Source: a virus
Virus record (IMG/VR): IMGVR_UViG_3300042565_001918
Reading direction: 5' to 3' (one strand)
DNA length: 64,000 bases
The position numbers and the translations under genes are program-made. Positions 1 through 64,000 of this stretch are shown here, piece by piece; the first letter of the stretch is position 1; each line of letters starts with the position of its first letter. Under the pieces are notes generated by a model, which did not search any database, had not been told where the DNA came from, and saw only the letters and a list, made by a program, of their open reading frames with translations.

Positions 1-2343
1 GCACAGGATGCAACATTATATGAAAGTAGTTTTTATAATAGAATTATTAATGGTCAGATGCAGGTTTATTTTCATAATGTTAAAGATGAAAATAATGAAA
101 ATCCAAAAAGTGATTACGGAAACCCACCAATATTAACACCACTACAATTAATAGAAAATTATAAAAACTTAGGGGTTGTAATCTTAATGAAAGGTGTTGA
201 CCCTTATACGACAAGACAAAAAACAAAAATAGATATTTCAAAACCATTTGGACTTGTTGATGGTTCTATGGTTGTTGAGTCGGATTATAAGTTAAACATA
301 CCGATAGCGGAAAATTTAAATCTTCTTAGACATGATTCATTAGTTAATAATAATGTTACATTATTCAATCAATCATATGTGTTTACACCATCAACAGGTA
401 GTGGGGCGTTTAAATACAGCGCTTATACAACACACAACCACTCACTATATTCAAGTTTTGATAATGGACATGATTCAACTAATACAACAATTGGGGTTAC
501 GTCAACAACAAATTCAATAGGATTCCAAATACCAGGACCGATGGGATATTACGCGGCAGGAACTAATGTACAATCAGGTGATTTTGCAGGACTAAACACT
601 TACGTATCAGGACCTAATGGGTATTATACTAACGAATATGTTGAGGGGGGTGGATTAATGGCTAGAATATGTATAGGTGGTTTAGAAGTACCTGGAGATG
701 TAAGTGGGGGTATAGGGTGTGGAGCTGGAAGAATTACATATAACACCAATGTCTATTCAACAGGTATTACTCTTGATATGTCAACAAGTTCTAAAATTAT
801 TATGAGGTCGGACAGACTACCACGTTCAAGCTCATTTGATAATAGATTTGTTTTTGCACAGAATAAAGCATTTTCGGTATTTGCAATATCAGATAGTGGA
901 GCGTCAACCGAAATTGCTGGTAATGTAACATCTAATTCAGACTATAGTACAAATAACGCTGTTGATTTTGAACAAGCGTATGGTACAGGTACCACATCGG
1001 TTATGAGTAGCTTTAGTTGTCCTACCATTGTACCATTAGGTGCATATACACAAAACGCTGGTGCAGGTATGAAAGTTAAACCAAAAACAGATTCAGTTTA
1101 TTACACAGATGGAGATACTGAATACCCAATTATTACAAATGGTTGTTATACTTTAGTTGCCAAAGATTTGGCAATCAGTGCCGATTTAAAATCATTTGCA
1201 GAGTGGAAATCAAGATTCTTAATGGGGTTTGCAATTTGTAGAAATGTGTTTGGTATGACATTTACAAACAATTGGATTAATGGTGTTTTATATATGCCAG
1301 GTTTTCAAAACGATAAAATATATCCTGGTATTCAAACCACTAACCCAACGTATCTTTACTGTAGACAAAAAATTGTTTTCAAAGAAGAAAACAATTCATT
1401 CTTTTATCGCTCAAGTCCATTCAATGGGAATATTGGTACTTTTGTTGGAATGCAAAATACTCAAGTTGCTGATAATTTTGGTAACGTTCAATTCTTAGGT
1501 AATCCAACAACAGTTGTTGATTTGGGACCAAAAGATAATATTATTAAAAATATTTGTGCCCAACCTGAATTTCAAGGGTATGTTGCCGATAGATTAAAGG
1601 CAACATCATTTCAGGGTGTAAGTGATTTAATGCAATATTTTATAATTAGTAGATTAACAAATGCTGACTTTTTAGATAGGTTATTAAGTTTAGGTGATTC
1701 ATCAATTAGTGAATTATTTAGTAGGCCCGCTCAAAAAATTGATGGTGATTTTGCACAATTAAACAGTATTAATAATGAAATTGGTGTTATACCATTTTCA
1801 CCTGAATCTTATAGTGAAGCTAATTTATTTTACGGGGCGACACCAAAACCTGTTGTAGGTGTATTCTTTAGTTCAGATACTGTTACAAGAGATTATATTT
1901 CGCCAGGTCGTGAAATATTTATAGACACATCAACAAAATTTGGGTATAATACTTTTGGACATAAAACCCAAGTAGTTCCAATGTACAGATGGGAAATTAA
2001 ACAAAACGGTACTAGTCCAAGCATGTTTGGTGGCGAAGAAAACAACTGGATAACATCAGGTATCATCTACACAACACCATATCAAGGAATTGATAGATTA
2101 AACGACAGTACTTATTTCCCAAGTTTTGTTAAACATCCAACAGGACAGAGACCTGGTTATATCTATAGTTCATTAGAATCAAAAGACTCTAATGGAAATG
2201 TAACAGGATTTACATATGACGGATTTTATAAACTACCTGACAATAGAATTGTTGTTGGGGCACCTTATCATTTCTATTTTGGATTGAAAAAAGGTAAGAC
2301 CGCTTTTGACATATTTGTAACTAAAAATCTAATTAATATATAA
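1..2343 (+). CDS. Large putative virion structural protein (5' end outside window)
   Basis: Frame is open from base 1 (gca cag gat...) through the ORF-track ATG at 58 to TAA at 2341-2343. First gene of a TAATG-coupled structural operon. No family recognised. Confidence 0.6.
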   Translation, partial: AQDATLYESSFYNRIINGQMQVYFHNVKDENNENPKSDYGNPPILTPLQLIENYKNLGVVILMKGVDPYTTRQKTKIDISKPFGLVDGSMVVESDYKLNIPIAENLNLLRHDSLVNNNVTLFNQSYVFTPSTGSGAFKYSAYTTHNHSLYSSFDNGHDSTNTTIGVTSTTNSIGFQIPGPMGYYAAGTNVQSGDFAGLNTYVSGPNGYYTNEYVEGGGLMARICIGGLEVPGDVSGGIGCGAGRITYNTNVYSTGITLDMSTSSKIIMRSDRLPRSSSFDNRFVFAQNKAFSVFAISDSGASTEIAGNVTSNSDYSTNNAVDFEQAYGTGTTSVMSSFSCPTIVPLGAYTQNAGAGMKVKPKTDSVYYTDGDTEYPIITNGCYTLVAKDLAISADLKSFAEWKSRFLMGFAICRNVFGMTFTNNWINGVLYMPGFQNDKIYPGIQTTNPTYLYCRQKIVFKEENNSFFYRSSPFNGNIGTFVGMQNTQVADNFGNVQFLGNPTTVVDLGPKDNIIKNICAQPEFQGYVADRLKATSFQGVSDLMQYFIISRLTNADFLDRLLSLGDSSISELFSRPAQKIDGDFAQLNSINNEIGVIPFSPESYSEANLFYGATPKPVVGVFFSSDTVTRDYISPGREIFIDTSTKFGYNTFGHKTQVVPMYRWEIKQNGTSPSMFGGEENNWITSGIIYTTPYQGIDRLNDSTYFPSFVKHPTGQRPGYIYSSLESKDSNGNVTGFTYDGFYKLPDNRIVVGAPYHFYFGLKKGKTAFDIFVTKNLINI

Positions 2344-4118
2344 TGGGTAACATTCAAAACGATATAACAATTATTAAAGGTAACCTTAGATACAAAGGTG
2401 CCTCCGAAAGGTTAATATCTTTACCTGTTGAATTTGTTGGTGACCGAAAACAATTAATAGAATCCGATAGAAGTAGAAATATTAATGCTGCGGAACAAAC
2501 TGAAGTTGAAAGACAAGCATCAACAACATTTAGAATCGGTGGAAAAATAACAAACGTATTTTCAAATAGTATTTCAGGAATAACAAATTATGACGGATAT
2601 AAAAATTTCTTATATCTAACAAATCCATTATCTGTTGTCCAAAGCAATCAAATTTTATTTAACAATTTTGAAAGAGTTAAAGACACATTTGGTTTAAAGT
2701 GGGGAGGACTTCCACAGTATAATGAATTTAATTTTATCAGAAACGATGTTGAAAATCCTCATAATGTTTTACAACCACAAAGCGCATCAACATATAATTG
2801 GGGGGTTTATTTAAGTTATCCATTTTCATCTGATACCAAACAACAAATGTCATATGTTGATAAACAAATTAATGGTACACCATTAACATTTATAGCGGAA
2901 GAAGGGATACCTTTTACAATTATCAATACCGTTCAGAAAGGTGTTAACTATATTACTTTTAGATGTGCTGGTAATCACAATTTAAAAACATATCAATATG
3001 TTGAATTATCAATCAACTACAATGGTAATCGTTTATTTAGGGTTGATGTGTTGGGTGAACAAGGATACGATAATAAAAATACAAGTTTTTCATTCATCAA
3101 TCCTGGTTATACAGGAACCACATTTGTAAATGGAGTTTCAGGTACATTTAAAAGAGTCGGAGACATTTCAAATTCAGGTGAAAGTAAATCAAGATATTAT
3201 ATTAGATTACATAAAATCTTAACCAATGAAAATGAGTCGGATGTTTCTAAAATGGGATTTGAACATGCACCATTTTCAAATCAACAAAAAATTGAATATT
3301 CCGCACTTACGCCAAACTTACAACAAAGAGTTTCAATAAAAGAAAACTCACAATCATATAGTTTTACATTTAAAAAAGATTTGAATATCAATACAATGGT
3401 TGATAACAATATGAAACCAATTACAGATGTATTTGTAACAATTGTTAATAAGGGATATTACGGATGGTTTAACAAACCAAACCCAACCACTAATGATAAA
3501 TATGCCCTACAAAAAGGTTGGTCATTTAATTTCCATTCGGATAGTTTGGATGATTGGTGGGAAACAAACAACAGTAAAAACTTGGTTGAAATACCTGTTA
3601 GTTCATATAATAAAGTATCAAACGGTGAACCATATACATTTTATTATAATGAATCATTAAAAATTGATGATGTTTTATCAGGAGATTTTTGTGAATATAA
3701 TGATATTGAACAGATGGAATATGTTATATCAAATTGTAAGCATAAGATAACCTTTAATGACATATTATATCAAACTCAAATATTAGTTCCACCAAGTAAT
3801 AACCCACCTGGTTATTTTTATACACCACACAATGCTGTTAAGTTAAGAGACTTTGCAGATTCTGTTAGCACTGCTGTGGGTCAAAATGTGAATACAAAAC
3901 CCTCATGGGCGTATTTCTCACAAAACCTTAATACTTGGATATATAGAACAATTTTGGAGTATGGTGTTTTTGAAAATGGAAACGGTGTTGATTATCCGTT
4001 TTTAAATGATGCTCATTATCCGTTTTCACAAATATTGTTCTTACAATCAACACCATTTAGTAACATAAACCAATCAGTTGAGGTAACCGCTCAACCAATC
4101 AAAGACGATTGTGAATAA
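2343..4118 (+). CDS. Hypothetical virion/baseplate-region protein
   Basis: 591 aa ORF with TAATG overlap with the upstream stop; beta-rich composition; structural operon context. Confidence 0.6.
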   Translation: MGNIQNDITIIKGNLRYKGASERLISLPVEFVGDRKQLIESDRSRNINAAEQTEVERQASTTFRIGGKITNVFSNSISGITNYDGYKNFLYLTNPLSVVQSNQILFNNFERVKDTFGLKWGGLPQYNEFNFIRNDVENPHNVLQPQSASTYNWGVYLSYPFSSDTKQQMSYVDKQINGTPLTFIAEEGIPFTIINTVQKGVNYITFRCAGNHNLKTYQYVELSINYNGNRLFRVDVLGEQGYDNKNTSFSFINPGYTGTTFVNGVSGTFKRVGDISNSGESKSRYYIRLHKILTNENESDVSKMGFEHAPFSNQQKIEYSALTPNLQQRVSIKENSQSYSFTFKKDLNINTMVDNNMKPITDVFVTIVNKGYYGWFNKPNPTTNDKYALQKGWSFNFHSDSLDDWWETNNSKNLVEIPVSSYNKVSNGEPYTFYYNESLKIDDVLSGDFCEYNDIEQMEYVISNCKHKITFNDILYQTQILVPPSNNPPGYFYTPHNAVKLRDFADSVSTAVGQNVNTKPSWAYFSQNLNTWIYRTILEYGVFENGNGVDYPFLNDAHYPFSQILFLQSTPFSNINQSVEVTAQPIKDDCE

Positions 4119-4977
4119 TTTTAGACTAAGATATAACCCTCTTCAAAACGCAAATACAGATATTGATTTGGCGTTACAGACACCCATCTTAACAACATGG
4201 GATTTAAATGGTGTGAATGAAAGTATTGATGTTTTTGAAAATGAAATTATTCAAAAAGCTGTCAACCCAATTGATAATTTTGAAACCATAAGATATTCAC
4301 ATGCACGTTGGGCTCCTCAGATTATTAATGTTGACCCAAAAACTAGTACCCATTATGATTTTTATTTTTATTCTGCAACAACAGATTCATCAATAACGGC
4401 AACAACAACAAATACGGCATGGGTTACCGATTATAGAGCAAACGGATTTACAAGTAGACAAATTTATTATAATGACGATGTTTTTTCAAAATCATATTTT
4501 AAATTAGATTTTTATGATTCTAAAAAAAGTACATCACAACAAAATTTATTAACAATTATAATTCCAACACAACAAGGTTTAACAACCTCTGCGGTAATTG
4601 GACAAAACACCGTTCAAATTAGAAAACCTGAATATCAATTAAACTTTACTGGTGACAAGGAAGGGTATTTTGTTTATTGGTTAAAATCACCTGAATTTTT
4701 TAATCCTGAAATTAGCACCTTATATATGTCTGCAAAATTTTATGATGCAAGCATTGGTGGATTTAAAAGGATGATGAATTCACCACAAGGTACAATTAAT
4801 AATAAGTTTAACTTTTCACAAGAATTCTATTTTTACTATACACTTAACTTGAATTACGATGATTATACCTATGAGGTATTTTTTAATAATGAACCAAATT
4901 CTTTAAAACCACCCCAATTAATTAAAGTAGGTACTGATTATAATCCTATTAAATGGTACGAATATGTTAATCCATGA
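4111..4977 (+). CDS. Hypothetical virion protein
   Basis: 288 aa ORF with GTG start overlapping the upstream stop. Confidence 0.55.
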   Translation: MNNFRLRYNPLQNANTDIDLALQTPILTTWDLNGVNESIDVFENEIIQKAVNPIDNFETIRYSHARWAPQIINVDPKTSTHYDFYFYSATTDSSITATTTNTAWVTDYRANGFTSRQIYYNDDVFSKSYFKLDFYDSKKSTSQQNLLTIIIPTQQGLTTSAVIGQNTVQIRKPEYQLNFTGDKEGYFVYWLKSPEFFNPEISTLYMSAKFYDASIGGFKRMMNSPQGTINNKFNFSQEFYFYYTLNLNYDDYTYEVFFNNEPNSLKPPQLIKVGTDYNPIKWYEYVNP

Positions 4978-6077
4978 GCACAGAACAATATAATATAGTA
5001 GTATCACAAGAATTTTTAGAATCGGCCAAAGTTGATGTTTATGTTCCATATCCTGACGGAGGTGGTAGAGGTGAACCTGCTTGGACGGGATTAACTTATT
5101 TATTATCGGGTGGAACCAATGGTACATCAATGTTAACAGGTTTAACAATTCCTATTATGTTCAAACAAACATACAAAGACATTGGATATTACTCAGGTTT
5201 TGATGGTGCGATATATCAAAAAGATATTAATAACAATTTTATTTATAGTGGTGTAACGGGAAACTCAGCATATACTTTATATCTTTATAATACATCAGAA
5301 GTATTGGCTCAAGATATTGTTTACGAAGTTGATTGGGGTGATAACCAACCAGTGGAAACAATTACAAAAAAATATCCTGATTACGCATCACATGATTATC
5401 CACCACTTACAAGTGGTACACCAAAAACATATGAAGTTAGATTAAGTGGAACCGCAGCTTGGGGTACAACCGTTACTACAAAAAATGTAACAATGCCATA
5501 TACTGAAATAAGTTTTGATAATCCTGAGGGAGAATATTATTTTGTTCCTCGTGATGGATATTGGTCAGGAACACCAGTTTCATATAAATGGATATTCACA
5601 GGAGACAGTGAAAATAATATTCAAGCGCAAATATCCTCAAATTACACAACAATACCATTTTTGGTATCAGGATTTACAAGTTCAAAAATAACACAATTAA
5701 AACAATATGGTCCAAATCCTTATATTGAAGGAGCACCCGTAATTCAAAAAGGTGAAATTGTTGGATATGTAAAAAACTTGGGACCTGATTATACAGGTTA
5801 TACATATTTGAATACATTATACTATGACTTCCCACAAGGGTATACATTATTCATTGCGAACTCATCAGGATTGACCGAAAACAATATAACACCAGTACCA
5901 ATTGTTAAAGAAGAAATATTAATTGGTATGGTAAACGCGACAGAAATACAATCAAATGTATTTATTAACAGAGGCAAATTATCAGGAACGGAAAGTTTAC
6001 TTAGATTAGGTGAAGTTGACAATCTTGGTGACCTTATAAAATACGGATATGGATATTTTAAACTAACAGAACAATAA
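4974..6077 (+). CDS. Virion protein with PKD/Ig-like domain
   Basis: YEVDWGD...SHDY...YEVRLS resembles the PKD-domain WGD signature; ATGA overlap with the upstream gene. Confidence 0.55.
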   Translation: MSTEQYNIVVSQEFLESAKVDVYVPYPDGGGRGEPAWTGLTYLLSGGTNGTSMLTGLTIPIMFKQTYKDIGYYSGFDGAIYQKDINNNFIYSGVTGNSAYTLYLYNTSEVLAQDIVYEVDWGDNQPVETITKKYPDYASHDYPPLTSGTPKTYEVRLSGTAAWGTTVTTKNVTMPYTEISFDNPEGEYYFVPRDGYWSGTPVSYKWIFTGDSENNIQAQISSNYTTIPFLVSGFTSSKITQLKQYGPNPYIEGAPVIQKGEIVGYVKNLGPDYTGYTYLNTLYYDFPQGYTLFIANSSGLTENNITPVPIVKEEILIGMVNATEIQSNVFINRGKLSGTESLLRLGEVDNLGDLIKYGYGYFKLTEQ

Positions 6078-6078
6078 A

Positions 6079-6990
6079 ATGGCACTAGGAACATATGGTA
6101 TAACTCGCCCAGCCGACATGGCACCTGAAGATGTAGAAATCATCATGGTGTATACACCGTCAAGAGATTTTACGTCAACACCAATAATTAAAAAACTTAA
6201 CTCATCTCAGATATTAACACCGTATTTTAATAACGCAAGTACAGGTGGTAATACAAATGAAATATTGGGGGGTCTTTATAATTTAAAACTACCAGCAACT
6301 GAATTTAACAAAATTGGTATCTACACTTTAATGATTAGACCGGCACAAATCAGAACAACATTAACTGATTGCGGTGTTTTATCAGCATTACCAAGTGTTA
6401 AAGGTATTATTGTTGATACAAACAACGTACCTTCAGCATTTAGAAATAGATTTGTTTCTCAAGGATTGGTTGGTTATCGTGTTGAGTACTTAAACACAGA
6501 TGGTACAAAGATACCAAATTTTTATAGAATTATAACTTCATCATTTTTTGTTGATACTGTCGTTAGTAACCCTGCGGCGGGTAACACAAACTCTGTTAGA
6601 TATAGATACATTGATTCACCAAGTGCAAGAAACTTAGTATTTGCAACGGTATCACCTTCAAGTGCTCCGTCAAACAATCCAAACGCAGTTCCTTACATTG
6701 GACAGCCAGGACAACAAGTTATTTTAACAAATACATTTTTTAACCCATTTACAGTTGAAATTGAAATGGCGGAATACGACTTAAACAGTGTTGCTATCGC
6801 TCTTTATGGTAATCAGACCAAAGCAATTGATACTGGATTATACACTATCTACGACTCAGATAATAGAATTTACAAACAATACAACTTGTTTGAAATTAGA
6901 AGTGACTTTAACGACTTGTTATATGAGGTTCGTCAAGATAGAAACAATAACATTGACTTTAGTGTTAGTTTTGACAACATCATACCATAA
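6079..6990 (+). CDS. Hypothetical virion protein
   Basis: 303 aa ORF in the coupled structural operon. Confidence 0.6.
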   Translation: MALGTYGITRPADMAPEDVEIIMVYTPSRDFTSTPIIKKLNSSQILTPYFNNASTGGNTNEILGGLYNLKLPATEFNKIGIYTLMIRPAQIRTTLTDCGVLSALPSVKGIIVDTNNVPSAFRNRFVSQGLVGYRVEYLNTDGTKIPNFYRIITSSFFVDTVVSNPAAGNTNSVRYRYIDSPSARNLVFATVSPSSAPSNNPNAVPYIGQPGQQVILTNTFFNPFTVEIEMAEYDLNSVAIALYGNQTKAIDTGLYTIYDSDNRIYKQYNLFEIRSDFNDLLYEVRQDRNNNIDFSVSFDNIIP

Positions 6991-9911
6991 TGGCTAAAAT
7001 AGTAGTTCCAAATACTGGCGCAGGTTTTATTAGTCCCAACGAAGATTTAGTTGGATTTCAGACTACGCAAGGTGGTGGATTAACAAATACCAATTTTGTT
7101 TGGAATTACGGGGTTGTTGAAAAAATTGATAAAGATTATCAATCAGGAGTTTTTTCAAACCCAATTACTTTAAGTGATTTAAATGTTGATGTAGAAGAAG
7201 CGAAAAAAGCATTATCGGTTGACCTAAAAGTTTATCCATCATATGATTTAACCGAGGTAACCAATTTTACATTATACGGTTCACTAACCAAAAGATTTTC
7301 AGCATCGGTAACACAAATTATTAATTTCTTTCCAGCGGCGATTGAAGTTGATGAAGTTTATTTTGATTACAGTACCGCAAATACAGCAACAAATATTGTT
7401 TATAATCAAAACGAAAATACGACAAGTTTTGATGTTGATGTATCAAGGATTAAAAATATTTTTGATATTGATTTTTCACAAAACGCAGCAAGAAATATAG
7501 CTCTTAGACCAACACCTGTTAGTCCGTTAAGAGATATGACAAGTTACTATAAAGATTATTCTTTATTTATTGGAACTGGCTCAACTGAATACCAATTCCT
7601 TTTATTCACACCATCAACATCAATAAGTGCTGGTACAATATCAGTTATTGTTAGTGGTAATCCTTTTTCAAGTGTTACTACCACAACAAAAACTTTAGTA
7701 ATGAGACCAAACAAAATGAAAACCGAAATGGTTTTTGAAAATGATTTTGATGCTGTTGAAAAATTCTTATTAAATAGATTTATTGTTCCGAAATATACCG
7801 CTCAGTTTAAACTTCCAAAACAAACTGATGATGGAACTTTTTATACATCATATGTATTTTTGACTTGGCCGTTATTGGGTGTTTGGAATTTAGATATTCT
7901 AACAACCTCCTATGAAGCTTACTTAGAAACATTAAGTTCATATGGTGAACAACTTGATACTTTTAAAACAAATTTAATTAGTAGATTTTTAACCACAGAT
8001 GCTTTTCACGAATTTGATACAAAAGACCAAAAGGTTGATAAAGTATTACAAATATACGGTAGAAGTTTTGATGAAACAAAAGTTTTTATTGATTCATTGG
8101 CAACAATGACATCAGTGGGTTATGTTCCCGAAAATGATATACCATCGGCATTGTTGGTTTATTTGGCAAAAACTTTGGGTTGGGACACAGGTATTTCACC
8201 AATAACTAATGAGGATTTTTTAACAGCAATTTATGGTGTTAAAAACAAATCAATTTATGAAGGTTGGACAAGAGACCAAACACCATCAGAATTAAACTTT
8301 GAATATTATAGAAGATTAATATTAAACGCATCAAATTTATTCCGTTCAAAAGGAACAAGAAAATCTGTTGAATTTTTAATGAGAACGGTTGGAGCACCTG
8401 ATGCCTTAGTTGAATTCAATGAAACAATATACACCGCAGATAGGAAATTAAAATATGCGGATTTCATAACACAATATGTTCAAATTTCGGGTGGAACATA
8501 TTTACAACAATTACCTGGTTATTTACCTGGTTCAGAATATAAAATTAAAGGACAGACATTTAGTGCATTTACAACAAACTTAGCGTCATCGGTATCTGAT
8601 TTTTCAATTACCGACTATCCTATTAACATTGACGGATACCCTAAGACACCTGACCAAACAACAAATTTCTTTTTTCAACAAGGACAAGGTTGGTACGAAC
8701 AAAATTCATTTCACGTTAGTGAAAACGTAGTTCAAGTTTCAACTTTAACATTTACAGGAACAAGTCCAAATACACAAGTGACACAATTAGCACCGTCATT
8801 TGGACAACAATTTTTACAAAGATACAGAAACTTCCCAAATATGGGTAGTTTAGGATTTAATATCACCGCTAACAAAGATAATCAAAAATCTTTAGCTGGT
8901 GGAATACAAGGGGAACTTGATAATAGTTTAGTGTTAAACGTTAAAAATGTTGATTTATTTTTAAATGTTGGACAAGGTATTACTTATGATGTTTGGTCAC
9001 AATCAAATGAATATGATTACCCAATTCCATATACAGGATTAACAACACCATATCCATCACCTGGTAATATTGATTGGACGGTTATAAATCCACAGCCACA
9101 AACAAAAACATTTGCCGAGTTCGCACAATCATTCTACCATAACATGATTAATGTTAGAAACAGATGGTTTACAAACGATGGAAAATCTTCAGGATACCCA
9201 ACACTTCAATTAGTGTATTGGAATTATTTACAGTCATTAGAACTAGCGGGTGTTGATACATCAAAATACACTTACCAAAAAATGATTGACTATTCAATTG
9301 GACTTGGTAGTTATTGGACAAAATTGGTGGAACAAGTAATTCCATCATCAACCATTTGGAATGGTGGAATTAAATACGAAAACTCAGCCTTCCACAGACA
9401 AAAATATGTTTATAGAAAACAAAGAGGTTGTCAGTTCATCGCGGTACCATGTGTACCTTGTACAGCAAACGGTGTTCTATATGCTTACGATTGTATTGAT
9501 GAAACAATATCAGGGTCAACAATTCCTTGGAGTGGAACAAGCTCAACAATTGACTCTTTCTCAGATGCGTTATACACAGCATTAAATGGTGTTGTGGCAA
9601 CACAAGGATATCAATTACAAAACTGTGACCTTAATTCAATAACATCAGTTTGGTATATTGATTTAAGATTAGATGATACAATATTAGTACAACAACCATT
9701 CTTTACAGGGTATGGAATAACAGGTGTACCAACAGAACAACAATGGATTGACGGATTGGATACTTACCTGTCAACTATTTACCAATATGGATTAAACTAT
9801 AATGTTAATTCAGAAAGAATTATAATATCAAACTCAGGTTGTATGGAATTATTTAAAAACAAAACACTTACTCTTAATATAGGGATAAACGCAAATATTT
9901 CTTGTGGATAA
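6990..9911 (+). CDS. Putative baseplate wedge subunit (P2 gpI / T4 gp7-like core)
   Basis: LVYLAKTLGWD...YYRRLILNASNLFRSKGTRKSVEFLM resembles the wedge-protein 'KGT' motif of myovirus baseplates. Confidence 0.55.
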   Translation: MAKIVVPNTGAGFISPNEDLVGFQTTQGGGLTNTNFVWNYGVVEKIDKDYQSGVFSNPITLSDLNVDVEEAKKALSVDLKVYPSYDLTEVTNFTLYGSLTKRFSASVTQIINFFPAAIEVDEVYFDYSTANTATNIVYNQNENTTSFDVDVSRIKNIFDIDFSQNAARNIALRPTPVSPLRDMTSYYKDYSLFIGTGSTEYQFLLFTPSTSISAGTISVIVSGNPFSSVTTTTKTLVMRPNKMKTEMVFENDFDAVEKFLLNRFIVPKYTAQFKLPKQTDDGTFYTSYVFLTWPLLGVWNLDILTTSYEAYLETLSSYGEQLDTFKTNLISRFLTTDAFHEFDTKDQKVDKVLQIYGRSFDETKVFIDSLATMTSVGYVPENDIPSALLVYLAKTLGWDTGISPITNEDFLTAIYGVKNKSIYEGWTRDQTPSELNFEYYRRLILNASNLFRSKGTRKSVEFLMRTVGAPDALVEFNETIYTADRKLKYADFITQYVQISGGTYLQQLPGYLPGSEYKIKGQTFSAFTTNLASSVSDFSITDYPINIDGYPKTPDQTTNFFFQQGQGWYEQNSFHVSENVVQVSTLTFTGTSPNTQVTQLAPSFGQQFLQRYRNFPNMGSLGFNITANKDNQKSLAGGIQGELDNSLVLNVKNVDLFLNVGQGITYDVWSQSNEYDYPIPYTGLTTPYPSPGNIDWTVINPQPQTKTFAEFAQSFYHNMINVRNRWFTNDGKSSGYPTLQLVYWNYLQSLELAGVDTSKYTYQKMIDYSIGLGSYWTKLVEQVIPSSTIWNGGIKYENSAFHRQKYVYRKQRGCQFIAVPCVPCTANGVLYAYDCIDETISGSTIPWSGTSSTIDSFSDALYTALNGVVATQGYQLQNCDLNSITSVWYIDLRLDDTILVQQPFFTGYGITGVPTEQQWIDGLDTYLSTIYQYGLNYNVNSERIIISNSGCMELFKNKTLTLNIGINANISCG

Positions 9912-12034
9912 TGGCAAATTTTCAATATGAGTTTTCAGTAACAGGTGATTGTACAAGTAATGGTAGTGGTGCTATCTATATATCTCTTTCGGGAGGTGTT
10001 GAACCATATACAATTGATTGGGTAAATCCAAATATTGGAACAGGTAGTACCAAGACAGGGTTAGACGCTGGTGTTTATATTGTAAGAGCTAACGACGCTT
10101 TAGGTGATGTTAACAATGAGTTTTACATCAACATGATAGTATCAAGCGGTGGTTGTTTAAGTGTAAGTTCAGTTAGTGCAACTACTTGTGGAGAAAATAA
10201 TGGGGTTGTCACCATTAGTGGAGCATCAACCGCATACCCAATTACTATTAATATTTATTCGGGAACAACTTTAATCCAATCGGCAATTACCACAACAGGT
10301 GATGTTTCTTTTATAAATTTAGCACCTGGCGTTTATAATACATATTATGAAGATTATGGTGGTTGTTCAGGATATTCAGAATCTGTAATAGTAAATTCAT
10401 CAACACCTGTTGATTATGGATTTTTTATTGTAAATGATACAAATTGTTTTGGAGCAACAGGTAAATTACAAATTACAGGATTAACGGGTTCAGTACCATT
10501 TACATACCTTTGGAGTAATGGTTCAACGGGAACAACAATAACAGGATTAACCGCATCAACTTATAGTGTTACGGTAACTGATTCTGAGGGATGTAGTGTA
10601 ACTAAAGCCGTTGAAGTTAAAAAAGCCGACCCATTACAAATAGTATCTTTTCAAACCGTAAGCCCAAGTTGTTTTGCTGCTGATGGTTCTGTTAATTTAA
10701 TTATTACAGGCGGAACTGGTCCGTATTTTTATTCGGGAACTAATGGAACTACTTTAATTAGTTACGCAACTAATTTAACTTTTACAGGTTTCACGCCAGG
10801 AACCGCAATTTTTACGGTAACAGATTCAACACTATGTTCTGTGACAGGTAGTACTTACTTACAAGCCGACGCTGGATTCTCGGTATTAGCAATTTCAACA
10901 CAAAATTCAACATGTTCCGCAAGTGGTGGAACAATATCAATTAATGTTGTTGGTAATGGACCGTTTACCTATACGTTAGTTAAACCAGATTCAAGTACGG
11001 AATCTTTCACAACAAATTTAACAACTCAAAATTATAATGATTTAGATTCGGGTGATTATACAATAATCATTACTAACACTAATGGTTGTGTATTCACACA
11101 AGAAGTCACATTATATACAACAGACAAATTTAGTTTAACAACAATACTTTCAGGTACAACATGTGGACAAAATAATGGTTCATGTTATTTAGAAGTTGGT
11201 ACCGGATATACAGGTGTGTTGGATATGATATTAACTAAAAATAATGTACCCGTAATTCAATACATTGATGTACCACAATCTGCGGTTACATTTAATGGAC
11301 TATCTTCAGGTAGTTATACATTACAAGTAAGAGACGCTGACAACTGTTCGGTATACCAATCATTTTCAATCGGTGCATCTAATTCATTAGACTTTGGAAT
11401 GAGTAGTACTAGTTGTGGTGATACCAATTCAGGTGGAACAATTAATGTCAGTATATTTTCAGGTACACCACCGTTTACATATCAGTGGTCAGACAACGTA
11501 CCAATAACCGAATCAGGTCCAAGTATTTCAAATTTAACTGGTGGAACATATACATTAACTGTTTTAGATTCAAGTAACTGTATTTTAACAAGAAATGTTA
11601 CGGTTCCTTGTACACCATTTATTAATGACTACCAAGTTATACCAATTATTAGTAATGGATTTACAACCACAGTTAATAACAAAAGAGATTTTGAAACAAT
11701 GGTTAATGAAGGGTTTTATGATTTGACTACGGGAAATACAAATTGTGTTTTAGTTTCGGCGGTATATGCAGCAACAATTGAAATTAGTGGTAACACATAT
11801 GAACAAAATTTTTATACAGGAACAACATTAACAGATGTACCAACAGAATCTGAATGGGTAGATGCCTTGGAGAGTATATTATCAGGAATTACGGGTGTTT
11901 TAAGTTATACCGTTAATCCATCAACAAATACAGTTGAAGTAAAATCATTTTGTGACGGAAACGAAGACACATTAAGTGATTCTGAATTTATCATGGGGTT
12001 GAGAATTCAATATAATATTATTTGTGAATCGTAA
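9911..12034 (+). CDS. SprB-repeat-containing virion protein
   Basis: Repeated SprB-type units (GGVEPYTIDW, PFTYLWSNGSTGTTITGLTASTYSVTVTDSEGC, GTPPFTYQWS...GTYTLTVLDSSNC). Start moved from 9902 to the ATG at 9911 (TAATG coupling). Confidence 0.75.
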   Translation: MANFQYEFSVTGDCTSNGSGAIYISLSGGVEPYTIDWVNPNIGTGSTKTGLDAGVYIVRANDALGDVNNEFYINMIVSSGGCLSVSSVSATTCGENNGVVTISGASTAYPITINIYSGTTLIQSAITTTGDVSFINLAPGVYNTYYEDYGGCSGYSESVIVNSSTPVDYGFFIVNDTNCFGATGKLQITGLTGSVPFTYLWSNGSTGTTITGLTASTYSVTVTDSEGCSVTKAVEVKKADPLQIVSFQTVSPSCFAADGSVNLIITGGTGPYFYSGTNGTTLISYATNLTFTGFTPGTAIFTVTDSTLCSVTGSTYLQADAGFSVLAISTQNSTCSASGGTISINVVGNGPFTYTLVKPDSSTESFTTNLTTQNYNDLDSGDYTIIITNTNGCVFTQEVTLYTTDKFSLTTILSGTTCGQNNGSCYLEVGTGYTGVLDMILTKNNVPVIQYIDVPQSAVTFNGLSSGSYTLQVRDADNCSVYQSFSIGASNSLDFGMSSTSCGDTNSGGTINVSIFSGTPPFTYQWSDNVPITESGPSISNLTGGTYTLTVLDSSNCILTRNVTVPCTPFINDYQVIPIISNGFTTTVNNKRDFETMVNEGFYDLTTGNTNCVLVSAVYAATIEISGNTYEQNFYTGTTLTDVPTESEWVDALESILSGITGVLSYTVNPSTNTVEVKSFCDGNEDTLSDSEFIMGLRIQYNIICES

Positions 12035-12363
12035 TGGCAGCAAGATTAACCATACAATCAATAACAGGAACGTCACCGTATGATTTTTATGTTTGTGACA
12101 TATACGAAAATAATTGTTCTTTATTGGGGTCGGTATCAACTGATTCACCTGACCCAATTTTTATATTACCGAGTTTATTTAATTTAGCGCCACAAATCAT
12201 GATTAAGATGATTGATGCTAATAATTGTGAGATTAAAAAAATATTAACATGTGACTTAACTTGTAGTTTCCAAGTCATAATTAATACTGCTGAGTGCACA
12301 TTTTGTGTTGTTGTTGAACCTGATTTAACGTGTGGGTTTGCGCCATACATTGAAACAATTTAA
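12034..12363 (+). CDS. Small Cys-rich protein, paralog of 60834..61142
   Basis: SITG-PY-Y-CD-Y-N-C...LP--FN-AP---KMID---CE pattern shared with 60834..61142. Confidence 0.65.
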   Translation: MAARLTIQSITGTSPYDFYVCDIYENNCSLLGSVSTDSPDPIFILPSLFNLAPQIMIKMIDANNCEIKKILTCDLTCSFQVIINTAECTFCVVVEPDLTCGFAPYIETI

Positions 12364-12403
12364 AAAAATAAATTGTTCAACAATATTAAACTGATTTTAA
12401 TTG

Positions 12404-12410
12404 TATTTAT
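12404..12410 (+). promoter_or_regulatory. Putative late promoter TATTTAT
   Basis: TATTTAT 21 nt before ATG 12432; same motif recurs before 11 other genes. Confidence 0.55.
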
Positions 12411-12431
12411 GTATTAACCTAGATAATAATT

Positions 12432-13949
12432 ATGCCATCTTTAGATACTGTATCCATTTATATTGTAAATAACGCACCAGGTTGTTCAGACCTAACAGTT
12501 GAATCACAAGTAAGTTTTTCATCATGTGCCCAAACATATATAGTAAGAATTTCTAATCAATCTAATGCGGTAGGACCATTCAGTATTTACTCAGGTTCAA
12601 CATCAGGAACACCTATAGTATCAGGGGTTACAAGAGTTAATATGGTTGCAGGTCAAAGTATTTTATTATACAATGAAGACCAAACAGGATGTGAAACACC
12701 AACTCCGACACCTACACCAACCGTTACACCAACACCAAGTATTACACCTACTACGACACCAGCGGTCGCTCCAACAAGTACGCCAACACCAACGCCAAGT
12801 ATTACACCAACTAATACGGTAACACCTACTAACACATCTACTCCAACTAATACTATTACACCTACCAATACGGTTACTCCAACTAATACTGTTACACCTA
12901 CTAACACTGTTACACCAACTAATACGGCAACGCCTACTAATACTGTTACACCAACTAATACAGTTACGCCAACCAATACGGTAACTCCTACTAACACTAT
13001 CACCCCGACTAACACACCAACTAATACGGTAACGCCAACCAATACGCCAACCAATACAGTTACACCAACCAATACGGTTACTCCTACTAATACGGTTACA
13101 CCGACTAATACAGTAACACCAACGAATACGGTTACTCCTACTAATACACCTACCAATACCGTAACTCCAACCAATACAGTTACTCCAACCAATACAGTAA
13201 CACCAACTAAGACTCCAACCAATACTCCAACTAATACACCAACCAATACGGTAACACCAACTGAAACTCCAACTAATACACCAACTAATACTCAAACGCC
13301 AACAACAACTCAAACGCCAACTAACACTGTAACACCAACCAATACCGTGACACCAACCGTTACACAAACACCTAGTCCTAGCCCTGTATTACCACCAGCT
13401 TTGTTATTCATACAACCTGACTCTGGTTCTGGTTCAATATATACGGACATTAATACCTATTTATTCAACACAGGAAGTACCTTTTGGTTTGGATTTCCTG
13501 CGTTACCTGACGAATTGGGTACTACAACTCCGGTATCGGACGTTGTTAATTGGATGTATATGTATGCAACATCAGGAGTAACAGGTCTTCCGGCTGTAAG
13601 ACAATTAACAATAACATCAAATTTATTTGATGAATTTAACATACCTTCGGGTACTGTTCCATCAGGTGGTATCTATGGCACTGGAAGTGCGTCACATGTT
13701 ATTTTAGTACCGACATCAACTTTAGTTGGATATGAAAAACAAATAAATCAAGGAACATCTAGTCCACCTGCAGATACTATGAATATGGATAATTTAATAT
13801 ATTATAATGGTGGTGCTGCAATTATAAATTATGTGGGTCCTGTATTTGCAAATACATCATATAGAATGTATGTTGTTTCCGATATGACAGGACTTCCAAA
13901 CACAAATACTTGGTATTATAAAGGAAGTTTATATTCATTAACCCCGTAA
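12432..13949 (+). CDS. Mucin-like Thr/Pro-repeat virion protein
   Basis: Central ~230 aa of [10 protein letters not shown] repeats between globular N- and C-terminal domains. Confidence 0.75.
12696..13385 (+). repeat. Coding tandem repeat, 18-bp unit encoding TVTPTN
   Basis: Many imperfect copies of acNgtNacNccNacNaay with synonymous variation. Confidence 0.9.
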
Positions 13950-13965
13950 TAACTAGAGAAATAAA

Positions 13966-16900
13966 ATGAGTTTTCCGTATAAAAACCCAATAAGTTCAAA
14001 ACAATTAACTGGCTCTGATTCTGTTGCCGTTGGTAAAGTATTTGGTACTAACTTTTCAGTTCTCCAAACTGGTGGATATATGGAAGTGTATAGTATGTCT
14101 GATTTGGATTGGACAACTAATAACGCTGTCGGCACTATTGAGTATTCGGGAAATACTATACCAATTCAGTTTTCTAGAAGAACTATACCTGCATTACCAG
14201 ACACTTTAACGTTAAATTCTGATAATATTTCTTCAGGAAGACGAAGATTAGGTATGTTAGTTTATGTGTATGAAACACAACAAACTTATCAATATAATAT
14301 ACCAAACTACGAGTCATTATGGAATTCAATTACAGGATTGACAGGTGTTTCGGCAATTACACAAGGTACATATTCAACAACAGTTAACACTCGTTCAGCG
14401 GCAGGTACCGCATTTGTTAATTCTTGGACTGGGTCAACAGTTGAAGGTATATCGGGTGTAACATCATCTAACGCCAATTGGAGAATTTATAGAGGTGGTG
14501 GGGTTCAAATCACAGGTGGAACATATAACTCAGGAACAACAACATTAGATTTATACAACAACACTGGTGGAACAATATCAATCACAGGATTTACATCAGG
14601 TGGTGGAGGTGGAACCACAGTTACAGGTGGAACTTTTGACCACAATACAGGAACTTTAACAATTAATAGTAGTGACGCATCTTCTGTTAATATTTCAGGA
14701 TTTACGGATGTTTATACCACAGGTGGAACCTTAAGCGGAGCAACACTTGTATTATACGATTCAACGGGTGGAACTGTTAATATTTCAGGATTTACAATTT
14801 TAGACCATATTAGTTATGGTGAAGCCTCAAATTTAGATACAGGATTAAGAGTTATTGATACCGAACCTACGAGTGGGGTTACAGGTATTTTTTATAATTA
14901 TATTTTAACAAACTGTGACAATTACAGGGCAGGAACATTTACAATTATAACAGATAGAACAAATGTTGATTGGACGGAAGTATGTACCTTAGATTTAGGC
15001 TATACTGATGATGTTATATTAAGCGCAGATATTAATTCAGGTTTAATTAGATTTTTGGGAACATTCCCAAGCAATGATTGGCAGTTGAATTATGTTAAGA
15101 ATACAATTGGTTCAACTTGTGTTAATCCAGCACCATCGGCAACACCAACGAATACACCAACACCAACGAATACACCAACACCAAGTACTAGTTCAATAAT
15201 TCCATCTGCAACACCAACAAGTACGATTACACCAACGGTCACACCAACCAATACCCCAACAAGCACGGTTACACCAACCAATACGGAAACTCCGACAAAT
15301 ACGCCAACACCAACGGTTACACCAACCAATACGGTTACACCAACGGAAACTCCGACAAATACGCCAACACCAACAATAACACCAACCAATACGGTAACAC
15401 CTAGCACAACACCGTATTTGTATGGTTGTGAGTATCAGTTTAATTATACGGGTACAGGATTTACCGCACCTCCATCATACACTGTTAGTTGGTTAGATTA
15501 TTATGGTAACCCACAATCACAAACATTTACGGCTGACAATCAAGTAGTTGGAACATTCTGTGCACAATGTGGTTCATATAATAATGGTGGAAATGTTGAC
15601 ATCAATGCTAATTTAATTGGTGCATGTAGTTCATTACCGACACCGACACCTACGACAACTACAACACCAACAAATACGCCTACTCCAACGGAGACACCTA
15701 CCAATACGCCAACCGTAACACCAACAAATACACCAACTGAAACTCCTACCAATACACCAACTCCAACAGGAACGTCTATTGCTGAGACTCCTACCAATAC
15801 ACCAACCAATACGGAAACTCCGACTAATACACCGTCACCAACAGTAACACCTACTAATACGGAAACTCCTACAAACACTCCAACACCAACGGTGACTGAA
15901 ACTCCGACTAATACGCCTACACCGACTGAGACTCCTACAAATACTCCAACACCATCAGTAACTCCAATACCTGTTACAGGATATGGATTTAATTTAGTGG
16001 CAACACCTTACAATGTACCAACAATATCAGGAACAAGTATTATAAATAATGTTGCACCATTAAATACTGGTGACACTAACCCTAACGTATTCGCAAATGG
16101 AGCACCAAATCCTCAAGGATTCTATTTTAATCCAATTGACTATACAGGTGTTGATAGAACTAATTATTTCTCAGGATTTACAGGACAAAGTATTACAATA
16201 ACATTCAATCAAACAGGAAGTACATCTATCTATTCGGGTGATACTAATTCATTACAAACTTGGTCGGCATCAGGATTTACAGGATTTGTATTTGGTAAGG
16301 GTATTTCACAAGCATCAGGTGTAACAGGTAATACAGTCTTAGTACAATCTGCAACAACTCAGTGGGTTACAGGTCAAACTGTTTACGTTAGCGTGGAAAT
16401 TAATGTTCCTGTAACACCAACCCCTACACCAACTAATACGGAAACTCCGACTAATACACCGTCACCAACAGTAACACCTACTAATACGGAAACTCCTACA
16501 AACACTCCAACTGAGACACCTACTAACACTCCAACACCTACAATTAGTGAAACACCAACTGAGACACCAACACCAACTCCGACAGAAACTCCGACAGGAA
16601 CACCAGCGGTGACAGAAACACCAACTGAGACTCCAACTGAAACAACGACTCCAACACCGACGGCAACAGAAACACCAACTAATACTCCAACTGCGAGTGT
16701 AACACCAACTAATACTCAAACTCCATCAGTTACGCCAACATTAACTCAAACACCAACTTCAACTAATTTGAGTTCAATAACTACATACAGTATTTCAGGA
16801 TGTACTAATCTAAATGTTTTAGTTGTTGATTTAGGACCAGGATTTATAGTTCCTGGAGATGTAAACTATTACACATTCACAGGAGCAACACCAAGTGGAT

Positions 16901-17109
16901 GTTATTCAGTCATTGGTAAGATAAATGCTCCGATAGACGATGCGTTTACCGCATCATTTGGATATGGTGGATGTAATGATTGTGAGATTTCTAATATAAC
17001 TCCAACCCCAACACCAACTAACACTGAAACACCAACAAATACTCCAACGAATACTAACACAACAACAATAACTCCTACTCCAACTGTAACCCCTACGAAT
17101 ACTAAATAG
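13966..17109 (+). CDS. Modular fibre/decoration protein with four Thr/Pro linkers
   Basis: RRRLGMLVYV motif typical of phage fibre N-termini, TGGT repeats, small beta domains separated by TPTNT/TPTET tracts. Confidence 0.7.
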   Translation: MSFPYKNPISSKQLTGSDSVAVGKVFGTNFSVLQTGGYMEVYSMSDLDWTTNNAVGTIEYSGNTIPIQFSRRTIPALPDTLTLNSDNISSGRRRLGMLVYVYETQQTYQYNIPNYESLWNSITGLTGVSAITQGTYSTTVNTRSAAGTAFVNSWTGSTVEGISGVTSSNANWRIYRGGGVQITGGTYNSGTTTLDLYNNTGGTISITGFTSGGGGGTTVTGGTFDHNTGTLTINSSDASSVNISGFTDVYTTGGTLSGATLVLYDSTGGTVNISGFTILDHISYGEASNLDTGLRVIDTEPTSGVTGIFYNYILTNCDNYRAGTFTIITDRTNVDWTEVCTLDLGYTDDVILSADINSGLIRFLGTFPSNDWQLNYVKNTIGSTCVNPAPSATPTNTPTPTNTPTPSTSSIIPSATPTSTITPTVTPTNTPTSTVTPTNTETPTNTPTPTVTPTNTVTPTETPTNTPTPTITPTNTVTPSTTPYLYGCEYQFNYTGTGFTAPPSYTVSWLDYYGNPQSQTFTADNQVVGTFCAQCGSYNNGGNVDINANLIGACSSLPTPTPTTTTTPTNTPTPTETPTNTPTVTPTNTPTETPTNTPTPTGTSIAETPTNTPTNTETPTNTPSPTVTPTNTETPTNTPTPTVTETPTNTPTPTETPTNTPTPSVTPIPVTGYGFNLVATPYNVPTISGTSIINNVAPLNTGDTNPNVFANGAPNPQGFYFNPIDYTGVDRTNYFSGFTGQSITITFNQTGSTSIYSGDTNSLQTWSASGFTGFVFGKGISQASGVTGNTVLVQSATTQWVTGQTVYVSVEINVPVTPTPTPTNTETPTNTPSPTVTPTNTETPTNTPTETPTNTPTPTISETPTETPTPTPTETPTGTPAVTETPTETPTETTTPTPTATETPTNTPTASVTPTNTQTPSVTPTLTQTPTSTNLSSITTYSISGCTNLNVLVVDLGPGFIVPGDVNYYTFTGATPSGCYSVIGKINAPIDDAFTASFGYGGCNDCEISNITPTPTPTNTETPTNTPTNTNTTTITPTPTVTPTNTK
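15808..16511 (+). repeat. 77-bp exact direct repeat (15808-15884 and 16435-16511)
   Basis: aatacggaaactccgactaatacaccgtcaccaacagtaacacctactaatacggaaactcctacaaacactccaac occurs at both positions. Confidence 0.85.
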
Positions 17110-17120
17110 AACTATTTAGA

Positions 17121-17127
17121 TATTTAT
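17121..17127 (+). promoter_or_regulatory. Putative late promoter TATTTAT
   Basis: 21 nt upstream of the portal ATG. Confidence 0.55.
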
Positions 17128-17148
17128 TGTTATACTTAAAATTGTAAT

Positions 17149-19050
17149 ATGGAAAATAATAATCAAAATCTAACAATTTGGCAAAGGTTATCCAAAACAT
17201 TTGGACCGAACTCCTTATTGGGTCAAGATTTACCCACATACTCATTAGATAAAAAAGAGTTACTTAAAACTACAAATAAACAAGAGTATGAAAAGGAAAA
17301 ATTACAGGCTCAACAATCCATGTATTTATCGGGTCAATGGGCAAAAATTGAAAACAATCTTTATACTCAAGCAATTTACTATGAACCAACACGATTGGCG
17401 GCATTTTATGATTATGAATCAATGGAATTTACACCTGAGATATCAACCGCATTAGATATATATGCTGAAGAATCAACAACTCCAAATCAAGATGGTTTTA
17501 TTTTACAAATATATTCCGAATCAAAAAGGGTAAAAGGTATTTTAACTGATTTATTTAATAATGTATTGGATGTTAATACCAATTTACAGATGTGGACAAG
17601 AAATACCTGTAAATATGGTGACAATTTTGTGTATCTAAAATTAGACCCCGAAAAGGGTATTGTTGGTTGTATGCAATTACCAAACATTGAGATTGAACGA
17701 TTAGAAAGAGGAATGGCAGCAAAATCAGTAAATGCCGAAGTTGACCCAAAAGAAAAAGGGTTAAGATTCAAATGGAAAGTAAAAGACATGGAATTTAATA
17801 GTTGGGAGGTTGCTCACTTTAGATTACTTGGTGATGATAGAAAACTACCTTACGGAACTTCCATGTTGGAGAAAGCAAGAAGAATTTGGAAACAATTATT
17901 ATTATCGGAAGATGCGATGTTAATCTATAGGACATCAAGAGCACCTGAAAGAAGAGTGTTTAAAGTGTTTGTTGGTAATATGGATGATAAAGATGTTGAA
18001 CCTTACGTACAACGTGTTGCAAACAAATTTAAGCGTGATCAAATCGTTGATAATAAAACAGGAAACGTGGATATGAGATTTAACCAAATGGCTGTGGATC
18101 AGGATTATTTTGTTCCTGTACGTGATGTTACACAAACAATGCCGATTGAGACATTACCAGGAGCTCAGAACTTATCTGAAATAGCGGATATTGAATACAT
18201 CCAAAAGAAATTAGTGACCGCATTACGTGTACCAAAAGCATACTTAGGGTTTGAGGAAGTGGTTGGTGATGGTAAGAACTTATCATTACAAGATATTCGT
18301 TTTGCAAGAACTATTAATAAAATACAAAAAGCAATGATTGCAGAAATGAATAAAATTGCAATCATTCACTTATTTATTTTAGGTTTTGAGGATGATCTAC
18401 AAAACTTTACATTAGGGTTAACCAATCCTTCGAAACAAGCTGATTTATTAATGATTGATGTTTGGAAAGAAAAAGTATTATTATATAAAGATTTAGTGTC
18501 AGAAATACCTAATAGTTTGGCCCCAACTTCGGCAACTTGGGCTAAGAAACATATTTTTGGTTTCTCAGATGAGGATATTAAATTAGACACACAACAACAA
18601 AGATTAGAAAGAGCGGTTGCCGCTGAATTAGCAAATACCGCAACTGTTATTACACATACAGGTATGTTTGATGTTGTGGATAGATTATATAAATCTAAAT
18701 CAGGTTCGACAGAAAATCCACCAGCAGGAGGAGCACCTCCATCAGGTGGTGGTGGAGGATCATTCGGAGGTGGAGGATCATTACCTGACTTCGGAGGTGG
18801 GGGAGAAACTTCACCTGAACCTCCATTACCACCATTAGGGGGTGAAGAAGTTGGTGGGGCACCTGAAGCTCCAGCGGCACCAGGGGCTCCACCTGAAGAA
18901 GAAACTTTACCTGAAGGAAAGAAAAATGATAACTTAAATATCTTACTAGAAAGTGATGATATTTATGGTGATAAGTACATTGATTTATCTAAAGGTAGAA
19001 ATTCTTTAGGTTCAATTGAAAATGAACTGAGCAAATTATTAAGAGATTGA
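17149..19050 (+). CDS. Portal protein (T4 gp20-like)
   Basis: Y..ME..PEI..ALD, EDAMLIYRTSRAPERRVF, IETLPGAQNL, DIEYIQKKL..ALRVP are gp20 family motifs; Gly/Pro-rich C-terminal tail. Confidence 0.95.
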   Translation: MENNNQNLTIWQRLSKTFGPNSLLGQDLPTYSLDKKELLKTTNKQEYEKEKLQAQQSMYLSGQWAKIENNLYTQAIYYEPTRLAAFYDYESMEFTPEISTALDIYAEESTTPNQDGFILQIYSESKRVKGILTDLFNNVLDVNTNLQMWTRNTCKYGDNFVYLKLDPEKGIVGCMQLPNIEIERLERGMAAKSVNAEVDPKEKGLRFKWKVKDMEFNSWEVAHFRLLGDDRKLPYGTSMLEKARRIWKQLLLSEDAMLIYRTSRAPERRVFKVFVGNMDDKDVEPYVQRVANKFKRDQIVDNKTGNVDMRFNQMAVDQDYFVPVRDVTQTMPIETLPGAQNLSEIADIEYIQKKLVTALRVPKAYLGFEEVVGDGKNLSLQDIRFARTINKIQKAMIAEMNKIAIIHLFILGFEDDLQNFTLGLTNPSKQADLLMIDVWKEKVLLYKDLVSEIPNSLAPTSATWAKKHIFGFSDEDIKLDTQQQRLERAVAAELANTATVITHTGMFDVVDRLYKSKSGSTENPPAGGAPPSGGGGGSFGGGGSLPDFGGGGETSPEPPLPPLGGEEVGGAPEAPAAPGAPPEEETLPEGKKNDNLNILLESDDIYGDKYIDLSKGRNSLGSIENELSKLLRD

Positions 19051-19057
19051 TATTTAT
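19051..19057 (+). promoter_or_regulatory. Putative late promoter TATTTAT
   Basis: Immediately after the portal stop, 13 nt before ATG 19071. Confidence 0.55.
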
Positions 19058-19070
19058 AATAAAAAAGATT

Positions 19071-19787
19071 ATGAAATTCGGTAAATTAAAATCAAAAATA
19101 GAAAACAAATTAGTTGAATCATACAAAAATGATACAATTAAAACTGATATGTCTAAATTTAACTCTTTGGTGTTAAAGAATAAAAATGTTTCTAAACTTT
19201 TTTATCTATATGATGAATTAACAACGAATAAAGGTCTAAATGAATCCATTGCAAACGAATATATTAATCAAAGTATTACCGCTTATGAAAATTCAATAAA
19301 CAAAATTTCACCAAAAGATTTAAAACCTTTAAATGATTGGGTTGAGGGATCAGAATATGGTAATGAATATGATGTCGTTGATAATTTATTCTCAACGGGT
19401 ATTACAAAGTTAGAAGAAAAAATTACAAGTAAAAAAACAATTTTGGAAACAATTACAAAATCCCCGAAAGAGAATAAAGAAGTTATTAATGTACCTTTAA
19501 AAACTATGGTGGGAATAGCAAACAAAACTATTAGTAATTACGTAAGTAATCTAAGTGAATCTGATCAGAAAAAATTAAAAACTATTTTGTCTTCTAATGA
19601 AGATGAATTAAAAGAAAAATATAACTCTTTAAAAGAGAGTGTAATCTCCAAGTTAGAGAAAATCCAAGAGAGTGAGCAAGATAAAGAAGTAGGAAATGCA
19701 ATCAATGAAACAATTGAAAAAGTTAGTTCTGAATCATTTGATAAGTTGACTTATTTAAAACTACAAGAATTAAATAATAATCTTTAA
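19071..19787 (+). CDS. Hypothetical helical head-module protein
   Basis: Lys/Glu-rich ORF after the portal. Start reassigned to ATG 19071 because the promoter motif lies inside the longer ORF call. Confidence 0.65.
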   Translation: MKFGKLKSKIENKLVESYKNDTIKTDMSKFNSLVLKNKNVSKLFYLYDELTTNKGLNESIANEYINQSITAYENSINKISPKDLKPLNDWVEGSEYGNEYDVVDNLFSTGITKLEEKITSKKTILETITKSPKENKEVINVPLKTMVGIANKTISNYVSNLSESDQKKLKTILSSNEDELKEKYNSLKESVISKLEKIQESEQDKEVGNAINETIEKVSSESFDKLTYLKLQELNNNL

Positions 19788-19972
19788 TCGTTACTTTTAA
19801 TTTTTTGACGATAAATAGCCTTATTAAGGATTTCTCTATTTTTAACAGACCTTTTAGTAAACTCTTTCCTATCATTTAGGTGAGAGTTTTGTCTTGTTTT
19901 AATCACCTTACTTTTCAGCTCTTTAAGGGCTCTTTCAATCCCCCCATTTTTGGTTACGTGTACTATTAACAT
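19784..19972 (-). CDS. rpsU: Phage-encoded 30S ribosomal protein bS21
   Basis: MLIV.V...IERALK..K.K..KT.....L..RKEF.K.SV..R....KA.Y matches Bacteroidota-type bS21; 62 aa, basic; lies among head genes as reported for bS21 phages. Confidence 0.9.
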   Translation of the reverse strand: MLIVHVTKNGGIERALKELKSKVIKTRQNSHLNDRKEFTKRSVKNREILNKAIYRQKIKSND

Positions 19973-19999
19973 AATATATTTTAAGATTTTATTTTATAT

Positions 20000-20028
20000 T
20001 TGATATATATCACAAAATTAACTATTTT
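20000..20028 (+). promoter_or_regulatory. Possible host-RNAP promoter TTGATA-N17-TATTTT
   Basis: In the divergent intergenic gap between rpsU and 20064; same geometry as the sites at 21280 and 49607. Confidence 0.35.
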
Positions 20029-20063
20029 TTCATAAAATAAACATTGTATTATGGAAATATCAA

Positions 20064-20531
20064 ATGAAAAAAGGGAAAACCTCAAAACTGAGTGGATTTA
20101 GAAACTCAAAAATTACCTACGGAACAGTAGATTCAAAAAATTTCAAGTCATTGTATTTGAACCTCCAAACATGGGCGGAACCAAAAATAGAAGTAGAGAA
20201 CTGGACAAGGCTCGTATTAAATATGAACCGATCAATTAAACACTCAGTATTCAACCACATAGATAAACAAATGTTTGACGATAAGTTTATTGTGGATATG
20301 GATCTAAGAACAAGTGGATTATCACTAAAAAAGAAATCATTTATGAATTTAGAAATTAATCTCTATCTTATTGATGAGGTGGATTTCAAAGATTTAAAAC
20401 TCAAACGTAAATTAAAGGAAATTGTTAAGGGATTATATAATGACGTATTACATAAGAATGATAATTTCAAATTTTACCTAACAAAAAATGGGAATGTTAA
20501 ACCAATTAAAGTAAAAACCGAAAAAGTTTAG
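20064..20531 (+). CDS. Hypothetical basic protein
   Basis: 155 aa ORF divergent from rpsU. Confidence 0.65.
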   Translation: MKKGKTSKLSGFRNSKITYGTVDSKNFKSLYLNLQTWAEPKIEVENWTRLVLNMNRSIKHSVFNHIDKQMFDDKFIVDMDLRTSGLSLKKKSFMNLEINLYLIDEVDFKDLKLKRKLKEIVKGLYNDVLHKNDNFKFYLTKNGNVKPIKVKTEKV

Positions 20532-20538
20532 TATTTAT
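20532..20538 (+). promoter_or_regulatory. Putative late promoter TATTTAT
   Basis: 14 nt before the protease ATG. Confidence 0.55.
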
Positions 20539-20552
20539 AATAAAAAAATACT

Positions 20553-21290
20553 ATGAGCGGTTATAAAATTTTAGGACCCCAAGATTCGGGTAAAGGTATT
20601 CTTATTGAATATGATGCGGGATATATTAATCCTAATGAGGGTCGTAATTTAGATATATTAAAAGAGTCAAGAAATATGCTTGACCACTCTAAACCATTTG
20701 AATTTTATGCGGTATTACAGAAGTACAATACCCCTAATAGAAATGGTAGAGTTTATCCTGAGAAAATATTAAAGAGAGAGTCGGAAAACTACAAAAAGAT
20801 GATTGAAAAGGGAACCGCTCTCTCTGAATTAAATCACCCTGAATCATCATTGATTGATTTGGATCGTGTTTCTCACATTATCACAGAAGTATGGTGGGAT
20901 GGTAATGTATTGTTAGGTAAAATAAAATTACTTACAAGTCCTGGTTTTCATGAAAGTGGTATTGTTTCCACAAAGGGGGATTTAGCAGCAAACTATTTAC
21001 GACAAGGAGTTACTTTAGGTATTTCTTCTCGTGGGGTAGGATCACTTAAAAAAGTGGGGGACCAAAATGAAGTACAAGATGACTTTGAATTAATTTGTTT
21101 TGACCTTGTATCTTCTCCGTCTACACCGGGGGCTTATTTATTCTTAGATAAAAATGACCGATTAAAATATGAGGAGAATTTAGATGAGGATAAAAAAATG
21201 AATTTAGAAAGAGCAACTGGAATGGAATCCTCATCTATTGAGAAAACAAAAAGTTTAATGGATAAATTAAGTTCATTTCTTGACAAATAA
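20553..21290 (+). CDS. Prohead protease (T4 gp21-like)
   Basis: NRNGRVYP, ALSELNHP (catalytic His), GISSRGVGS (catalytic Ser), FDLVSSPSTPGA. Confidence 0.95.
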   Translation: MSGYKILGPQDSGKGILIEYDAGYINPNEGRNLDILKESRNMLDHSKPFEFYAVLQKYNTPNRNGRVYPEKILKRESENYKKMIEKGTALSELNHPESSLIDLDRVSHIITEVWWDGNVLLGKIKLLTSPGFHESGIVSTKGDLAANYLRQGVTLGISSRGVGSLKKVGDQNEVQDDFELICFDLVSSPSTPGAYLFLDKNDRLKYEENLDEDKKMNLERATGMESSSIEKTKSLMDKLSSFLDK

Positions 21291-21308
21291 AAAAATAAGT
21301 TCTATGAT
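21280..21308 (+). promoter_or_regulatory. Sigma70-like promoter TTGACA-N17-TATGAT
   Basis: TTGACA at 21280-21285, 17-nt spacer, TATGAT at 21303-21308, 19 nt before ATG 21328. Confidence 0.6.
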
Positions 21309-21327
21309 TTAATAAAATTAAAAAATT

Positions 21328-21543
21328 ATGGAACAAGGAGAAAAGTATTTTGTGGCTAAAATCACATCAGATTTGTTAGACAGCGAATCAGGAAAGGTTA
21401 GAAAAGTTAGAGAAGAGAAGTTAGTTATGGGTTATACCCCTACTGATGTTGAGGCTAAAGTAACCAAAGTATATGAACATTACACAATGGATTGGAGAAT
21501 TACTTCAATTACAGAAAGTAAAATTGATGAGGTTATCGACTAA
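21328..21543 (+). CDS. DUF4494-like small protein
   Basis: YFVAKI......SGKVRKVREEKLV...T.VEAKV...ITSI.ESKI.EV resembles the Bacteroidota DUF4494 N-terminal domain. Confidence 0.6.
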   Translation: MEQGEKYFVAKITSDLLDSESGKVRKVREEKLVMGYTPTDVEAKVTKVYEHYTMDWRITSITESKIDEVID

Positions 21544-21567
21544 TTTTTAATTTAATTACATTTTATT

Positions 21568-21604
21568 AAAATGGGGGTATTTTTTAATATCTCCATTTTT
21601 TTTT
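21568..21604 (+). terminator. Rho-independent terminator
   Basis: AAAATGGGGGTATT / AATATCTCCATTTT hairpin (with G-U pairs) followed by a T run. Confidence 0.75.
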
Positions 21605-21646
21605 GCCTCATTGTTATAAAAATGTGAATTTTTTCAATTAACATAC

Positions 21647-21653
21647 TATTTAT
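21647..21653 (+). promoter_or_regulatory. Putative late promoter TATTTAT
   Basis: After the terminator and 23 nt before the scaffold ATG; would drive scaffold + major capsid protein. Confidence 0.6.
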
Positions 21654-21676
21654 ATTGTAAAAACAACAAAACTATA

Positions 21677-23122
21677 ATGAGCAAAGAAAAATCATTGGTT
21701 GAAGATACTTTCTTACAAATGAGAAATTTGGAAGAAGTTATTAACGAAAACGCAAAAGGAATACTTGCTTCTACAATGAAGGAAGAAATCAGATCATTAG
21801 TAAAAGAGTCCCTTAACGAGCAAGACGACGACGAGGAGATTGATGTAGATGCTGAGTTTGACGATACTGACGTATCTGATGATGATGTTGATAATTTCGA
21901 CGACGGAGACGAAGATGGGCTATCTATTGATGCTGACTTCGACGACGAAGACGAAGATGATGACACACTTGACCTAACGGGAGCATCCTCAGAAGACGTT
22001 TTAAAAGTTTTCAAGGCTATGGGACCTGAAGATGGTGTCATTGTTAAAAAAGAAGATGATATGATACATTTATCTGATGAAAATAACGATGTTGACTATT
22101 TTATCCAATTAAGTGAGTCCGAACAAGAGCAAGATGAAATCGAAATGATGAAAAACGATGAGATTGGAGAATCTTGGATGGAAGAAGAGGATGGTACTAC
22201 CGAAACAATCTATGAAATCATGTTAGATGAAGAAGATGATGATGATGGTGAAGAATACTCTAAACACTTAGGTGGTGAAATGGAAGAGCGTTATCATATG
22301 GGTCGCAGACACCGTAATGACCCTGAAGATGAGGATGAGGATCTTGATTTTGAAACAGATTGGTCTCAATTAGAAGAAGATTTAGATGAGGAATTTGTTA
22401 TTGAATCAAAATCTAATTTCAAGGCAAAAGGAGTTGGTATGGGTAACGCATCAAAATTCAAATACGACAAAAAACCTAATCAAGGACAAGGTTTCAAAAC
22501 AAAAATGAAACAAGGAACCAGAGGAGTTGGTATGGGTAAAGCGAAATTTGAATATAAAGAAGGTGAAAACATGGAAAAAGGTAAAAACACTACCGTTAAA
22601 AAAATGGAAACCAAAGAAGCGTCTCGTACGTTAGGTAATGGTTCTAATTTTAGAAAAGGTGGTTTACCTAAACCAAGAGCACATTCAAAAGCAAACACGG
22701 CAATTAAAAAAGAAAGTGTTGACAATAGAGAATTACAAGTTCTTAGAGAAAAAAATGAAGAGTATAGAAATGCATTAAATGTATTTAGAGACAAATTGAA
22801 TGAGGTTGCGGTATTCAATTCAAACTTGGCTTACGCTACACGTTTGTTTACAGAACACTCAACTACAAAACAAGAAAAAATCAACATCTTAAAAAGATTT
22901 GATAGCGTTGAAACTCTTAAAGAATCTAAAAATTTGTATAGAATTGTAAAAGACGAACTTTCAAACTCAAGTTCTAAGGAAAATAATACAATTAGTGAAT
23001 CATTTGAACGAACTGTTGAAAAAACTCCATCATCTGGATCTGCAGTTAATTTAATTGAATCTAAAACTTATGAAAATCCTCAATTCTTAAGAATGAAAGA
23101 TTTAATGTCAAAAATAAAATAA
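21677..23122 (+). CDS. Prohead core/scaffolding protein (T4 gp22-like position)
   Basis: Very acidic N-terminal half and coiled-coil C-terminus; sits between protease and MCP; many L/I-x-E sites. Confidence 0.75.
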   Translation: MSKEKSLVEDTFLQMRNLEEVINENAKGILASTMKEEIRSLVKESLNEQDDDEEIDVDAEFDDTDVSDDDVDNFDDGDEDGLSIDADFDDEDEDDDTLDLTGASSEDVLKVFKAMGPEDGVIVKKEDDMIHLSDENNDVDYFIQLSESEQEQDEIEMMKNDEIGESWMEEEDGTTETIYEIMLDEEDDDDGEEYSKHLGGEMEERYHMGRRHRNDPEDEDEDLDFETDWSQLEEDLDEEFVIESKSNFKAKGVGMGNASKFKYDKKPNQGQGFKTKMKQGTRGVGMGKAKFEYKEGENMEKGKNTTVKKMETKEASRTLGNGSNFRKGGLPKPRAHSKANTAIKKESVDNRELQVLREKNEEYRNALNVFRDKLNEVAVFNSNLAYATRLFTEHSTTKQEKINILKRFDSVETLKESKNLYRIVKDELSNSSSKENNTISESFERTVEKTPSSGSAVNLIESKTYENPQFLRMKDLMSKIK

Positions 23123-23153
23123 AAAATAAACAAATAAAATAAAAACCAAAAAA

Positions 23154-25034
23154 ATGGGAGCATTATTAGAATCAGGTCTTGTTGGTAACATCGGTTTAAA
23201 ACACCTTAAAGTTATCAAAGAAGATACTATTAACAAATGGGATAAATTAGGATTCCTTGAAGGTCTTAGAGGCCACCTAAAAGAAAACGTAGCACAGTTG
23301 TATGAAAACCAAGCTTCTTTCTTGATTAACGAAGCAACATCTGAAGGTTCTAACGGAGCGTTCGAAACAGTTGTTTTCCCTATCGTAAGAAGAGTTTTCT
23401 CTAAATTGTTGGCTAACGATATCGTTTCTGTACAAGCAATGAACTTACCGATCGGTAAATTATTCTACTTTGTACCTCGTATCCAAGGATATAATGGTGG
23501 TACTGCAAACGCATCAGGTGACCACTACGCACCAATCGGAGCACCTAACGGACCTACAGCAGGTGGTACAGGTAACTCAGGACCAGGAGCAGGATATCCT
23601 GACAATGCAGGAGCATTCGGAAAAAATCTTTACGATTTATTCTACGAAGGTGGTGAGGCAGGTTTAGATCCTCCAGGATTATTTGACTACTCTAAAGGTC
23701 GTTGGTCGGCAGTTACTGCAACTACAACTCTTCAAGCATGGTCAAGTGGATCATTAGTTGACGCAACTGTTGCTGGTGGTGTACCGGCAGGAGGAGTTCA
23801 AATTGCGGCAGGTAACCAAAGAAAATTAATTATTAAAATGTGTGGTTTTGCTGATACAGGAGCGGGTAAATTAATCGGACCTGATGGAAACGAAATGGAT
23901 TCAGAATCTTTCCTTTCTGATCTTAAAATCTTTACTAATTTAAGTACATTCTCTTCTTCAACTACTCCTTGTGATGTTGTAGGTGCAGGTGCTGGTGTTG
24001 CAGTTCCTCTATTATTTAGAGTTGTTACTCAACAATACGGTAAAGGTATCGTTCAATACGGTAACACTGTGACTACAACTTGGCCAACTGATGGTAACGG
24101 TGGTTCATTCAAAAATATCTGTTCTGCAGATGGATGTATCTACTTAGAAGTTGATTTATCTTGTCCAGTATGTGCTGATTGTGATTCTACATCTTTAGAT
24201 GGTTACACAGGTACTACTATTTTCTCTGCGACTTCTGCAACTTCTTTCGTAGCTGTATTCAGAAGATATGAAGAAATGGAATTCGAAGATAAAATTGGAG
24301 AGGTTTCTTTCGATTTAGATTCAGTAACTGTTTCTGTAACCGAAAGAAAATTAAGAGCACAATGGTCTCCTGAGTTAGCTCAAGACGTTGCAGCATTCCA
24401 TAACATCGACGCTGAGGCTGAGTTAACAGCATTGTTATCTGAGCAAGTAGCAGCAGAGATTGACCGTGAGATCTTACGTGACTTGAGAAAAGGAGCGGCT
24501 TGGAACTTACGTTGGGACTACAACGGATGGAGAAGAATTTCTCAAACTACATCTTACACTCAAAAAGATTGGAACCAAACTTTGATTACAGCAATCAACC
24601 AATTGTCAGCACAAATCCACAAATCTACATTGAGAGGTGGAGCTAACTGGATCGTTGTATCTTCTGAGGTTTCAGCAATCTTTGATGATTTAGAATACTT
24701 CCACGTATCTAACGCATCTCCTGAGCAAGATCAGTATAACATGGGTATCGAAAGAGTTGGTACTTTAGCAGGACGTTACCAAGTGTACCGTGATCCTTAC
24801 TTCCCACCAAACCAAGTTTTGATTGGACACAAAGGAACATCATTGTTAGACACAGGTTACATCTACGCACCGTATGTACCTCTACAATTGACACCTACAA
24901 TGTACAACCCATTCAACTTCACACCTATCAAAGGTATTATGACAAGATACGCTAAGAAAATGGTTAACAACCGTTTCTACGGACGTATCACAGTTGATGG
25001 AGTTAGAACATTCGACTTGAGAGAATTGAGATAA
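23154..25034 (+). CDS. Major capsid protein (T4 gp23-like)
   Basis: PIVRRVF..L.A.DIVSVQAM..P.G, RKLRAQWSPELAQDV.A.H.IDAEAEL..LLSEQ...EIDREIL, YAPYVPL, P.KGIMTRY. Confidence 0.97.
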   Translation: MGALLESGLVGNIGLKHLKVIKEDTINKWDKLGFLEGLRGHLKENVAQLYENQASFLINEATSEGSNGAFETVVFPIVRRVFSKLLANDIVSVQAMNLPIGKLFYFVPRIQGYNGGTANASGDHYAPIGAPNGPTAGGTGNSGPGAGYPDNAGAFGKNLYDLFYEGGEAGLDPPGLFDYSKGRWSAVTATTTLQAWSSGSLVDATVAGGVPAGGVQIAAGNQRKLIIKMCGFADTGAGKLIGPDGNEMDSESFLSDLKIFTNLSTFSSSTTPCDVVGAGAGVAVPLLFRVVTQQYGKGIVQYGNTVTTTWPTDGNGGSFKNICSADGCIYLEVDLSCPVCADCDSTSLDGYTGTTIFSATSATSFVAVFRRYEEMEFEDKIGEVSFDLDSVTVSVTERKLRAQWSPELAQDVAAFHNIDAEAELTALLSEQVAAEIDREILRDLRKGAAWNLRWDYNGWRRISQTTSYTQKDWNQTLITAINQLSAQIHKSTLRGGANWIVVSSEVSAIFDDLEYFHVSNASPEQDQYNMGIERVGTLAGRYQVYRDPYFPPNQVLIGHKGTSLLDTGYIYAPYVPLQLTPTMYNPFNFTPIKGIMTRYAKKMVNNRFYGRITVDGVRTFDLRELR

Positions 25035-25054
25035 TCAATTAAAAACCGAATACG

Positions 25055-25084
25055 AAAAAGGTCAGAGAAATCTGACCTTTTTTT
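25055..25084. terminator. Bidirectional rho-independent terminator
   Basis: AAAAAGGTCAGA-GAAA-TCTGACCTTTTTTT perfect hairpin between the convergent MCP and 25087..25311 genes. Confidence 0.9.
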
Positions 25085-25086
25085 AT

Positions 25087-25311
25087 TTATTCATTTTTTG
25101 ATAATGTTCGTATGGCTTTAGAAATAACTTCGGATTCACCTATGGTGAAAGCACCTCTTTGATGTGCAGATTTAACAGATTCAACCAAATAGTGTATTGC
25201 ATGGTCTTTATCCATAGTCAATAATATCGCATCTAAATGGCTTTCATTTAATAGATCTATTGACCCAAATAATGTTCCAAATAATTTATTAGTTTCTTCA
25301 TTTTTTTCCAT
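25087..25311 (-). CDS. Hypothetical protein
   Basis: 74 aa ORF filling the gap and ending at the terminator. Confidence 0.6.
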   Translation of the reverse strand: MEKNEETNKLFGTLFGSIDLLNESHLDAILLTMDKDHAIHYLVESVKSAHQRGAFTIGESEVISKAIRTLSKNE

Positions 25312-25319
25312 ATTCCTAA

Positions 25320-25326
25320 TATTTAT
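25320..25326 (+). promoter_or_regulatory. Putative late promoter TATTTAT
   Basis: 7 nt before ATG 25334. Confidence 0.5.
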
Positions 25327-25333
25327 TATAGTA

Positions 25334-26092
25334 ATGATAACCGATAATTTTATAAAGAAAATATTAAGAGAGGCGACTTCGGAAAAGTCAACTAGAGGAT
25401 CATATGTTTCTCCTTTATTACCTGGATATAGACAATTTGATAAAAATCAAATGGCCCCATTTACAGAATATGTGACTGATTGGGATGACGCATCTTTAGA
25501 CCATGATAGTTTAGATGGTAAAATGTCAACAGACCCAAAAACAATTAAAAAGAAAGAAAAAATGGCGGAAAAAATTGCCGCTTATATGAAAAATAATCCC
25601 GATTCATTTGCGTGGGCTGACGATGCGGGTGTTATGAATGAATTACCGGGAAAAAATACTGACGCAAAACCAATTAAAAATTTTAACACAAAAAAAACCG
25701 TAACTAAATTAGATGAATGGGATGAATTAAACAATGATGTTATTTCTGAAGATTTAGCTGTTTGGTTTGGTACAAAGAAGAAACCAAAAGGATCTAAACA
25801 ACCTAAAGGACCTTGGGTTGATATTTGTCGTAAAGTTGATGGTAAACATCCACCATGCGGAAGACAAGACACATCTAAAGGTTCGTACCCAAAATGTAGA
25901 GCTGCAGGTGTTGCAGGTAAAATGAGTGATTCACAAAAAAAGGCCGCTTGTCAACAAAAAAGAAAGGCTGAAAAAAATGACACACAAACAGGAAAGGGTC
26001 AAAAACCAGTTATGACTTCATACAAAACAAAAAAGGAATCCGTAGATTCCTTAGTTGATAAAATTTTATTTGAGATTAGAAATACGTTCTAA
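25334..26092 (+). CDS. Putative internal head protein with basic Cys-containing C-terminal domain
   Basis: N-terminal IKKILRE; C-terminal L.VWF...WVDIC...HPPCGR...YPKCR motif recalled from T4-like aquatic phages. Confidence 0.55.
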   Translation: MITDNFIKKILREATSEKSTRGSYVSPLLPGYRQFDKNQMAPFTEYVTDWDDASLDHDSLDGKMSTDPKTIKKKEKMAEKIAAYMKNNPDSFAWADDAGVMNELPGKNTDAKPIKNFNTKKTVTKLDEWDELNNDVISEDLAVWFGTKKKPKGSKQPKGPWVDICRKVDGKHPPCGRQDTSKGSYPKCRAAGVAGKMSDSQKKAACQQKRKAEKNDTQTGKGQKPVMTSYKTKKESVDSLVDKILFEIRNTF

Positions 26093-26485
26093 AACCATAT
26101 CTAACGAATGTGTTATCCTTGAGTTAACATCACTTTCTGTTTGAGTACGTCTTTTTTCTGTTTCAATATCAAATATGTAAATTAATCTTTGCCAATCTCT
26201 TTCAGATAATTTTACATTATAATTAAAAACATGGTTAGTTATTTCAACTCTACCATAATCCATTACAATAAAAATCCCAAATATATTATTTACAATGTAT
26301 CTTTTTTGAGACATTGGTGCAATCATAAATTCTGAATTAGGATTTGAAATTAACTTTAGACATATCTTAAAACAAGTTTTCTCATAAGAAACTATCTCTT
26401 CTTGATATGTTTTCATCATAGATGATCTTTTTGTCCAAAGAATCCATCTAACTTTTATTCTTTTTATTAATTTTTTTATCCACAT
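26066..26485 (-). CDS. Hypothetical protein
   Basis: Start reassigned to ATG 26485 (MWIKK), downstream of a TAnnTTTG element. Confidence 0.55.
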   Translation of the reverse strand: MWIKKLIKRIKVRWILWTKRSSMMKTYQEEIVSYEKTCFKICLKLISNPNSEFMIAPMSQKRYIVNNIFGIFIVMDYGRVEITNHVFNYNVKLSERDWQRLIYIFDIETEKRRTQTESDVNSRITHSLDMVLERISNLK

Positions 26486-26503
26486 ATTTTTTAATTTATG
26501 GTA

Positions 26504-26511
26504 CAAAGATA
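26504..26511 (-). promoter_or_regulatory. Bacteroidota-type -7 promoter element TATCTTTG
   Basis: Exact TAnnTTTG match 18 nt upstream of ATG 26485; no clear -33 TTTG. Confidence 0.45.
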
Positions 26512-26549
26512 TTTATAAAAATTAAATAAAAAAATTTTTTATTAAATTA

Positions 26550-27116
26550 TTAGCAATAAGTCCCCGAACATTGTTTTTTACCGTCAAGACCCTTAATTTC
26601 TCCTTTACATACTTGTATTGCGTGTCCATTAGCATAAGCACTTGGATATACGTCATATTTTGCTTTGGCCGATGCTTTACCTCTAGCACAAAGTGGTGTT
26701 CCTGTTTTTTTTCTTCCTTCATTCATCTGATATAAAGCCAATGCTTTATCAGGATCTTTTTCTGTCATCGCCAAATCATCAATAATATCATCTTCTTCTG
26801 ACATTATCATATCTTTATCATCAATATTCATAGACAATTCCATACCATCTTTTTTTGATTCATTCATAATGAAATCAAAAACTTGATCCATATTGTTTTT
26901 TGCTTCTGCAATATGATCTTGAGCCCAATCGTGACCATTTTCTAAAATAGATTCAACCATTTCAGGATCTAAATCTAATAATAAATCACATTGTCTTCTC
27001 ATTTGCTCTAAATTAGAAAAAAACATATATCTATTTCCTCTATCCTCATTTTCTCTAAGGATTTTTTTAATGATCATACTAAGATCAGATTCTTTTAGTT
27101 TAATTATTTTTTTCAT
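26550..27116 (-). CDS. Putative internal head protein with C-terminal PSAY domain
   Basis: MKKIIKLKESDL..IIKKILRE leader; C-terminal LCARGK..AKAKYDVYPSAYANG...CKG. Confidence 0.55.
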   Translation of the reverse strand: MKKIIKLKESDLSMIIKKILRENEDRGNRYMFFSNLEQMRRQCDLLLDLDPEMVESILENGHDWAQDHIAEAKNNMDQVFDFIMNESKKDGMELSMNIDDKDMIMSEEDDIIDDLAMTEKDPDKALALYQMNEGRKKTGTPLCARGKASAKAKYDVYPSAYANGHAIQVCKGEIKGLDGKKQCSGTYC

Positions 27117-27119
27117 AAT

Positions 27120-27314
27120 TTATCCATTTAATCCGTTACCCCCAAGGAGTACCATGTTTAATTGTACCACATCACCACCATCTTGAGAACTCCAAGTTGG
27201 ATGAGGTGGGTTTACAGATACTACAGTAGAACCGGTGGCTCCCGTAGTACATATTTGAACACAAATCGTTGATAGTGTTCCAGCGCTTATTGTTGTTAAT
27301 TCTCCGTCTCCCAT
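27120..27314 (-). CDS. Small hypothetical protein
   Basis: 64 aa ORF exactly filling the gap in the operon. Confidence 0.5.
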   Translation of the reverse strand: MGDGELTTISAGTLSTICVQICTTGATGSTVVSVNPPHPTWSSQDGGDVVQLNMVLLGGNGLNG

Positions 27315-27329
27315 GACTTTTGTTTTTTA

Positions 27330-28793
27330 TTATTTTTTATTTACGATTTGAAACTTAATCTGTTTCTTATAAGTATTAACCTCACCACTACTTAACACTT
27401 TTATATCAATAAAATATTCGTTAGGTATTTTATCTCTTGTATCAAATATAAAGTAATATTCATTAGGGGTTCTATTAATTTTGGTCCAATCTTGTACTTG
27501 TACTTCAGTAGAACCTTCTTTCACATAAACTCTATAAGAAGCATCTACTTTAAGTAAAAGTTGATTAGTTGTGTATGCCTTTTTAATGACCACACCTACT
27601 TTACGAACATCGGTATTTAATATTTTTTCATCTTGTTTAATACCATAAAAATCAAAACCATAAATTGATGGTTCCTGAGACAATGTACCAATCTGTAAAG
27701 ATTTCTGTAATGGGTATATTGCAAACTCATTGGTAACATTTGGTAACGGGAATCCATTCAAATAAAGGTTACTCCAAACATCATTAAATAAACAAGGTGT
27801 TTTATATCCAATCAGTGGGGGAATAACAACTTCATATATACCTTTTGCTCTACGACAAGTTGTTAAACCTGTTAACCCTGGTATAGCAGTACAAGAAGTA
27901 TCTCTAATTTCCACAACAGGATCAAAATCCAAATTTTGGAAGTCACCATCTTCATAAACATAAAGATATAATTTGTTAACTTTACCTAATACAAATAAAT
28001 TTCTATCATCCTCAATTAGGTCATCATAGTTTGTTTGTAAGAAAGGTTCGTAGAATGTTTGAGTATGTCTTGTAAAGAACCCCACAGAATACGTTCCGGT
28101 GGTCCCTGAGATGTTTTCTACTTGTGGTAGATAAGCAATACCCCAACCAACCGGATCACTAATAGAACCGTTTAATATTGAGTTGATTTCATTTGTCATA
28201 TCAAACTCAATATTTTCATCCCCAAACTCAAAGTGTTGGGTATCTATAATTTGTAATTGATTATAATTAAATAATCCCGTATTAGTATTACTATATATTC
28301 CAGGTTCTTGCCAACTATCTATTGTTGTGGTTGCTGACCAATTTGATGGTCTATCTGAATAATTTTTATCTTCAAATACCACAGTTGTTGTTGGGATATA
28401 ATCATACCCAACTCCCTCATCCCAATTTTGTGGGGTACCAGGTATTGTACTATTATTAAGTGGTATTCTAAATAAGAATAAATCAAATGATGTTGCCCTA
28501 TATCTTCCTTGAGATGTTGACGTATTTAAGAAGTCCTTATCAAAATATGATGTGTTAGTCATATTTAAGGTATGTGTCATTGCTGACGTACATCCTGTTG
28601 ATACTGTACCATCATTAATTTTTTGAGTTAGTAAACTTAGATCAATATCAAAAATAAATCTGCTAAACCCTCTTGGGTTAACAATACCATCCTCACCATA
28701 ATATAATTCCATTACAGGGTTTCTACCTGTATTTGTTAGATTATTATATATTATAGTGTTATTCCTACTAAAATATGAATTATTAATTGACAT
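27330..28793 (-). CDS. Putative virion structural protein
   Basis: 487 aa, beta-rich (SRFIFDIDLS, NWDEGVG, SNW); preceded by TATTTAT. Confidence 0.6.
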   Translation of the reverse strand: MSINNSYFSRNNTIIYNNLTNTGRNPVMELYYGEDGIVNPRGFSRFIFDIDLSLLTQKINDGTVSTGCTSAMTHTLNMTNTSYFDKDFLNTSTSQGRYRATSFDLFLFRIPLNNSTIPGTPQNWDEGVGYDYIPTTTVVFEDKNYSDRPSNWSATTTIDSWQEPGIYSNTNTGLFNYNQLQIIDTQHFEFGDENIEFDMTNEINSILNGSISDPVGWGIAYLPQVENISGTTGTYSVGFFTRHTQTFYEPFLQTNYDDLIEDDRNLFVLGKVNKLYLYVYEDGDFQNLDFDPVVEIRDTSCTAIPGLTGLTTCRRAKGIYEVVIPPLIGYKTPCLFNDVWSNLYLNGFPLPNVTNEFAIYPLQKSLQIGTLSQEPSIYGFDFYGIKQDEKILNTDVRKVGVVIKKAYTTNQLLLKVDASYRVYVKEGSTEVQVQDWTKINRTPNEYYFIFDTRDKIPNEYFIDIKVLSSGEVNTYKKQIKFQIVNKK

Positions 28794-28806
28794 TATACTT
28801 TTTTAT

Positions 28807-28813
28807 ATAAATA
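28807..28813 (-). promoter_or_regulatory. Putative late promoter TATTTAT
   Basis: ATAAATA on +; 13 nt before the - strand ATG at 28793. Confidence 0.55.
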
Positions 28814-30352
28814 TCAATTAATTCGGATATTTTGATTTAGAATGTTATTTTCAGCGTTATTAATTGTTTCTTGAATTTTTCTACCCGAAACTCCCGCATT
28901 TGGGTATTCTTTAATTGGTGGTAAGCCAGGGAATGGATGTACGTGTGTTAACATGAAGTCAACTATCTGATTTAATAGATCCATAAGTTCTTCCCCCCTT
29001 ACCATTGAGTTTGTTTTCTTATATATTTCTATTGCTAATTTAGGTTGGGGGATGCCATAAAGAGTGTCTTTTAAATCTATCTCAAATTTACCTTTGGATT
29101 TATTTGTTAATAAATATAATTTGTCACCACCTAATACTGAGTAAGTGACGGGTTGTACTAAATAGTCACGTTTTTCAATATCAATACTTTTAAGTTCAGG
29201 TAATATTCCTAATTTTTCGGGAGATCTTTTCCACACTAATCCAAAACCTCTTTCATCATATGCGTAACTTAAAGATACTTTGTTGTTTAGTAACATTACT
29301 TTACTTGATTGTAATATATTGGATGATGCGTTTGCTAATGACGCAAATCCTGTGACAATGTATTCATAAGTTGTTTGATCAGGACCATAAAAAAACGGAA
29401 ACTGATTACTAATCGTTTGATTTGGATACCCTAAAGATGGATCCCAAGAAATCTCACCTTCATTCACTCCTCTTATTAATTCATTAATAATAGTGGAGGC
29501 CTCACTTAACGATTTACCTATAAATGTAATTTCGTAAATGGGACTTATTGTTTGACCGGCAAGTAAATCAATACTTTGATTAATAACAGATACTTTGTAA
29601 TTATCATTATTACCGGGTAATGAATACACACTTACTTTACCATCATATGTTGTGGATACCGAATTTAAATTAGTTACCGACCATTGTACATATGTTTTTG
29701 TTGAGATGTCTTCAAACGTTTCTGAGGTAACCGTTTCAGTTCCATTATTAACATTCTCTAATTCAAAACTTGATATCTGTAAGAAACTTCTTAAATCGTT
29801 TCTAACTACAGGTATATTATTATTACCTGATGATAATGTTTTACCCGCTCTTATTAAAACTTCATTTTCTTTTACAACAATATCAGCAGTTCCCCTACCT
29901 AAAACAGCATTATCTCCCGGTAATGGATAAACACCAGTTAATGAAACATTAACTTTACCTGTTGTTGGATCTATTGGTGAAAATGCTTGTTGTAATTTTT
30001 CACCACTCGCTAATACTGATTGGGCGTTATTATAATCTTCTTTTTTATTATTCCATGGACGACTTATTGGTCCTTGAATATAAAATTTGTTTGCATCAAT
30101 AGGTTCTGCCTTATTGGAATAGAATATATGAACATATTCTCCAACTTGGGGAATTTGATTAAAATAATAAGGTATTAATGGGGTAAAAATTAACGGGTCG
30201 TTTTGTTTCCACTTATCGGTTTTTGGGTTAAAGTTTTCAGGATATATAAATGCCTCTACCTCATCTTTAGGTTCAACCCTAATACGACCAATTAATAATG
30301 GGTCATCAATATCTTTGACCCTACCAAAAAATATCATTTTATTATTTTCCAT
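28814..30352 (-). CDS. Baseplate central spike/hub protein (gp5/gpV-like)
   Basis: N-terminal OB-fold pattern G.V.DIDDP...GRIRV...P.VGE.V.I; C-terminal HVHP (H-x-H) spike-tip motif. Confidence 0.7.
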   Translation of the reverse strand: MENNKMIFFGRVKDIDDPLLIGRIRVEPKDEVEAFIYPENFNPKTDKWKQNDPLIFTPLIPYYFNQIPQVGEYVHIFYSNKAEPIDANKFYIQGPISRPWNNKKEDYNNAQSVLASGEKLQQAFSPIDPTTGKVNVSLTGVYPLPGDNAVLGRGTADIVVKENEVLIRAGKTLSSGNNNIPVVRNDLRSFLQISSFELENVNNGTETVTSETFEDISTKTYVQWSVTNLNSVSTTYDGKVSVYSLPGNNDNYKVSVINQSIDLLAGQTISPIYEITFIGKSLSEASTIINELIRGVNEGEISWDPSLGYPNQTISNQFPFFYGPDQTTYEYIVTGFASLANASSNILQSSKVMLLNNKVSLSYAYDERGFGLVWKRSPEKLGILPELKSIDIEKRDYLVQPVTYSVLGGDKLYLLTNKSKGKFEIDLKDTLYGIPQPKLAIEIYKKTNSMVRGEELMDLLNQIVDFMLTHVHPFPGLPPIKEYPNAGVSGRKIQETINNAENNILNQNIRIN

Positions 30353-30569
30353 TTCTTGATTTATACTCTTTTAATATTTTATTATACGCAAATTCTAATT
30401 TATCTAAATGTTCGGTCATTTTTATTAAACTTTCTTTAGTTAATTCAAAATCTTTTTTAACAAATTCCAAGGCAACCACCAAATCTTTATTAGATCTTGT
30501 TTTATGTTCTTTAATTATTTCCGCAATCTCACTAGCGGTAACTTTAATATTTTCACTATTGTATTCCAT
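30342..30569 (-). CDS. Small coiled-coil hypothetical protein
   Basis: 75 aa ORF in the operon. Confidence 0.55.
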   Translation of the reverse strand: MEYNSENIKVTASEIAEIIKEHKTRSNKDLVVALEFVKKDFELTKESLIKMTEHLDKLEFAYNKILKEYKSRNGK

Positions 30570-30572
30570 AAT

Positions 30573-32504
30573 TTATAATTTTTTTCCGTAAACTACTTGG
30601 GGTATTGTTATACCAATAGGTAAAACACTTAATGGATCCACCGCAATTTGTACCTGACCATTTTTTGTTTCTTCTTCATCAATTGCCCCAATTATTGCAT
30701 CTGCCGCAGCTAAAAATAAATTTGGACTTCCATCTGGCATAGGTCCTGTGGGTAATCCTAACTCATCAAATTTCTCTATAACTTTTAACATTGCTCTTGT
30801 TTTTGAAAACCCCGTTAAAACCCTACTTGCAACCAACAAAGCATATGGTAAAGGTTTTTTTTGTGATTTTAGTGACTTTTCAACTAAACTTAAAACAGAT
30901 AGTAAATCATCTATTACACTTTTACATTGTCTAAAATCTGTTACCATTTTTGTTATTAATGCAACTAAAGATAAAACCAACAATGATTTTTTTACAATCG
31001 ATTCATCTTTTATATCCGCCAATATTGATTGAGTTAAAGCAATAATATCGGCCTTTATTATGTCAAAAAGTATCTTTACAAAAAGTGCCATTACTTTAGA
31101 TGCTAATTGGACTATGTATGTTTTAAATTTTTTCGCAAATTCCATTAAAGAATTAACCGAATCTACAGTGTCCTGACCTAATGATTTAGCCATAATCATT
31201 ATTGGTAGAATTGTTTTTGGGGATAATATTGTCATTAATAAAGCTCTTGGGTATTCTTTTAGGAAACTAAGATCTAAATTAAGACCCTTCCTTTCAAATG
31301 TTTTTGTAATATTTTCTGCCGCATTATTAATTTCATTATTATTATTTGTACCAGGGTTAAATATTAAACTATCCAATGTGTCTAACACCGAATTCACCTC
31401 AACAGGTAATTTAACAGACCCACATTCCTCAAATTCAACAACACCTAATTTAATGTCAGAAACTACAGAATCAATATATCTTAAATCAACTTCAGTAAAT
31501 TCAAAAAATGCATCGTCAACCACATCTGTTTGAGATATTTTTGCAACACCGGAGACATCAATTTCTTTGGTTTCATCAAAACACATCCCAAATATACGTT
31601 TCATAACCATTAAAAATTTCGTAAAGTCAATCAGTTTTTTATCACCATCTTTTTTCTCTATTGAGATCGCACCTGTTAATTGATTTATTAAATTTGTGAA
31701 TAAATACTTATAATCAATTATATCTATTGAGGAATAATAATCTTTGAAGAACTCCGATACTTTATTAGTATTATTTGATCTTGGTTTTAAATCTATTTTA
31801 AAAAAGTTACCCACAACCAAGTTACCATTAATATCATTATAATTTTCCACATAAGTTATATCAAATAAGTCCTGAGTAGATGGGCCTTTATAATCAACTC
31901 CGGCAAATGACGGTGAAGAATACGGTACGTTAATATTTTGTATTCTATTATACAACTCTTTGTTCATTGAAAATGGAGTTGTATTATATGTTATTGGATC
32001 TTTTTCATAAGATACTTTACCAACCATATTAGATGGATCTTCTTTTAAAAGACCAACAAAATCAACGGCTCCCACTTTTATATAAAATGTGCTATTTGCG
32101 GGAAACTCTTGTTCTGATTCACACCCAACCGCCTTTACACCTAATTCTGAAACAATATCAAATATTTGAGGTTTTATTTGTTCAATTGCGGTAACAAATG
32201 TTTTTTTTAAATATTTTGTTGTTTTTGTGTCTCCACTTTTTTGAGTTAGAAATTTAATTTCTAACATTTGATCAAATTGAGTTTTAAAATCTTTTTGGAA
32301 TTTTTGTTTTGCCTTTTCTGCGGATGATAATTGTTTATTGGCGAATTTACCAAATTTACTTTCTAAACCACCACCCCAATCTTCAAATGAATCACCAGCT
32401 TTCTTTTCAAGTTTTTTAATATCTTTTTTTACTTGATTATACTTTTGTTTTGTGGTTACTTCTTTCTTAATTTTTTTATATCCGTCATCTATATCTAATG
32501 GCAT
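30573..32504 (-). CDS. Large helical hypothetical protein (baseplate/tail region)
   Basis: 643 aa; amphipathic/hydrophobic helices in the C-terminal third; adjacent to the spike gene. Confidence 0.55.
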   Translation of the reverse strand: MPLDIDDGYKKIKKEVTTKQKYNQVKKDIKKLEKKAGDSFEDWGGGLESKFGKFANKQLSSAEKAKQKFQKDFKTQFDQMLEIKFLTQKSGDTKTTKYLKKTFVTAIEQIKPQIFDIVSELGVKAVGCESEQEFPANSTFYIKVGAVDFVGLLKEDPSNMVGKVSYEKDPITYNTTPFSMNKELYNRIQNINVPYSSPSFAGVDYKGPSTQDLFDITYVENYNDINGNLVVGNFFKIDLKPRSNNTNKVSEFFKDYYSSIDIIDYKYLFTNLINQLTGAISIEKKDGDKKLIDFTKFLMVMKRIFGMCFDETKEIDVSGVAKISQTDVVDDAFFEFTEVDLRYIDSVVSDIKLGVVEFEECGSVKLPVEVNSVLDTLDSLIFNPGTNNNNEINNAAENITKTFERKGLNLDLSFLKEYPRALLMTILSPKTILPIMIMAKSLGQDTVDSVNSLMEFAKKFKTYIVQLASKVMALFVKILFDIIKADIIALTQSILADIKDESIVKKSLLVLSLVALITKMVTDFRQCKSVIDDLLSVLSLVEKSLKSQKKPLPYALLVASRVLTGFSKTRAMLKVIEKFDELGLPTGPMPDGSPNLFLAAADAIIGAIDEEETKNGQVQIAVDPLSVLPIGITIPQVVYGKKL

Positions 32505-32506
32505 AA

Positions 32507-32875
32507 TTATTTCATTTTATAATTTTTATCATCAGAAATATCTTTATGTATTAAATTTTGGATTGTTTCGTCATCAAGATCCATATCGGATAAAGTAAAA
32601 TCATCTTCTTTTTCCGTTGATTTTTGCCAAATTTGAGCCTGTAATTTTGATAGTGATAATTTTTTCTCAACACAATCATTAATAATTTTTTGTTGTTTTT
32701 CAATAACAGGTCCAATAAGAGTCATGTCTTCCGGTTCTTTCATCATTGTCAACATCTTGTTTTGTATTCTAATTGCAGTATTTCTTTGTTCTACTAATTC
32801 ATTGTAGATTTCCTGCATTAAGGATAACATTGAGTCCTTAGTTAAATTAATTGTTTTTTTACTTGGTCTTGGCAT
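32507..32875 (-). CDS. Hypothetical coiled-coil protein
   Basis: 122 aa ORF; TATTTAT 4 nt upstream. Confidence 0.6.
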   Translation of the reverse strand: MPRPSKKTINLTKDSMLSLMQEIYNELVEQRNTAIRIQNKMLTMMKEPEDMTLIGPVIEKQQKIINDCVEKKLSLSKLQAQIWQKSTEKEDDFTLSDMDLDDETIQNLIHKDISDDKNYKMK

Positions 32876-32879
32876 ACTT

Positions 32880-32886
32880 ATAAATA
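32880..32886 (-). promoter_or_regulatory. Putative late promoter TATTTAT
   Basis: ATAAATA on +, in the 20-nt gap downstream of the sigma-factor gene. Confidence 0.5.
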
Positions 32887-32895
32887 TTTGTTTTT

Positions 32896-33642
32896 TTATT
32901 TTAACAATTCCTGAACCATTTGAAAGTAAACTTTCTTATATCTTTTAATCGAAGTTCTTATTTCTTTCGTACTTAAATTTGTCATTTCCCTTAATTCAAA
33001 CAAGATGACATTTTTGTTAAATTTATTATTACTTGTATCTAAAAATATATCATTATAATTTTCAAATATATCATATAACGCTTGTCCTAATTTAACTTCC
33101 TGTTCTGTGATTGCTTTCTCGCCCATTGAATCTTTTAGTTTTATTAAAAACTTTTTAATTATTTCTTCTGTTGTAAGAGTGTCGTCATCAATATGATATA
33201 TCATATCAGGACTATGTTGTAAATCGGCAGATATATCTTCATAGGATATTTTTCTATTGGTTTCTTTTTGATCTTTCATTATTTGACCCATCAAATAATT
33301 TTTACAAATAGTACCAAAATAAGAATAGGCCTTTTTTTCTTTTGCCGGTTTAAACTTATCGATTTTTGTCATTAAAAATGAATGTGTGTCTATATGAATT
33401 TCCTCAAAATTCATATCTTTCCTATATAACTTATATCGTCTTATAATTGACGATATCATTTTGTCTAAGGGTATTCTTAAATAATTGTTATATATTCTAT
33501 TTTTCTCATCCATTGTGGTTGCGGTTAGATATTCTCTAACCGCATTTTCCTCAACTTCATCAAAATAATTATTTGATTTTGGTTTTCTACCCTTCTTTTT
33601 CGATCCATCAATATTATCTAATACATTTTCATTTTCAGACAT
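32896..33642 (-). CDS. Late-transcription sigma factor (T4 gp55-like)
   Basis: NYF...E...; IDKFKPAKEKKAYSYFGTICKNYLMGQIMKDQKE parallels the gp55/sigma region-2 pattern NFDPEK..NPFAYFT.I...AF...I.KEK. Confidence 0.7.
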   Translation of the reverse strand: MSENENVLDNIDGSKKKGRKPKSNNYFDEVEENAVREYLTATTMDEKNRIYNNYLRIPLDKMISSIIRRYKLYRKDMNFEEIHIDTHSFLMTKIDKFKPAKEKKAYSYFGTICKNYLMGQIMKDQKETNRKISYEDISADLQHSPDMIYHIDDDTLTTEEIIKKFLIKLKDSMGEKAITEQEVKLGQALYDIFENYNDIFLDTSNNKFNKNVILFELREMTNLSTKEIRTSIKRYKKVYFQMVQELLK

Positions 33643-34448
33643 TAAATTTCTTGGGGTTCGTAATTTATTTCTCTTTGAGTATTAAAGAAATACTCCTTTT
33701 TGGCCGAATCTATCCAAAACTTAACTTCATCTTCGGAAAGACGATCTTCCCCATTTTTATAATTCCAAAAAATAGATCCTTCACGTAAGTTACTGTGTTT
33801 ATAACCAATTTTTGGTACTGTCATAAATTTAACTGAATTTTGAGTCATTCTTAATAAAAATTCATAACCAAATGTTAATTTAAAATTACTTTTAATCATT
33901 CCATATTCCACAAAAAGATCTTTTCTAATTACCATTCCCGCAATTTGGAAATTTTGATATGTGTGTAATGTTTCGTTTGTTAATACCCCCATTTCTTCAG
34001 AAATATTAGCCGCAAAAGTGGCTTCATTTGTGAATCCAACAAATACACCTTTGTCGTCAACATCAACAACAATAGGTAAAAATGCCCCAACATTTGGATA
34101 GATGTCCATATAGTTTTTAACATTTTTAACCCAAATGTTTGCATATTCATCATCAAATTCAAAAATAGTAATCCAATTAGATGTTGCCAAACTAACACCA
34201 TGATTAATCTGATCTGCAAAATTTGCTTCTTTTGTCCAAGATTCTAATTTAACATTTAAGTCACCAAAGTCAAAATCTTTTAAAACTTTAGTTAATAAAT
34301 TTTCATCTGTGTGTACGATAATTAATTCATCAAATTGTTCTTTTTGTACTTTAATAGATTCAATTGCTTTATTTAAATATTCCTCAAAGAAACCAGACAC
34401 CGCTGATTTAATTGGTAAAATTACTGAGATTGTGTTTTTATTTTTCAT
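33642..34448 (-). CDS. Glycosyltransferase, GT2-like (GT-A)
   Basis: ISVILPI...YLNKAIESI..Q....ELIIV; WITIFEFDDEY in place of the usual DxDD. Confidence 0.8.
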   Translation of the reverse strand: MKNKNTISVILPIKSAVSGFFEEYLNKAIESIKVQKEQFDELIIVHTDENLLTKVLKDFDFGDLNVKLESWTKEANFADQINHGVSLATSNWITIFEFDDEYANIWVKNVKNYMDIYPNVGAFLPIVVDVDDKGVFVGFTNEATFAANISEEMGVLTNETLHTYQNFQIAGMVIRKDLFVEYGMIKSNFKLTFGYEFLLRMTQNSVKFMTVPKIGYKHSNLREGSIFWNYKNGEDRLSEDEVKFWIDSAKKEYFFNTQREINYEPQEI

Positions 34449-34449
34449 A

Positions 34450-35511
34450 TTATTCTATTGTTATAAATTTAGATAATTGGTCTTCAAAATTTTCAAGACG
34501 AGTGTTTATCATGTCACTAAATGTTTTAATAACTTCTTCATTGAATTTTGTTAAATCAGTGTAATTAGAAATTGTTTTTTCCATTTCGGTATATAATGCT
34601 GGATTTAAATTATCCTCTAACCAATTTTGAACAACGTCCGCAATAACATCAGTCAACATATTAGGGTTATTAATCCAAATACCATTATCTTCGTTCATCC
34701 ATTCTGGTACTAAATTAGGGACCAAACCAATTACAGGAATTCCCATTTTCATTGATTCCAATGGATATGTTCCAAATCCACTTGTTTGATCTACCCAAAC
34801 TGATACAAAACTTTCATTCATTGCGTTTGCAAATTCACTTTCAGATAAACCTCTCATATCACGGAATGTAATCCATCTATATTGTGGGAATTTTGAATAA
34901 AATGTTTTAATTAAATTAACAGTATCTCTATGTTCTCTAGTGTGAATTGAAATAATTGTTTTTGGTGGGAATTCTTGTTTTTTAAACACATCTGAAATAA
35001 CAGGTGTAATTACACTAGATGAGATGTTTCTCATAACTGACCCAACATATTCTTTTTGTTTTTCAGAAGTTGTAATACATTTAAAGAAACCTAATTGAGA
35101 CCATGTTTGACCAGGTTGTAATGTTTCAAATATGTGATCATAAGCTTGACACAACACAACTTTACCACAAGGTAATTTAGTAATTTGGTCCATAACAAAA
35201 CCAAAAATTTCAGGAATGACAATTAGATCGTCAGGTGAAATTTCTAAGTTACTTCCCTCAATTGCTTTATGTGGTAATTCTGTCATATAGGTATCTCCTA
35301 ACCAATCTGACACACCAAAGTATTCAGGTTTTTCATGTAAGATGATCGGGTTGTATCCGTCTGTTTTAAGAGCCATTGCCATTTGATAAATGTATCTAAT
35401 GGATGCTCTTGCATTACCTTTGGTATCTTGTACCACAAAATAAATTCTTGAGGTTTTATCCTTCATATTTTGGATTGACCTCTCTAACTTTGATATTTGT
35501 TCTTGATTCAT
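34450..35511 (-). CDS. Glycosyltransferase, GT-B fold (GT4-like)
   Basis: DLIVIPE; GFGTYPLESMKMGIPVIG is the GT-B donor-binding signature. Confidence 0.75.
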   Translation of the reverse strand: MNQEQISKLERSIQNMKDKTSRIYFVVQDTKGNARASIRYIYQMAMALKTDGYNPIILHEKPEYFGVSDWLGDTYMTELPHKAIEGSNLEISPDDLIVIPEIFGFVMDQITKLPCGKVVLCQAYDHIFETLQPGQTWSQLGFFKCITTSEKQKEYVGSVMRNISSSVITPVISDVFKKQEFPPKTIISIHTREHRDTVNLIKTFYSKFPQYRWITFRDMRGLSESEFANAMNESFVSVWVDQTSGFGTYPLESMKMGIPVIGLVPNLVPEWMNEDNGIWINNPNMLTDVIADVVQNWLEDNLNPALYTEMEKTISNYTDLTKFNEEVIKTFSDMINTRLENFEDQLSKFITIE

Positions 35512-35515
35512 ATAT

Positions 35516-35791
35516 TTATAATTTATTTATTATTTTTTTGAATAATAGTGTATTAAACGCAATTTTAAATGGTAGAGATGCTTCTGATGAATTCATCCCT
35601 AATTTTTCGTCTATCGTTTCATTTTCTGTCATTATGGTTTCAATTAAATATTTAATTGTTTCATACTTAACAATATGGATATGATTTTCGGTTTCTCCCG
35701 TTGTCGTCATATCAGGGACAATTTTAGTATACTCTTCTATTACATCTAAATCAAGGTAATAGTGATCTCCAAATACTTTAAACATTTTCAA
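35516..35791 (-). CDS. Hypothetical protein
   Basis: 91 aa ORF in the operon. Confidence 0.55.
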   Translation of the reverse strand: MKMFKVFGDHYYLDLDVIEEYTKIVPDMTTTGETENHIHIVKYETIKYLIETIMTENETIDEKLGMNSSEASLPFKIAFNTLLFKKIINKL

Positions 35792-36431
35792 TAATTTTTG
35801 TTAATTTATCTTCAAATTCTGATAATGATTTAATTGTGTGTTCGGATTCAACATTTTTATTAAATTCTGTTTCGTATTTTATCACTATCTTATTAGAAGG
35901 TTTATTTAATAATAGGTCAGGATTAGCGGTAAGTAAAATGTCTACACCATTCCACATATCATTTTTTGTTACTTCACTATAAAAAAATACTTTTTCAAGT
36001 AAACAACCAAATTTAGATAAGAAAAATAATGAAGATGGTTTTGATCTACCTATTTCGTCCGACACAATCATTAAATCGTATTTATCTCTTAGGTTGTGAT
36101 AAATATCATTTAAAATATTAAAAGTCATCATTTCTGTAGATGGTGCGTGGCCAAAAAGTTCCATTGTATATTCTTCATACATAAAACTATATAATTCATC
36201 TTTAGATGGGAAGGAAAAATGATCTAACAAATTTAACGATGTAACATCACTTAATTTTTCATATTTAAATGGATCGTCTAATAGTGTAACCTCAGTATTA
36301 CCTGAAAGATCCATTAAATACGTTGGGTTATTAGATTCAATTTCATCAATTAAATGTTTTTCGTAAAGTTGCGTGAACTTACCAATGGTGTCTCTTAACA
36401 CCCCATTAATCTCAATCCCTATTCTCATCAT
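35778..36431 (-). CDS. HAD-fold 5'(3')-deoxyribonucleotidase-like protein with degenerate active site
   Basis: MRIGIEINGVLRD aligns to NT5C-type IGIDIDGVL.D, but the two Asp are Glu/Asn; the usual DILIDD reads DILLTA. Confidence 0.6.
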   Translation of the reverse strand: MMRIGIEINGVLRDTIGKFTQLYEKHLIDEIESNNPTYLMDLSGNTEVTLLDDPFKYEKLSDVTSLNLLDHFSFPSKDELYSFMYEEYTMELFGHAPSTEMMTFNILNDIYHNLRDKYDLMIVSDEIGRSKPSSLFFLSKFGCLLEKVFFYSEVTKNDMWNGVDILLTANPDLLLNKPSNKIVIKYETEFNKNVESEHTIKSLSEFEDKLTKIIENV

Positions 36432-37149
36432 ACTTACTAAGGATTTTACTAATTAATGGATTTCTTACGTTTTTAGCGTCTCTAAAATCATATACTCCAA
36501 TATCTCTAACATCTTTAAATCTTTGGATTGCATCGTAAAGACCTGATTGTTTTTTGTCTTTATATCTATCAGTTTGTTCAAGGTCACCTGAGATAAAGAA
36601 TTTACTGTTGAAACCAATTCTTGTTAACAAAAGTTTCATTTGATTTGGTGTTGAATTCTGAGCTTCTTCAAATACTAGTATTGAATTATCAATATTCATC
36701 CCTCTCATAAATGCTAACGCAAATACCTCAATAACCTCAGCCTCTTTTAATTTTTCTCTAGCATCTTTACCAATAATTTTATTTAATAGATAGTATGATG
36801 GAAAAATGTATGGGTCTAATTTTTCCTCAAGGTTACCCGGTAAAGAACCTAACTTTTCTTCGGCCTCAACCGCAGGTCTTACAATGATAATCTTCTCATA
36901 TGAGTTATTTGGGTCCATAAGTAAATCAACCGCAGCTTTCATTGCAATGTAACTTTTTCCAACACCCGCAGGTCCTGACGCAACAGTTATCTGATTATTT
37001 TTTAATATGTTATAATACTCTTCTTGATGATCAGATAAAAATTTGTTTTTTTGTTTTTTCTTAATAACTGAATTAATAAAGTCCTTTCTTGATATCAAAG
37101 GATTTGTTGTTTCTTCAGTTGTCTGAGGTGTTTTTCTTCTTGTTGCCAT
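36412..37149 (-). CDS. phoH: PhoH-family ATPase
   Basis: GPAGVGKS Walker A, IIVRPAVE.EEKLG.LPG, FMRG, EEAQN, GDLEQTD, VRNPLI. Confidence 0.95.
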   Translation of the reverse strand: MATRRKTPQTTEETTNPLISRKDFINSVIKKKQKNKFLSDHQEEYYNILKNNQITVASGPAGVGKSYIAMKAAVDLLMDPNNSYEKIIIVRPAVEAEEKLGSLPGNLEEKLDPYIFPSYYLLNKIIGKDAREKLKEAEVIEVFALAFMRGMNIDNSILVFEEAQNSTPNQMKLLLTRIGFNSKFFISGDLEQTDRYKDKKQSGLYDAIQRFKDVRDIGVYDFRDAKNVRNPLISKILSKYDENRD

Positions 37150-37162
37150 TAATTTTTATTTA

Positions 37163-38134
37163 TTATTTATTTAAGATATTTAACCAATATTCTATCATTT
37201 CGTCCAACATAGTTTCAAATGTATATCTTGGTGACCAATTAGTGAATTCTCTTAATTTTTTTGAGTCGCCTTTAAGATCGTTAAGTTCTTCAGGTCTATA
37301 AAATTTCTCATCTTGTTTAATATATTTTGTCCAATCCAATTCTAATTTATTAAAAACGTATTCAACTAGATCTTTAACCGAGTGGGATATACCTGTAGAA
37401 CACACAAAATCATCCGACTTATCTAATTGTAAAATCATCCACATTGCTTCAACATAATCCTTAGCATGACCCCAATCTCTTGTTGCGTCTAAATTACCCA
37501 ACTTAAGTTCGTTACTTAACCCTAATTTAATTTTAACGGCTTCTTTGCAAACTTTGTTAGTAACAAAATTTGTACCTCGTCTTGGTGATTCATGGTTGAA
37601 TAATATTCCGTTAGAGATAAACATCCCATATGAATTTCTATAATTACGGGATATATTATAACTAAAAACTTTAGCACATCCGTAAGGTGAAACAGGGCTC
37701 ATTGGTGTTGACTCTCTTTGGTAACCGTCTTCATCAATATTATTACCAAACATTTCTGAAGATGATGCCTGATAAATTTTTATTTTTGGGTTAATTAATT
37801 TAACCGCCTCTAAAACATTTAATGTTCCTAAGCCAGTTACGTTTGCGGTATATATTGGTTGATCAAAAGATATTCTAACGTGAGATTGTGCCGCTAAATT
37901 ATATATTTCGTCTGGGTTTATTTCACTTATAATCCTAATTAACGATGAAAGATCGGTTAGGTCGGCATAGTGAAATTTTATTTTTTCAAATACATTATCT
38001 AATCTAGATGTTTGATTTTCAGACACTGAATTTCTTTTTAAAGTTCCGTGAACCTCATAACCTTTATCTAAAAGAAATTCGGCTAAATATGAACCATCTT
38101 GACCATTTATGCCGGTAATTAATGCTTTTTTCAT
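37163..38134 (-). CDS. gmd: GDP-mannose 4,6-dehydratase
   Basis: ALITGINGQDGSYLAEFLL.KGYEV, YNLAAQSHV..SF, YQASSSEMFG, SPYGCAK, GILFNHESPRRG.NFVT.K, RDWGHAKDYV. Confidence 0.97.
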   Translation of the reverse strand: MKKALITGINGQDGSYLAEFLLDKGYEVHGTLKRNSVSENQTSRLDNVFEKIKFHYADLTDLSSLIRIISEINPDEIYNLAAQSHVRISFDQPIYTANVTGLGTLNVLEAVKLINPKIKIYQASSSEMFGNNIDEDGYQRESTPMSPVSPYGCAKVFSYNISRNYRNSYGMFISNGILFNHESPRRGTNFVTNKVCKEAVKIKLGLSNELKLGNLDATRDWGHAKDYVEAMWMILQLDKSDDFVCSTGISHSVKDLVEYVFNKLELDWTKYIKQDEKFYRPEELNDLKGDSKKLREFTNWSPRYTFETMLDEMIEYWLNILNK

Positions 38135-38135
38135 T

Positions 38136-38915
38136 TTATTTGTTAAGTAATTTATAGTTTAATTTAGAATTGGACAAAACACAGAAAGAAGATATATTAG
38201 ATTTTGTACATATAAAATTTTTTGTTTTTGATAATGTAAAAACACCGAATAGTAATTCTTTAATATGGTTATCTATATCTTCAACTGAATTATTAATTTT
38301 AAAAAAAGGTAAATTCATATCTTTGGAAGTAAACTCATCATATGTTATAAGTTTGTTTCCATATCTTTGTTTAAATTTATTTGTATCATATATGTTATCG
38401 CACATTAAAAAAATATTATCAAAATCATTAAATTCAATTTCATTAAAAATATCATGCATTTTTATAATATTATGGTGGGTACCTATATCGGTTGATCTTC
38501 TATGAACCCCAATTGTTGTATTAAAATTAATTTCATGGTGTCTTTTACTAATTAATTCATTTAAAGTTTTATTAGGTATAAAAAACTTATTAATAACTTT
38601 TTCACTAATTAACCTAAGATCCTGATTATATTTTTCAAAACCATAACAATCAATATTTAAAATATTTTCAAATGATTCTATATTTTTATAAAGATGGTTA
38701 TTTATTTTATAATCATTTTCATCTTGTGTTAAATAGATATCATATAAATTTTGATTACCATATCCCGGTATGTTAAATAAATCATGATAATATTTTATAT
38801 CATCATCCCCATTTAATTTTATGAAGTTTACCATGTTTAAAACAGATTCTGTTAAATAAGAAAATAAACCTCTATACGCCTCTTTAGATCTGGCGGGTTT
38901 ATACAATCTGTACAT
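38136..38915 (-). CDS. GDP-fucose-type glycosyltransferase (NodZ/GT23 or O-fucosyltransferase-like)
   Basis: IGVHRRSTD (motif I), IFLMCDN (motif II), LSKTKNFICTKSNIS (motif III). Start reassigned to ATG 38915. Confidence 0.7.
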   Translation of the reverse strand: MYRLYKPARSKEAYRGLFSYLTESVLNMVNFIKLNGDDDIKYYHDLFNIPGYGNQNLYDIYLTQDENDYKINNHLYKNIESFENILNIDCYGFEKYNQDLRLISEKVINKFFIPNKTLNELISKRHHEINFNTTIGVHRRSTDIGTHHNIIKMHDIFNEIEFNDFDNIFLMCDNIYDTNKFKQRYGNKLITYDEFTSKDMNLPFFKINNSVEDIDNHIKELLFGVFTLSKTKNFICTKSNISSFCVLSNSKLNYKLLNK

Positions 38916-40059
38916 TATTAATAATATCACAAATAATATTTATATCTTTAGAAGTTAAATCCTGATGGTTAGGTATGTAAAATCCATACTCATTAATTAA
39001 TTGACAATTAGGTAATGATACTTCTCCATAATTTTTAATCCACATAGGTTTTTTAGACATATCACCAGCAATTAAAGGTCTAACTTCAATATCATTATCA
39101 ATTAATTTCTTTATAATGATTTCCCTATTTTTGTTTACAATTGGATATGCAAAATTTGAAATGAAATTATTCTCGGTATCTGTAATGTTTAATTGGTTAT
39201 CATTTATAGTTGACCTATATAATCGAAAATTTTTATTTCTTTTTTCAGTATAATTATCTAACTTGTCAATCGCTCTTAACCCAATAAATGCTTGTAGATC
39301 CGTTGATCTTAGATTAAATCCCGGTAAATAGAATGTATATAGTGAATCAAATTCACTAATTCCATTTTCGTTTCGTAATTTATTTTGGATTCTTTTTGGT
39401 AAATCTCTATCCCAACCGTGACTTCTCATCATCAATAATGCATGATAAAAATCTGTGTCGTTAGTGTTTATAAAACCACCTTCAATAGTACTTAAATGAT
39501 GACCAAAATACATAGAGAAAAATGATGCAAATCCAAAAGACCCTAAATATTTATTTTCATATTTAGATCCCATGCTCTCACATACATCTTCTAACAATAT
39601 AACATCGTACTTCTCACAAAGATTTATTATTCTTTCCATATCGGGCACTAAACCTAATGGTGAAACCAAAATAAATGATGATGGGGAGTAATCAATAAAT
39701 AAATTTTCTAAATGAGTTAAGTCACAAGATAGATCCTCTAAATTACAATCACATAATATTGGTTCCATACCCAATAACATTGGTGAGCTCACATCGGTTG
39801 CCCAACTTAAACCAGGGACAATAATTTTATTATTTTTTAGACGATTGGTGTGTTGTAATGCCGCTAAAGTTAAAAGTATTGCCGAAGACCCTGAGTTAAC
39901 ATAAACAGAATATTTTGTACCAATTTTTTCGGCCCATTTTGATTCTAGATTCAATGTTAAATCACCTTTAGTTAAACGAGGTATTTCATCTTGTAATAAC
40001 CATTCACATAGGGATTTTACATCATCTTTATTTATTGTGTCATTAACTAATTTTATCAT
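38899..40059 (-). CDS. colD: ColD-like GDP-4-keto-6-deoxymannose 3-dehydratase (DegT fold, His in place of the PLP Lys)
   Basis: VNSGSSA.L, LSWAT, LEDVCESMG, FSMYFGHHLSTIEGG, RSHGW.R.LP; 386 aa; lies between gmd and a GDP-sugar reductase. Confidence 0.75.
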   Translation of the reverse strand: MIKLVNDTINKDDVKSLCEWLLQDEIPRLTKGDLTLNLESKWAEKIGTKYSVYVNSGSSAILLTLAALQHTNRLKNNKIIVPGLSWATDVSSPMLLGMEPILCDCNLEDLSCDLTHLENLFIDYSPSSFILVSPLGLVPDMERIINLCEKYDVILLEDVCESMGSKYENKYLGSFGFASFFSMYFGHHLSTIEGGFINTNDTDFYHALLMMRSHGWDRDLPKRIQNKLRNENGISEFDSLYTFYLPGFNLRSTDLQAFIGLRAIDKLDNYTEKRNKNFRLYRSTINDNQLNITDTENNFISNFAYPIVNKNREIIIKKLIDNDIEVRPLIAGDMSKKPMWIKNYGEVSLPNCQLINEYGFYIPNHQDLTSKDINIICDIINNVQIV

Positions 40060-40954
40060 AATAATTATTATATACTATTTTTATTCCTTCCGTTAATGAT
40101 AAGGGATTGAAATTAGGTAGTAAAGATTTTAATTTTTCTATGGATACGTCTTTTCTATGTTGTCCATTTGGTTTAGATAAATCCCAATTAATTTCTAAAA
40201 ATTCTGAATCACATGAATTTAATGCAATATTAGCCATATCTTTAATTGTTAAATTTTCATTTCCTGCAACATTAAAACTATCATAAATTTCATCAGAGAT
40301 AACATGATAAATTATTTTGGCGAAATCATCGGCAAACATAAATTGTCTTAATGGAGATCCATCTCCAAATAAAGTTATTGATTTTTCACCATTTTGTTTG
40401 GCGTCAAATATTTTCTTTACCAATGCCGTTATGAAATGACTATTAGATTCATGATCTTTATCCCCAACACCATATAAATTACATGGAGTTAAGTATTGGT
40501 ATTTAGTATTATACTGTTTGTTGTACGCATCTATTTGAACCGCTAAACTTCTTTTCGCATATCCGTATGAAAAATTAGTTAACGTTGGCGGACCTAAATG
40601 TAAATCTTCCTCTTTCATTGGATATGTCTCCATTACATCAGGAAAAATACAAGTACTTAAAATACCGATAAATCTTTTTACATCCATTTTATATGCGTAA
40701 TCAACTAATAATGTATTCATCATTACATTTTCAGTATAATACTCCGCGGGTTTATTAATGTTATCTATAATTCCACCAACTTTTGCCGCCAAGTGAATAA
40801 CGACATCCGGTTTATACTTTAGGTACATATTTCTAACTCCCACTTCAGTAGTTAAATCAAAATCCTTTGATGATAAATAAATTGCCTCAGGTAGATATTT
40901 TTTTAAATATTTACCAACTAATCCAGATCCTCCTGTTACTACTATTTTATTCAT
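40043..40954 (-). CDS. GDP-L-fucose/GDP-L-colitose synthase (Fcl/ColC-like epimerase-reductase)
   Basis: VTGGSGLVG, HLAAKVGGI..N, STCIFP, Y.YAKR, PCNLYG..D...SH, GDGSPLRQF. Confidence 0.9.
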   Translation of the reverse strand: MNKIVVTGGSGLVGKYLKKYLPEAIYLSSKDFDLTTEVGVRNMYLKYKPDVVIHLAAKVGGIIDNINKPAEYYTENVMMNTLLVDYAYKMDVKRFIGILSTCIFPDVMETYPMKEEDLHLGPPTLTNFSYGYAKRSLAVQIDAYNKQYNTKYQYLTPCNLYGVGDKDHESNSHFITALVKKIFDAKQNGEKSITLFGDGSPLRQFMFADDFAKIIYHVISDEIYDSFNVAGNENLTIKDMANIALNSCDSEFLEINWDLSKPNGQHRKDVSIEKLKSLLPNFNPLSLTEGIKIVYNNYYDKIS

Positions 40955-41739
40955 TTCACTATTTTTTTTATTTCGTTATCAACTCTTTCAAATAAATTAC
41001 TACCATATTGAGCGGATTTAATAAAATTTTCCTCCACATATTTTAAGTTAGAAAAATATTGATCTTCGGATAAATTGTTAACAACATCAATAATTTCTTC
41101 TATTGAATTAACAATTATAAAACCATTAAGGTTAAAATACTTTCCAATATTTGGACATCCCCAATATATAGGAATTGTTCCCGTTCTAAGGCAATCAATT
41201 AATTTTTCGGTGAACCAATTTTCAATTTGTAAATTTTCTGTACATATTGAAAACATATAATCTTTTAAAGCGTCCGTCTTATTTTCCACATAATTACAAC
41301 ATCTACCATAAATGTCCATTTTATTACCAATATTATTTATTGTTAAATGTCTTAATTTATGACCTGGCAATTCATTTTTTGAAGATGCGATAATTGAAAG
41401 TAATTTATTTTTATCATGTATTTTTTGATCATCTAATGGAATCCAACAATCCCCAAATGGGAAAACAACTGAGTTTGAACACTCATTTAATATTGTCGGG
41501 TCACTTGCAATAATAAGATCAAATTTATTTTTATGTTGTATTGGGAAACTTATATTATTTTCTCTTCTAGGTATTACTCCTTGACCCTCAATTTGCCAAT
41601 AAATTTTATAATCGTAATCATTATGATTATAATGGTCTAAATTAATACCATATTGGTCTACGTATACAATAACTTTTTTTTCTAAATCTCCTAATTTATT
41701 TGGAATACCTCCTATTAGAGTTGGTTTAATTTCTTTCAT
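40951..41739 (-). CDS. GT10-like alpha-1,3/4-fucosyltransferase
   Basis: YMFSICTEN....WFTEKLIDCL..GTIPIYWG is the GT10 fucosyltransferase motif. Confidence 0.85.
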   Translation of the reverse strand: MKEIKPTLIGGIPNKLGDLEKKVIVYVDQYGINLDHYNHNDYDYKIYWQIEGQGVIPRRENNISFPIQHKNKFDLIIASDPTILNECSNSVVFPFGDCWIPLDDQKIHDKNKLLSIIASSKNELPGHKLRHLTINNIGNKMDIYGRCCNYVENKTDALKDYMFSICTENLQIENWFTEKLIDCLRTGTIPIYWGCPNIGKYFNLNGFIIVNSIEEIIDVVNNLSEDQYFSNLKYVEENFIKSAQYGSNLFERVDNEIKKIVK

Positions 41740-42518
41740 ATCACAATCCAGTTTTTACAGTATATATCATTACTGTTTAAATGTTTATTTTTTTCACCAA
41801 ACCATAATTTTGGTGATATGATTTTTTTATCTTCATTTTTATTTAACCATGCCCCCCACCAAGAAAATGAAGAATTTGCAATAATATTGTTTTTACACAT
41901 GGACATTAAATATAAATCCTGATAATCATCATTACCCTCAATAAAAGTTTTATTTTTTATAAATGATAAATTTTCTTTACACCAATTTATATCATCCGAA
42001 AAAATTAAGTAATGAGAATCCTCACCAATAATTTTAATCGATTCTTTATAATATTCAATTGATTGTGGTGGATGATATTGATTTAATCTAACATAATCAC
42101 CTCTTCTTACGTGTATAGAACAAGTATTGTGATTTAATATATCACCATATTTTGTTTCGAGTAAATTATTGGTTAAATCATCAATAGAAAAAATGTTAAG
42201 TATTTTTTCTTGGTTATTTAAAAAATATTTCTCACTTTGAAAATACCCAACCATTTTTGTGTTATTATTAAATTTTGGTATGGCATTATAATTAAAAGAT
42301 GGTTCTTTATAATGTGAATAAGATTCATTTAATGGTTGGAAATTTAATTTCCTAAAAATATTATTTTTATAGTTGTTTGGATTTGAATGTACAATTGTAA
42401 TGTCATTTATATCTAGTATAAAATTTAAATTATCGTCAATTGATTTAGAATATGAAGATGCAATTTGAAATAAATAATTTCCCAATCCACCCATAAGTTT
42501 AACACTTACAAATCCCAT
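41736..42518 (-). CDS. GT11 alpha-1,2-fucosyl/colitosyltransferase
   Basis: GGLGNYLFQ, GYFQSEKYF, SIHVRRGDY, FSDD..WC, D.YLMS.C...IIANSSFSWWGAWL. Confidence 0.92.
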   Translation of the reverse strand: MGFVSVKLMGGLGNYLFQIASSYSKSIDDNLNFILDINDITIVHSNPNNYKNNIFRKLNFQPLNESYSHYKEPSFNYNAIPKFNNNTKMVGYFQSEKYFLNNQEKILNIFSIDDLTNNLLETKYGDILNHNTCSIHVRRGDYVRLNQYHPPQSIEYYKESIKIIGEDSHYLIFSDDINWCKENLSFIKNKTFIEGNDDYQDLYLMSMCKNNIIANSSFSWWGAWLNKNEDKKIISPKLWFGEKNKHLNSNDIYCKNWIVI

Positions 42519-43159
42519 TATTTTTTATTTAAAAGTTTAATTGGGACACCTACAAAAATTTCAGGGTTATCATCTAATAAAGATTTTACAACTGCACTTT
42601 GAGCCCCAAACATTTTATTACTACCAATTGTTAACCTATCTCTTACTATTGATCCTGTACCAAATTCATTCATATCTCCAATATTACAATGTCCTGAAAT
42701 ATGAACACCGGGGTTAGTTGTCACAAAATCACCAATAACTGTGTCATGACCTACTGTTGTATTTAAATTTAATGTCGTATAATTTCCGATACTTATATTT
42801 GTAGTTAAAATACATCCGGGTGAGATAATTCCCCCAACACCCAGCTTAATAGTGTTATCTAATATTTTGGCGTCTATATCAACAAAAGTTGGTGCGGGAA
42901 TTAACCCACTATCTAATGCTTTTTGAACTAAAAGATTTTTTATTTTAGGACTTCCCACCGCAACCGTAAAAAAGTAATTTGAATCAAATTTCCAATCTTT
43001 AACAACAGGATATGAAATTCCGGATATTACAATTTCATTTTGACCATCATTAAGATCATTAACAAAAATAAAATTTTTAATCTGAGGTTGAGATCTTTTT
43101 ATATATAAAAAAAACTCTTTTGCTAAACCGGCCGATCCTAAAATAACTAAAGTTTCCAT
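42518..43159 (-). CDS. Sugar acetyltransferase (PglD/PerB/NeuD family, left-handed beta-helix)
   Basis: LVILGSAGLAKE N-terminal domain, AVGSP, hexapeptide repeats with TVGHD, VGVP. Confidence 0.85.
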   Translation of the reverse strand: METLVILGSAGLAKEFFLYIKRSQPQIKNFIFVNDLNDGQNEIVISGISYPVVKDWKFDSNYFFTVAVGSPKIKNLLVQKALDSGLIPAPTFVDIDAKILDNTIKLGVGGIISPGCILTTNISIGNYTTLNLNTTVGHDTVIGDFVTTNPGVHISGHCNIGDMNEFGTGSIVRDRLTIGSNKMFGAQSAVVKSLLDDNPEIFVGVPIKLLNKK

Positions 43160-43160
43160 A

Positions 43161-44312
43161 TTAATTTAAATTTTTATTTGATAATATTACCATCTCAATA
43201 ATATATTTAATATCATCATTTGTTAAAAACATATGTAATGGTAATGATATTACTTGTTCGGATAATTTATGTGAGTTTGGGCAAGAACCGTAATTACTTT
43301 TATACATTTTATATAACATATTGTCTCTATAATGTACTCCAGGGTAAATACCATATCCATTTAAGAGTTCCATCATTTTATTTCTATTGTTAACAACAAT
43401 TTGAAATAAATGTCTTGAAGGTTTAATGCAATCTTTGTGGGTAGAAATAAATTTAATATCTGTGTTTTTAAATCCTTCTTCATACATTTTACAAATTTCT
43501 CGTCTACGTGAATTATCTTCTTCTAAATATTTTAAACCTACTAAGGCCATTGATGCCATAATAGAATTACCGTGATATTTAAATCCAACATCAACTAAAT
43601 CATATTCCCATTTATATGTTCCTTTATCATTAGATCTTTGATATGTATCCTTATCTATACCAAGCCAAGATAATTTTCGTACTAATGTATCGTAATCCTC
43701 ATTTTTAAAACAGATCATTCCTGAATCCGCCGTAGGTAAATTTTTTACTGATTGGAAACTAAAAACTGACACGTCAACATTATGACCTACGTGTTTTACT
43801 TCTCCATCTATATTCATAAATGTCCCAGCCATATGAGCTCCATCAAGTATTAATTTAAGTTTTTTTCTTTTACATAAATTAATAATTTCATTTAATTGAC
43901 CGGTATTACCTCCTATACCGACAAAAATAACCGCCTTTGTTTTCTTAGTTATTAAACTTTCAACCGATTTTGGATCTAAACATAAGTTATCATCAACATC
44001 CGCAAAAATAGGATTTAGATTTTCATAATTTATTGCGTGATTTGTGGAAACAAATGTCATAGGTGTTGTGATGATTTCATCACCATCATTCCATTTATTT
44101 GAATCTTTAAGTATTTTAATTGCCAAGTGAAGCCCAGATGTGTTTGAGTTTATAAAATGGGCGTGAGGTAGTTCAGTATATTCTTTCCATTTGGATTCAA
44201 TCTCAACGGTTTTGAATCCAAGACCTGTCCATCCTTTATCTAAACATTCTGTTATATGTTCAATAATTTCATCATTTCTGAATTTAGGTACAAATAAATT
44301 TAAATTTTTCAT
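43161..44312 (-). CDS. DegT/DnrJ PLP-dependent sugar aminotransferase (perosamine synthase/SpsC-like)
   Basis: NSNTSGLHLA, TFVST, LDGAH, FSFQSVKNL (PLP Lys retained), SLPLH. Confidence 0.88.
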   Translation of the reverse strand: MKNLNLFVPKFRNDEIIEHITECLDKGWTGLGFKTVEIESKWKEYTELPHAHFINSNTSGLHLAIKILKDSNKWNDGDEIITTPMTFVSTNHAINYENLNPIFADVDDNLCLDPKSVESLITKKTKAVIFVGIGGNTGQLNEIINLCKRKKLKLILDGAHMAGTFMNIDGEVKHVGHNVDVSVFSFQSVKNLPTADSGMICFKNEDYDTLVRKLSWLGIDKDTYQRSNDKGTYKWEYDLVDVGFKYHGNSIMASMALVGLKYLEEDNSRRREICKMYEEGFKNTDIKFISTHKDCIKPSRHLFQIVVNNRNKMMELLNGYGIYPGVHYRDNMLYKMYKSNYGSCPNSHKLSEQVISLPLHMFLTNDDIKYIIEMVILSNKNLN

Positions 44313-45004
44313 AGTTTATATTTTTTATAACAATAATCTTTATCTTTTAAAATCATAGATTTACTATCATTTATTAGTTTAGTGCTCAAATTATGGTCCC
44401 CCATAACAATAATAATATTATGATCATTAACAACTCCCGGATATCCATATTTAATAAATAACCGATACCATAACTCACAATCAATCATATATGTAACATC
44501 CACATCAATTAGCTCTCCCTTTGGAATCAATCCAACGCTAGGACATCCTATTGTATTTATACCGTCCAATAAATGAATTCCATTTCCATTTATTCTTGGT
44601 ATTTTTGGGTTATAAAAAATATCAGTTCCCGATTTTAAATGTGTAAAACCATTAAGGACCCACTTATGGGTTTTAGTTAACAACATCATATTTCTTAAAA
44701 CAGAATTATTATTAAAATAATCATCTTGATTCATTATTTTAATAAATTCCCCACTTGAATTTAAAATTGCATTATTTGTATTGTGTGCGGGATATCCAAT
44801 ATTGTTTGAGTTTTTAATGTATTTTATTTTATCACTTTTAAAATTATAAATTAAATTTTTTACATTGTCACCAGGTGAATGATCTGATACAATAATTTCA
44901 TAGTCATTATAATCTTGAGATATACAAGATTGTATATTTTTACTTAATAAATGTAGGTTACTGCCATCACTATCATATGATGGTATACAAATTGAAACTT
45001 TCAT
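44309..45004 (-). CDS. GT2 glycosyltransferase
   Basis: KVSICIPSY, EIIVSDHS, N.N.AI....GEFIKIMNQDD, IGCPS, DCELW. Start reassigned to 45004. Confidence 0.85.
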   Translation of the reverse strand: MKVSICIPSYDSDGSNLHLLSKNIQSCISQDYNDYEIIVSDHSPGDNVKNLIYNFKSDKIKYIKNSNNIGYPAHNTNNAILNSSGEFIKIMNQDDYFNNNSVLRNMMLLTKTHKWVLNGFTHLKSGTDIFYNPKIPRINGNGIHLLDGINTIGCPSVGLIPKGELIDVDVTYMIDCELWYRLFIKYGYPGVVNDHNIIIVMGDHNLSTKLINDSKSMILKDKDYCYKKYKL

Positions 45005-45006
45005 AA

Positions 45007-45636
45007 TTATTTTATTAACCATTTATAATCAGTTACTCTATTTTCAATATCACTAAAACTAACTCTCTGAGTTGCAATCATAGGATAAAATGAATAGACG
45101 TTTAACGTATTTTGTAACTCAACATAAATAACATCAAGAGCATTATCACGTTTTTTTATTCTATCATACACTTTACTAATTGATTTACCATTAATTGCAA
45201 CACAATGAGTACTATATGTTTTATGTAATTTACAAACTTTTTCATTAACTATAATTGGGGGTTTTACATTCATGTGAGTATTATGGTTGCCCCCAAAATA
45301 TAACATATCCCAATCATCGGGTAACATTTTAAAATAATCTTCCATATCAATAACTTGATGGTTAAATTCAACATCATCTTCTAAAATTAATATTGATTTA
45401 TAATTATTTTCTAACGCTTCTTCTAGTATTTTCATATTAGTTAAAACTAATGCCAATCTTGATGGTGTAACAAACCCTGATATGACCTGTGGTAATTCTT
45501 TACCGTCAACAGCATTAAATTGATTAATATTTGTTAATCCGTATTTATTAAACTCTATAAGACATTCTTCCCATCTATCAGATCTTCTTTCTAAATTAAT
45601 GCAAAATGTTTTATCAAAAAAATCAGTTATTTTCAT
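45007..45636 (-). CDS. GT25 glycosyltransferase
   Basis: FCINLERRSDRW, F.AVDG, ILILEDDV, WDMLYFG. Confidence 0.85.
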   Translation of the reverse strand: MKITDFFDKTFCINLERRSDRWEECLIEFNKYGLTNINQFNAVDGKELPQVISGFVTPSRLALVLTNMKILEEALENNYKSILILEDDVEFNHQVIDMEDYFKMLPDDWDMLYFGGNHNTHMNVKPPIIVNEKVCKLHKTYSTHCVAINGKSISKVYDRIKKRDNALDVIYVELQNTLNVYSFYPMIATQRVSFSDIENRVTDYKWLIK

Positions 45637-47014
45637 TTTTAAATATATTATTTTTAGACATTATATATTCATATAATTCTTTCGTATTTTTATTTGCTTC
45701 TGTTGACACGGTCCCATCTTTTTCGTGGTGATAGTAGGTAAACAATGGTTTTGGTATTCTTTTACCAACAAAACCATTATTCATCATTCTAACCCATAAA
45801 TCATAATCTTCCCATCCTTTCATTTCCTCATCATATCCTCCACACATTTCAAAAGATTCTCTTGTAAACATTGAACAATTAACAATAAATGGACCTTGTA
45901 TTAATCTTTCTTTTGACCATTCAGGTCTATTCTCAACCCCACTTATTTGACCAACATGATTTGTATCACAATATACAGGACTAATTTTTTTATCTTTTCT
46001 AATAATATTAACACAAGTTTGAATATATTCTGCGGAGATCATGTCATCAGAATCTAATGGTAAAATATATTCTCCATTTGAATTTTTTATTCCGTTATTT
46101 CTTGCGTTTGCCGGACCACCATTTTCTTGATTAATAATTTTTATATTAGGGTGGTTAGATAGAGAATTTAATTTATTTATAATATATTCATCTGTAGACC
46201 CATCATTAACAATGATTAGTTCAAAGTTTTTATAAGTTGAGTTGAATACCGACTCAATAGATTTTTGAAACATTTTTCCATAATTATAAACTGGCATAAT
46301 TACAGAGACCAAAGGAAGTTTTTTGTTTTGGGGATTAACCGGTAGGTTATTCTCTAAAATATTAGGTAAGTGATCCTTATAATTTTCAATAAACTTTTCT
46401 CTATTTTTATTCCATTGATCGTTCGTCATACCTATTGATAGGTGAGTAATTGGGATATTTGAAACTACACCAACCTTAACTCCGTTAATATGATTTTCAA
46501 ATGAAAATGTGGTATCATAAAAGTGAAACCCCTCAACTTCTTCATTGAATGTTGTAAATATTTTTTTCTTATTTATCATCATAAAAACACCATCAATAAT
46601 AACGGTGTCAATAACTTTGTTTCCAAAAGGATCGTTATATGATGATAACCATTTTTTACCATTATGTTTGTGGTAAACCTGACCAACCATTTCAGAAGTA
46701 ATTTCCCACCACATACCAGTAGAAGGATAGTATCTTGTTCCCGCAACTCCAAGAACCCCAAATTCAGGTCTCTTTGTGAAATGTTCAATAACTCTTTTTG
46801 CCCAATATGGTTTTTCAAATATTATATCGTCATGACATAAAACAACAATATCATTTAAACTTTCGGACAAAATTTCATTATAAGTTGCAGATAAACATTT
46901 ATCACCATTATTAATTTTCTCAATGATTTGGACATTGTCTAAACCACAAGTTTCTTTTATGTGACTTATAAAATTTGGTTTTGTTGATTTTGTACTATAT
47001 CCAATCGTAATCAT
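45623..47014 (-). CDS. Two-domain glycosyltransferase (GT-A + GT2)
   Basis: N-terminal domain YN......D.VVLCHDD..., GVAG, DGVF, FHFYD; C-terminal domain VSVIMPVYN, VNDGS, ARN.GI, LDSDD, GGYDE, WEDYDLW. Confidence 0.88.
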   Translation of the reverse strand: MITIGYSTKSTKPNFISHIKETCGLDNVQIIEKINNGDKCLSATYNEILSESLNDIVVLCHDDIIFEKPYWAKRVIEHFTKRPEFGVLGVAGTRYYPSTGMWWEITSEMVGQVYHKHNGKKWLSSYNDPFGNKVIDTVIIDGVFMMINKKKIFTTFNEEVEGFHFYDTTFSFENHINGVKVGVVSNIPITHLSIGMTNDQWNKNREKFIENYKDHLPNILENNLPVNPQNKKLPLVSVIMPVYNYGKMFQKSIESVFNSTYKNFELIIVNDGSTDEYIINKLNSLSNHPNIKIINQENGGPANARNNGIKNSNGEYILPLDSDDMISAEYIQTCVNIIRKDKKISPVYCDTNHVGQISGVENRPEWSKERLIQGPFIVNCSMFTRESFEMCGGYDEEMKGWEDYDLWVRMMNNGFVGKRIPKPLFTYYHHEKDGTVSTEANKNTKELYEYIMSKNNIFKNENN

Positions 47015-47619
47015 ATTCCTGTACTTCCAAACCCTTTATCCTCTCTATCTTTCGAGGTAACATTATCCACTTCAGTTAATTCAATCCATTTACCACAAAC
47101 TACAGGTGTCATAACTGCTTGAGCAATTTTCTGACCTTGTTTAATTTCTACGGGATTACTAGTCGTGTTAAACATTATAACTTTTATTTCACCAGTATAT
47201 CCTTGATCTACAGTGCCGGGAGAATTTAAAACCATCAATCCTTGATTTAATGCCAAACCACTTTTTGATCTAACTTGTATTTCATAATTTTCAGGTATAT
47301 CAAAATGTATTCCCGTTGGGATCAAACCTCTACCAAAAGGTTTTAATGTGATTGATTCGGTAGAAAATAAATCCATTCCCGAATCTGTTTGGTATGCGTA
47401 TGATGGGGATGTTGATCCTGAATTAGATTTACTATAATGTAATTTAATTGTGGGTTGCATGGATTCCATTGCTCTTTCCAATTCCTCAACATCTAAACCA
47501 AATTCTTGGATTATGGAATCATAATCAATTTCTATTTCACCATCATCATCTAACGCTGCCTCAAGAGTACTAACTCGTTTGAGCATTTCCTCAAACTCAT
47601 CAACTTTATTATCGTTCAT
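47011..47619 (-). CDS. dut: Trimeric dUTPase with acidic N-terminal extension
   Basis: SGMDL, RSKSGL, NSPGTVDQGYTGEI, IAQ, R..KGFGSTG (motifs I-V). Confidence 0.95.
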   Translation of the reverse strand: MNDNKVDEFEEMLKRVSTLEAALDDDGEIEIDYDSIIQEFGLDVEELERAMESMQPTIKLHYSKSNSGSTSPSYAYQTDSGMDLFSTESITLKPFGRGLIPTGIHFDIPENYEIQVRSKSGLALNQGLMVLNSPGTVDQGYTGEIKVIMFNTTSNPVEIKQGQKIAQAVMTPVVCGKWIELTEVDNVTSKDREDKGFGSTGI

Positions 47620-48338
47620 TATTTTAATTGTTTTAATTTTATGATTGCATCAATCAGAACCTCAACATCTCGTTCACAGTATTCCCCAATTTCTTTTAAC
47701 ATACCTTTGTTCCAATAACAATCATGAACTTTATCTCCCGTTACTTCCCCACCTTTTGGTGTTGGAATATCTAACGCCGAACACATTAAGTCCAATGATC
47801 CGATTGCGGTATATGCACCATATTGCCAAACATCTTTAGTATCAATTGCTTTGATCTCCCAAGGTTTAGTATCATATGATGGTAAAATTGATGATGGTTT
47901 TAATCCATTAATAATCATACGTTTAGCAATCATTGGAATATCAAAATTCTTTAAGTTATGACCACATAAATGGAAATCTAATTTACCACAACGATTTAAC
48001 AATGTTTGAAGTTCACTTAAAAGTGTTTCTTCATTATCGTTTGAGAATGTTTGTTTTTTAACTTCATTCTTATCTGTTACGAAAGCAACACTCACACAAA
48101 CAATTTTAGCAAATTCAGGGACCAATGCGGTTCTTGTTGAGAAGATTAAATTCTTTCTTTCGTTTTCATTCTTACCAATCAATTGGTCTTCCGGAAATCT
48201 TTTTAAGAACCAATCAAAGTATTTGTCAAATTGTTCACCTAATCTTGGATATTCTTTTACACAAGTGTCATAATCTTTTGATATTCCAACTGTTTCAATA
48301 TCAAGGAATAAAATTTTTGTAATTGGTACGTTAATCAT
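47619..48338 (-). CDS. 3'-5' exonuclease (DnaQ/PolB-exo-like, DEDDy)
   Basis: LFLDIETV, GHNLKNFDIP, KPWE....DT, SLDL, YCERDV; resembles the stand-alone Bacteroidota family. Confidence 0.88.
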   Translation of the reverse strand: MINVPITKILFLDIETVGISKDYDTCVKEYPRLGEQFDKYFDWFLKRFPEDQLIGKNENERKNLIFSTRTALVPEFAKIVCVSVAFVTDKNEVKKQTFSNDNEETLLSELQTLLNRCGKLDFHLCGHNLKNFDIPMIAKRMIINGLKPSSILPSYDTKPWEIKAIDTKDVWQYGAYTAIGSLDLMCSALDIPTPKGGEVTGDKVHDCYWNKGMLKEIGEYCERDVEVLIDAIIKLKQLK

Positions 48339-48341
48339 TTT

Positions 48342-57003: not shown

Positions 57004-60000
57004 ATGAGTCAAACCATATTAATAAGTAGTATTACATTCAATGGTCAAATTGCAACCATTTTATTCAAACCTGATAATGACAATGTTGTTATTAATTTGG
57101 GTAATCATCTTTTACCATATTTGTTTGATTCATCATTATTAAATCCACCAAGAGAAATATATGGTACGTACACAATTTTAGTTTTAGGTACTGATGGAAG
57201 TTGTAATACGGATTGTCCGAATATAATGCAAGTTGTTAGACCTACACCTACACCAACACCGACTCCTACAATTACAAGAACACAAACACCATCAGTTACT
57301 CCAACTGTGACACCTACTTTAACCGTTGATCCATGTAAAATACCAACCCCAACTCCAACAACTACATCAACACCAACAATAACTCCAACTAATACTCCGA
57401 CACCAAGTGAAACTTGTACAAACCCATGTGGATGTCCTCAACCAAGTAAAACTCCAACTCCAACCAAAACACCGAAAATAAGTCCTACACCAACATCTGG
57501 ATTATGTTATCCAACACCAACATCCACTCAAACACCTACACCGACCTTATCATTCCCTTTTGCAACTCCAACAAATACACCAACAAATACAAACACTCCA
57601 ACTAAAACCGCGACTTTAACACCAACAAATACACCGCCATCGCCAACACCAACATCAACACCTATTTGTCCGTCTTGTACAACCGCCGGATTGTTACCAC
57701 AATCGGGTAATTCCGTAACATATAATGGTGTAACAATTTACGCCTCAAGTACCGGTTGTGTTAGATCGTACCCAAATTCTGGTCTTGGGATGGGGTGTCC
57801 ACTCCCTCCCCCTATTTCAAGTATTAACACTATTTGGTTAGGAAATTGCACCCCCGGTCCTGTCGGTCCATTTACATATACATTATCGTTCAGTGTACCT
57901 GTAAATGATATTGTAATAAGATTATATGGATACGATTCTGGTACAACAATTGTAGAATCATTTACATTTACAACAAATACCGGTAGTGGGATTCCCTCAA
58001 TATCATCTTGTAACTATTGTTGCGCAATTATTAGCGGTAATACAATAACGGCAGCATATACTTCACCAACTTGCTCTCCTTTTACCCCTTTAGGTACCGC
58101 CGGAAATGGTATTTTTAAAATATCTAATTCAACCTCTTTCACAACATTAACCGTTGTGGGTCCCGGAGGACTTGGTGGTACTTATATGGATATATGTACA
58201 GATTCAATTCAACCATCAATACCTGTATTGTCATGTAATTCAAGTGTTGTACCTCCAACAACAATAAATGGAATAACAATAACCGATTCGTTTACCGGTT
58301 CAGTTGGATTACACGCAAATCCATTTACTAGTTGTGGTAATGTTACAACTCCCGCAAATTCAAGATGGTTAGGTCAAAATGGTCCATTTAGTTATACAAT
58401 GAATTTTAGTTCTCCTGTAAATAATATTACAATATTTTTAACGGCAACAGGACAACTTAACAATGAAAATTTTGTTTTCACTACTAATACAGGTACGGGA
58501 ATACCAACAATTTCATCACCATCAAGTTGTTTTACGACAATATCAGGAAATCAAATTCTTTCCGGTGCGGGAGCTCCTATTACCGGAGGTGGGGGTAAAT
58601 TCTTAATACAAAATTCTGTCAACTTTACATCACTTACAATAACAGGTAGTGGTGTTAGTAGCGGTTCTTTATTATCAATATGTACAGATTCATTCCCTGT
58701 TAATTCTGTGTCTTTTGTTTTATTTGCAACATATTCATCTGGTTCGGTATCCTCTCTCTATGAATTATACATGGATCAACCTCTTGAAAAAGATATTATT
58801 TTAATTTTAAGAAATTATATATATTTAACATCGGGAGACCCAATTCAAATTGATACGTCAATATCCATATTGGCAGGAGAAACTAATGGGTCTATTATTC
58901 AAATAACCGATACTGATTATTCTCTACTGAATGGTGAATCAGTATTTGACGATTTTAGTATTATTTACGATGGTGAAATGTCATTCTCAATTGACACTTC
59001 TTATGTTTTTAATCCTCCAATTGTAACACCAACACCAACCAACACCCCAACAGTAACTTCAACTATTACACCAACCCCAACAATAACTTCCACCAATACT
59101 CCAACAACAACTCCAACTAATACACCAACAAACACAAGCACAATTACTCCAACAAATACGCCAACTATAACATCAACAAATACTCCAACAAATACGCCAA
59201 CTATAACATCAACAAATACTCCAACTAATACACCCACCCCCACAATAACTGAAACTCCAACTAACACTCCAACTAACACACCTACACCAACAGTAACTAA
59301 TACACCAACTTTAACAACAACACCAACTAATACCCCAACATTAACATCAACACCAAACTTGGTCACATCCGGATTAATTATACGATTAGACGCGTATGAT
59401 GAGTTAAGTTATTCGGGTTCAGGAACGAACGTTGTTAACTTACAAACACCAGGAACGTATGACCACACATTAACAGGTGCAACCTACACAATTCTTAATG
59501 GAATAAAATGTTTTGATTGTACGACAGGAACTAATAAGGTTGTTGTAAATGGAACAGGCCCTACCTTACCAACATCGGGATATACATATATTACTTGGGC
59601 TAGATTAGATTCAGACAATATCGCATCATTTAGAACACTACTTACCACAAACACACCTATATACACGCCAATTACAATTCCTAATGGAACAAATACGTTG
59701 GGTTATTGGGATACTGAATTTAGAAGTTCTGGATATGATTTATCTGGTCAAACTGATCTTTGGGTTCAGTACTCAGTGGTCGGGGATAGTTCATCACAAA
59801 CATTCTACATTAATAATATAGAAGTCGGTGATCCTATTTCTTTTGGTGCGGGTGGTACCACACATTGGACTTGGGGTAATAATCAGGGACCAAGTCAACC
59901 ATTTGGATATGTTGCCAATATGTTTTTCTATAATAGACAATTATCACTTTCTGAAATAACTCAACAATATAACTTCTTGGCCCCAAGATTTATTGAAGTA

Positions 60001-60801
60001 ACACCTACTCCCACACCAACAAATACCATAACATCAACCCCAACAGTAACACCAACTATTACTAATACTAATACTCCCACTAACACGACTACACCGACAC
60101 CAACCGGTACTCCAACAAACGAACCTGTTTTAAGAAATATTGTTTTATATTATGACCCAAGTAATTTATCAAGTTACCCTGGTACTGGTACAACAATAAA
60201 TGATTTATCAGGAAATGGATTAAATGGTTCAATGTCGGGTATTACATATACATCACCATATTTTTCATATAATGGAACTTCATCACAAGTTAGAGTTGAT
60301 GATAATACATTATTAGAACCAGGAAGTGGAGATTGGACTATGGAAGTGTGGGTTAATCAATCGGTTTTAGGTAATGATGTTGTACTTGGAAAATTTGATA
60401 ATGGAGGGTTAACTATAGATGTAAGTTATAGTATCAGAACAACTAATACCACATACTACGCTCAATTAGGTTCAGGTAGTGGTGCTGGGTCAACGTTATT
60501 TGTTAATAGTACAAACTACGTTGGAACGATTGGTACTTGGTATCAGATAGTTTATGTGTTTACTAATGTTTCGTCTAATACACTTGAAACATTTGTAAAT
60601 GGTGTAAGTATAGGAAGTGTGAGCCATAGTTTGGCAAGTATACTAAACACGGATAACCCACTTTACATTGGTAGTTACAATGGTGGTGAGTATTCTCAAT
60701 GGTTTGATGGAAAAATTGGTATTACTCGTTTATATAATACGGCACTTACCTCATCAGAGGTATTACAAAACTATAATGCCGATTATAGAAAATATATTTA
60801 A
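57004..60801 (+). CDS. Modular adhesin-like virion protein: PT tracts, duplicated beta domain, two LamG domains
   Basis: Three TPT tracts; two ~160 aa internal repeats ending in ICTDS; two LamG3-like domains (LDA...SYSGSG, WTMEVWV, F.GKIG..RLYN.ALT..EV.QNY). Confidence 0.8.
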
Positions 60802-60821
60802 TTGTAATTCTATATTTCAAC

Positions 60822-60828
60822 TATTTAT
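60822..60828 (+). promoter_or_regulatory. Putative late promoter TATTTAT
   Basis: 5 nt before ATG 60834. Confidence 0.5.
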
Positions 60829-60833
60829 AGGAT

Positions 60834-61142
60834 ATGACACAAATCCAAATAAATTCCATAACGGGATCAGCATATCCGTATACTCTTTACGCTTGTGACG
60901 TTTATGGTAATCAATGTGTTTTAATTGCCACCATACCTTCTACAGCAACATTTCCATTAATCATTACATTACCACCACAATTTAATGGTGCCCCTGCGGT
61001 TGGATTAAAAATGATTGACTCTGTTGGTTGTGAATTATTCGGTATAATCTATTGTCAAGGTATTACTAAGGGTAAAATATTTGAGGATGGTGAAATATTC
61101 TTGTATATGGATGCGGAGATTTTCATTTTCCAATACCAATAA
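60834..61142 (+). CDS. Small Cys-containing protein, paralog of 12034..12363
   Basis: Same pattern as 12034..12363. Confidence 0.65.
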   Translation: MTQIQINSITGSAYPYTLYACDVYGNQCVLIATIPSTATFPLIITLPPQFNGAPAVGLKMIDSVGCELFGIIYCQGITKGKIFEDGEIFLYMDAEIFIFQYQ

Positions 61143-61154
61143 TCATTTTTACGA

Positions 61155-61161
61155 TATTTAT
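61155..61161 (+). promoter_or_regulatory. Putative late promoter TATTTAT
   Basis: 15 nt before ATG 61177. Confidence 0.55.
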
Positions 61162-61176
61162 TAATAAAAATATATA

Positions 61177-64000
61177 ATGGGATTTCAACGACTGACGGAT
61201 AGGACAATTGCCACAGGTGTATCACTTAATGATTTAATACATATCGTTATCACTGGTGACACGTCCCAAAATCCGGCAGGATCTTCTTATAAAGCAACAA
61301 TCGCACAAGTAGGTGCGGCAATCTCAAGTGTTGGCACATCAGGTACTAATGGTACATCAGGTACAAATGGAACCAGTGGTAATAATGGAACATCAGGAAC
61401 AGACGGAACATCAGGGACAGATGGTACTTCGGGTTCTGATGGAACTTCCGGATCTAACGGAACAGATGGTACTTCAGGTACTAATGGAACGAATGGGACG
61501 AATGGATCAGATGGAACTAGTGGTTCATCAGGATCTTCCGGAACTGACGGTTCTTCGGGAACTAATGGATCTTCCGGAACGAACGGTTCTTCAGGTACCA
61601 ACGGAACATCAGGTACTAATGGGACATCGGGAACTGATGGAACAAACGGATCCTCAGGAACTAATGGTACCGACGGAACTTCAGGTACAAATGGTACTAA
61701 TGGAAGTTCTGGAACAAATGGGACGGATGGGTCAAACGGAACCAACGGAACTTCAGGGACTAACGGAACTTCAGGGACTAACGGTACTTCAGGAACAGAT
61801 GGTACGAGCGGAACAGATGGTACAAGCGGAATTTCAGGAGTAAACGGAACTAGTGGTACAAATGGTACTAGCGGTACAGATGGTACAGATGGTACAGATG
61901 GTAGTTCAGGAACAAATGGTACTAGTGGAACAGATGGAACTAGCGGTACCGATGGGACAAGTGGAACTAACGGAACAGATGGAACTAGCGGTACTAATGG
62001 AACTAGCGGAACAGATGGAACAAGCGGTACAGATGGAACAAGCGGTACAGATGGAACAAGTGGTACAGATGGAACAAGCGGTACAGATGGAACAAGCGGT
62101 ACAGATGGTACGGATGGTTCAAGTGGAACTAATGGTACAAACGGAACTAGTGGTACCGATGGAACAAGTGGTACCAATGGAACAAGTGGTACAGATGGAA
62201 CTTCAGGTACGGACGGAACTTCAGGAACAGACGGAACTTCAGGAACAGACGGAACTTCAGGAACTAACGGTACAGATGGAACAAGTGGTACTGATGGAAC
62301 AAGTGGTACTGATGGGACTTCAGGGACAAATGGAACAAATGGTACTAGTGGAACTGATGGAACAAGCGGAACAGATGGAACTAGTGGAACTGATGGTACT
62401 TCAGGAACGGACGGAACTAGCGGAACTAATGGTACGGATGGAACTTCAGGGACTAATGGTACGGATGGAACTTCAGGGACTAATGGTACAAATGGAACTT
62501 CAGGAACAAATGGTACTAACGGAACAAACGGAACGAATGGTACATCGGGAACAAACGGTACTAATGGAACGGATGGAACGTCAGGAACTAATGGTACCAA
62601 TGGAACGTCAGGAACTAATGGTACCAATGGCACTAGCGGTACAAATGGAACTAATGGTACAAATGGAACTAGCGGAACTGATGGCACAAGTGGAACTAAC
62701 GGAACTGACGGTACTTCAGGAACTGACGGTACTTCAGGGACAAGCGGAACAGATGGTACTAATGGGTCTTCAGGGACTGACGGGACAAGCGGAACAGATG
62801 GAACAAATGGGTCTTCAGGAACAAACGGCACGGATGGTTCAAGCGGAACAGATGGTACTTCAGGTACTGATGGAACAAATGGATCTAGCGGAACCGATGG
62901 AACGAGTGGTACTTCAGGTACAGATGGAACTAGCGGCACTGATGGTACAAATGGTAGTTCGGGAACTGATGGAACAAATGGTTCAAGTGGAACGGATGGG
63001 ACTTCAGGTACAAATGGTACAAATGGTACAGATGGAACTTCAGGAACCAACGGTACAGACGGAACATCAGGTACTAATGGAACGGATGGTTCAAGCGGAA
63101 CAAATGGAACAGATGGTACTTCAGGTACTAACGGAACGGATGGTACAAGTGGAACAAACGGAACGGATGGAACTTCAGGGACAGATGGAACATCGGGAAC
63201 TAATGGTACTAATGGAACGAACGGAACAGATGGTACGAGCGGAACTAATGGAACAGATGGTACAAGCGGAACTAATGGAACAGATGGTTCAAGCGGAACT
63301 AATGGAACAGACGGAACTTCGGGGACAGACGGAACGAGTGGGACAGATGGAACTAGTGGAACAAACGGTACAGACGGAACTTCGGGGACTAACGGGACAG
63401 ATGGTACGGACGGAACTAGCGGAACTAATGGTACGGATGGTAGTTCGGGCACAAACGGTACAGATGGAACTTCAGGAACAAACGGAACGAATGGTACTGA
63501 CGGAACTAGTGGTACTGACGGAACTAGTGGAACTGACGGTACTAGTGGAACTGACGGAACTAGTGGGACTGACGGAACTAGTGGAACTAATGGTACTGAC
63601 GGAACTAGTGGAACGGATGGAAGTTCAGGAACAGACGGAACTAGCGGTACAAACGGTACGGATGGAACTTCAGGTACGGATGGAACGTCAGGAACGGATG
63701 GAACGTCAGGAACGAATGGTACAAACGGAACTAATGGTACCGATGGAACTAGCGGTACGGATGGAAGTAGTGGTACAGATGGAACAAGTGGTCTTTCAGG
63801 TGTTGATGGTACTGATGGAACTAGTGGTACTGACGGAACTGATGGGACTTCAGGAACAAACGGAACAGATGGTACTAGCGGTACTGACGGAACTAATGGA
63901 ACGTCGGGAACTGACGGAACTTCAGGAACAAACGGAACAGATGGTACTAGTGGTAGCGACGGAACCAGCGGAACTAATGGTACGGATGGGTCAAGTGGAA
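61177..64000 (+). CDS. Collagen-like Gly-Thr-(Ser/Asp/Asn) repeat fibre protein, 3' end outside window (not in the ORF track)
   Basis: ATG 61177 gives MGFQRLTDRTIATGVSLNDLIHIVITGDTSQNPAGSSYKATIAQVGAAISSV, then GTSGTNGTSGTD... with no stop seen to the window end (>940 codons). Confidence 0.88.
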   Translation, partial: MGFQRLTDRTIATGVSLNDLIHIVITGDTSQNPAGSSYKATIAQVGAAISSVGTSGTNGTSGTNGTSGNNGTSGTDGTSGTDGTSGSDGTSGSNGTDGTSGTNGTNGTNGSDGTSGSSGSSGTDGSSGTNGSSGTNGSSGTNGTSGTNGTSGTDGTNGSSGTNGTDGTSGTNGTNGSSGTNGTDGSNGTNGTSGTNGTSGTNGTSGTDGTSGTDGTSGISGVNGTSGTNGTSGTDGTDGTDGSSGTNGTSGTDGTSGTDGTSGTNGTDGTSGTNGTSGTDGTSGTDGTSGTDGTSGTDGTSGTDGTSGTDGTDGSSGTNGTNGTSGTDGTSGTNGTSGTDGTSGTDGTSGTDGTSGTDGTSGTNGTDGTSGTDGTSGTDGTSGTNGTNGTSGTDGTSGTDGTSGTDGTSGTDGTSGTNGTDGTSGTNGTDGTSGTNGTNGTSGTNGTNGTNGTNGTSGTNGTNGTDGTSGTNGTNGTSGTNGTNGTSGTNGTNGTNGTSGTDGTSGTNGTDGTSGTDGTSGTSGTDGTNGSSGTDGTSGTDGTNGSSGTNGTDGSSGTDGTSGTDGTNGSSGTDGTSGTSGTDGTSGTDGTNGSSGTDGTNGSSGTDGTSGTNGTNGTDGTSGTNGTDGTSGTNGTDGSSGTNGTDGTSGTNGTDGTSGTNGTDGTSGTDGTSGTNGTNGTNGTDGTSGTNGTDGTSGTNGTDGSSGTNGTDGTSGTDGTSGTDGTSGTNGTDGTSGTNGTDGTDGTSGTNGTDGSSGTNGTDGTSGTNGTNGTDGTSGTDGTSGTDGTSGTDGTSGTDGTSGTNGTDGTSGTDGSSGTDGTSGTNGTDGTSGTDGTSGTDGTSGTNGTNGTNGTDGTSGTDGSSGTDGTSGLSGVDGTDGTSGTDGTDGTSGTNGTDGTSGTDGTNGTSGTDGTSGTNGTDGTSGSDGTSGTNGTDGSSG
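61333..64000 (+). repeat. 9-bp coding tandem repeat ggN-acN-(tcN/agy/gay/aay)
   Basis: About 295 Gly-X-Y triplets with Gly at every third codon. Confidence 0.92.

Follow-up and report, generated by a model that had tools for sequence, protein, structure and literature searches.

A GATC- and TCGA-free block in a 64-kb viral contig probably marks a chimeric join of two related freshwater phages at a shared 308-nt module

The 64,000-nt stretch of DNA analyzed here (the window) is probably, with a probability of roughly 80% as judged from sequence comparisons, a chimeric metagenomic contig of two freshwater Bacteroidota phages of ≈300 kb that encode bS21 and occur together, denoted X (of a GATC- and TCGA-free lineage) and Y (of a GATC-normal lineage). 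The window is drawn from two sources that have a repeat in common, the paths of both parents through this repeat are found in other contigs, and the gene order across the join is broken; we infer that this join is a product of the assembler and did not arise in a cell. That two relatives had been assembled into one chimera was the alternative explanation offered in the initial annotation, and it is now favored, given the broken synteny, the missing TerL gene, the independently seen continuations of both parents, and a hybrid that is not reproduced. The features used below are as follows.

1..16734, + strand: X-only block, 99.4 to 100% identical to the GATC-free contigs L184, L188, L194, L195, L197, and L198
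9902-12034, within the X block: SprB-repeat protein (SprB Pfam match)
13966..17109, + strand: hybrid 1047-aa ORF, with the body from X and the last 67 nt from Y by translation
15808..15884 and 16435..16511, + strand: two exact 77-nt PT-linker repeats flanking module D3 (bracketed span, 15808..16511)
16735..17042, + strand: 308-nt exact X/Y module (Cys-rich D4 plus linker), the X-to-Y switch interval
17043..64000, no strand assigned: Y sequence, 99.9 to 100% identical to L175, L177, L178, and L087
17149..19050, + strand: T4-type portal (gp20-like; Pfam Portal_T4 at 2e-72)
18037..18040, no strand assigned: first GATC of the window, at the same site in all Y-strain contigs and not a boundary
19784..19972, − strand: phage bS21 gene (Pfam Ribosomal_S21 at 8e-8), the marker gene of the published bS21 phages, in a context that fits PMC9723584

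The X block also codes for two Pro/Thr-linker modular proteins. The Y part encodes the portal, bS21, a prohead protease, the major capsid protein (MCP), a sugar/glycosyltransferase cluster, PT-rich lectin-like proteins, and a collagen-like ORF.

Comparison with contigs of the same strains places the change of source within the 308-nt module. The X contig L188 shows no differences from the window over 9843-17042 and diverges afterwards, and the Y contigs L175 and L087 show none from 16735 on and diverge leftwards; between L188 and L175 themselves, the longest exact match is 308 nt. The module lies upstream of the portal start (17149), and contig ends cluster at it, with L184 stopping exactly at 17042 and L177, L178, and L180 starting at 16911-16953. 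A junction at 16408-16735, placed from IMG/VR relatives only, was discarded in favor of the 308-nt repeat on the evidence of the same-strain X contigs. The identity of a Cys-rich domain and its Pro/Thr linkers in two otherwise diverged phages shows recent module exchange, and the exactness of the match over 308 nt shows that DNA has passed between X and Y or between their recent ancestors.

The ORF that spans the join comprises four modules, D1 (aa 1-385), D2 (484-557), D3 (666-814), and D4 (938-1009), with PT linkers between them, and no record of the exact 1047-aa hybrid protein was found anywhere. The genuine X gene, as found in L188, encodes a fiber-like protein of 1255 aa and precedes a collagen-repeat gene, the same order being found in L084 and L085; the X-to-X path through the 308-nt repeat is fully seen in one assembly only. 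In genuine Y, TerL and a small 282-aa gene stand ahead of the portal (L175, L087, L211, and a 0.2-1 Mb contig), and records of the 282-aa product come from at least three additional samples and from a 0.2-1 Mb contig. Between L175 and L087, which come from two different samples, identity is 100%. Within the phage family, where module shuffling via PT linkers is rife, D3 and D4 turn up in varying genes and orders; among the matches listed in a metagenome scan with the D3-D4 protein, the low-complexity PT pattern is dominant, and L125 and L126 are the only others, both distant or partial. We considered whether the 77-nt repeat around D3 is a k=77 assembly-graph artifact and rejected this, since L188 and L184, two independent X contigs, each carry both copies unchanged and the pair is thus not an artifact of this contig alone.

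The join in the window is at odds with the gene order conserved in the group. Of 52 relatives, 51 have TerL immediately ahead of the portal and none has left-block genes there, and TerL is absent from all 64,000 nt of the window. The left-block genes are instead found about 80 to 108 kb downstream of the portal in both G001 (GATC-free) and G005 (GATC-normal), two relatives that are mutually colinear upstream of the portal; an attempt to close the circle by comparing the G005 tail with the G001 head revealed no overlap. The Y part (17043..64000) is colinear with both relatives downstream of their portals and carries all 140 GATC sites of the window, about 3 per kb. GATC status does not change within any of five long contigs (86-158 kb, together 665 kb), and the longest GATC-free gap in the GATC-normal long contigs is 1.5 to 1.9 kb versus 18 kb in the window. 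Two exact Y proteins that were looked up are present on 0.2-1 Mb contigs, and two exact X proteins are never found there. Relatives of 134 to 158 kb are rated 43 to 51% complete, and among INPHARED phage records the best portal identity is 40%, with none closer.

These features most probably arose as follows. Bases 1 to about 17042 derive from X and bases from about 16735 onward from Y, both phages being members of the bS21-encoding freshwater Bacteroidota myophage group. The shared 308-nt module lies within the long fiber-like gene in X and within the small gene between TerL and the portal in Y. For a short-read assembler, an exact repeat of this length with two entries and two exits is unresolvable, and the window contig probably represents the X entry and the Y exit through it.

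It is unlikely that the GATC-free block and the GATC-containing rest truly belong together, either as a natural hybrid formed via the 308-nt module or as a host-recognition island in a Y genome. If they did, a ≈300-kb phage would just have swapped in a fiber/baseplate module of more than 17 kb from a differently restriction-shaped lineage, and the window would show a host-range jump caught ahead of any sequence adaptation. The first of these forms supposes coinfection by X and Y and a crossover in the 308-nt module that placed the X fiber block next to the Y portal, in a genome or in a defective by-product. An exact identity of 308 nt is enough for homologous recombination, the linker-mediated shuffling described above points the same way, and syntenic switches of GATC status recur in other contigs: reproducible changes from GATC-normal to GATC-poor are found just past the portal in L027/L028 and in L034/L025, each pair coming from different samples, and because of these, natural mosaics between such GATC-differing lineages probably exist. 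The crossover would, however, be non-allelic, with the deletion of TerL and of all that lies between the fiber block and the portal (at least 34 to 37 kb in G001 and G005). A molecule of this kind would not be expected to multiply to an abundance sufficient for assembly, and the hybrid is found in no other assembly, whereas both parental forms are; we consider a real recombinant molecule improbable.

The second form, which we judge to be very improbable, is a single genome in which a GATC-free island from an X-like donor occupies its normal position in Y and the 308-nt module is repeated within that genome, so that the adjacency to the portal would be a mis-join and the mosaic real. Gene conversion easily keeps repeat copies exact, and the X-strain contigs are all short (≤24 kb), leaving their wider context unseen. 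Against a single genome, the exact X protein encoded at 6079-6990, conserved also among X-like strains of about 95% nucleotide identity, is missing from the 0.2-1 Mb contigs with exact Y proteins; all 24 X-like contigs (263 kb together) and the 134-kb G001 are without any GATC, and the left-block homologues in G005 have normal GATC content. Contigs with the X signature also represent other regions of the genome, namely L052 (portal region) and L126 (a homologue of 52-61 kb). When L052, a GATC- and TCGA-free portal contig, was compared with X via G001, identity was only 72 to 77%, and no link was made.

A recombination event inside the conserved portal gene that joined two lineages at about 18.04 kb, which had been the preferred reading in the initial annotation, is refuted by the identity profiles. 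The first GATC does fall within the portal, and the stretch was accordingly said there to end inside this gene, but the source of the sequence changes upstream of it, at 16735-17042. The portal shows no differences over its full length from L087, L175, and L001 and, together with 414 nt upstream, matches GATC-normal contigs exactly; nothing changes at 18037, and X identity is over by 17042. The 5′ and the 3′ portions of the gene have the same closest relatives (L087, L175, and L001), and divergence from L011 and L003 is spread evenly along the gene. The GATC-free 17043-18036 region, where about three sites would be expected, is identical in independent Y contigs and is ordinary Y sequence. In the true Y arrangement, the upstream TerL gene has GATC, a natural gap of 1.7 kb surrounds the portal start, and the first 888 nt of the portal lack GATC in 14 of 45 GATC-normal relatives.

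Automated counts bear out the absence of both tetramers from the left part of the window. GATC is found 140 times in the window, first at 18037, and TCGA 24 times, first at 18430; all positions given for these words in the initial annotation are correct, and 22 GATC sites fall in 18037-25100. In 1-18036, a second-order Markov model predicts 44.1 GATC and 13.5 TCGA, with none of either observed (Poisson P about 7e-20 and about 1e-6, respectively), and TCGA is missing as far as 18429. CCGG is scarce in the same interval (4 observed versus 33 expected), and no other of the 256 tetramers is as depleted as GATC and TCGA. Chance or the amino acid composition of the encoded proteins can be dismissed as the cause: codons of PT linkers cannot form GATC, but trinucleotide content predicts 40 to 44 sites where none is seen (P below 1e-17), homologous genes in G005 hold 20 GATC in 6 kb, and, as previously noted, the PT-rich genes at 52-61 kb contain both words.

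The loss of GATC is a trait of the whole lineage and genome, beyond any one gene. The X-only block contains no GATC, no TCGA, and four CCGG; GATC is likewise absent from all 24 X-like contigs and from G001, head genes included, and the six same-strain X contigs also lack TCGA. The avoidance of GATC and TCGA is real; it is restriction-site avoidance of the ordinary kind, which varies from lineage to lineage. The X lineage has purged every GATC and TCGA and most CCGG, a classical avoidance of 4-bp Type II sites that was probably driven by restriction enzymes, of which the probable types are MboI/DpnII/Sau3AI-like, TaqI-like, and HpaII/MspI-like. The proposal that the left block comes from a lineage under restriction pressure holds insofar as GATC and TCGA are purged throughout that lineage, with the enzymes as the presumed driver. 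A methyltransferase search of five partial relatives (≤ about 50% complete), which asked if a Dam-type enzyme accompanies normal GATC content and is missing from GATC-free lineages, gave matches only in the GATC-free G007. Pfam and PHROGs searches of the X block returned no matches besides SprB repeats and phrog_15511, and because matches are limited to these, its genes can be called only putative baseplate/fiber genes.

Taken at face value, the window would suggest a recombination hotspot in the portal gene, and the contig is unsuitable for inference of gene order, host range, or recombination across 16.7-17.1 kb. A sharp switch in restriction-site content is at the same time a sensitive flag for chimeric viral contigs. 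The real biology is modest but usable: sister lineages of abundant ≈300-kb lake phages have purged different sets of 4-bp palindromes (GATC, TCGA, CCGG, and combinations), and these sets could help assign phages to hosts with matching restriction systems.

Chimeric contigs that form at sequence shared by co-occurring related viruses are a problem evaluated previously (PMC4247695). As in such contigs, the nearest relative of the window switches inside an exact repeat longer than a read, other assemblies contain both parental paths, the repeat is where many contigs stop, the gene order is disrupted, and the hybrid is confined to this contig. Unlike in such contigs, the repeat here is a protein-domain module that is itself exchanged between phages, and a biological crossover at this point is conceivable.

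The bS21-encoding freshwater Bacteroidetes phages have genomes of 293 to 331 kb with a GC content of 31 to 34% and a conserved TerL/portal/bS21/protease/MCP region (Chen et al. 2022, PMC9723584), and that paper makes no mention of GATC or restriction (0 occurrences). The window resembles them in that bS21 is encoded on the reverse strand, after the portal and before the prohead protease, with MCP nearby, TerL is nearby in same-strain Y contigs, GC is about 32% (32.4% in the window), and relatives come from freshwater metagenomes; it differs in lacking the TerL of the conserved region. The SprB repeat points to a Bacteroidota link.

Tail-fiber domains are exchanged as modules among T-even phages. 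Here too, domains with conserved linker flanks, D3 and D4, move between genes and lineages, but the linkers are long Pro/Thr tracts and the protein roles are putative.

Restriction-site avoidance in phage genomes has been surveyed (Rusinov et al. 2018, PMC6286503). As in that survey's subject, palindromes typical of Type II systems (GATC, TCGA, and CCGG) are wholly or nearly lost, genome-wide within the X lineage; what sets the present group apart is that sister lineages purge different words, with GATC lost in G001, G007, and G008, TCGA in G005, GATC plus CCGG in G007, and GATC plus TCGA in X.

We counted GATC and TCGA directly and find 140 GATC sites in the window, the first at 18037, and 24 TCGA sites, the first at 18430; all positions listed in the initial annotation are correct. 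Trinucleotide content predicts ~44 GATC, 13.5 TCGA and ~33 CCGG sites in 1–18036, where only four CCGG are observed and GATC and TCGA, the most depleted of all 256 tetramers, do not occur. With a Poisson P of ~1e-19 for GATC, their absence from the left ~18 kb, as originally noticed, is therefore genuine and cannot be put down to chance. TCGA is unevenly distributed in GATC-normal genomes: 12 of the 24 sites in the window fall in a 6.6-kb head-gene stretch (18430–25012, versus 25013–64000), and 44 of 69 in the long related contig G004 lie within a single 25-kb region (50–75 kb), perhaps a sign of additional mosaicism or of constraint on particular genes.

The features of the window that are needed here are as follows.

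13966–17109, plus strand: hybrid 1047-aa ORF of modules D1–D4 joined by Pro/Thr (PT) linkers
17149–19050: portal (Pfam Portal_T4)
19784–19972, strand opposite to the head genes: bS21 gene
20553–21290: S77 prohead protease
23154–25034: gp23-type capsid protein
33642–50000 (33–50 kb), minus strand: GDP-sugar/glycosyltransferase cluster

Portal-bearing relatives all align to the window only from ~17110 rightwards, and in none do the 10 kb preceding the portal contain any left-block gene. The left block matches GATC-free contigs, which supports its proposed origin in a restriction-site-avoiding lineage, here phage X; the right part derives from a GATC-normal lineage, phage Y. Exact-protein look-ups yielded same-strain contigs of both sides. 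The X contig L188 shows no differences from window 9843–17042 and diverges from 17043, and a second, L184, equals 4349–17042 and ends exactly at 17042. The Y contigs L175 and L087, from two samples and mutually identical, both diverge from the window leftward of 16735; L087 matches 16735–19772 (its end) with no differences, and L175 equals the window from 16735 up to 19968. An exact 308-nt stretch, common to L188 (6893–7200) and L175 (2964–3271), corresponds to window 16735–17042 and encodes D4, a Cys-rich module of a modular protein with Pro/Thr linkers between domains. X identity to 17042 and Y identity from 16735 therefore place the X-to-Y switch within the repeat, 107–414 nt ahead of the portal start. 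The portal has no breakpoint of its own, which refutes the recombination within this gene first put forward. The segment 17043–18036, with no GATC against ~3 expected, is native Y sequence; likewise, the first 888 nt of the portal hold no GATC in 14 of 45 GATC-normal relatives.

An assembly chimera of two relatives, initially held as the alternative, is the best explanation (probability roughly 0.8), given a source switch in a shared repeat, a missing TerL and an unreproduced hybrid; on these sequence grounds, the X–Y join is probably not biological. Many contigs end at or within the 308-nt repeat, or in PT tracts elsewhere, as is typical when an assembly graph contains a repeat that was not resolved. 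In true X, the gene reads on for a total of 1255 aa, and a collagen-repeat gene comes next; two close relatives, L084 and L085, share this order of fibre-like and collagen-repeat genes. The portal of true Y comes after TerL and a 282-aa D4 gene, and this D4 protein is on record from at least three further samples and a 0.2–1 Mb contig. Of the 52 relatives with enough flank, 51 have TerL immediately before the portal; the window lacks TerL throughout.

A real hybrid X/Y molecule is unlikely. The 308-nt identity does show recent DNA exchange between X and Y, and in two pairs of contigs, each from different samples (L027/L028 and L034/L025), GATC drops reproducibly and at syntenic positions right after the portal; genuine GATC-free/GATC-normal mosaics therefore probably occur in this phage family. 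Against such a molecule, the 1047-aa product is found in no assembly on record, and the crossover itself is problematic. The long related contigs G001 and G005 are both colinear with window 17–62 kb downstream of the portal and harbor left-block homologues ~80–108 kb further downstream, and their 13–34 kb upstream of the portal are mutually colinear and unrelated to the left block; an X/Y crossover at D4 would therefore be non-allelic, deleting TerL and tens of kilobases. Less probable still is a common genome for X and Y, a single-genome island with D4 as an internal repeat, given 0.2–1 Mb contigs with exact Y proteins but without the well-conserved exact X protein (6079–6990), 0 GATC across 263 kb of X-like contigs, normal GATC content in the fibre block of G005 itself, and GATC-/TCGA-free contigs (L052 and L126) that represent other genome regions.

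The members of the L027/L028 and L034/L025 pairs are 99.8–99.9% identical, with GATC normal upstream of and within the portal and nearly absent for 3–4.5 kb downstream, and are candidate natural mosaics. At least seven independent X-lineage contigs (L187, L189, L190, L191, L197, L198 and L199) end in PT tracts, at positions mapping to window ~12.66–12.84 kb (ORF 12432–13949) and ~15.39 kb; assembly in the phage group of X and Y systematically breaks at PT linkers. D3 is flanked by exact 77-nt direct repeats (15808–15884 and 16435–16511), both unchanged in the independent contigs L188 and L184, and this structure is therefore reproducible; L085, the closest X relative, lacks D3, and its gene ends shortly past this point. 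D4 and its linker are 100% identical in X and Y, phages that elsewhere share 65–80% identity, and reside in the fibre-like gene in X and in a small TerL–portal spacer gene in Y; Y strains L176 and L179 (132-aa gene) lack D4. This pattern suggests a domain cassette that moved laterally in recent time.

Among 80 portal-bearing relatives, some clades are GATC-free on both sides of the portal and others carry 3–4 sites per kb on either side. We read five long contigs end to end.

Observed/expected counts in five long related contigs.
G005, 158 kb: GATC 600/581; TCGA 3/120; CCGG 97/206
G004, 150 kb: GATC 532/555; TCGA 69/223; CCGG 95/175
G001, 134 kb: GATC 0/375; TCGA 90/159; CCGG 45/147
G007, 138 kb: GATC 0/430; TCGA 270/331; CCGG 0/112
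G008, 86 kb: GATC 0/253; TCGA 134/141; CCGG 197/144

GATC status is uniform over the full length in all five, and the longest GATC-free gap in the GATC-normal ones is 1.9 kb, versus 18 kb in the window; avoidance is a lineage property. Sister lineages have purged different 4-bp palindromes: TCGA in G005, GATC and CCGG in G007, and GATC alone in G001 and G008. In G004, G005 and G008, CATG shows strong depletion as well.

Restriction-site avoidance is an already known phenomenon (PMC6286503); PMC9723584 does not mention that it varies from lineage to lineage among bS21 phages. The sugar cluster includes a GDP-mannose dehydratase, two DegT-type enzymes and several GT2/GT-B genes, and its position is conserved in G005 and G001. 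The C-terminus of a 1265-aa PT-rich protein (57004–60801) is a Laminin_G_3/ConA-like lectin domain. There are long collagen-like (Gly-X-Y) ORFs at the right end of the window (61177–64000, Y) and in L188 (7923–9056), right after the X fibre-like gene, with unrelated N-termini. The portal, S77 protease and gp23-type capsid protein constitute a T4-like head module. In the bS21-encoding Bacteroidetes phages, with genomes of 293–331 kb (Chen et al., PMC9723584), TerL, portal, protease and MCP all lie a few genes or less from bS21 (PMC9723584). The GC content of ~32%, IMG/VR freshwater relatives in the hundreds and a SprB repeat are consistent with this phage group.

Follow-up and report, generated by a model that had tools for sequence, protein, structure and literature searches.

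In silico evidence for a predicted GDP-L-colitose pathway in an uncultured T4-like phage

Known pathways and the phage gene block

Colitose is 3-deoxy-L-fucose, a rare 3,6-dideoxy sugar that, to our knowledge, has so far been found only in bacterial surface glycans. In E. coli O55:H7 and O111, the genes gmd, colC and colD are accompanied by manB, manC, gmm, wzx and wzy, colC precedes colD with overlapping ends, and several structures of ColD are available (2gms, 2gmu, 2r0t, 3b8x, 3gr9). The virus-encoded nucleotide-sugar pathways known to us lead to 6-deoxy and amino sugars. Chloroviruses, for example, encode routes to GDP-fucose and GDP-rhamnose, cyanophages carry fucose genes, and giant viruses have pathways for viosamine, bacillosamine and other such sugars. 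Judged by titles and abstract openings, a literature search returned no report of a virus-encoded colitose or 3,6-dideoxyhexose pathway. A related reaction, C3 deoxygenation of a 4-keto-6-deoxy NDP-sugar, is attributed to the Yersinia enzyme E1 in excerpts of PMC8987622. E1 (CDP-6-deoxy-L-threo-D-glycero-4-hexulose 3-dehydrase; 3bcx, 3bb8) has a DegT fold with histidine in place of the PLP lysine, consists of 437 residues, carries a [2Fe-2S] cysteine motif and requires the reductase E3.

We analyzed a 64,000-nucleotide stretch of an IMG/VR virus record (the window). It encodes a portal protein, a prohead protease and a T4-type major head protein, the last of which matched T4-like and jumbo phages by tblastn. 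The source is an uncultured tailed phage of the T4-like type and probably a jumbo phage. The sugar genes lie next to phoH and dUTPase in a genome of lytic type. The sugar genes form a tightly packed operon (Table 1), with the three enzyme families of the E. coli colitose pathway represented. The original prediction had placed a DegT-fold protein between gmd and an Fcl/ColC-like reductase gene. The ColD-like gene does adjoin the reductase gene, in the same colC-then-colD order and with overlapping ends as in E. coli O55/O111, but it is not adjacent to gmd, which sits 765 nt downstream on the far side of orf264. Both the phage and the E. coli O55 cluster also contain a GT11 gene (wbgN in O55). 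The cyanophages P-SSM2, S-SKS1, S-SCSM1 and DSL-LC03 likewise combine gmd with an Fcl-family gene; glycosyltransferase genes of family GT2, GT10 or GT11 are nearby, and, as in the window, no lipid-carrier machinery is annotated at these cassettes. Unlike the window, they contain no ColD-type gene within 5-6 kb on each side, and their Fcl genes belong to the canonical Fcl clade rather than to the clade of the window's reductase.

Table 1 Coordinates and assignments of the predicted sugar genes in the window
Feature	Position	Strand	Evidence
gmd, GDP-mannose 4,6-dehydratase, 323 aa	37163..38134	-	Pfam PF16363, TIGR01472, identity to known Gmd
orf264, probable GDP-6-deoxyhexose (fucosyl/colitosyl) transferase, FUT8/NodZ/POFUT superfamily, 264 aa	38136..38930	-	motif and fold comparison
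ColD-like PMP/PLP-dependent GDP-4-keto-6-deoxy-D-mannose 3-dehydratase (predicted), 386 aa, catalytic His187	38899..40059	-	PDB match, alignment, tree
Fcl-family epimerase/reductase, 303 aa, proposed ColC-like GDP-L-colitose synthase	40043..40954	-	NF047922, Fcl catalytic residues
GT10 (alpha-1,3/4-fucosyltransferase-like), candidate GDP-sugar user	40951..41739	-	Pfam PF00852, 40.8 bits
GT11 (alpha-1,2-fucosyltransferase-like), candidate colitosyltransferase	41736..42518	-	Pfam PF01531, 104.5 bits
Second DegT protein, Lys-type	43161..44312	-	FSFQSVKNLPT, Lys in PLP column

The gmd product matched the Pfam family GDP_Man_Dehyd over its full length (397.6 bits, cut-off 27) and scored just below the cut-off of the NCBIfam equivalog (402.8 bits versus 415). 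Identities to E. coli and cyanophage Gmd proteins range from 44 to 49%; the value is 46% for the colanic-acid Gmd of E. coli and 49% for gp223 of cyanophage ACG-2014f. The genes that accompany the E. coli cluster are missing from the window. No Pfam family for manB, manC, gmm, wzx or wzy was detected there, and tblastn of the corresponding E. coli O55 proteins against the window gave a best E-value of 0.18, which bears out the original prediction as to manB and manC. Nor was an NTP_transferase found in five related phage records, one of which measures 383 kb and is rated 100% complete; related records of 63-210 kb have estimated completeness of 21-64%. Since neither manB/manC in the window nor a nucleotidyltransferase in these five records was found, the GDP-mannose for the predicted pathway must come from the host.

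The ColD-like dehydratase

The translation of the ColD-like gene contains FSMYFGHHLSTIEGG at residues 181-195. In a phmmer alignment to the solved ColD, the first histidine of this stretch, His187, lies over E. coli ColD His188, the position of the PLP lysine in aminotransferases. This column is fixed by the mutant chains H188N (3b8x), H188K (2r0t) and S187N/H188K (3gr9). The second DegT protein of the window retains the lysine, and the predicted exchange of lysine for histidine in the first was confirmed. We aligned the window protein with 86 ORFs from related loci and the two E. coli ColD proteins. All 89 sequences have both histidines, His188 and His189 in E. coli numbering, so the substitution in the window protein is not due to chance. 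All probed positions around the cofactor and the GDP site, whose functional roles we take to be those of the known enzymes, are likewise kept across the 89 sequences.

Among solved proteins, the closest relative is ColD, aligned over 350 residues; identity to E. coli ColD is 33-34%. The score for ColD 2gms was 198.5 bits (E = 1.9e-57), compared with 115.6 for E1 and 95 for the perosamine synthase Per. The E1 cysteine stretch RDWGRDCYCAPGCDNTCKK aligns with RSHGWDRDLPKRIQNKLRN of the window protein, which is free of cysteine; the cysteine-free segment HGWDRDLPK corresponds to HGWTRNLPK in ColD. Thus, the phage protein and E. coli ColD share both the histidine and the lack of the Fe-S cysteines, whereas E1 shares the histidine but carries the cysteines. 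Absence of the [2Fe-2S] cysteine motif sets ColD apart from E1 and SpnQ, according to excerpts of PMC8987622.

A phylogenetic tree separated His-type from Lys-type proteins with an SH-aLRT value of 100. The window protein fell in the clade of E. coli ColD at 92, which is not above 95, E. coli ColD forming a long branch; the E1-like clade (96) was separate from the window protein. A grouping with other families, which had been named as a possible refutation, was therefore not what we observed. One feature of ColD is not matched: Ser187 is replaced by glycine in the window protein, as in 86 of the 89 sequences. We give this mismatch little weight because Ser187 is not conserved among characterized dehydratases, as far as stated in excerpts of the preprint 10.1101/2021.09.04.459008. 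Taken together, the alignment and the tree support, in silico, the assignment of this protein as a ColD-like GDP-sugar 3-dehydratase.

The Fcl-family reductase and its partners in other phages

The reductase scored 205 bits against NF047922 (cut-off 500). It gave 183.9 bits with human GDP-fucose synthase, 143 with E. coli Fcl and 142 with O55 ColC, and so ColC and Fcl cannot be told apart by pairwise scores. Identity to E. coli ColC is 33%. Neither a structure nor a family model of ColC is available for comparison. The five catalytic residues of E. coli Fcl (Ser107, Cys109, Tyr136, Lys140 and His179) are all present in the phage reductase, and the two E. coli ColC proteins have them as well. 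Across 71 aligned rows, Cys, Tyr and Lys are invariant, His is found in 70 and Ser in 67, with Thr in three. The reductase belongs to a phage-specific Fcl clade (51 rows, SH-aLRT 99). Orthology to E. coli ColC was rejected, as the two E. coli proteins form a separate long branch. Reductases next to ColD-type genes are polyphyletic, with ACG-2014f gp224 and the LR756502 gene lying in the canonical Fcl clade.

The cassette gave 89 matches in IMG/VR and is common rather than peculiar to this phage. Of 80 IMG/VR loci seeded with the ColD-like protein, 69 have an Fcl-family ORF as the direct upstream neighbor and eight have one at another place in the locus; for gmd, the counts are 61 as the direct downstream neighbor and eight at another place. 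A second set of 80 loci was seeded with the reductase clade alone, 47 of them not overlapping the first set. A His-type DegT ORF is present in 72 of these 80, which supports a ColC-like role of the reductase, as do its catalytic residues and gene order. The other eight include four with less than 800 nt of flank and one in which the locus ends within a partial match to ColD, while L138, L159 and L176 have the full 5-kb flank and a reductase of the window's clade with no dehydratase. Three kinds of His-type dehydratase are paired with this clade in phages: ColD-like, GHQ-type, and E1-like with a cysteine stretch. The E1-like proteins, as at L116, L123 and other loci, retain that stretch; none occurs in the window.

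An alternative is that the block mainly makes GDP-L-fucose from Gmd and a true Fcl, as in the cyanophages above, with the ColD-like enzyme diverting part of the flux to give a fucose/colitose mixture or mostly fucose. The reductase resembles bona fide Fcl no less than ColC and the human fucose enzyme most of all, the four cyanophages carry gmd-fcl with GT11/GT10 and no neighboring ColD, three loci of the reductase clade have no dehydratase at all, and WbgN-type GT11 enzymes accept both donors in excerpts of PMC12723683. However, we consider this unlikely given the frequency of the His-type 3-dehydratase at the independently seeded reductase loci. In addition, the 17-nt overlap between the end of the reductase gene and the start of the ColD-like gene fits co-translation, and a dehydratase that is invariant at every catalytic position across the 89 sequences is under selection. 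Some GDP-fucose may possibly arise as a by-product.

It is more doubtful that the dehydratase acts as proposed while the route ends in another GDP-3,6-dideoxyhexose, or that the 4-keto sugar is modified further; we rate this as improbable. Epimerization or the face of reduction could differ in a clade that lies apart from the E. coli ColC proteins, and its pairing with three kinds of dehydratase hints at chemical diversity. Against this, the Cys109/His179 epimerization pair and the Ser/Tyr/Lys triad are conserved as in Fcl and ColC, which both give L-configured products, and the neighboring GT10, GT11 and FUT8-like families use donors of the GDP-L-fucose type.

That the His-type DegT protein is no 3-dehydratase, being an inactive paralogue, a slow SpnQ-like aminotransferase lacking its reductase, or an enzyme for a non-GDP sugar, is very improbable. 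In its favor, Ser187, here glycine, helps set dehydratase versus aminotransferase behavior in E. coli ColD. SpnQ can act as a transaminase under some conditions, but under similar conditions no such activity was seen with ColD or E1 (excerpts of PMC8987622). Moreover, ColD is the closest solved relative, 61-69 of 80 loci have the gene flanked by gmd and an Fcl-family gene, and the invariant catalytic positions speak against decay.

Proposed route, candidate transferases and wider occurrence

We therefore return to colitose as the preferred product. Gmd, the ColD-like enzyme and the Fcl-family enzyme would probably convert host GDP-D-mannose to GDP-L-colitose, which adjacent glycosyltransferases would then place. 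The ColD match, the missing Fe-S motif, the tree and the colC-colD-like gene order lend in silico support to the pathway as originally predicted. Starting from the observed gene identities, catalytic residues, gene order and co-occurrence, we infer the chemistry of each step, the stereochemistry of the product and the acceptor as follows. Gmd would oxidize and dehydrate GDP-mannose to GDP-4-keto-6-deoxy-D-mannose. The ColD-like enzyme would link PMP to C4 through a Schiff base, His187 would act as acid/base to expel the 3-OH, and hydrolysis would yield GDP-4-keto-3,6-dideoxy-D-mannose and ammonia, with glutamate regenerating PMP; neither an Fe-S cluster nor a partner reductase would be needed. 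The Fcl-family enzyme would then epimerize C5 and, using NAD(P)H, reduce C4, which would yield GDP-L-colitose. Finally, orf264, GT10 and GT11 would place colitose, possibly also fucose, on a glycan that the island's remaining soluble glycosyltransferases would assemble.

The likely true start of orf264 is the ATG at 38915. The protein has no Pfam, NCBIfam or PHROG match, and a homologue occurs in only five of the 80 ColD-seeded viral loci. Fucosyltransferases of the GT23/GT65/NodZ-like superfamily combine a GT-B-like fold with an H-x-R-x-x-D motif that binds GDP. The H-x-R-x-T-D motif of orf264 (GVHRRSTD) is invariant in all six homologues and lines up with HVRRGD in the GT11 protein of the window. 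NodZ, FUT8_N_cat or O-FucT annotations account for 11-13% of the members among its ESM Atlas neighbors. A low-confidence AF2 model (pLDDT 53.2) gave FUT8 (E = 1.5e-5), POFUT2, NodZ, POFUT1 and AtFUT1 as the best Foldseek matches in the PDB; each of these top matches is a GDP-fucose transferase, with E-values from 1.5e-5 to 1e-2 and TM scores of 0.43 or less. Thus, orf264 is probably a FUT8/NodZ/POFUT-like fucosyltransferase. A GT10 homologue co-occurs in many related loci. The window's GT11 is 35% identical (139 bits) to that of the E. coli O55 cluster, WbgN, which excerpts of PMC12723683 describe as a characterized alpha-1,2-colitosyltransferase that also accepts GDP-fucose.

If the preferred reading is correct, it extends the viral repertoire to a class of sugars that serve as strain-specific surface antigens. 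One may then ask how a lytic phage would profit from such a glycan, whether by masking its virions or by remodeling the host surface against superinfection. The cassette also offers new, very divergent candidate ColD and colitosyltransferase enzymes for chemo-enzymatic glycan synthesis. A broader reading, which we put forward only tentatively, is that aquatic jumbo phages as a group make 3,6-dideoxyhexoses, a class of sugars not known to us from outside bacterial O-antigens, by combining the phage Fcl clade with interchangeable ColD-like, GHQ or gmd-adjacent Fe-S E1-like 3-dehydratases, of which the GHQ type may be a new kind of His-type 3-dehydratase. Soluble fucosyltransferase-like enzymes would put colitose on a cytoplasmic acceptor, most plausibly the phage's own virion proteins. 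This would amount to a Lewis-antigen-like glycan coat made without a lipid carrier, flippase or polymerase.

The same pathway is apparently present in an isolated phage. In the cultured Synechococcus phage ACG-2014f, gp223, gp224 and gp225 encode Gmd, an Fcl-family SDR and a His-type DegT protein (FSFYFGHH) in one block with glycosyltransferases. The order gmd-SDR-DegT differs from that in the window, and the DegT protein is 30% identical to the window's ColD-like protein. In the annotation of ACG-2014f these genes appear only as 'nucleotide-sugar epimerase', 'aminotransferase' or 'hypothetical protein', and the pathway had gone unrecognized.

The ColD-like dehydratase and its family

The original prediction held that this phage carries a GDP-L-colitose pathway. 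In silico, that reading is supported by the similarity of its DegT-fold protein to ColD, the absence of a cysteine stretch, tree placement, gene order and the co-occurrence of dehydratase and reductase genes, and we consider it likely that the cassette makes GDP-L-colitose, perhaps with GDP-fucose as a by-product. The colitose pathway itself is textbook knowledge; what is new is a phage as its carrier. In the literature covered, which included few subscription journals, we found no virus-encoded colitose or 3-dehydrase pathway. A similar set of genes, comprising gmd, an Fcl-family SDR and a His-type DegT protein, is present in the cultured Synechococcus phage ACG-2014f (gp223-gp225), where they are annotated as epimerases plus an aminotransferase or hypothetical protein, and nothing more.

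The translation of the ColD-like gene includes FSMYFGHHLSTIEGG. In a search of all PDB chains, E. coli ColD comes first, with four entries (2gms, 198.5 bits, E 1.9e-57, over residues 28-377); the scores then fall to 115.6 bits for Yersinia E1 and 95 bits for perosamine synthase. The first phage His occupies precisely the alignment column at which the mutant ColD chains H188N, H188K and S187N/H188K depart from wild type, and phage His187 is therefore the counterpart of ColD His188. In E. coli O55:H7 CB9615, the ColD gene encodes the crystallized protein (885 bits, chain numbering offset by 2). We aligned the window protein with 86 homologous ORFs from loci collected in database scans and with two ColD proteins of E. 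coli. All 89 sequences keep both His188 and His189, in line with the His originally noted at the position of the PLP-binding Lys, and Gly occupies the Ser187 position in 86. Ser187 is not conserved among characterized dehydratases, according to the preprint 10.1101/2021.09.04.459008.

An alternative identity is an E1/RfbH dehydrase, as in the automatic JGI names of close relatives ('CDP-6-deoxy-D-xylo-4-hexulose-3-dehydrase' or 'E1'); NCBIfam contains no ColD or ColC model. The review PMC8987622 describes a four-cysteine [2Fe-2S] motif in E1 and SpnQ but not in ColD. On alignment with E1, RDWGRDCYCAPGCDNTCKK lies over phage RSHGWDRDLPKRIQNKLRN; unlike the Cys stretch of Yersinia E1, the phage segment is Cys-free, and it is similar to HGWTRNLPKK of ColD. 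On the missing Cys motif and the lower E1 score, we reject the E1/RfbH identity. By these tests, the JGI names appear to have the dehydrase class right and the subtype wrong.

A tree of the DegT family was calculated from 171 sequences of 330-480 aa, cut to 73 at 80% identity; this selection removed intein-bearing ORFs, fragments and O111 ColD, a near-duplicate of the O55 protein. The His-type proteins, among them the ColD-like (by motif) L137 and the His-bearing L177_7993, split at SH-aLRT 100 from the six Lys-type aminotransferases, which include ArnB and WecE of E. coli and the second DegT protein of the window. The His-type side divides in two: a distinct E1-like clade with the PAHH motif and the Cys stretch (SH-aLRT 96), and a second clade (SH-aLRT 92) with E. 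coli ColD, every phage ColD-like protein and a 'GHQ' type. The placement of E. coli ColD with the phage proteins, on a long branch and at 92 against a mark of 95, is good rather than decisive. Bit scores, the missing Cys stretch and the separation from the E1-like clade thus all favor ColD over E1/RfbH, as originally proposed.

The GHQ type (motif TSTYFGHQLQS; L146:5866-7038, L153, L155, L160-L163, L172, L129 and L151) is a third His-type DegT group, with 30-34% identity to the ColD of the window and a clade of its own (SH-aLRT 100). Its genes lie directly downstream of reductase-clade genes. Eight further loci (L116, for example L116:6928-8274, L123, L141, L142, L148, L152, L157 and L173) have the order reductase-gmd-dehydratase. 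Their dehydratase is E1/RfbH-like (~446 aa, CSFFPAHHMT, cysteine stretch DWGRACYCN..C..C), so that a predicted Fe-S type 3-dehydrase adjoins a GDP-mannose dehydratase. In L139:1084-3597 and L140:5935-8448, the ColD-like ORF measures 2514 nt and has ~450 extra residues right behind the catalytic His (FSTYFGH/S...HNST), an insert in the active site that looks like an intein.

The reductase and its His-type partners

On the GDP-fucose synthase model, the reductase reaches 205 bits against a cut-off of 500. In the PDB, which contains no ColC structure, it matches the human GDP-fucose synthase at 183.9 bits and the E. coli enzyme at 130 bits. By blastp, it matches O55 ColC at 142 bits, O111 ColC at 130 and E. 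coli Fcl at 143, and E. coli ColC itself matches E. coli Fcl at 229 bits. Ser107, Cys109, Tyr136, Lys140 and His179 of E. coli Fcl, residues with catalytic roles in GMER, are all kept in the reductase and in both E. coli ColC proteins. Sequence alone favors neither ColC nor Fcl.

In a reductase tree of 73 rows (identical sequences and ORFs of <250 aa excluded), the window reductase is one of 51 rows that make up a phage clade (SH-aLRT 99), whereas the two E. coli ColC proteins form a separate long branch. A canonical Fcl clade contains E. coli Fcl, O126 Fcl and, unlike the window gene, those of the phages P-SSM2, S-SKS1, S-SCSM1 and DSL-LC03. The ColD-adjacent ACG-2014f gp224 and LR756502 gene are also inside this clade. 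These placements indicate that ColD partners were taken from the Fcl family more than once and that the window reductase is not a ColC orthologue.

In the O55 and O111 clusters of E. coli, taken by accession as bacterial references, colD is directly preceded by an Fcl-family gene, with the ends overlapping. The window shows the same arrangement, with an overlap of 17 nt. An IMG/VR scan seeded with the ColD-like protein gave 89 relatives, from which 80 loci were retained. In 69 of these, ColD directly follows an Fcl-family ORF; such an ORF lies elsewhere in the locus in 8 and is missing from 3, two of which have an upstream flank of ≤42 nt. The gmd gene is directly downstream in 61 loci, elsewhere in 8 and missing from 11, where the flank is <900 nt in 4, 1.6 kb in 1 and ≥7.5 kb in 6.

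Since this set had been chosen via ColD, a second set was seeded by the reductase-clade alignment alone; a scan with the single reductase sequence had given 8 loci, on contigs already in the set. The alignment-based scan found at least 568 relatives, and 47 of the 80 loci retained from these have no sequence in common with the ColD-seeded set. At least one His-type DegT ORF is present in 72 of the 80: ColD-like in 54, E1-like only in 8, GHQ only in 8, and both E1-like and GHQ in 2. Among the remaining 8 loci, the downstream sequence is ≤799 nt in 4, one ends in a partial ColD match, and three (L138, L159 and L176) have a full 5-kb flank with no His-type DegT. All eight Lys-type sequences (seven locus ORFs and, as a reference, the second DegT of the window) lie away from the reductase rather than adjoining it. 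This co-occurrence of reductase and His-type dehydratase genes is the main support for the putative ColC-like role of the reductase.

A ColD scan of genome contigs yielded five loci only, all MAG-derived and three of them short fragments, and thus no bacterial reference set. L083, a 100-kb contig of a Pyrinomonadaceae MAG assigned to Acidobacteriota, encodes a reductase-ColD pair with 51% and 59% identity to the window; no gmd lies within 8 kb of it. This pair may be bacterial or belong to a prophage, or the contig may derive from a phage and have been binned with the MAG.

The sugar island, its variable slot and the fate of the sugar

Features of the window
Feature	Coordinates	Strand	Length	Basis or remark
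Protein with SprB repeats	9902-12034	+	710 aa	Pfam PF13573, 56.9 bits; structural region
Portal	17149..19050			PHROGs
Prohead protease	20553..21290			PHROGs
T4-type major head protein	23154..25034	+	626 aa	PHROGs
o30573	30573..32504			four hydrophobic windows
Gmd	37163..38134	-
orf264	38136..38930	-		likely start ATG 38915
ColD-like dehydratase	38899..40059	-	386 aa
Fcl-like SDR (reductase)	40043..40954	-
NeuD/PglB/VioB-family acetyltransferase and Lys-type DegT	42518-44312	-
Second DegT, Lys-type	43161..44312	-
Collagen-repeat tail fibre	61177..63999	+		PHROGs; runs off window end

We reject a bacterial origin of the window, since it encodes a portal, a protease and a major head protein. In tblastn, the head protein finds its relatives among T4-like and jumbo phages; the best matches are Microcystis phage Mel-JY01, Flavobacterium phage immuto and an uncultured huge phage (41-47% identity over about half of the query). 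The T4-type head family is matched by its C-terminal part alone (residues ~354-603), with the N-terminal 350 residues outside the match. Completeness ratings of related IMG/VR records are 21% for 62.9 kb, 57% for 166 kb and 100% for 383 kb, so the genome probably spans a few hundred kb. The G+C content is 27-36% across most of the window and up to 48% in the tail-fibre repeat, where long antisense ORFs are probably repeat artefacts. SprB repeats are known from Bacteroidota gliding adhesins. Together with the likeness of the head protein to those of Flavobacterium phages and the low G+C, they are a weak clue to a Bacteroidota host.

In the island at ~33.6-49.6 kb, ORFs of ≥80 aa are densely packed and all on the minus strand, bar four short overlapping ones. 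Assignments from Pfam, NCBIfam and PHROGs give, from 33.6 kb upward, GT2, GT1, an ORF of no assigned function, PhoH, Gmd, orf264, the ColD-like protein, the Fcl-like SDR, GT10 and GT11, followed by a NeuD-family acetyltransferase, a Lys-type DegT aminotransferase, GT2, GT25, a double GT2, dUTPase, an exonuclease and another GT. The DegT gene had been placed between gmd and an Fcl/ColC-like reductase; both neighbors are present and the reductase overlaps ColD, but orf264 separates ColD from gmd.

orf264 has no family match in Pfam, NCBIfam or PHROGs, and no HMM match even at E 5; its ESM Atlas counterpart begins at the same residue as the likely start. Its H-x-R-x-T-D motif (GVHRRSTD) is invariant in its six homologues and, in an alignment with GT11 of the window, coincides with the region of HVRRGD. 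NodZ, FUT8 or O-FucT domains occur in 11-13% of members among its Atlas neighbors, and the first Foldseek PDB matches of its AF2 model are FUT8 (E 1.5e-5), POFUT2, NodZ, POFUT1 and AtFUT1. Because that model is poor (pLDDT 53.2), the apparent fold match to GDP-fucose transferases is only a lead. With moderate confidence, we regard orf264 as a third fucosyltransferase-like GT.

The gene is accessory. Only in L010 and L012 is the ColD-gmd slot filled by a close homologue, and L043, L055 and L058 carry distant ones at other places in the cassette; L007 and L066, which are closest to the window (>90% identity in most genes), are without it. The gap behaves as an insertion slot, with unrelated ORFs of 200-270 aa in different phages; other short ORFs fill it in L008, L016, L025 and L041. 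Comparable variable ORFs lie between reductase and ColD in L031, L055 and L058.

The original prediction of no manB or manC in the window was confirmed by domain searches and tblastn (best E 0.18), which also found no gmm, wzx or wzy there. An NTP_transferase domain occurs in none of five related viral records and in all 14 control genomes. With no manB/manC in the window and no such domain in these records, the substrate must be host GDP-mannose.

GT11 has 35% identity (139 bits) to the GT11 ORF in the E. coli O55 cluster, which is presumably WbgN. PMC12723683 describes E. coli O55 WbgN as an alpha-1,2-colitosyltransferase that also tolerates GDP-fucose. Homologues of an initiating transferase, flippase or polymerase were not found in the window. 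A crude hydropathy scan, coarser than a proper TM predictor, found no polytopic membrane protein among 22 island ORFs except o30573, for which ESM Atlas scores (≤0.84) were uninformative. Virion proteins or another soluble target may serve as the acceptor, or the phage may rely on host machinery.

The second DegT shows no specific likeness to perosamine synthase: its top PDB match is ArnB (152.8 bits), against 88.5 bits for Per. The acetyltransferase-DegT pair suggests a second branch, possibly starting from the same 4-keto intermediate, whose product would be an N-acetylated amino sugar; the window shares this pair only with L007 and L066.
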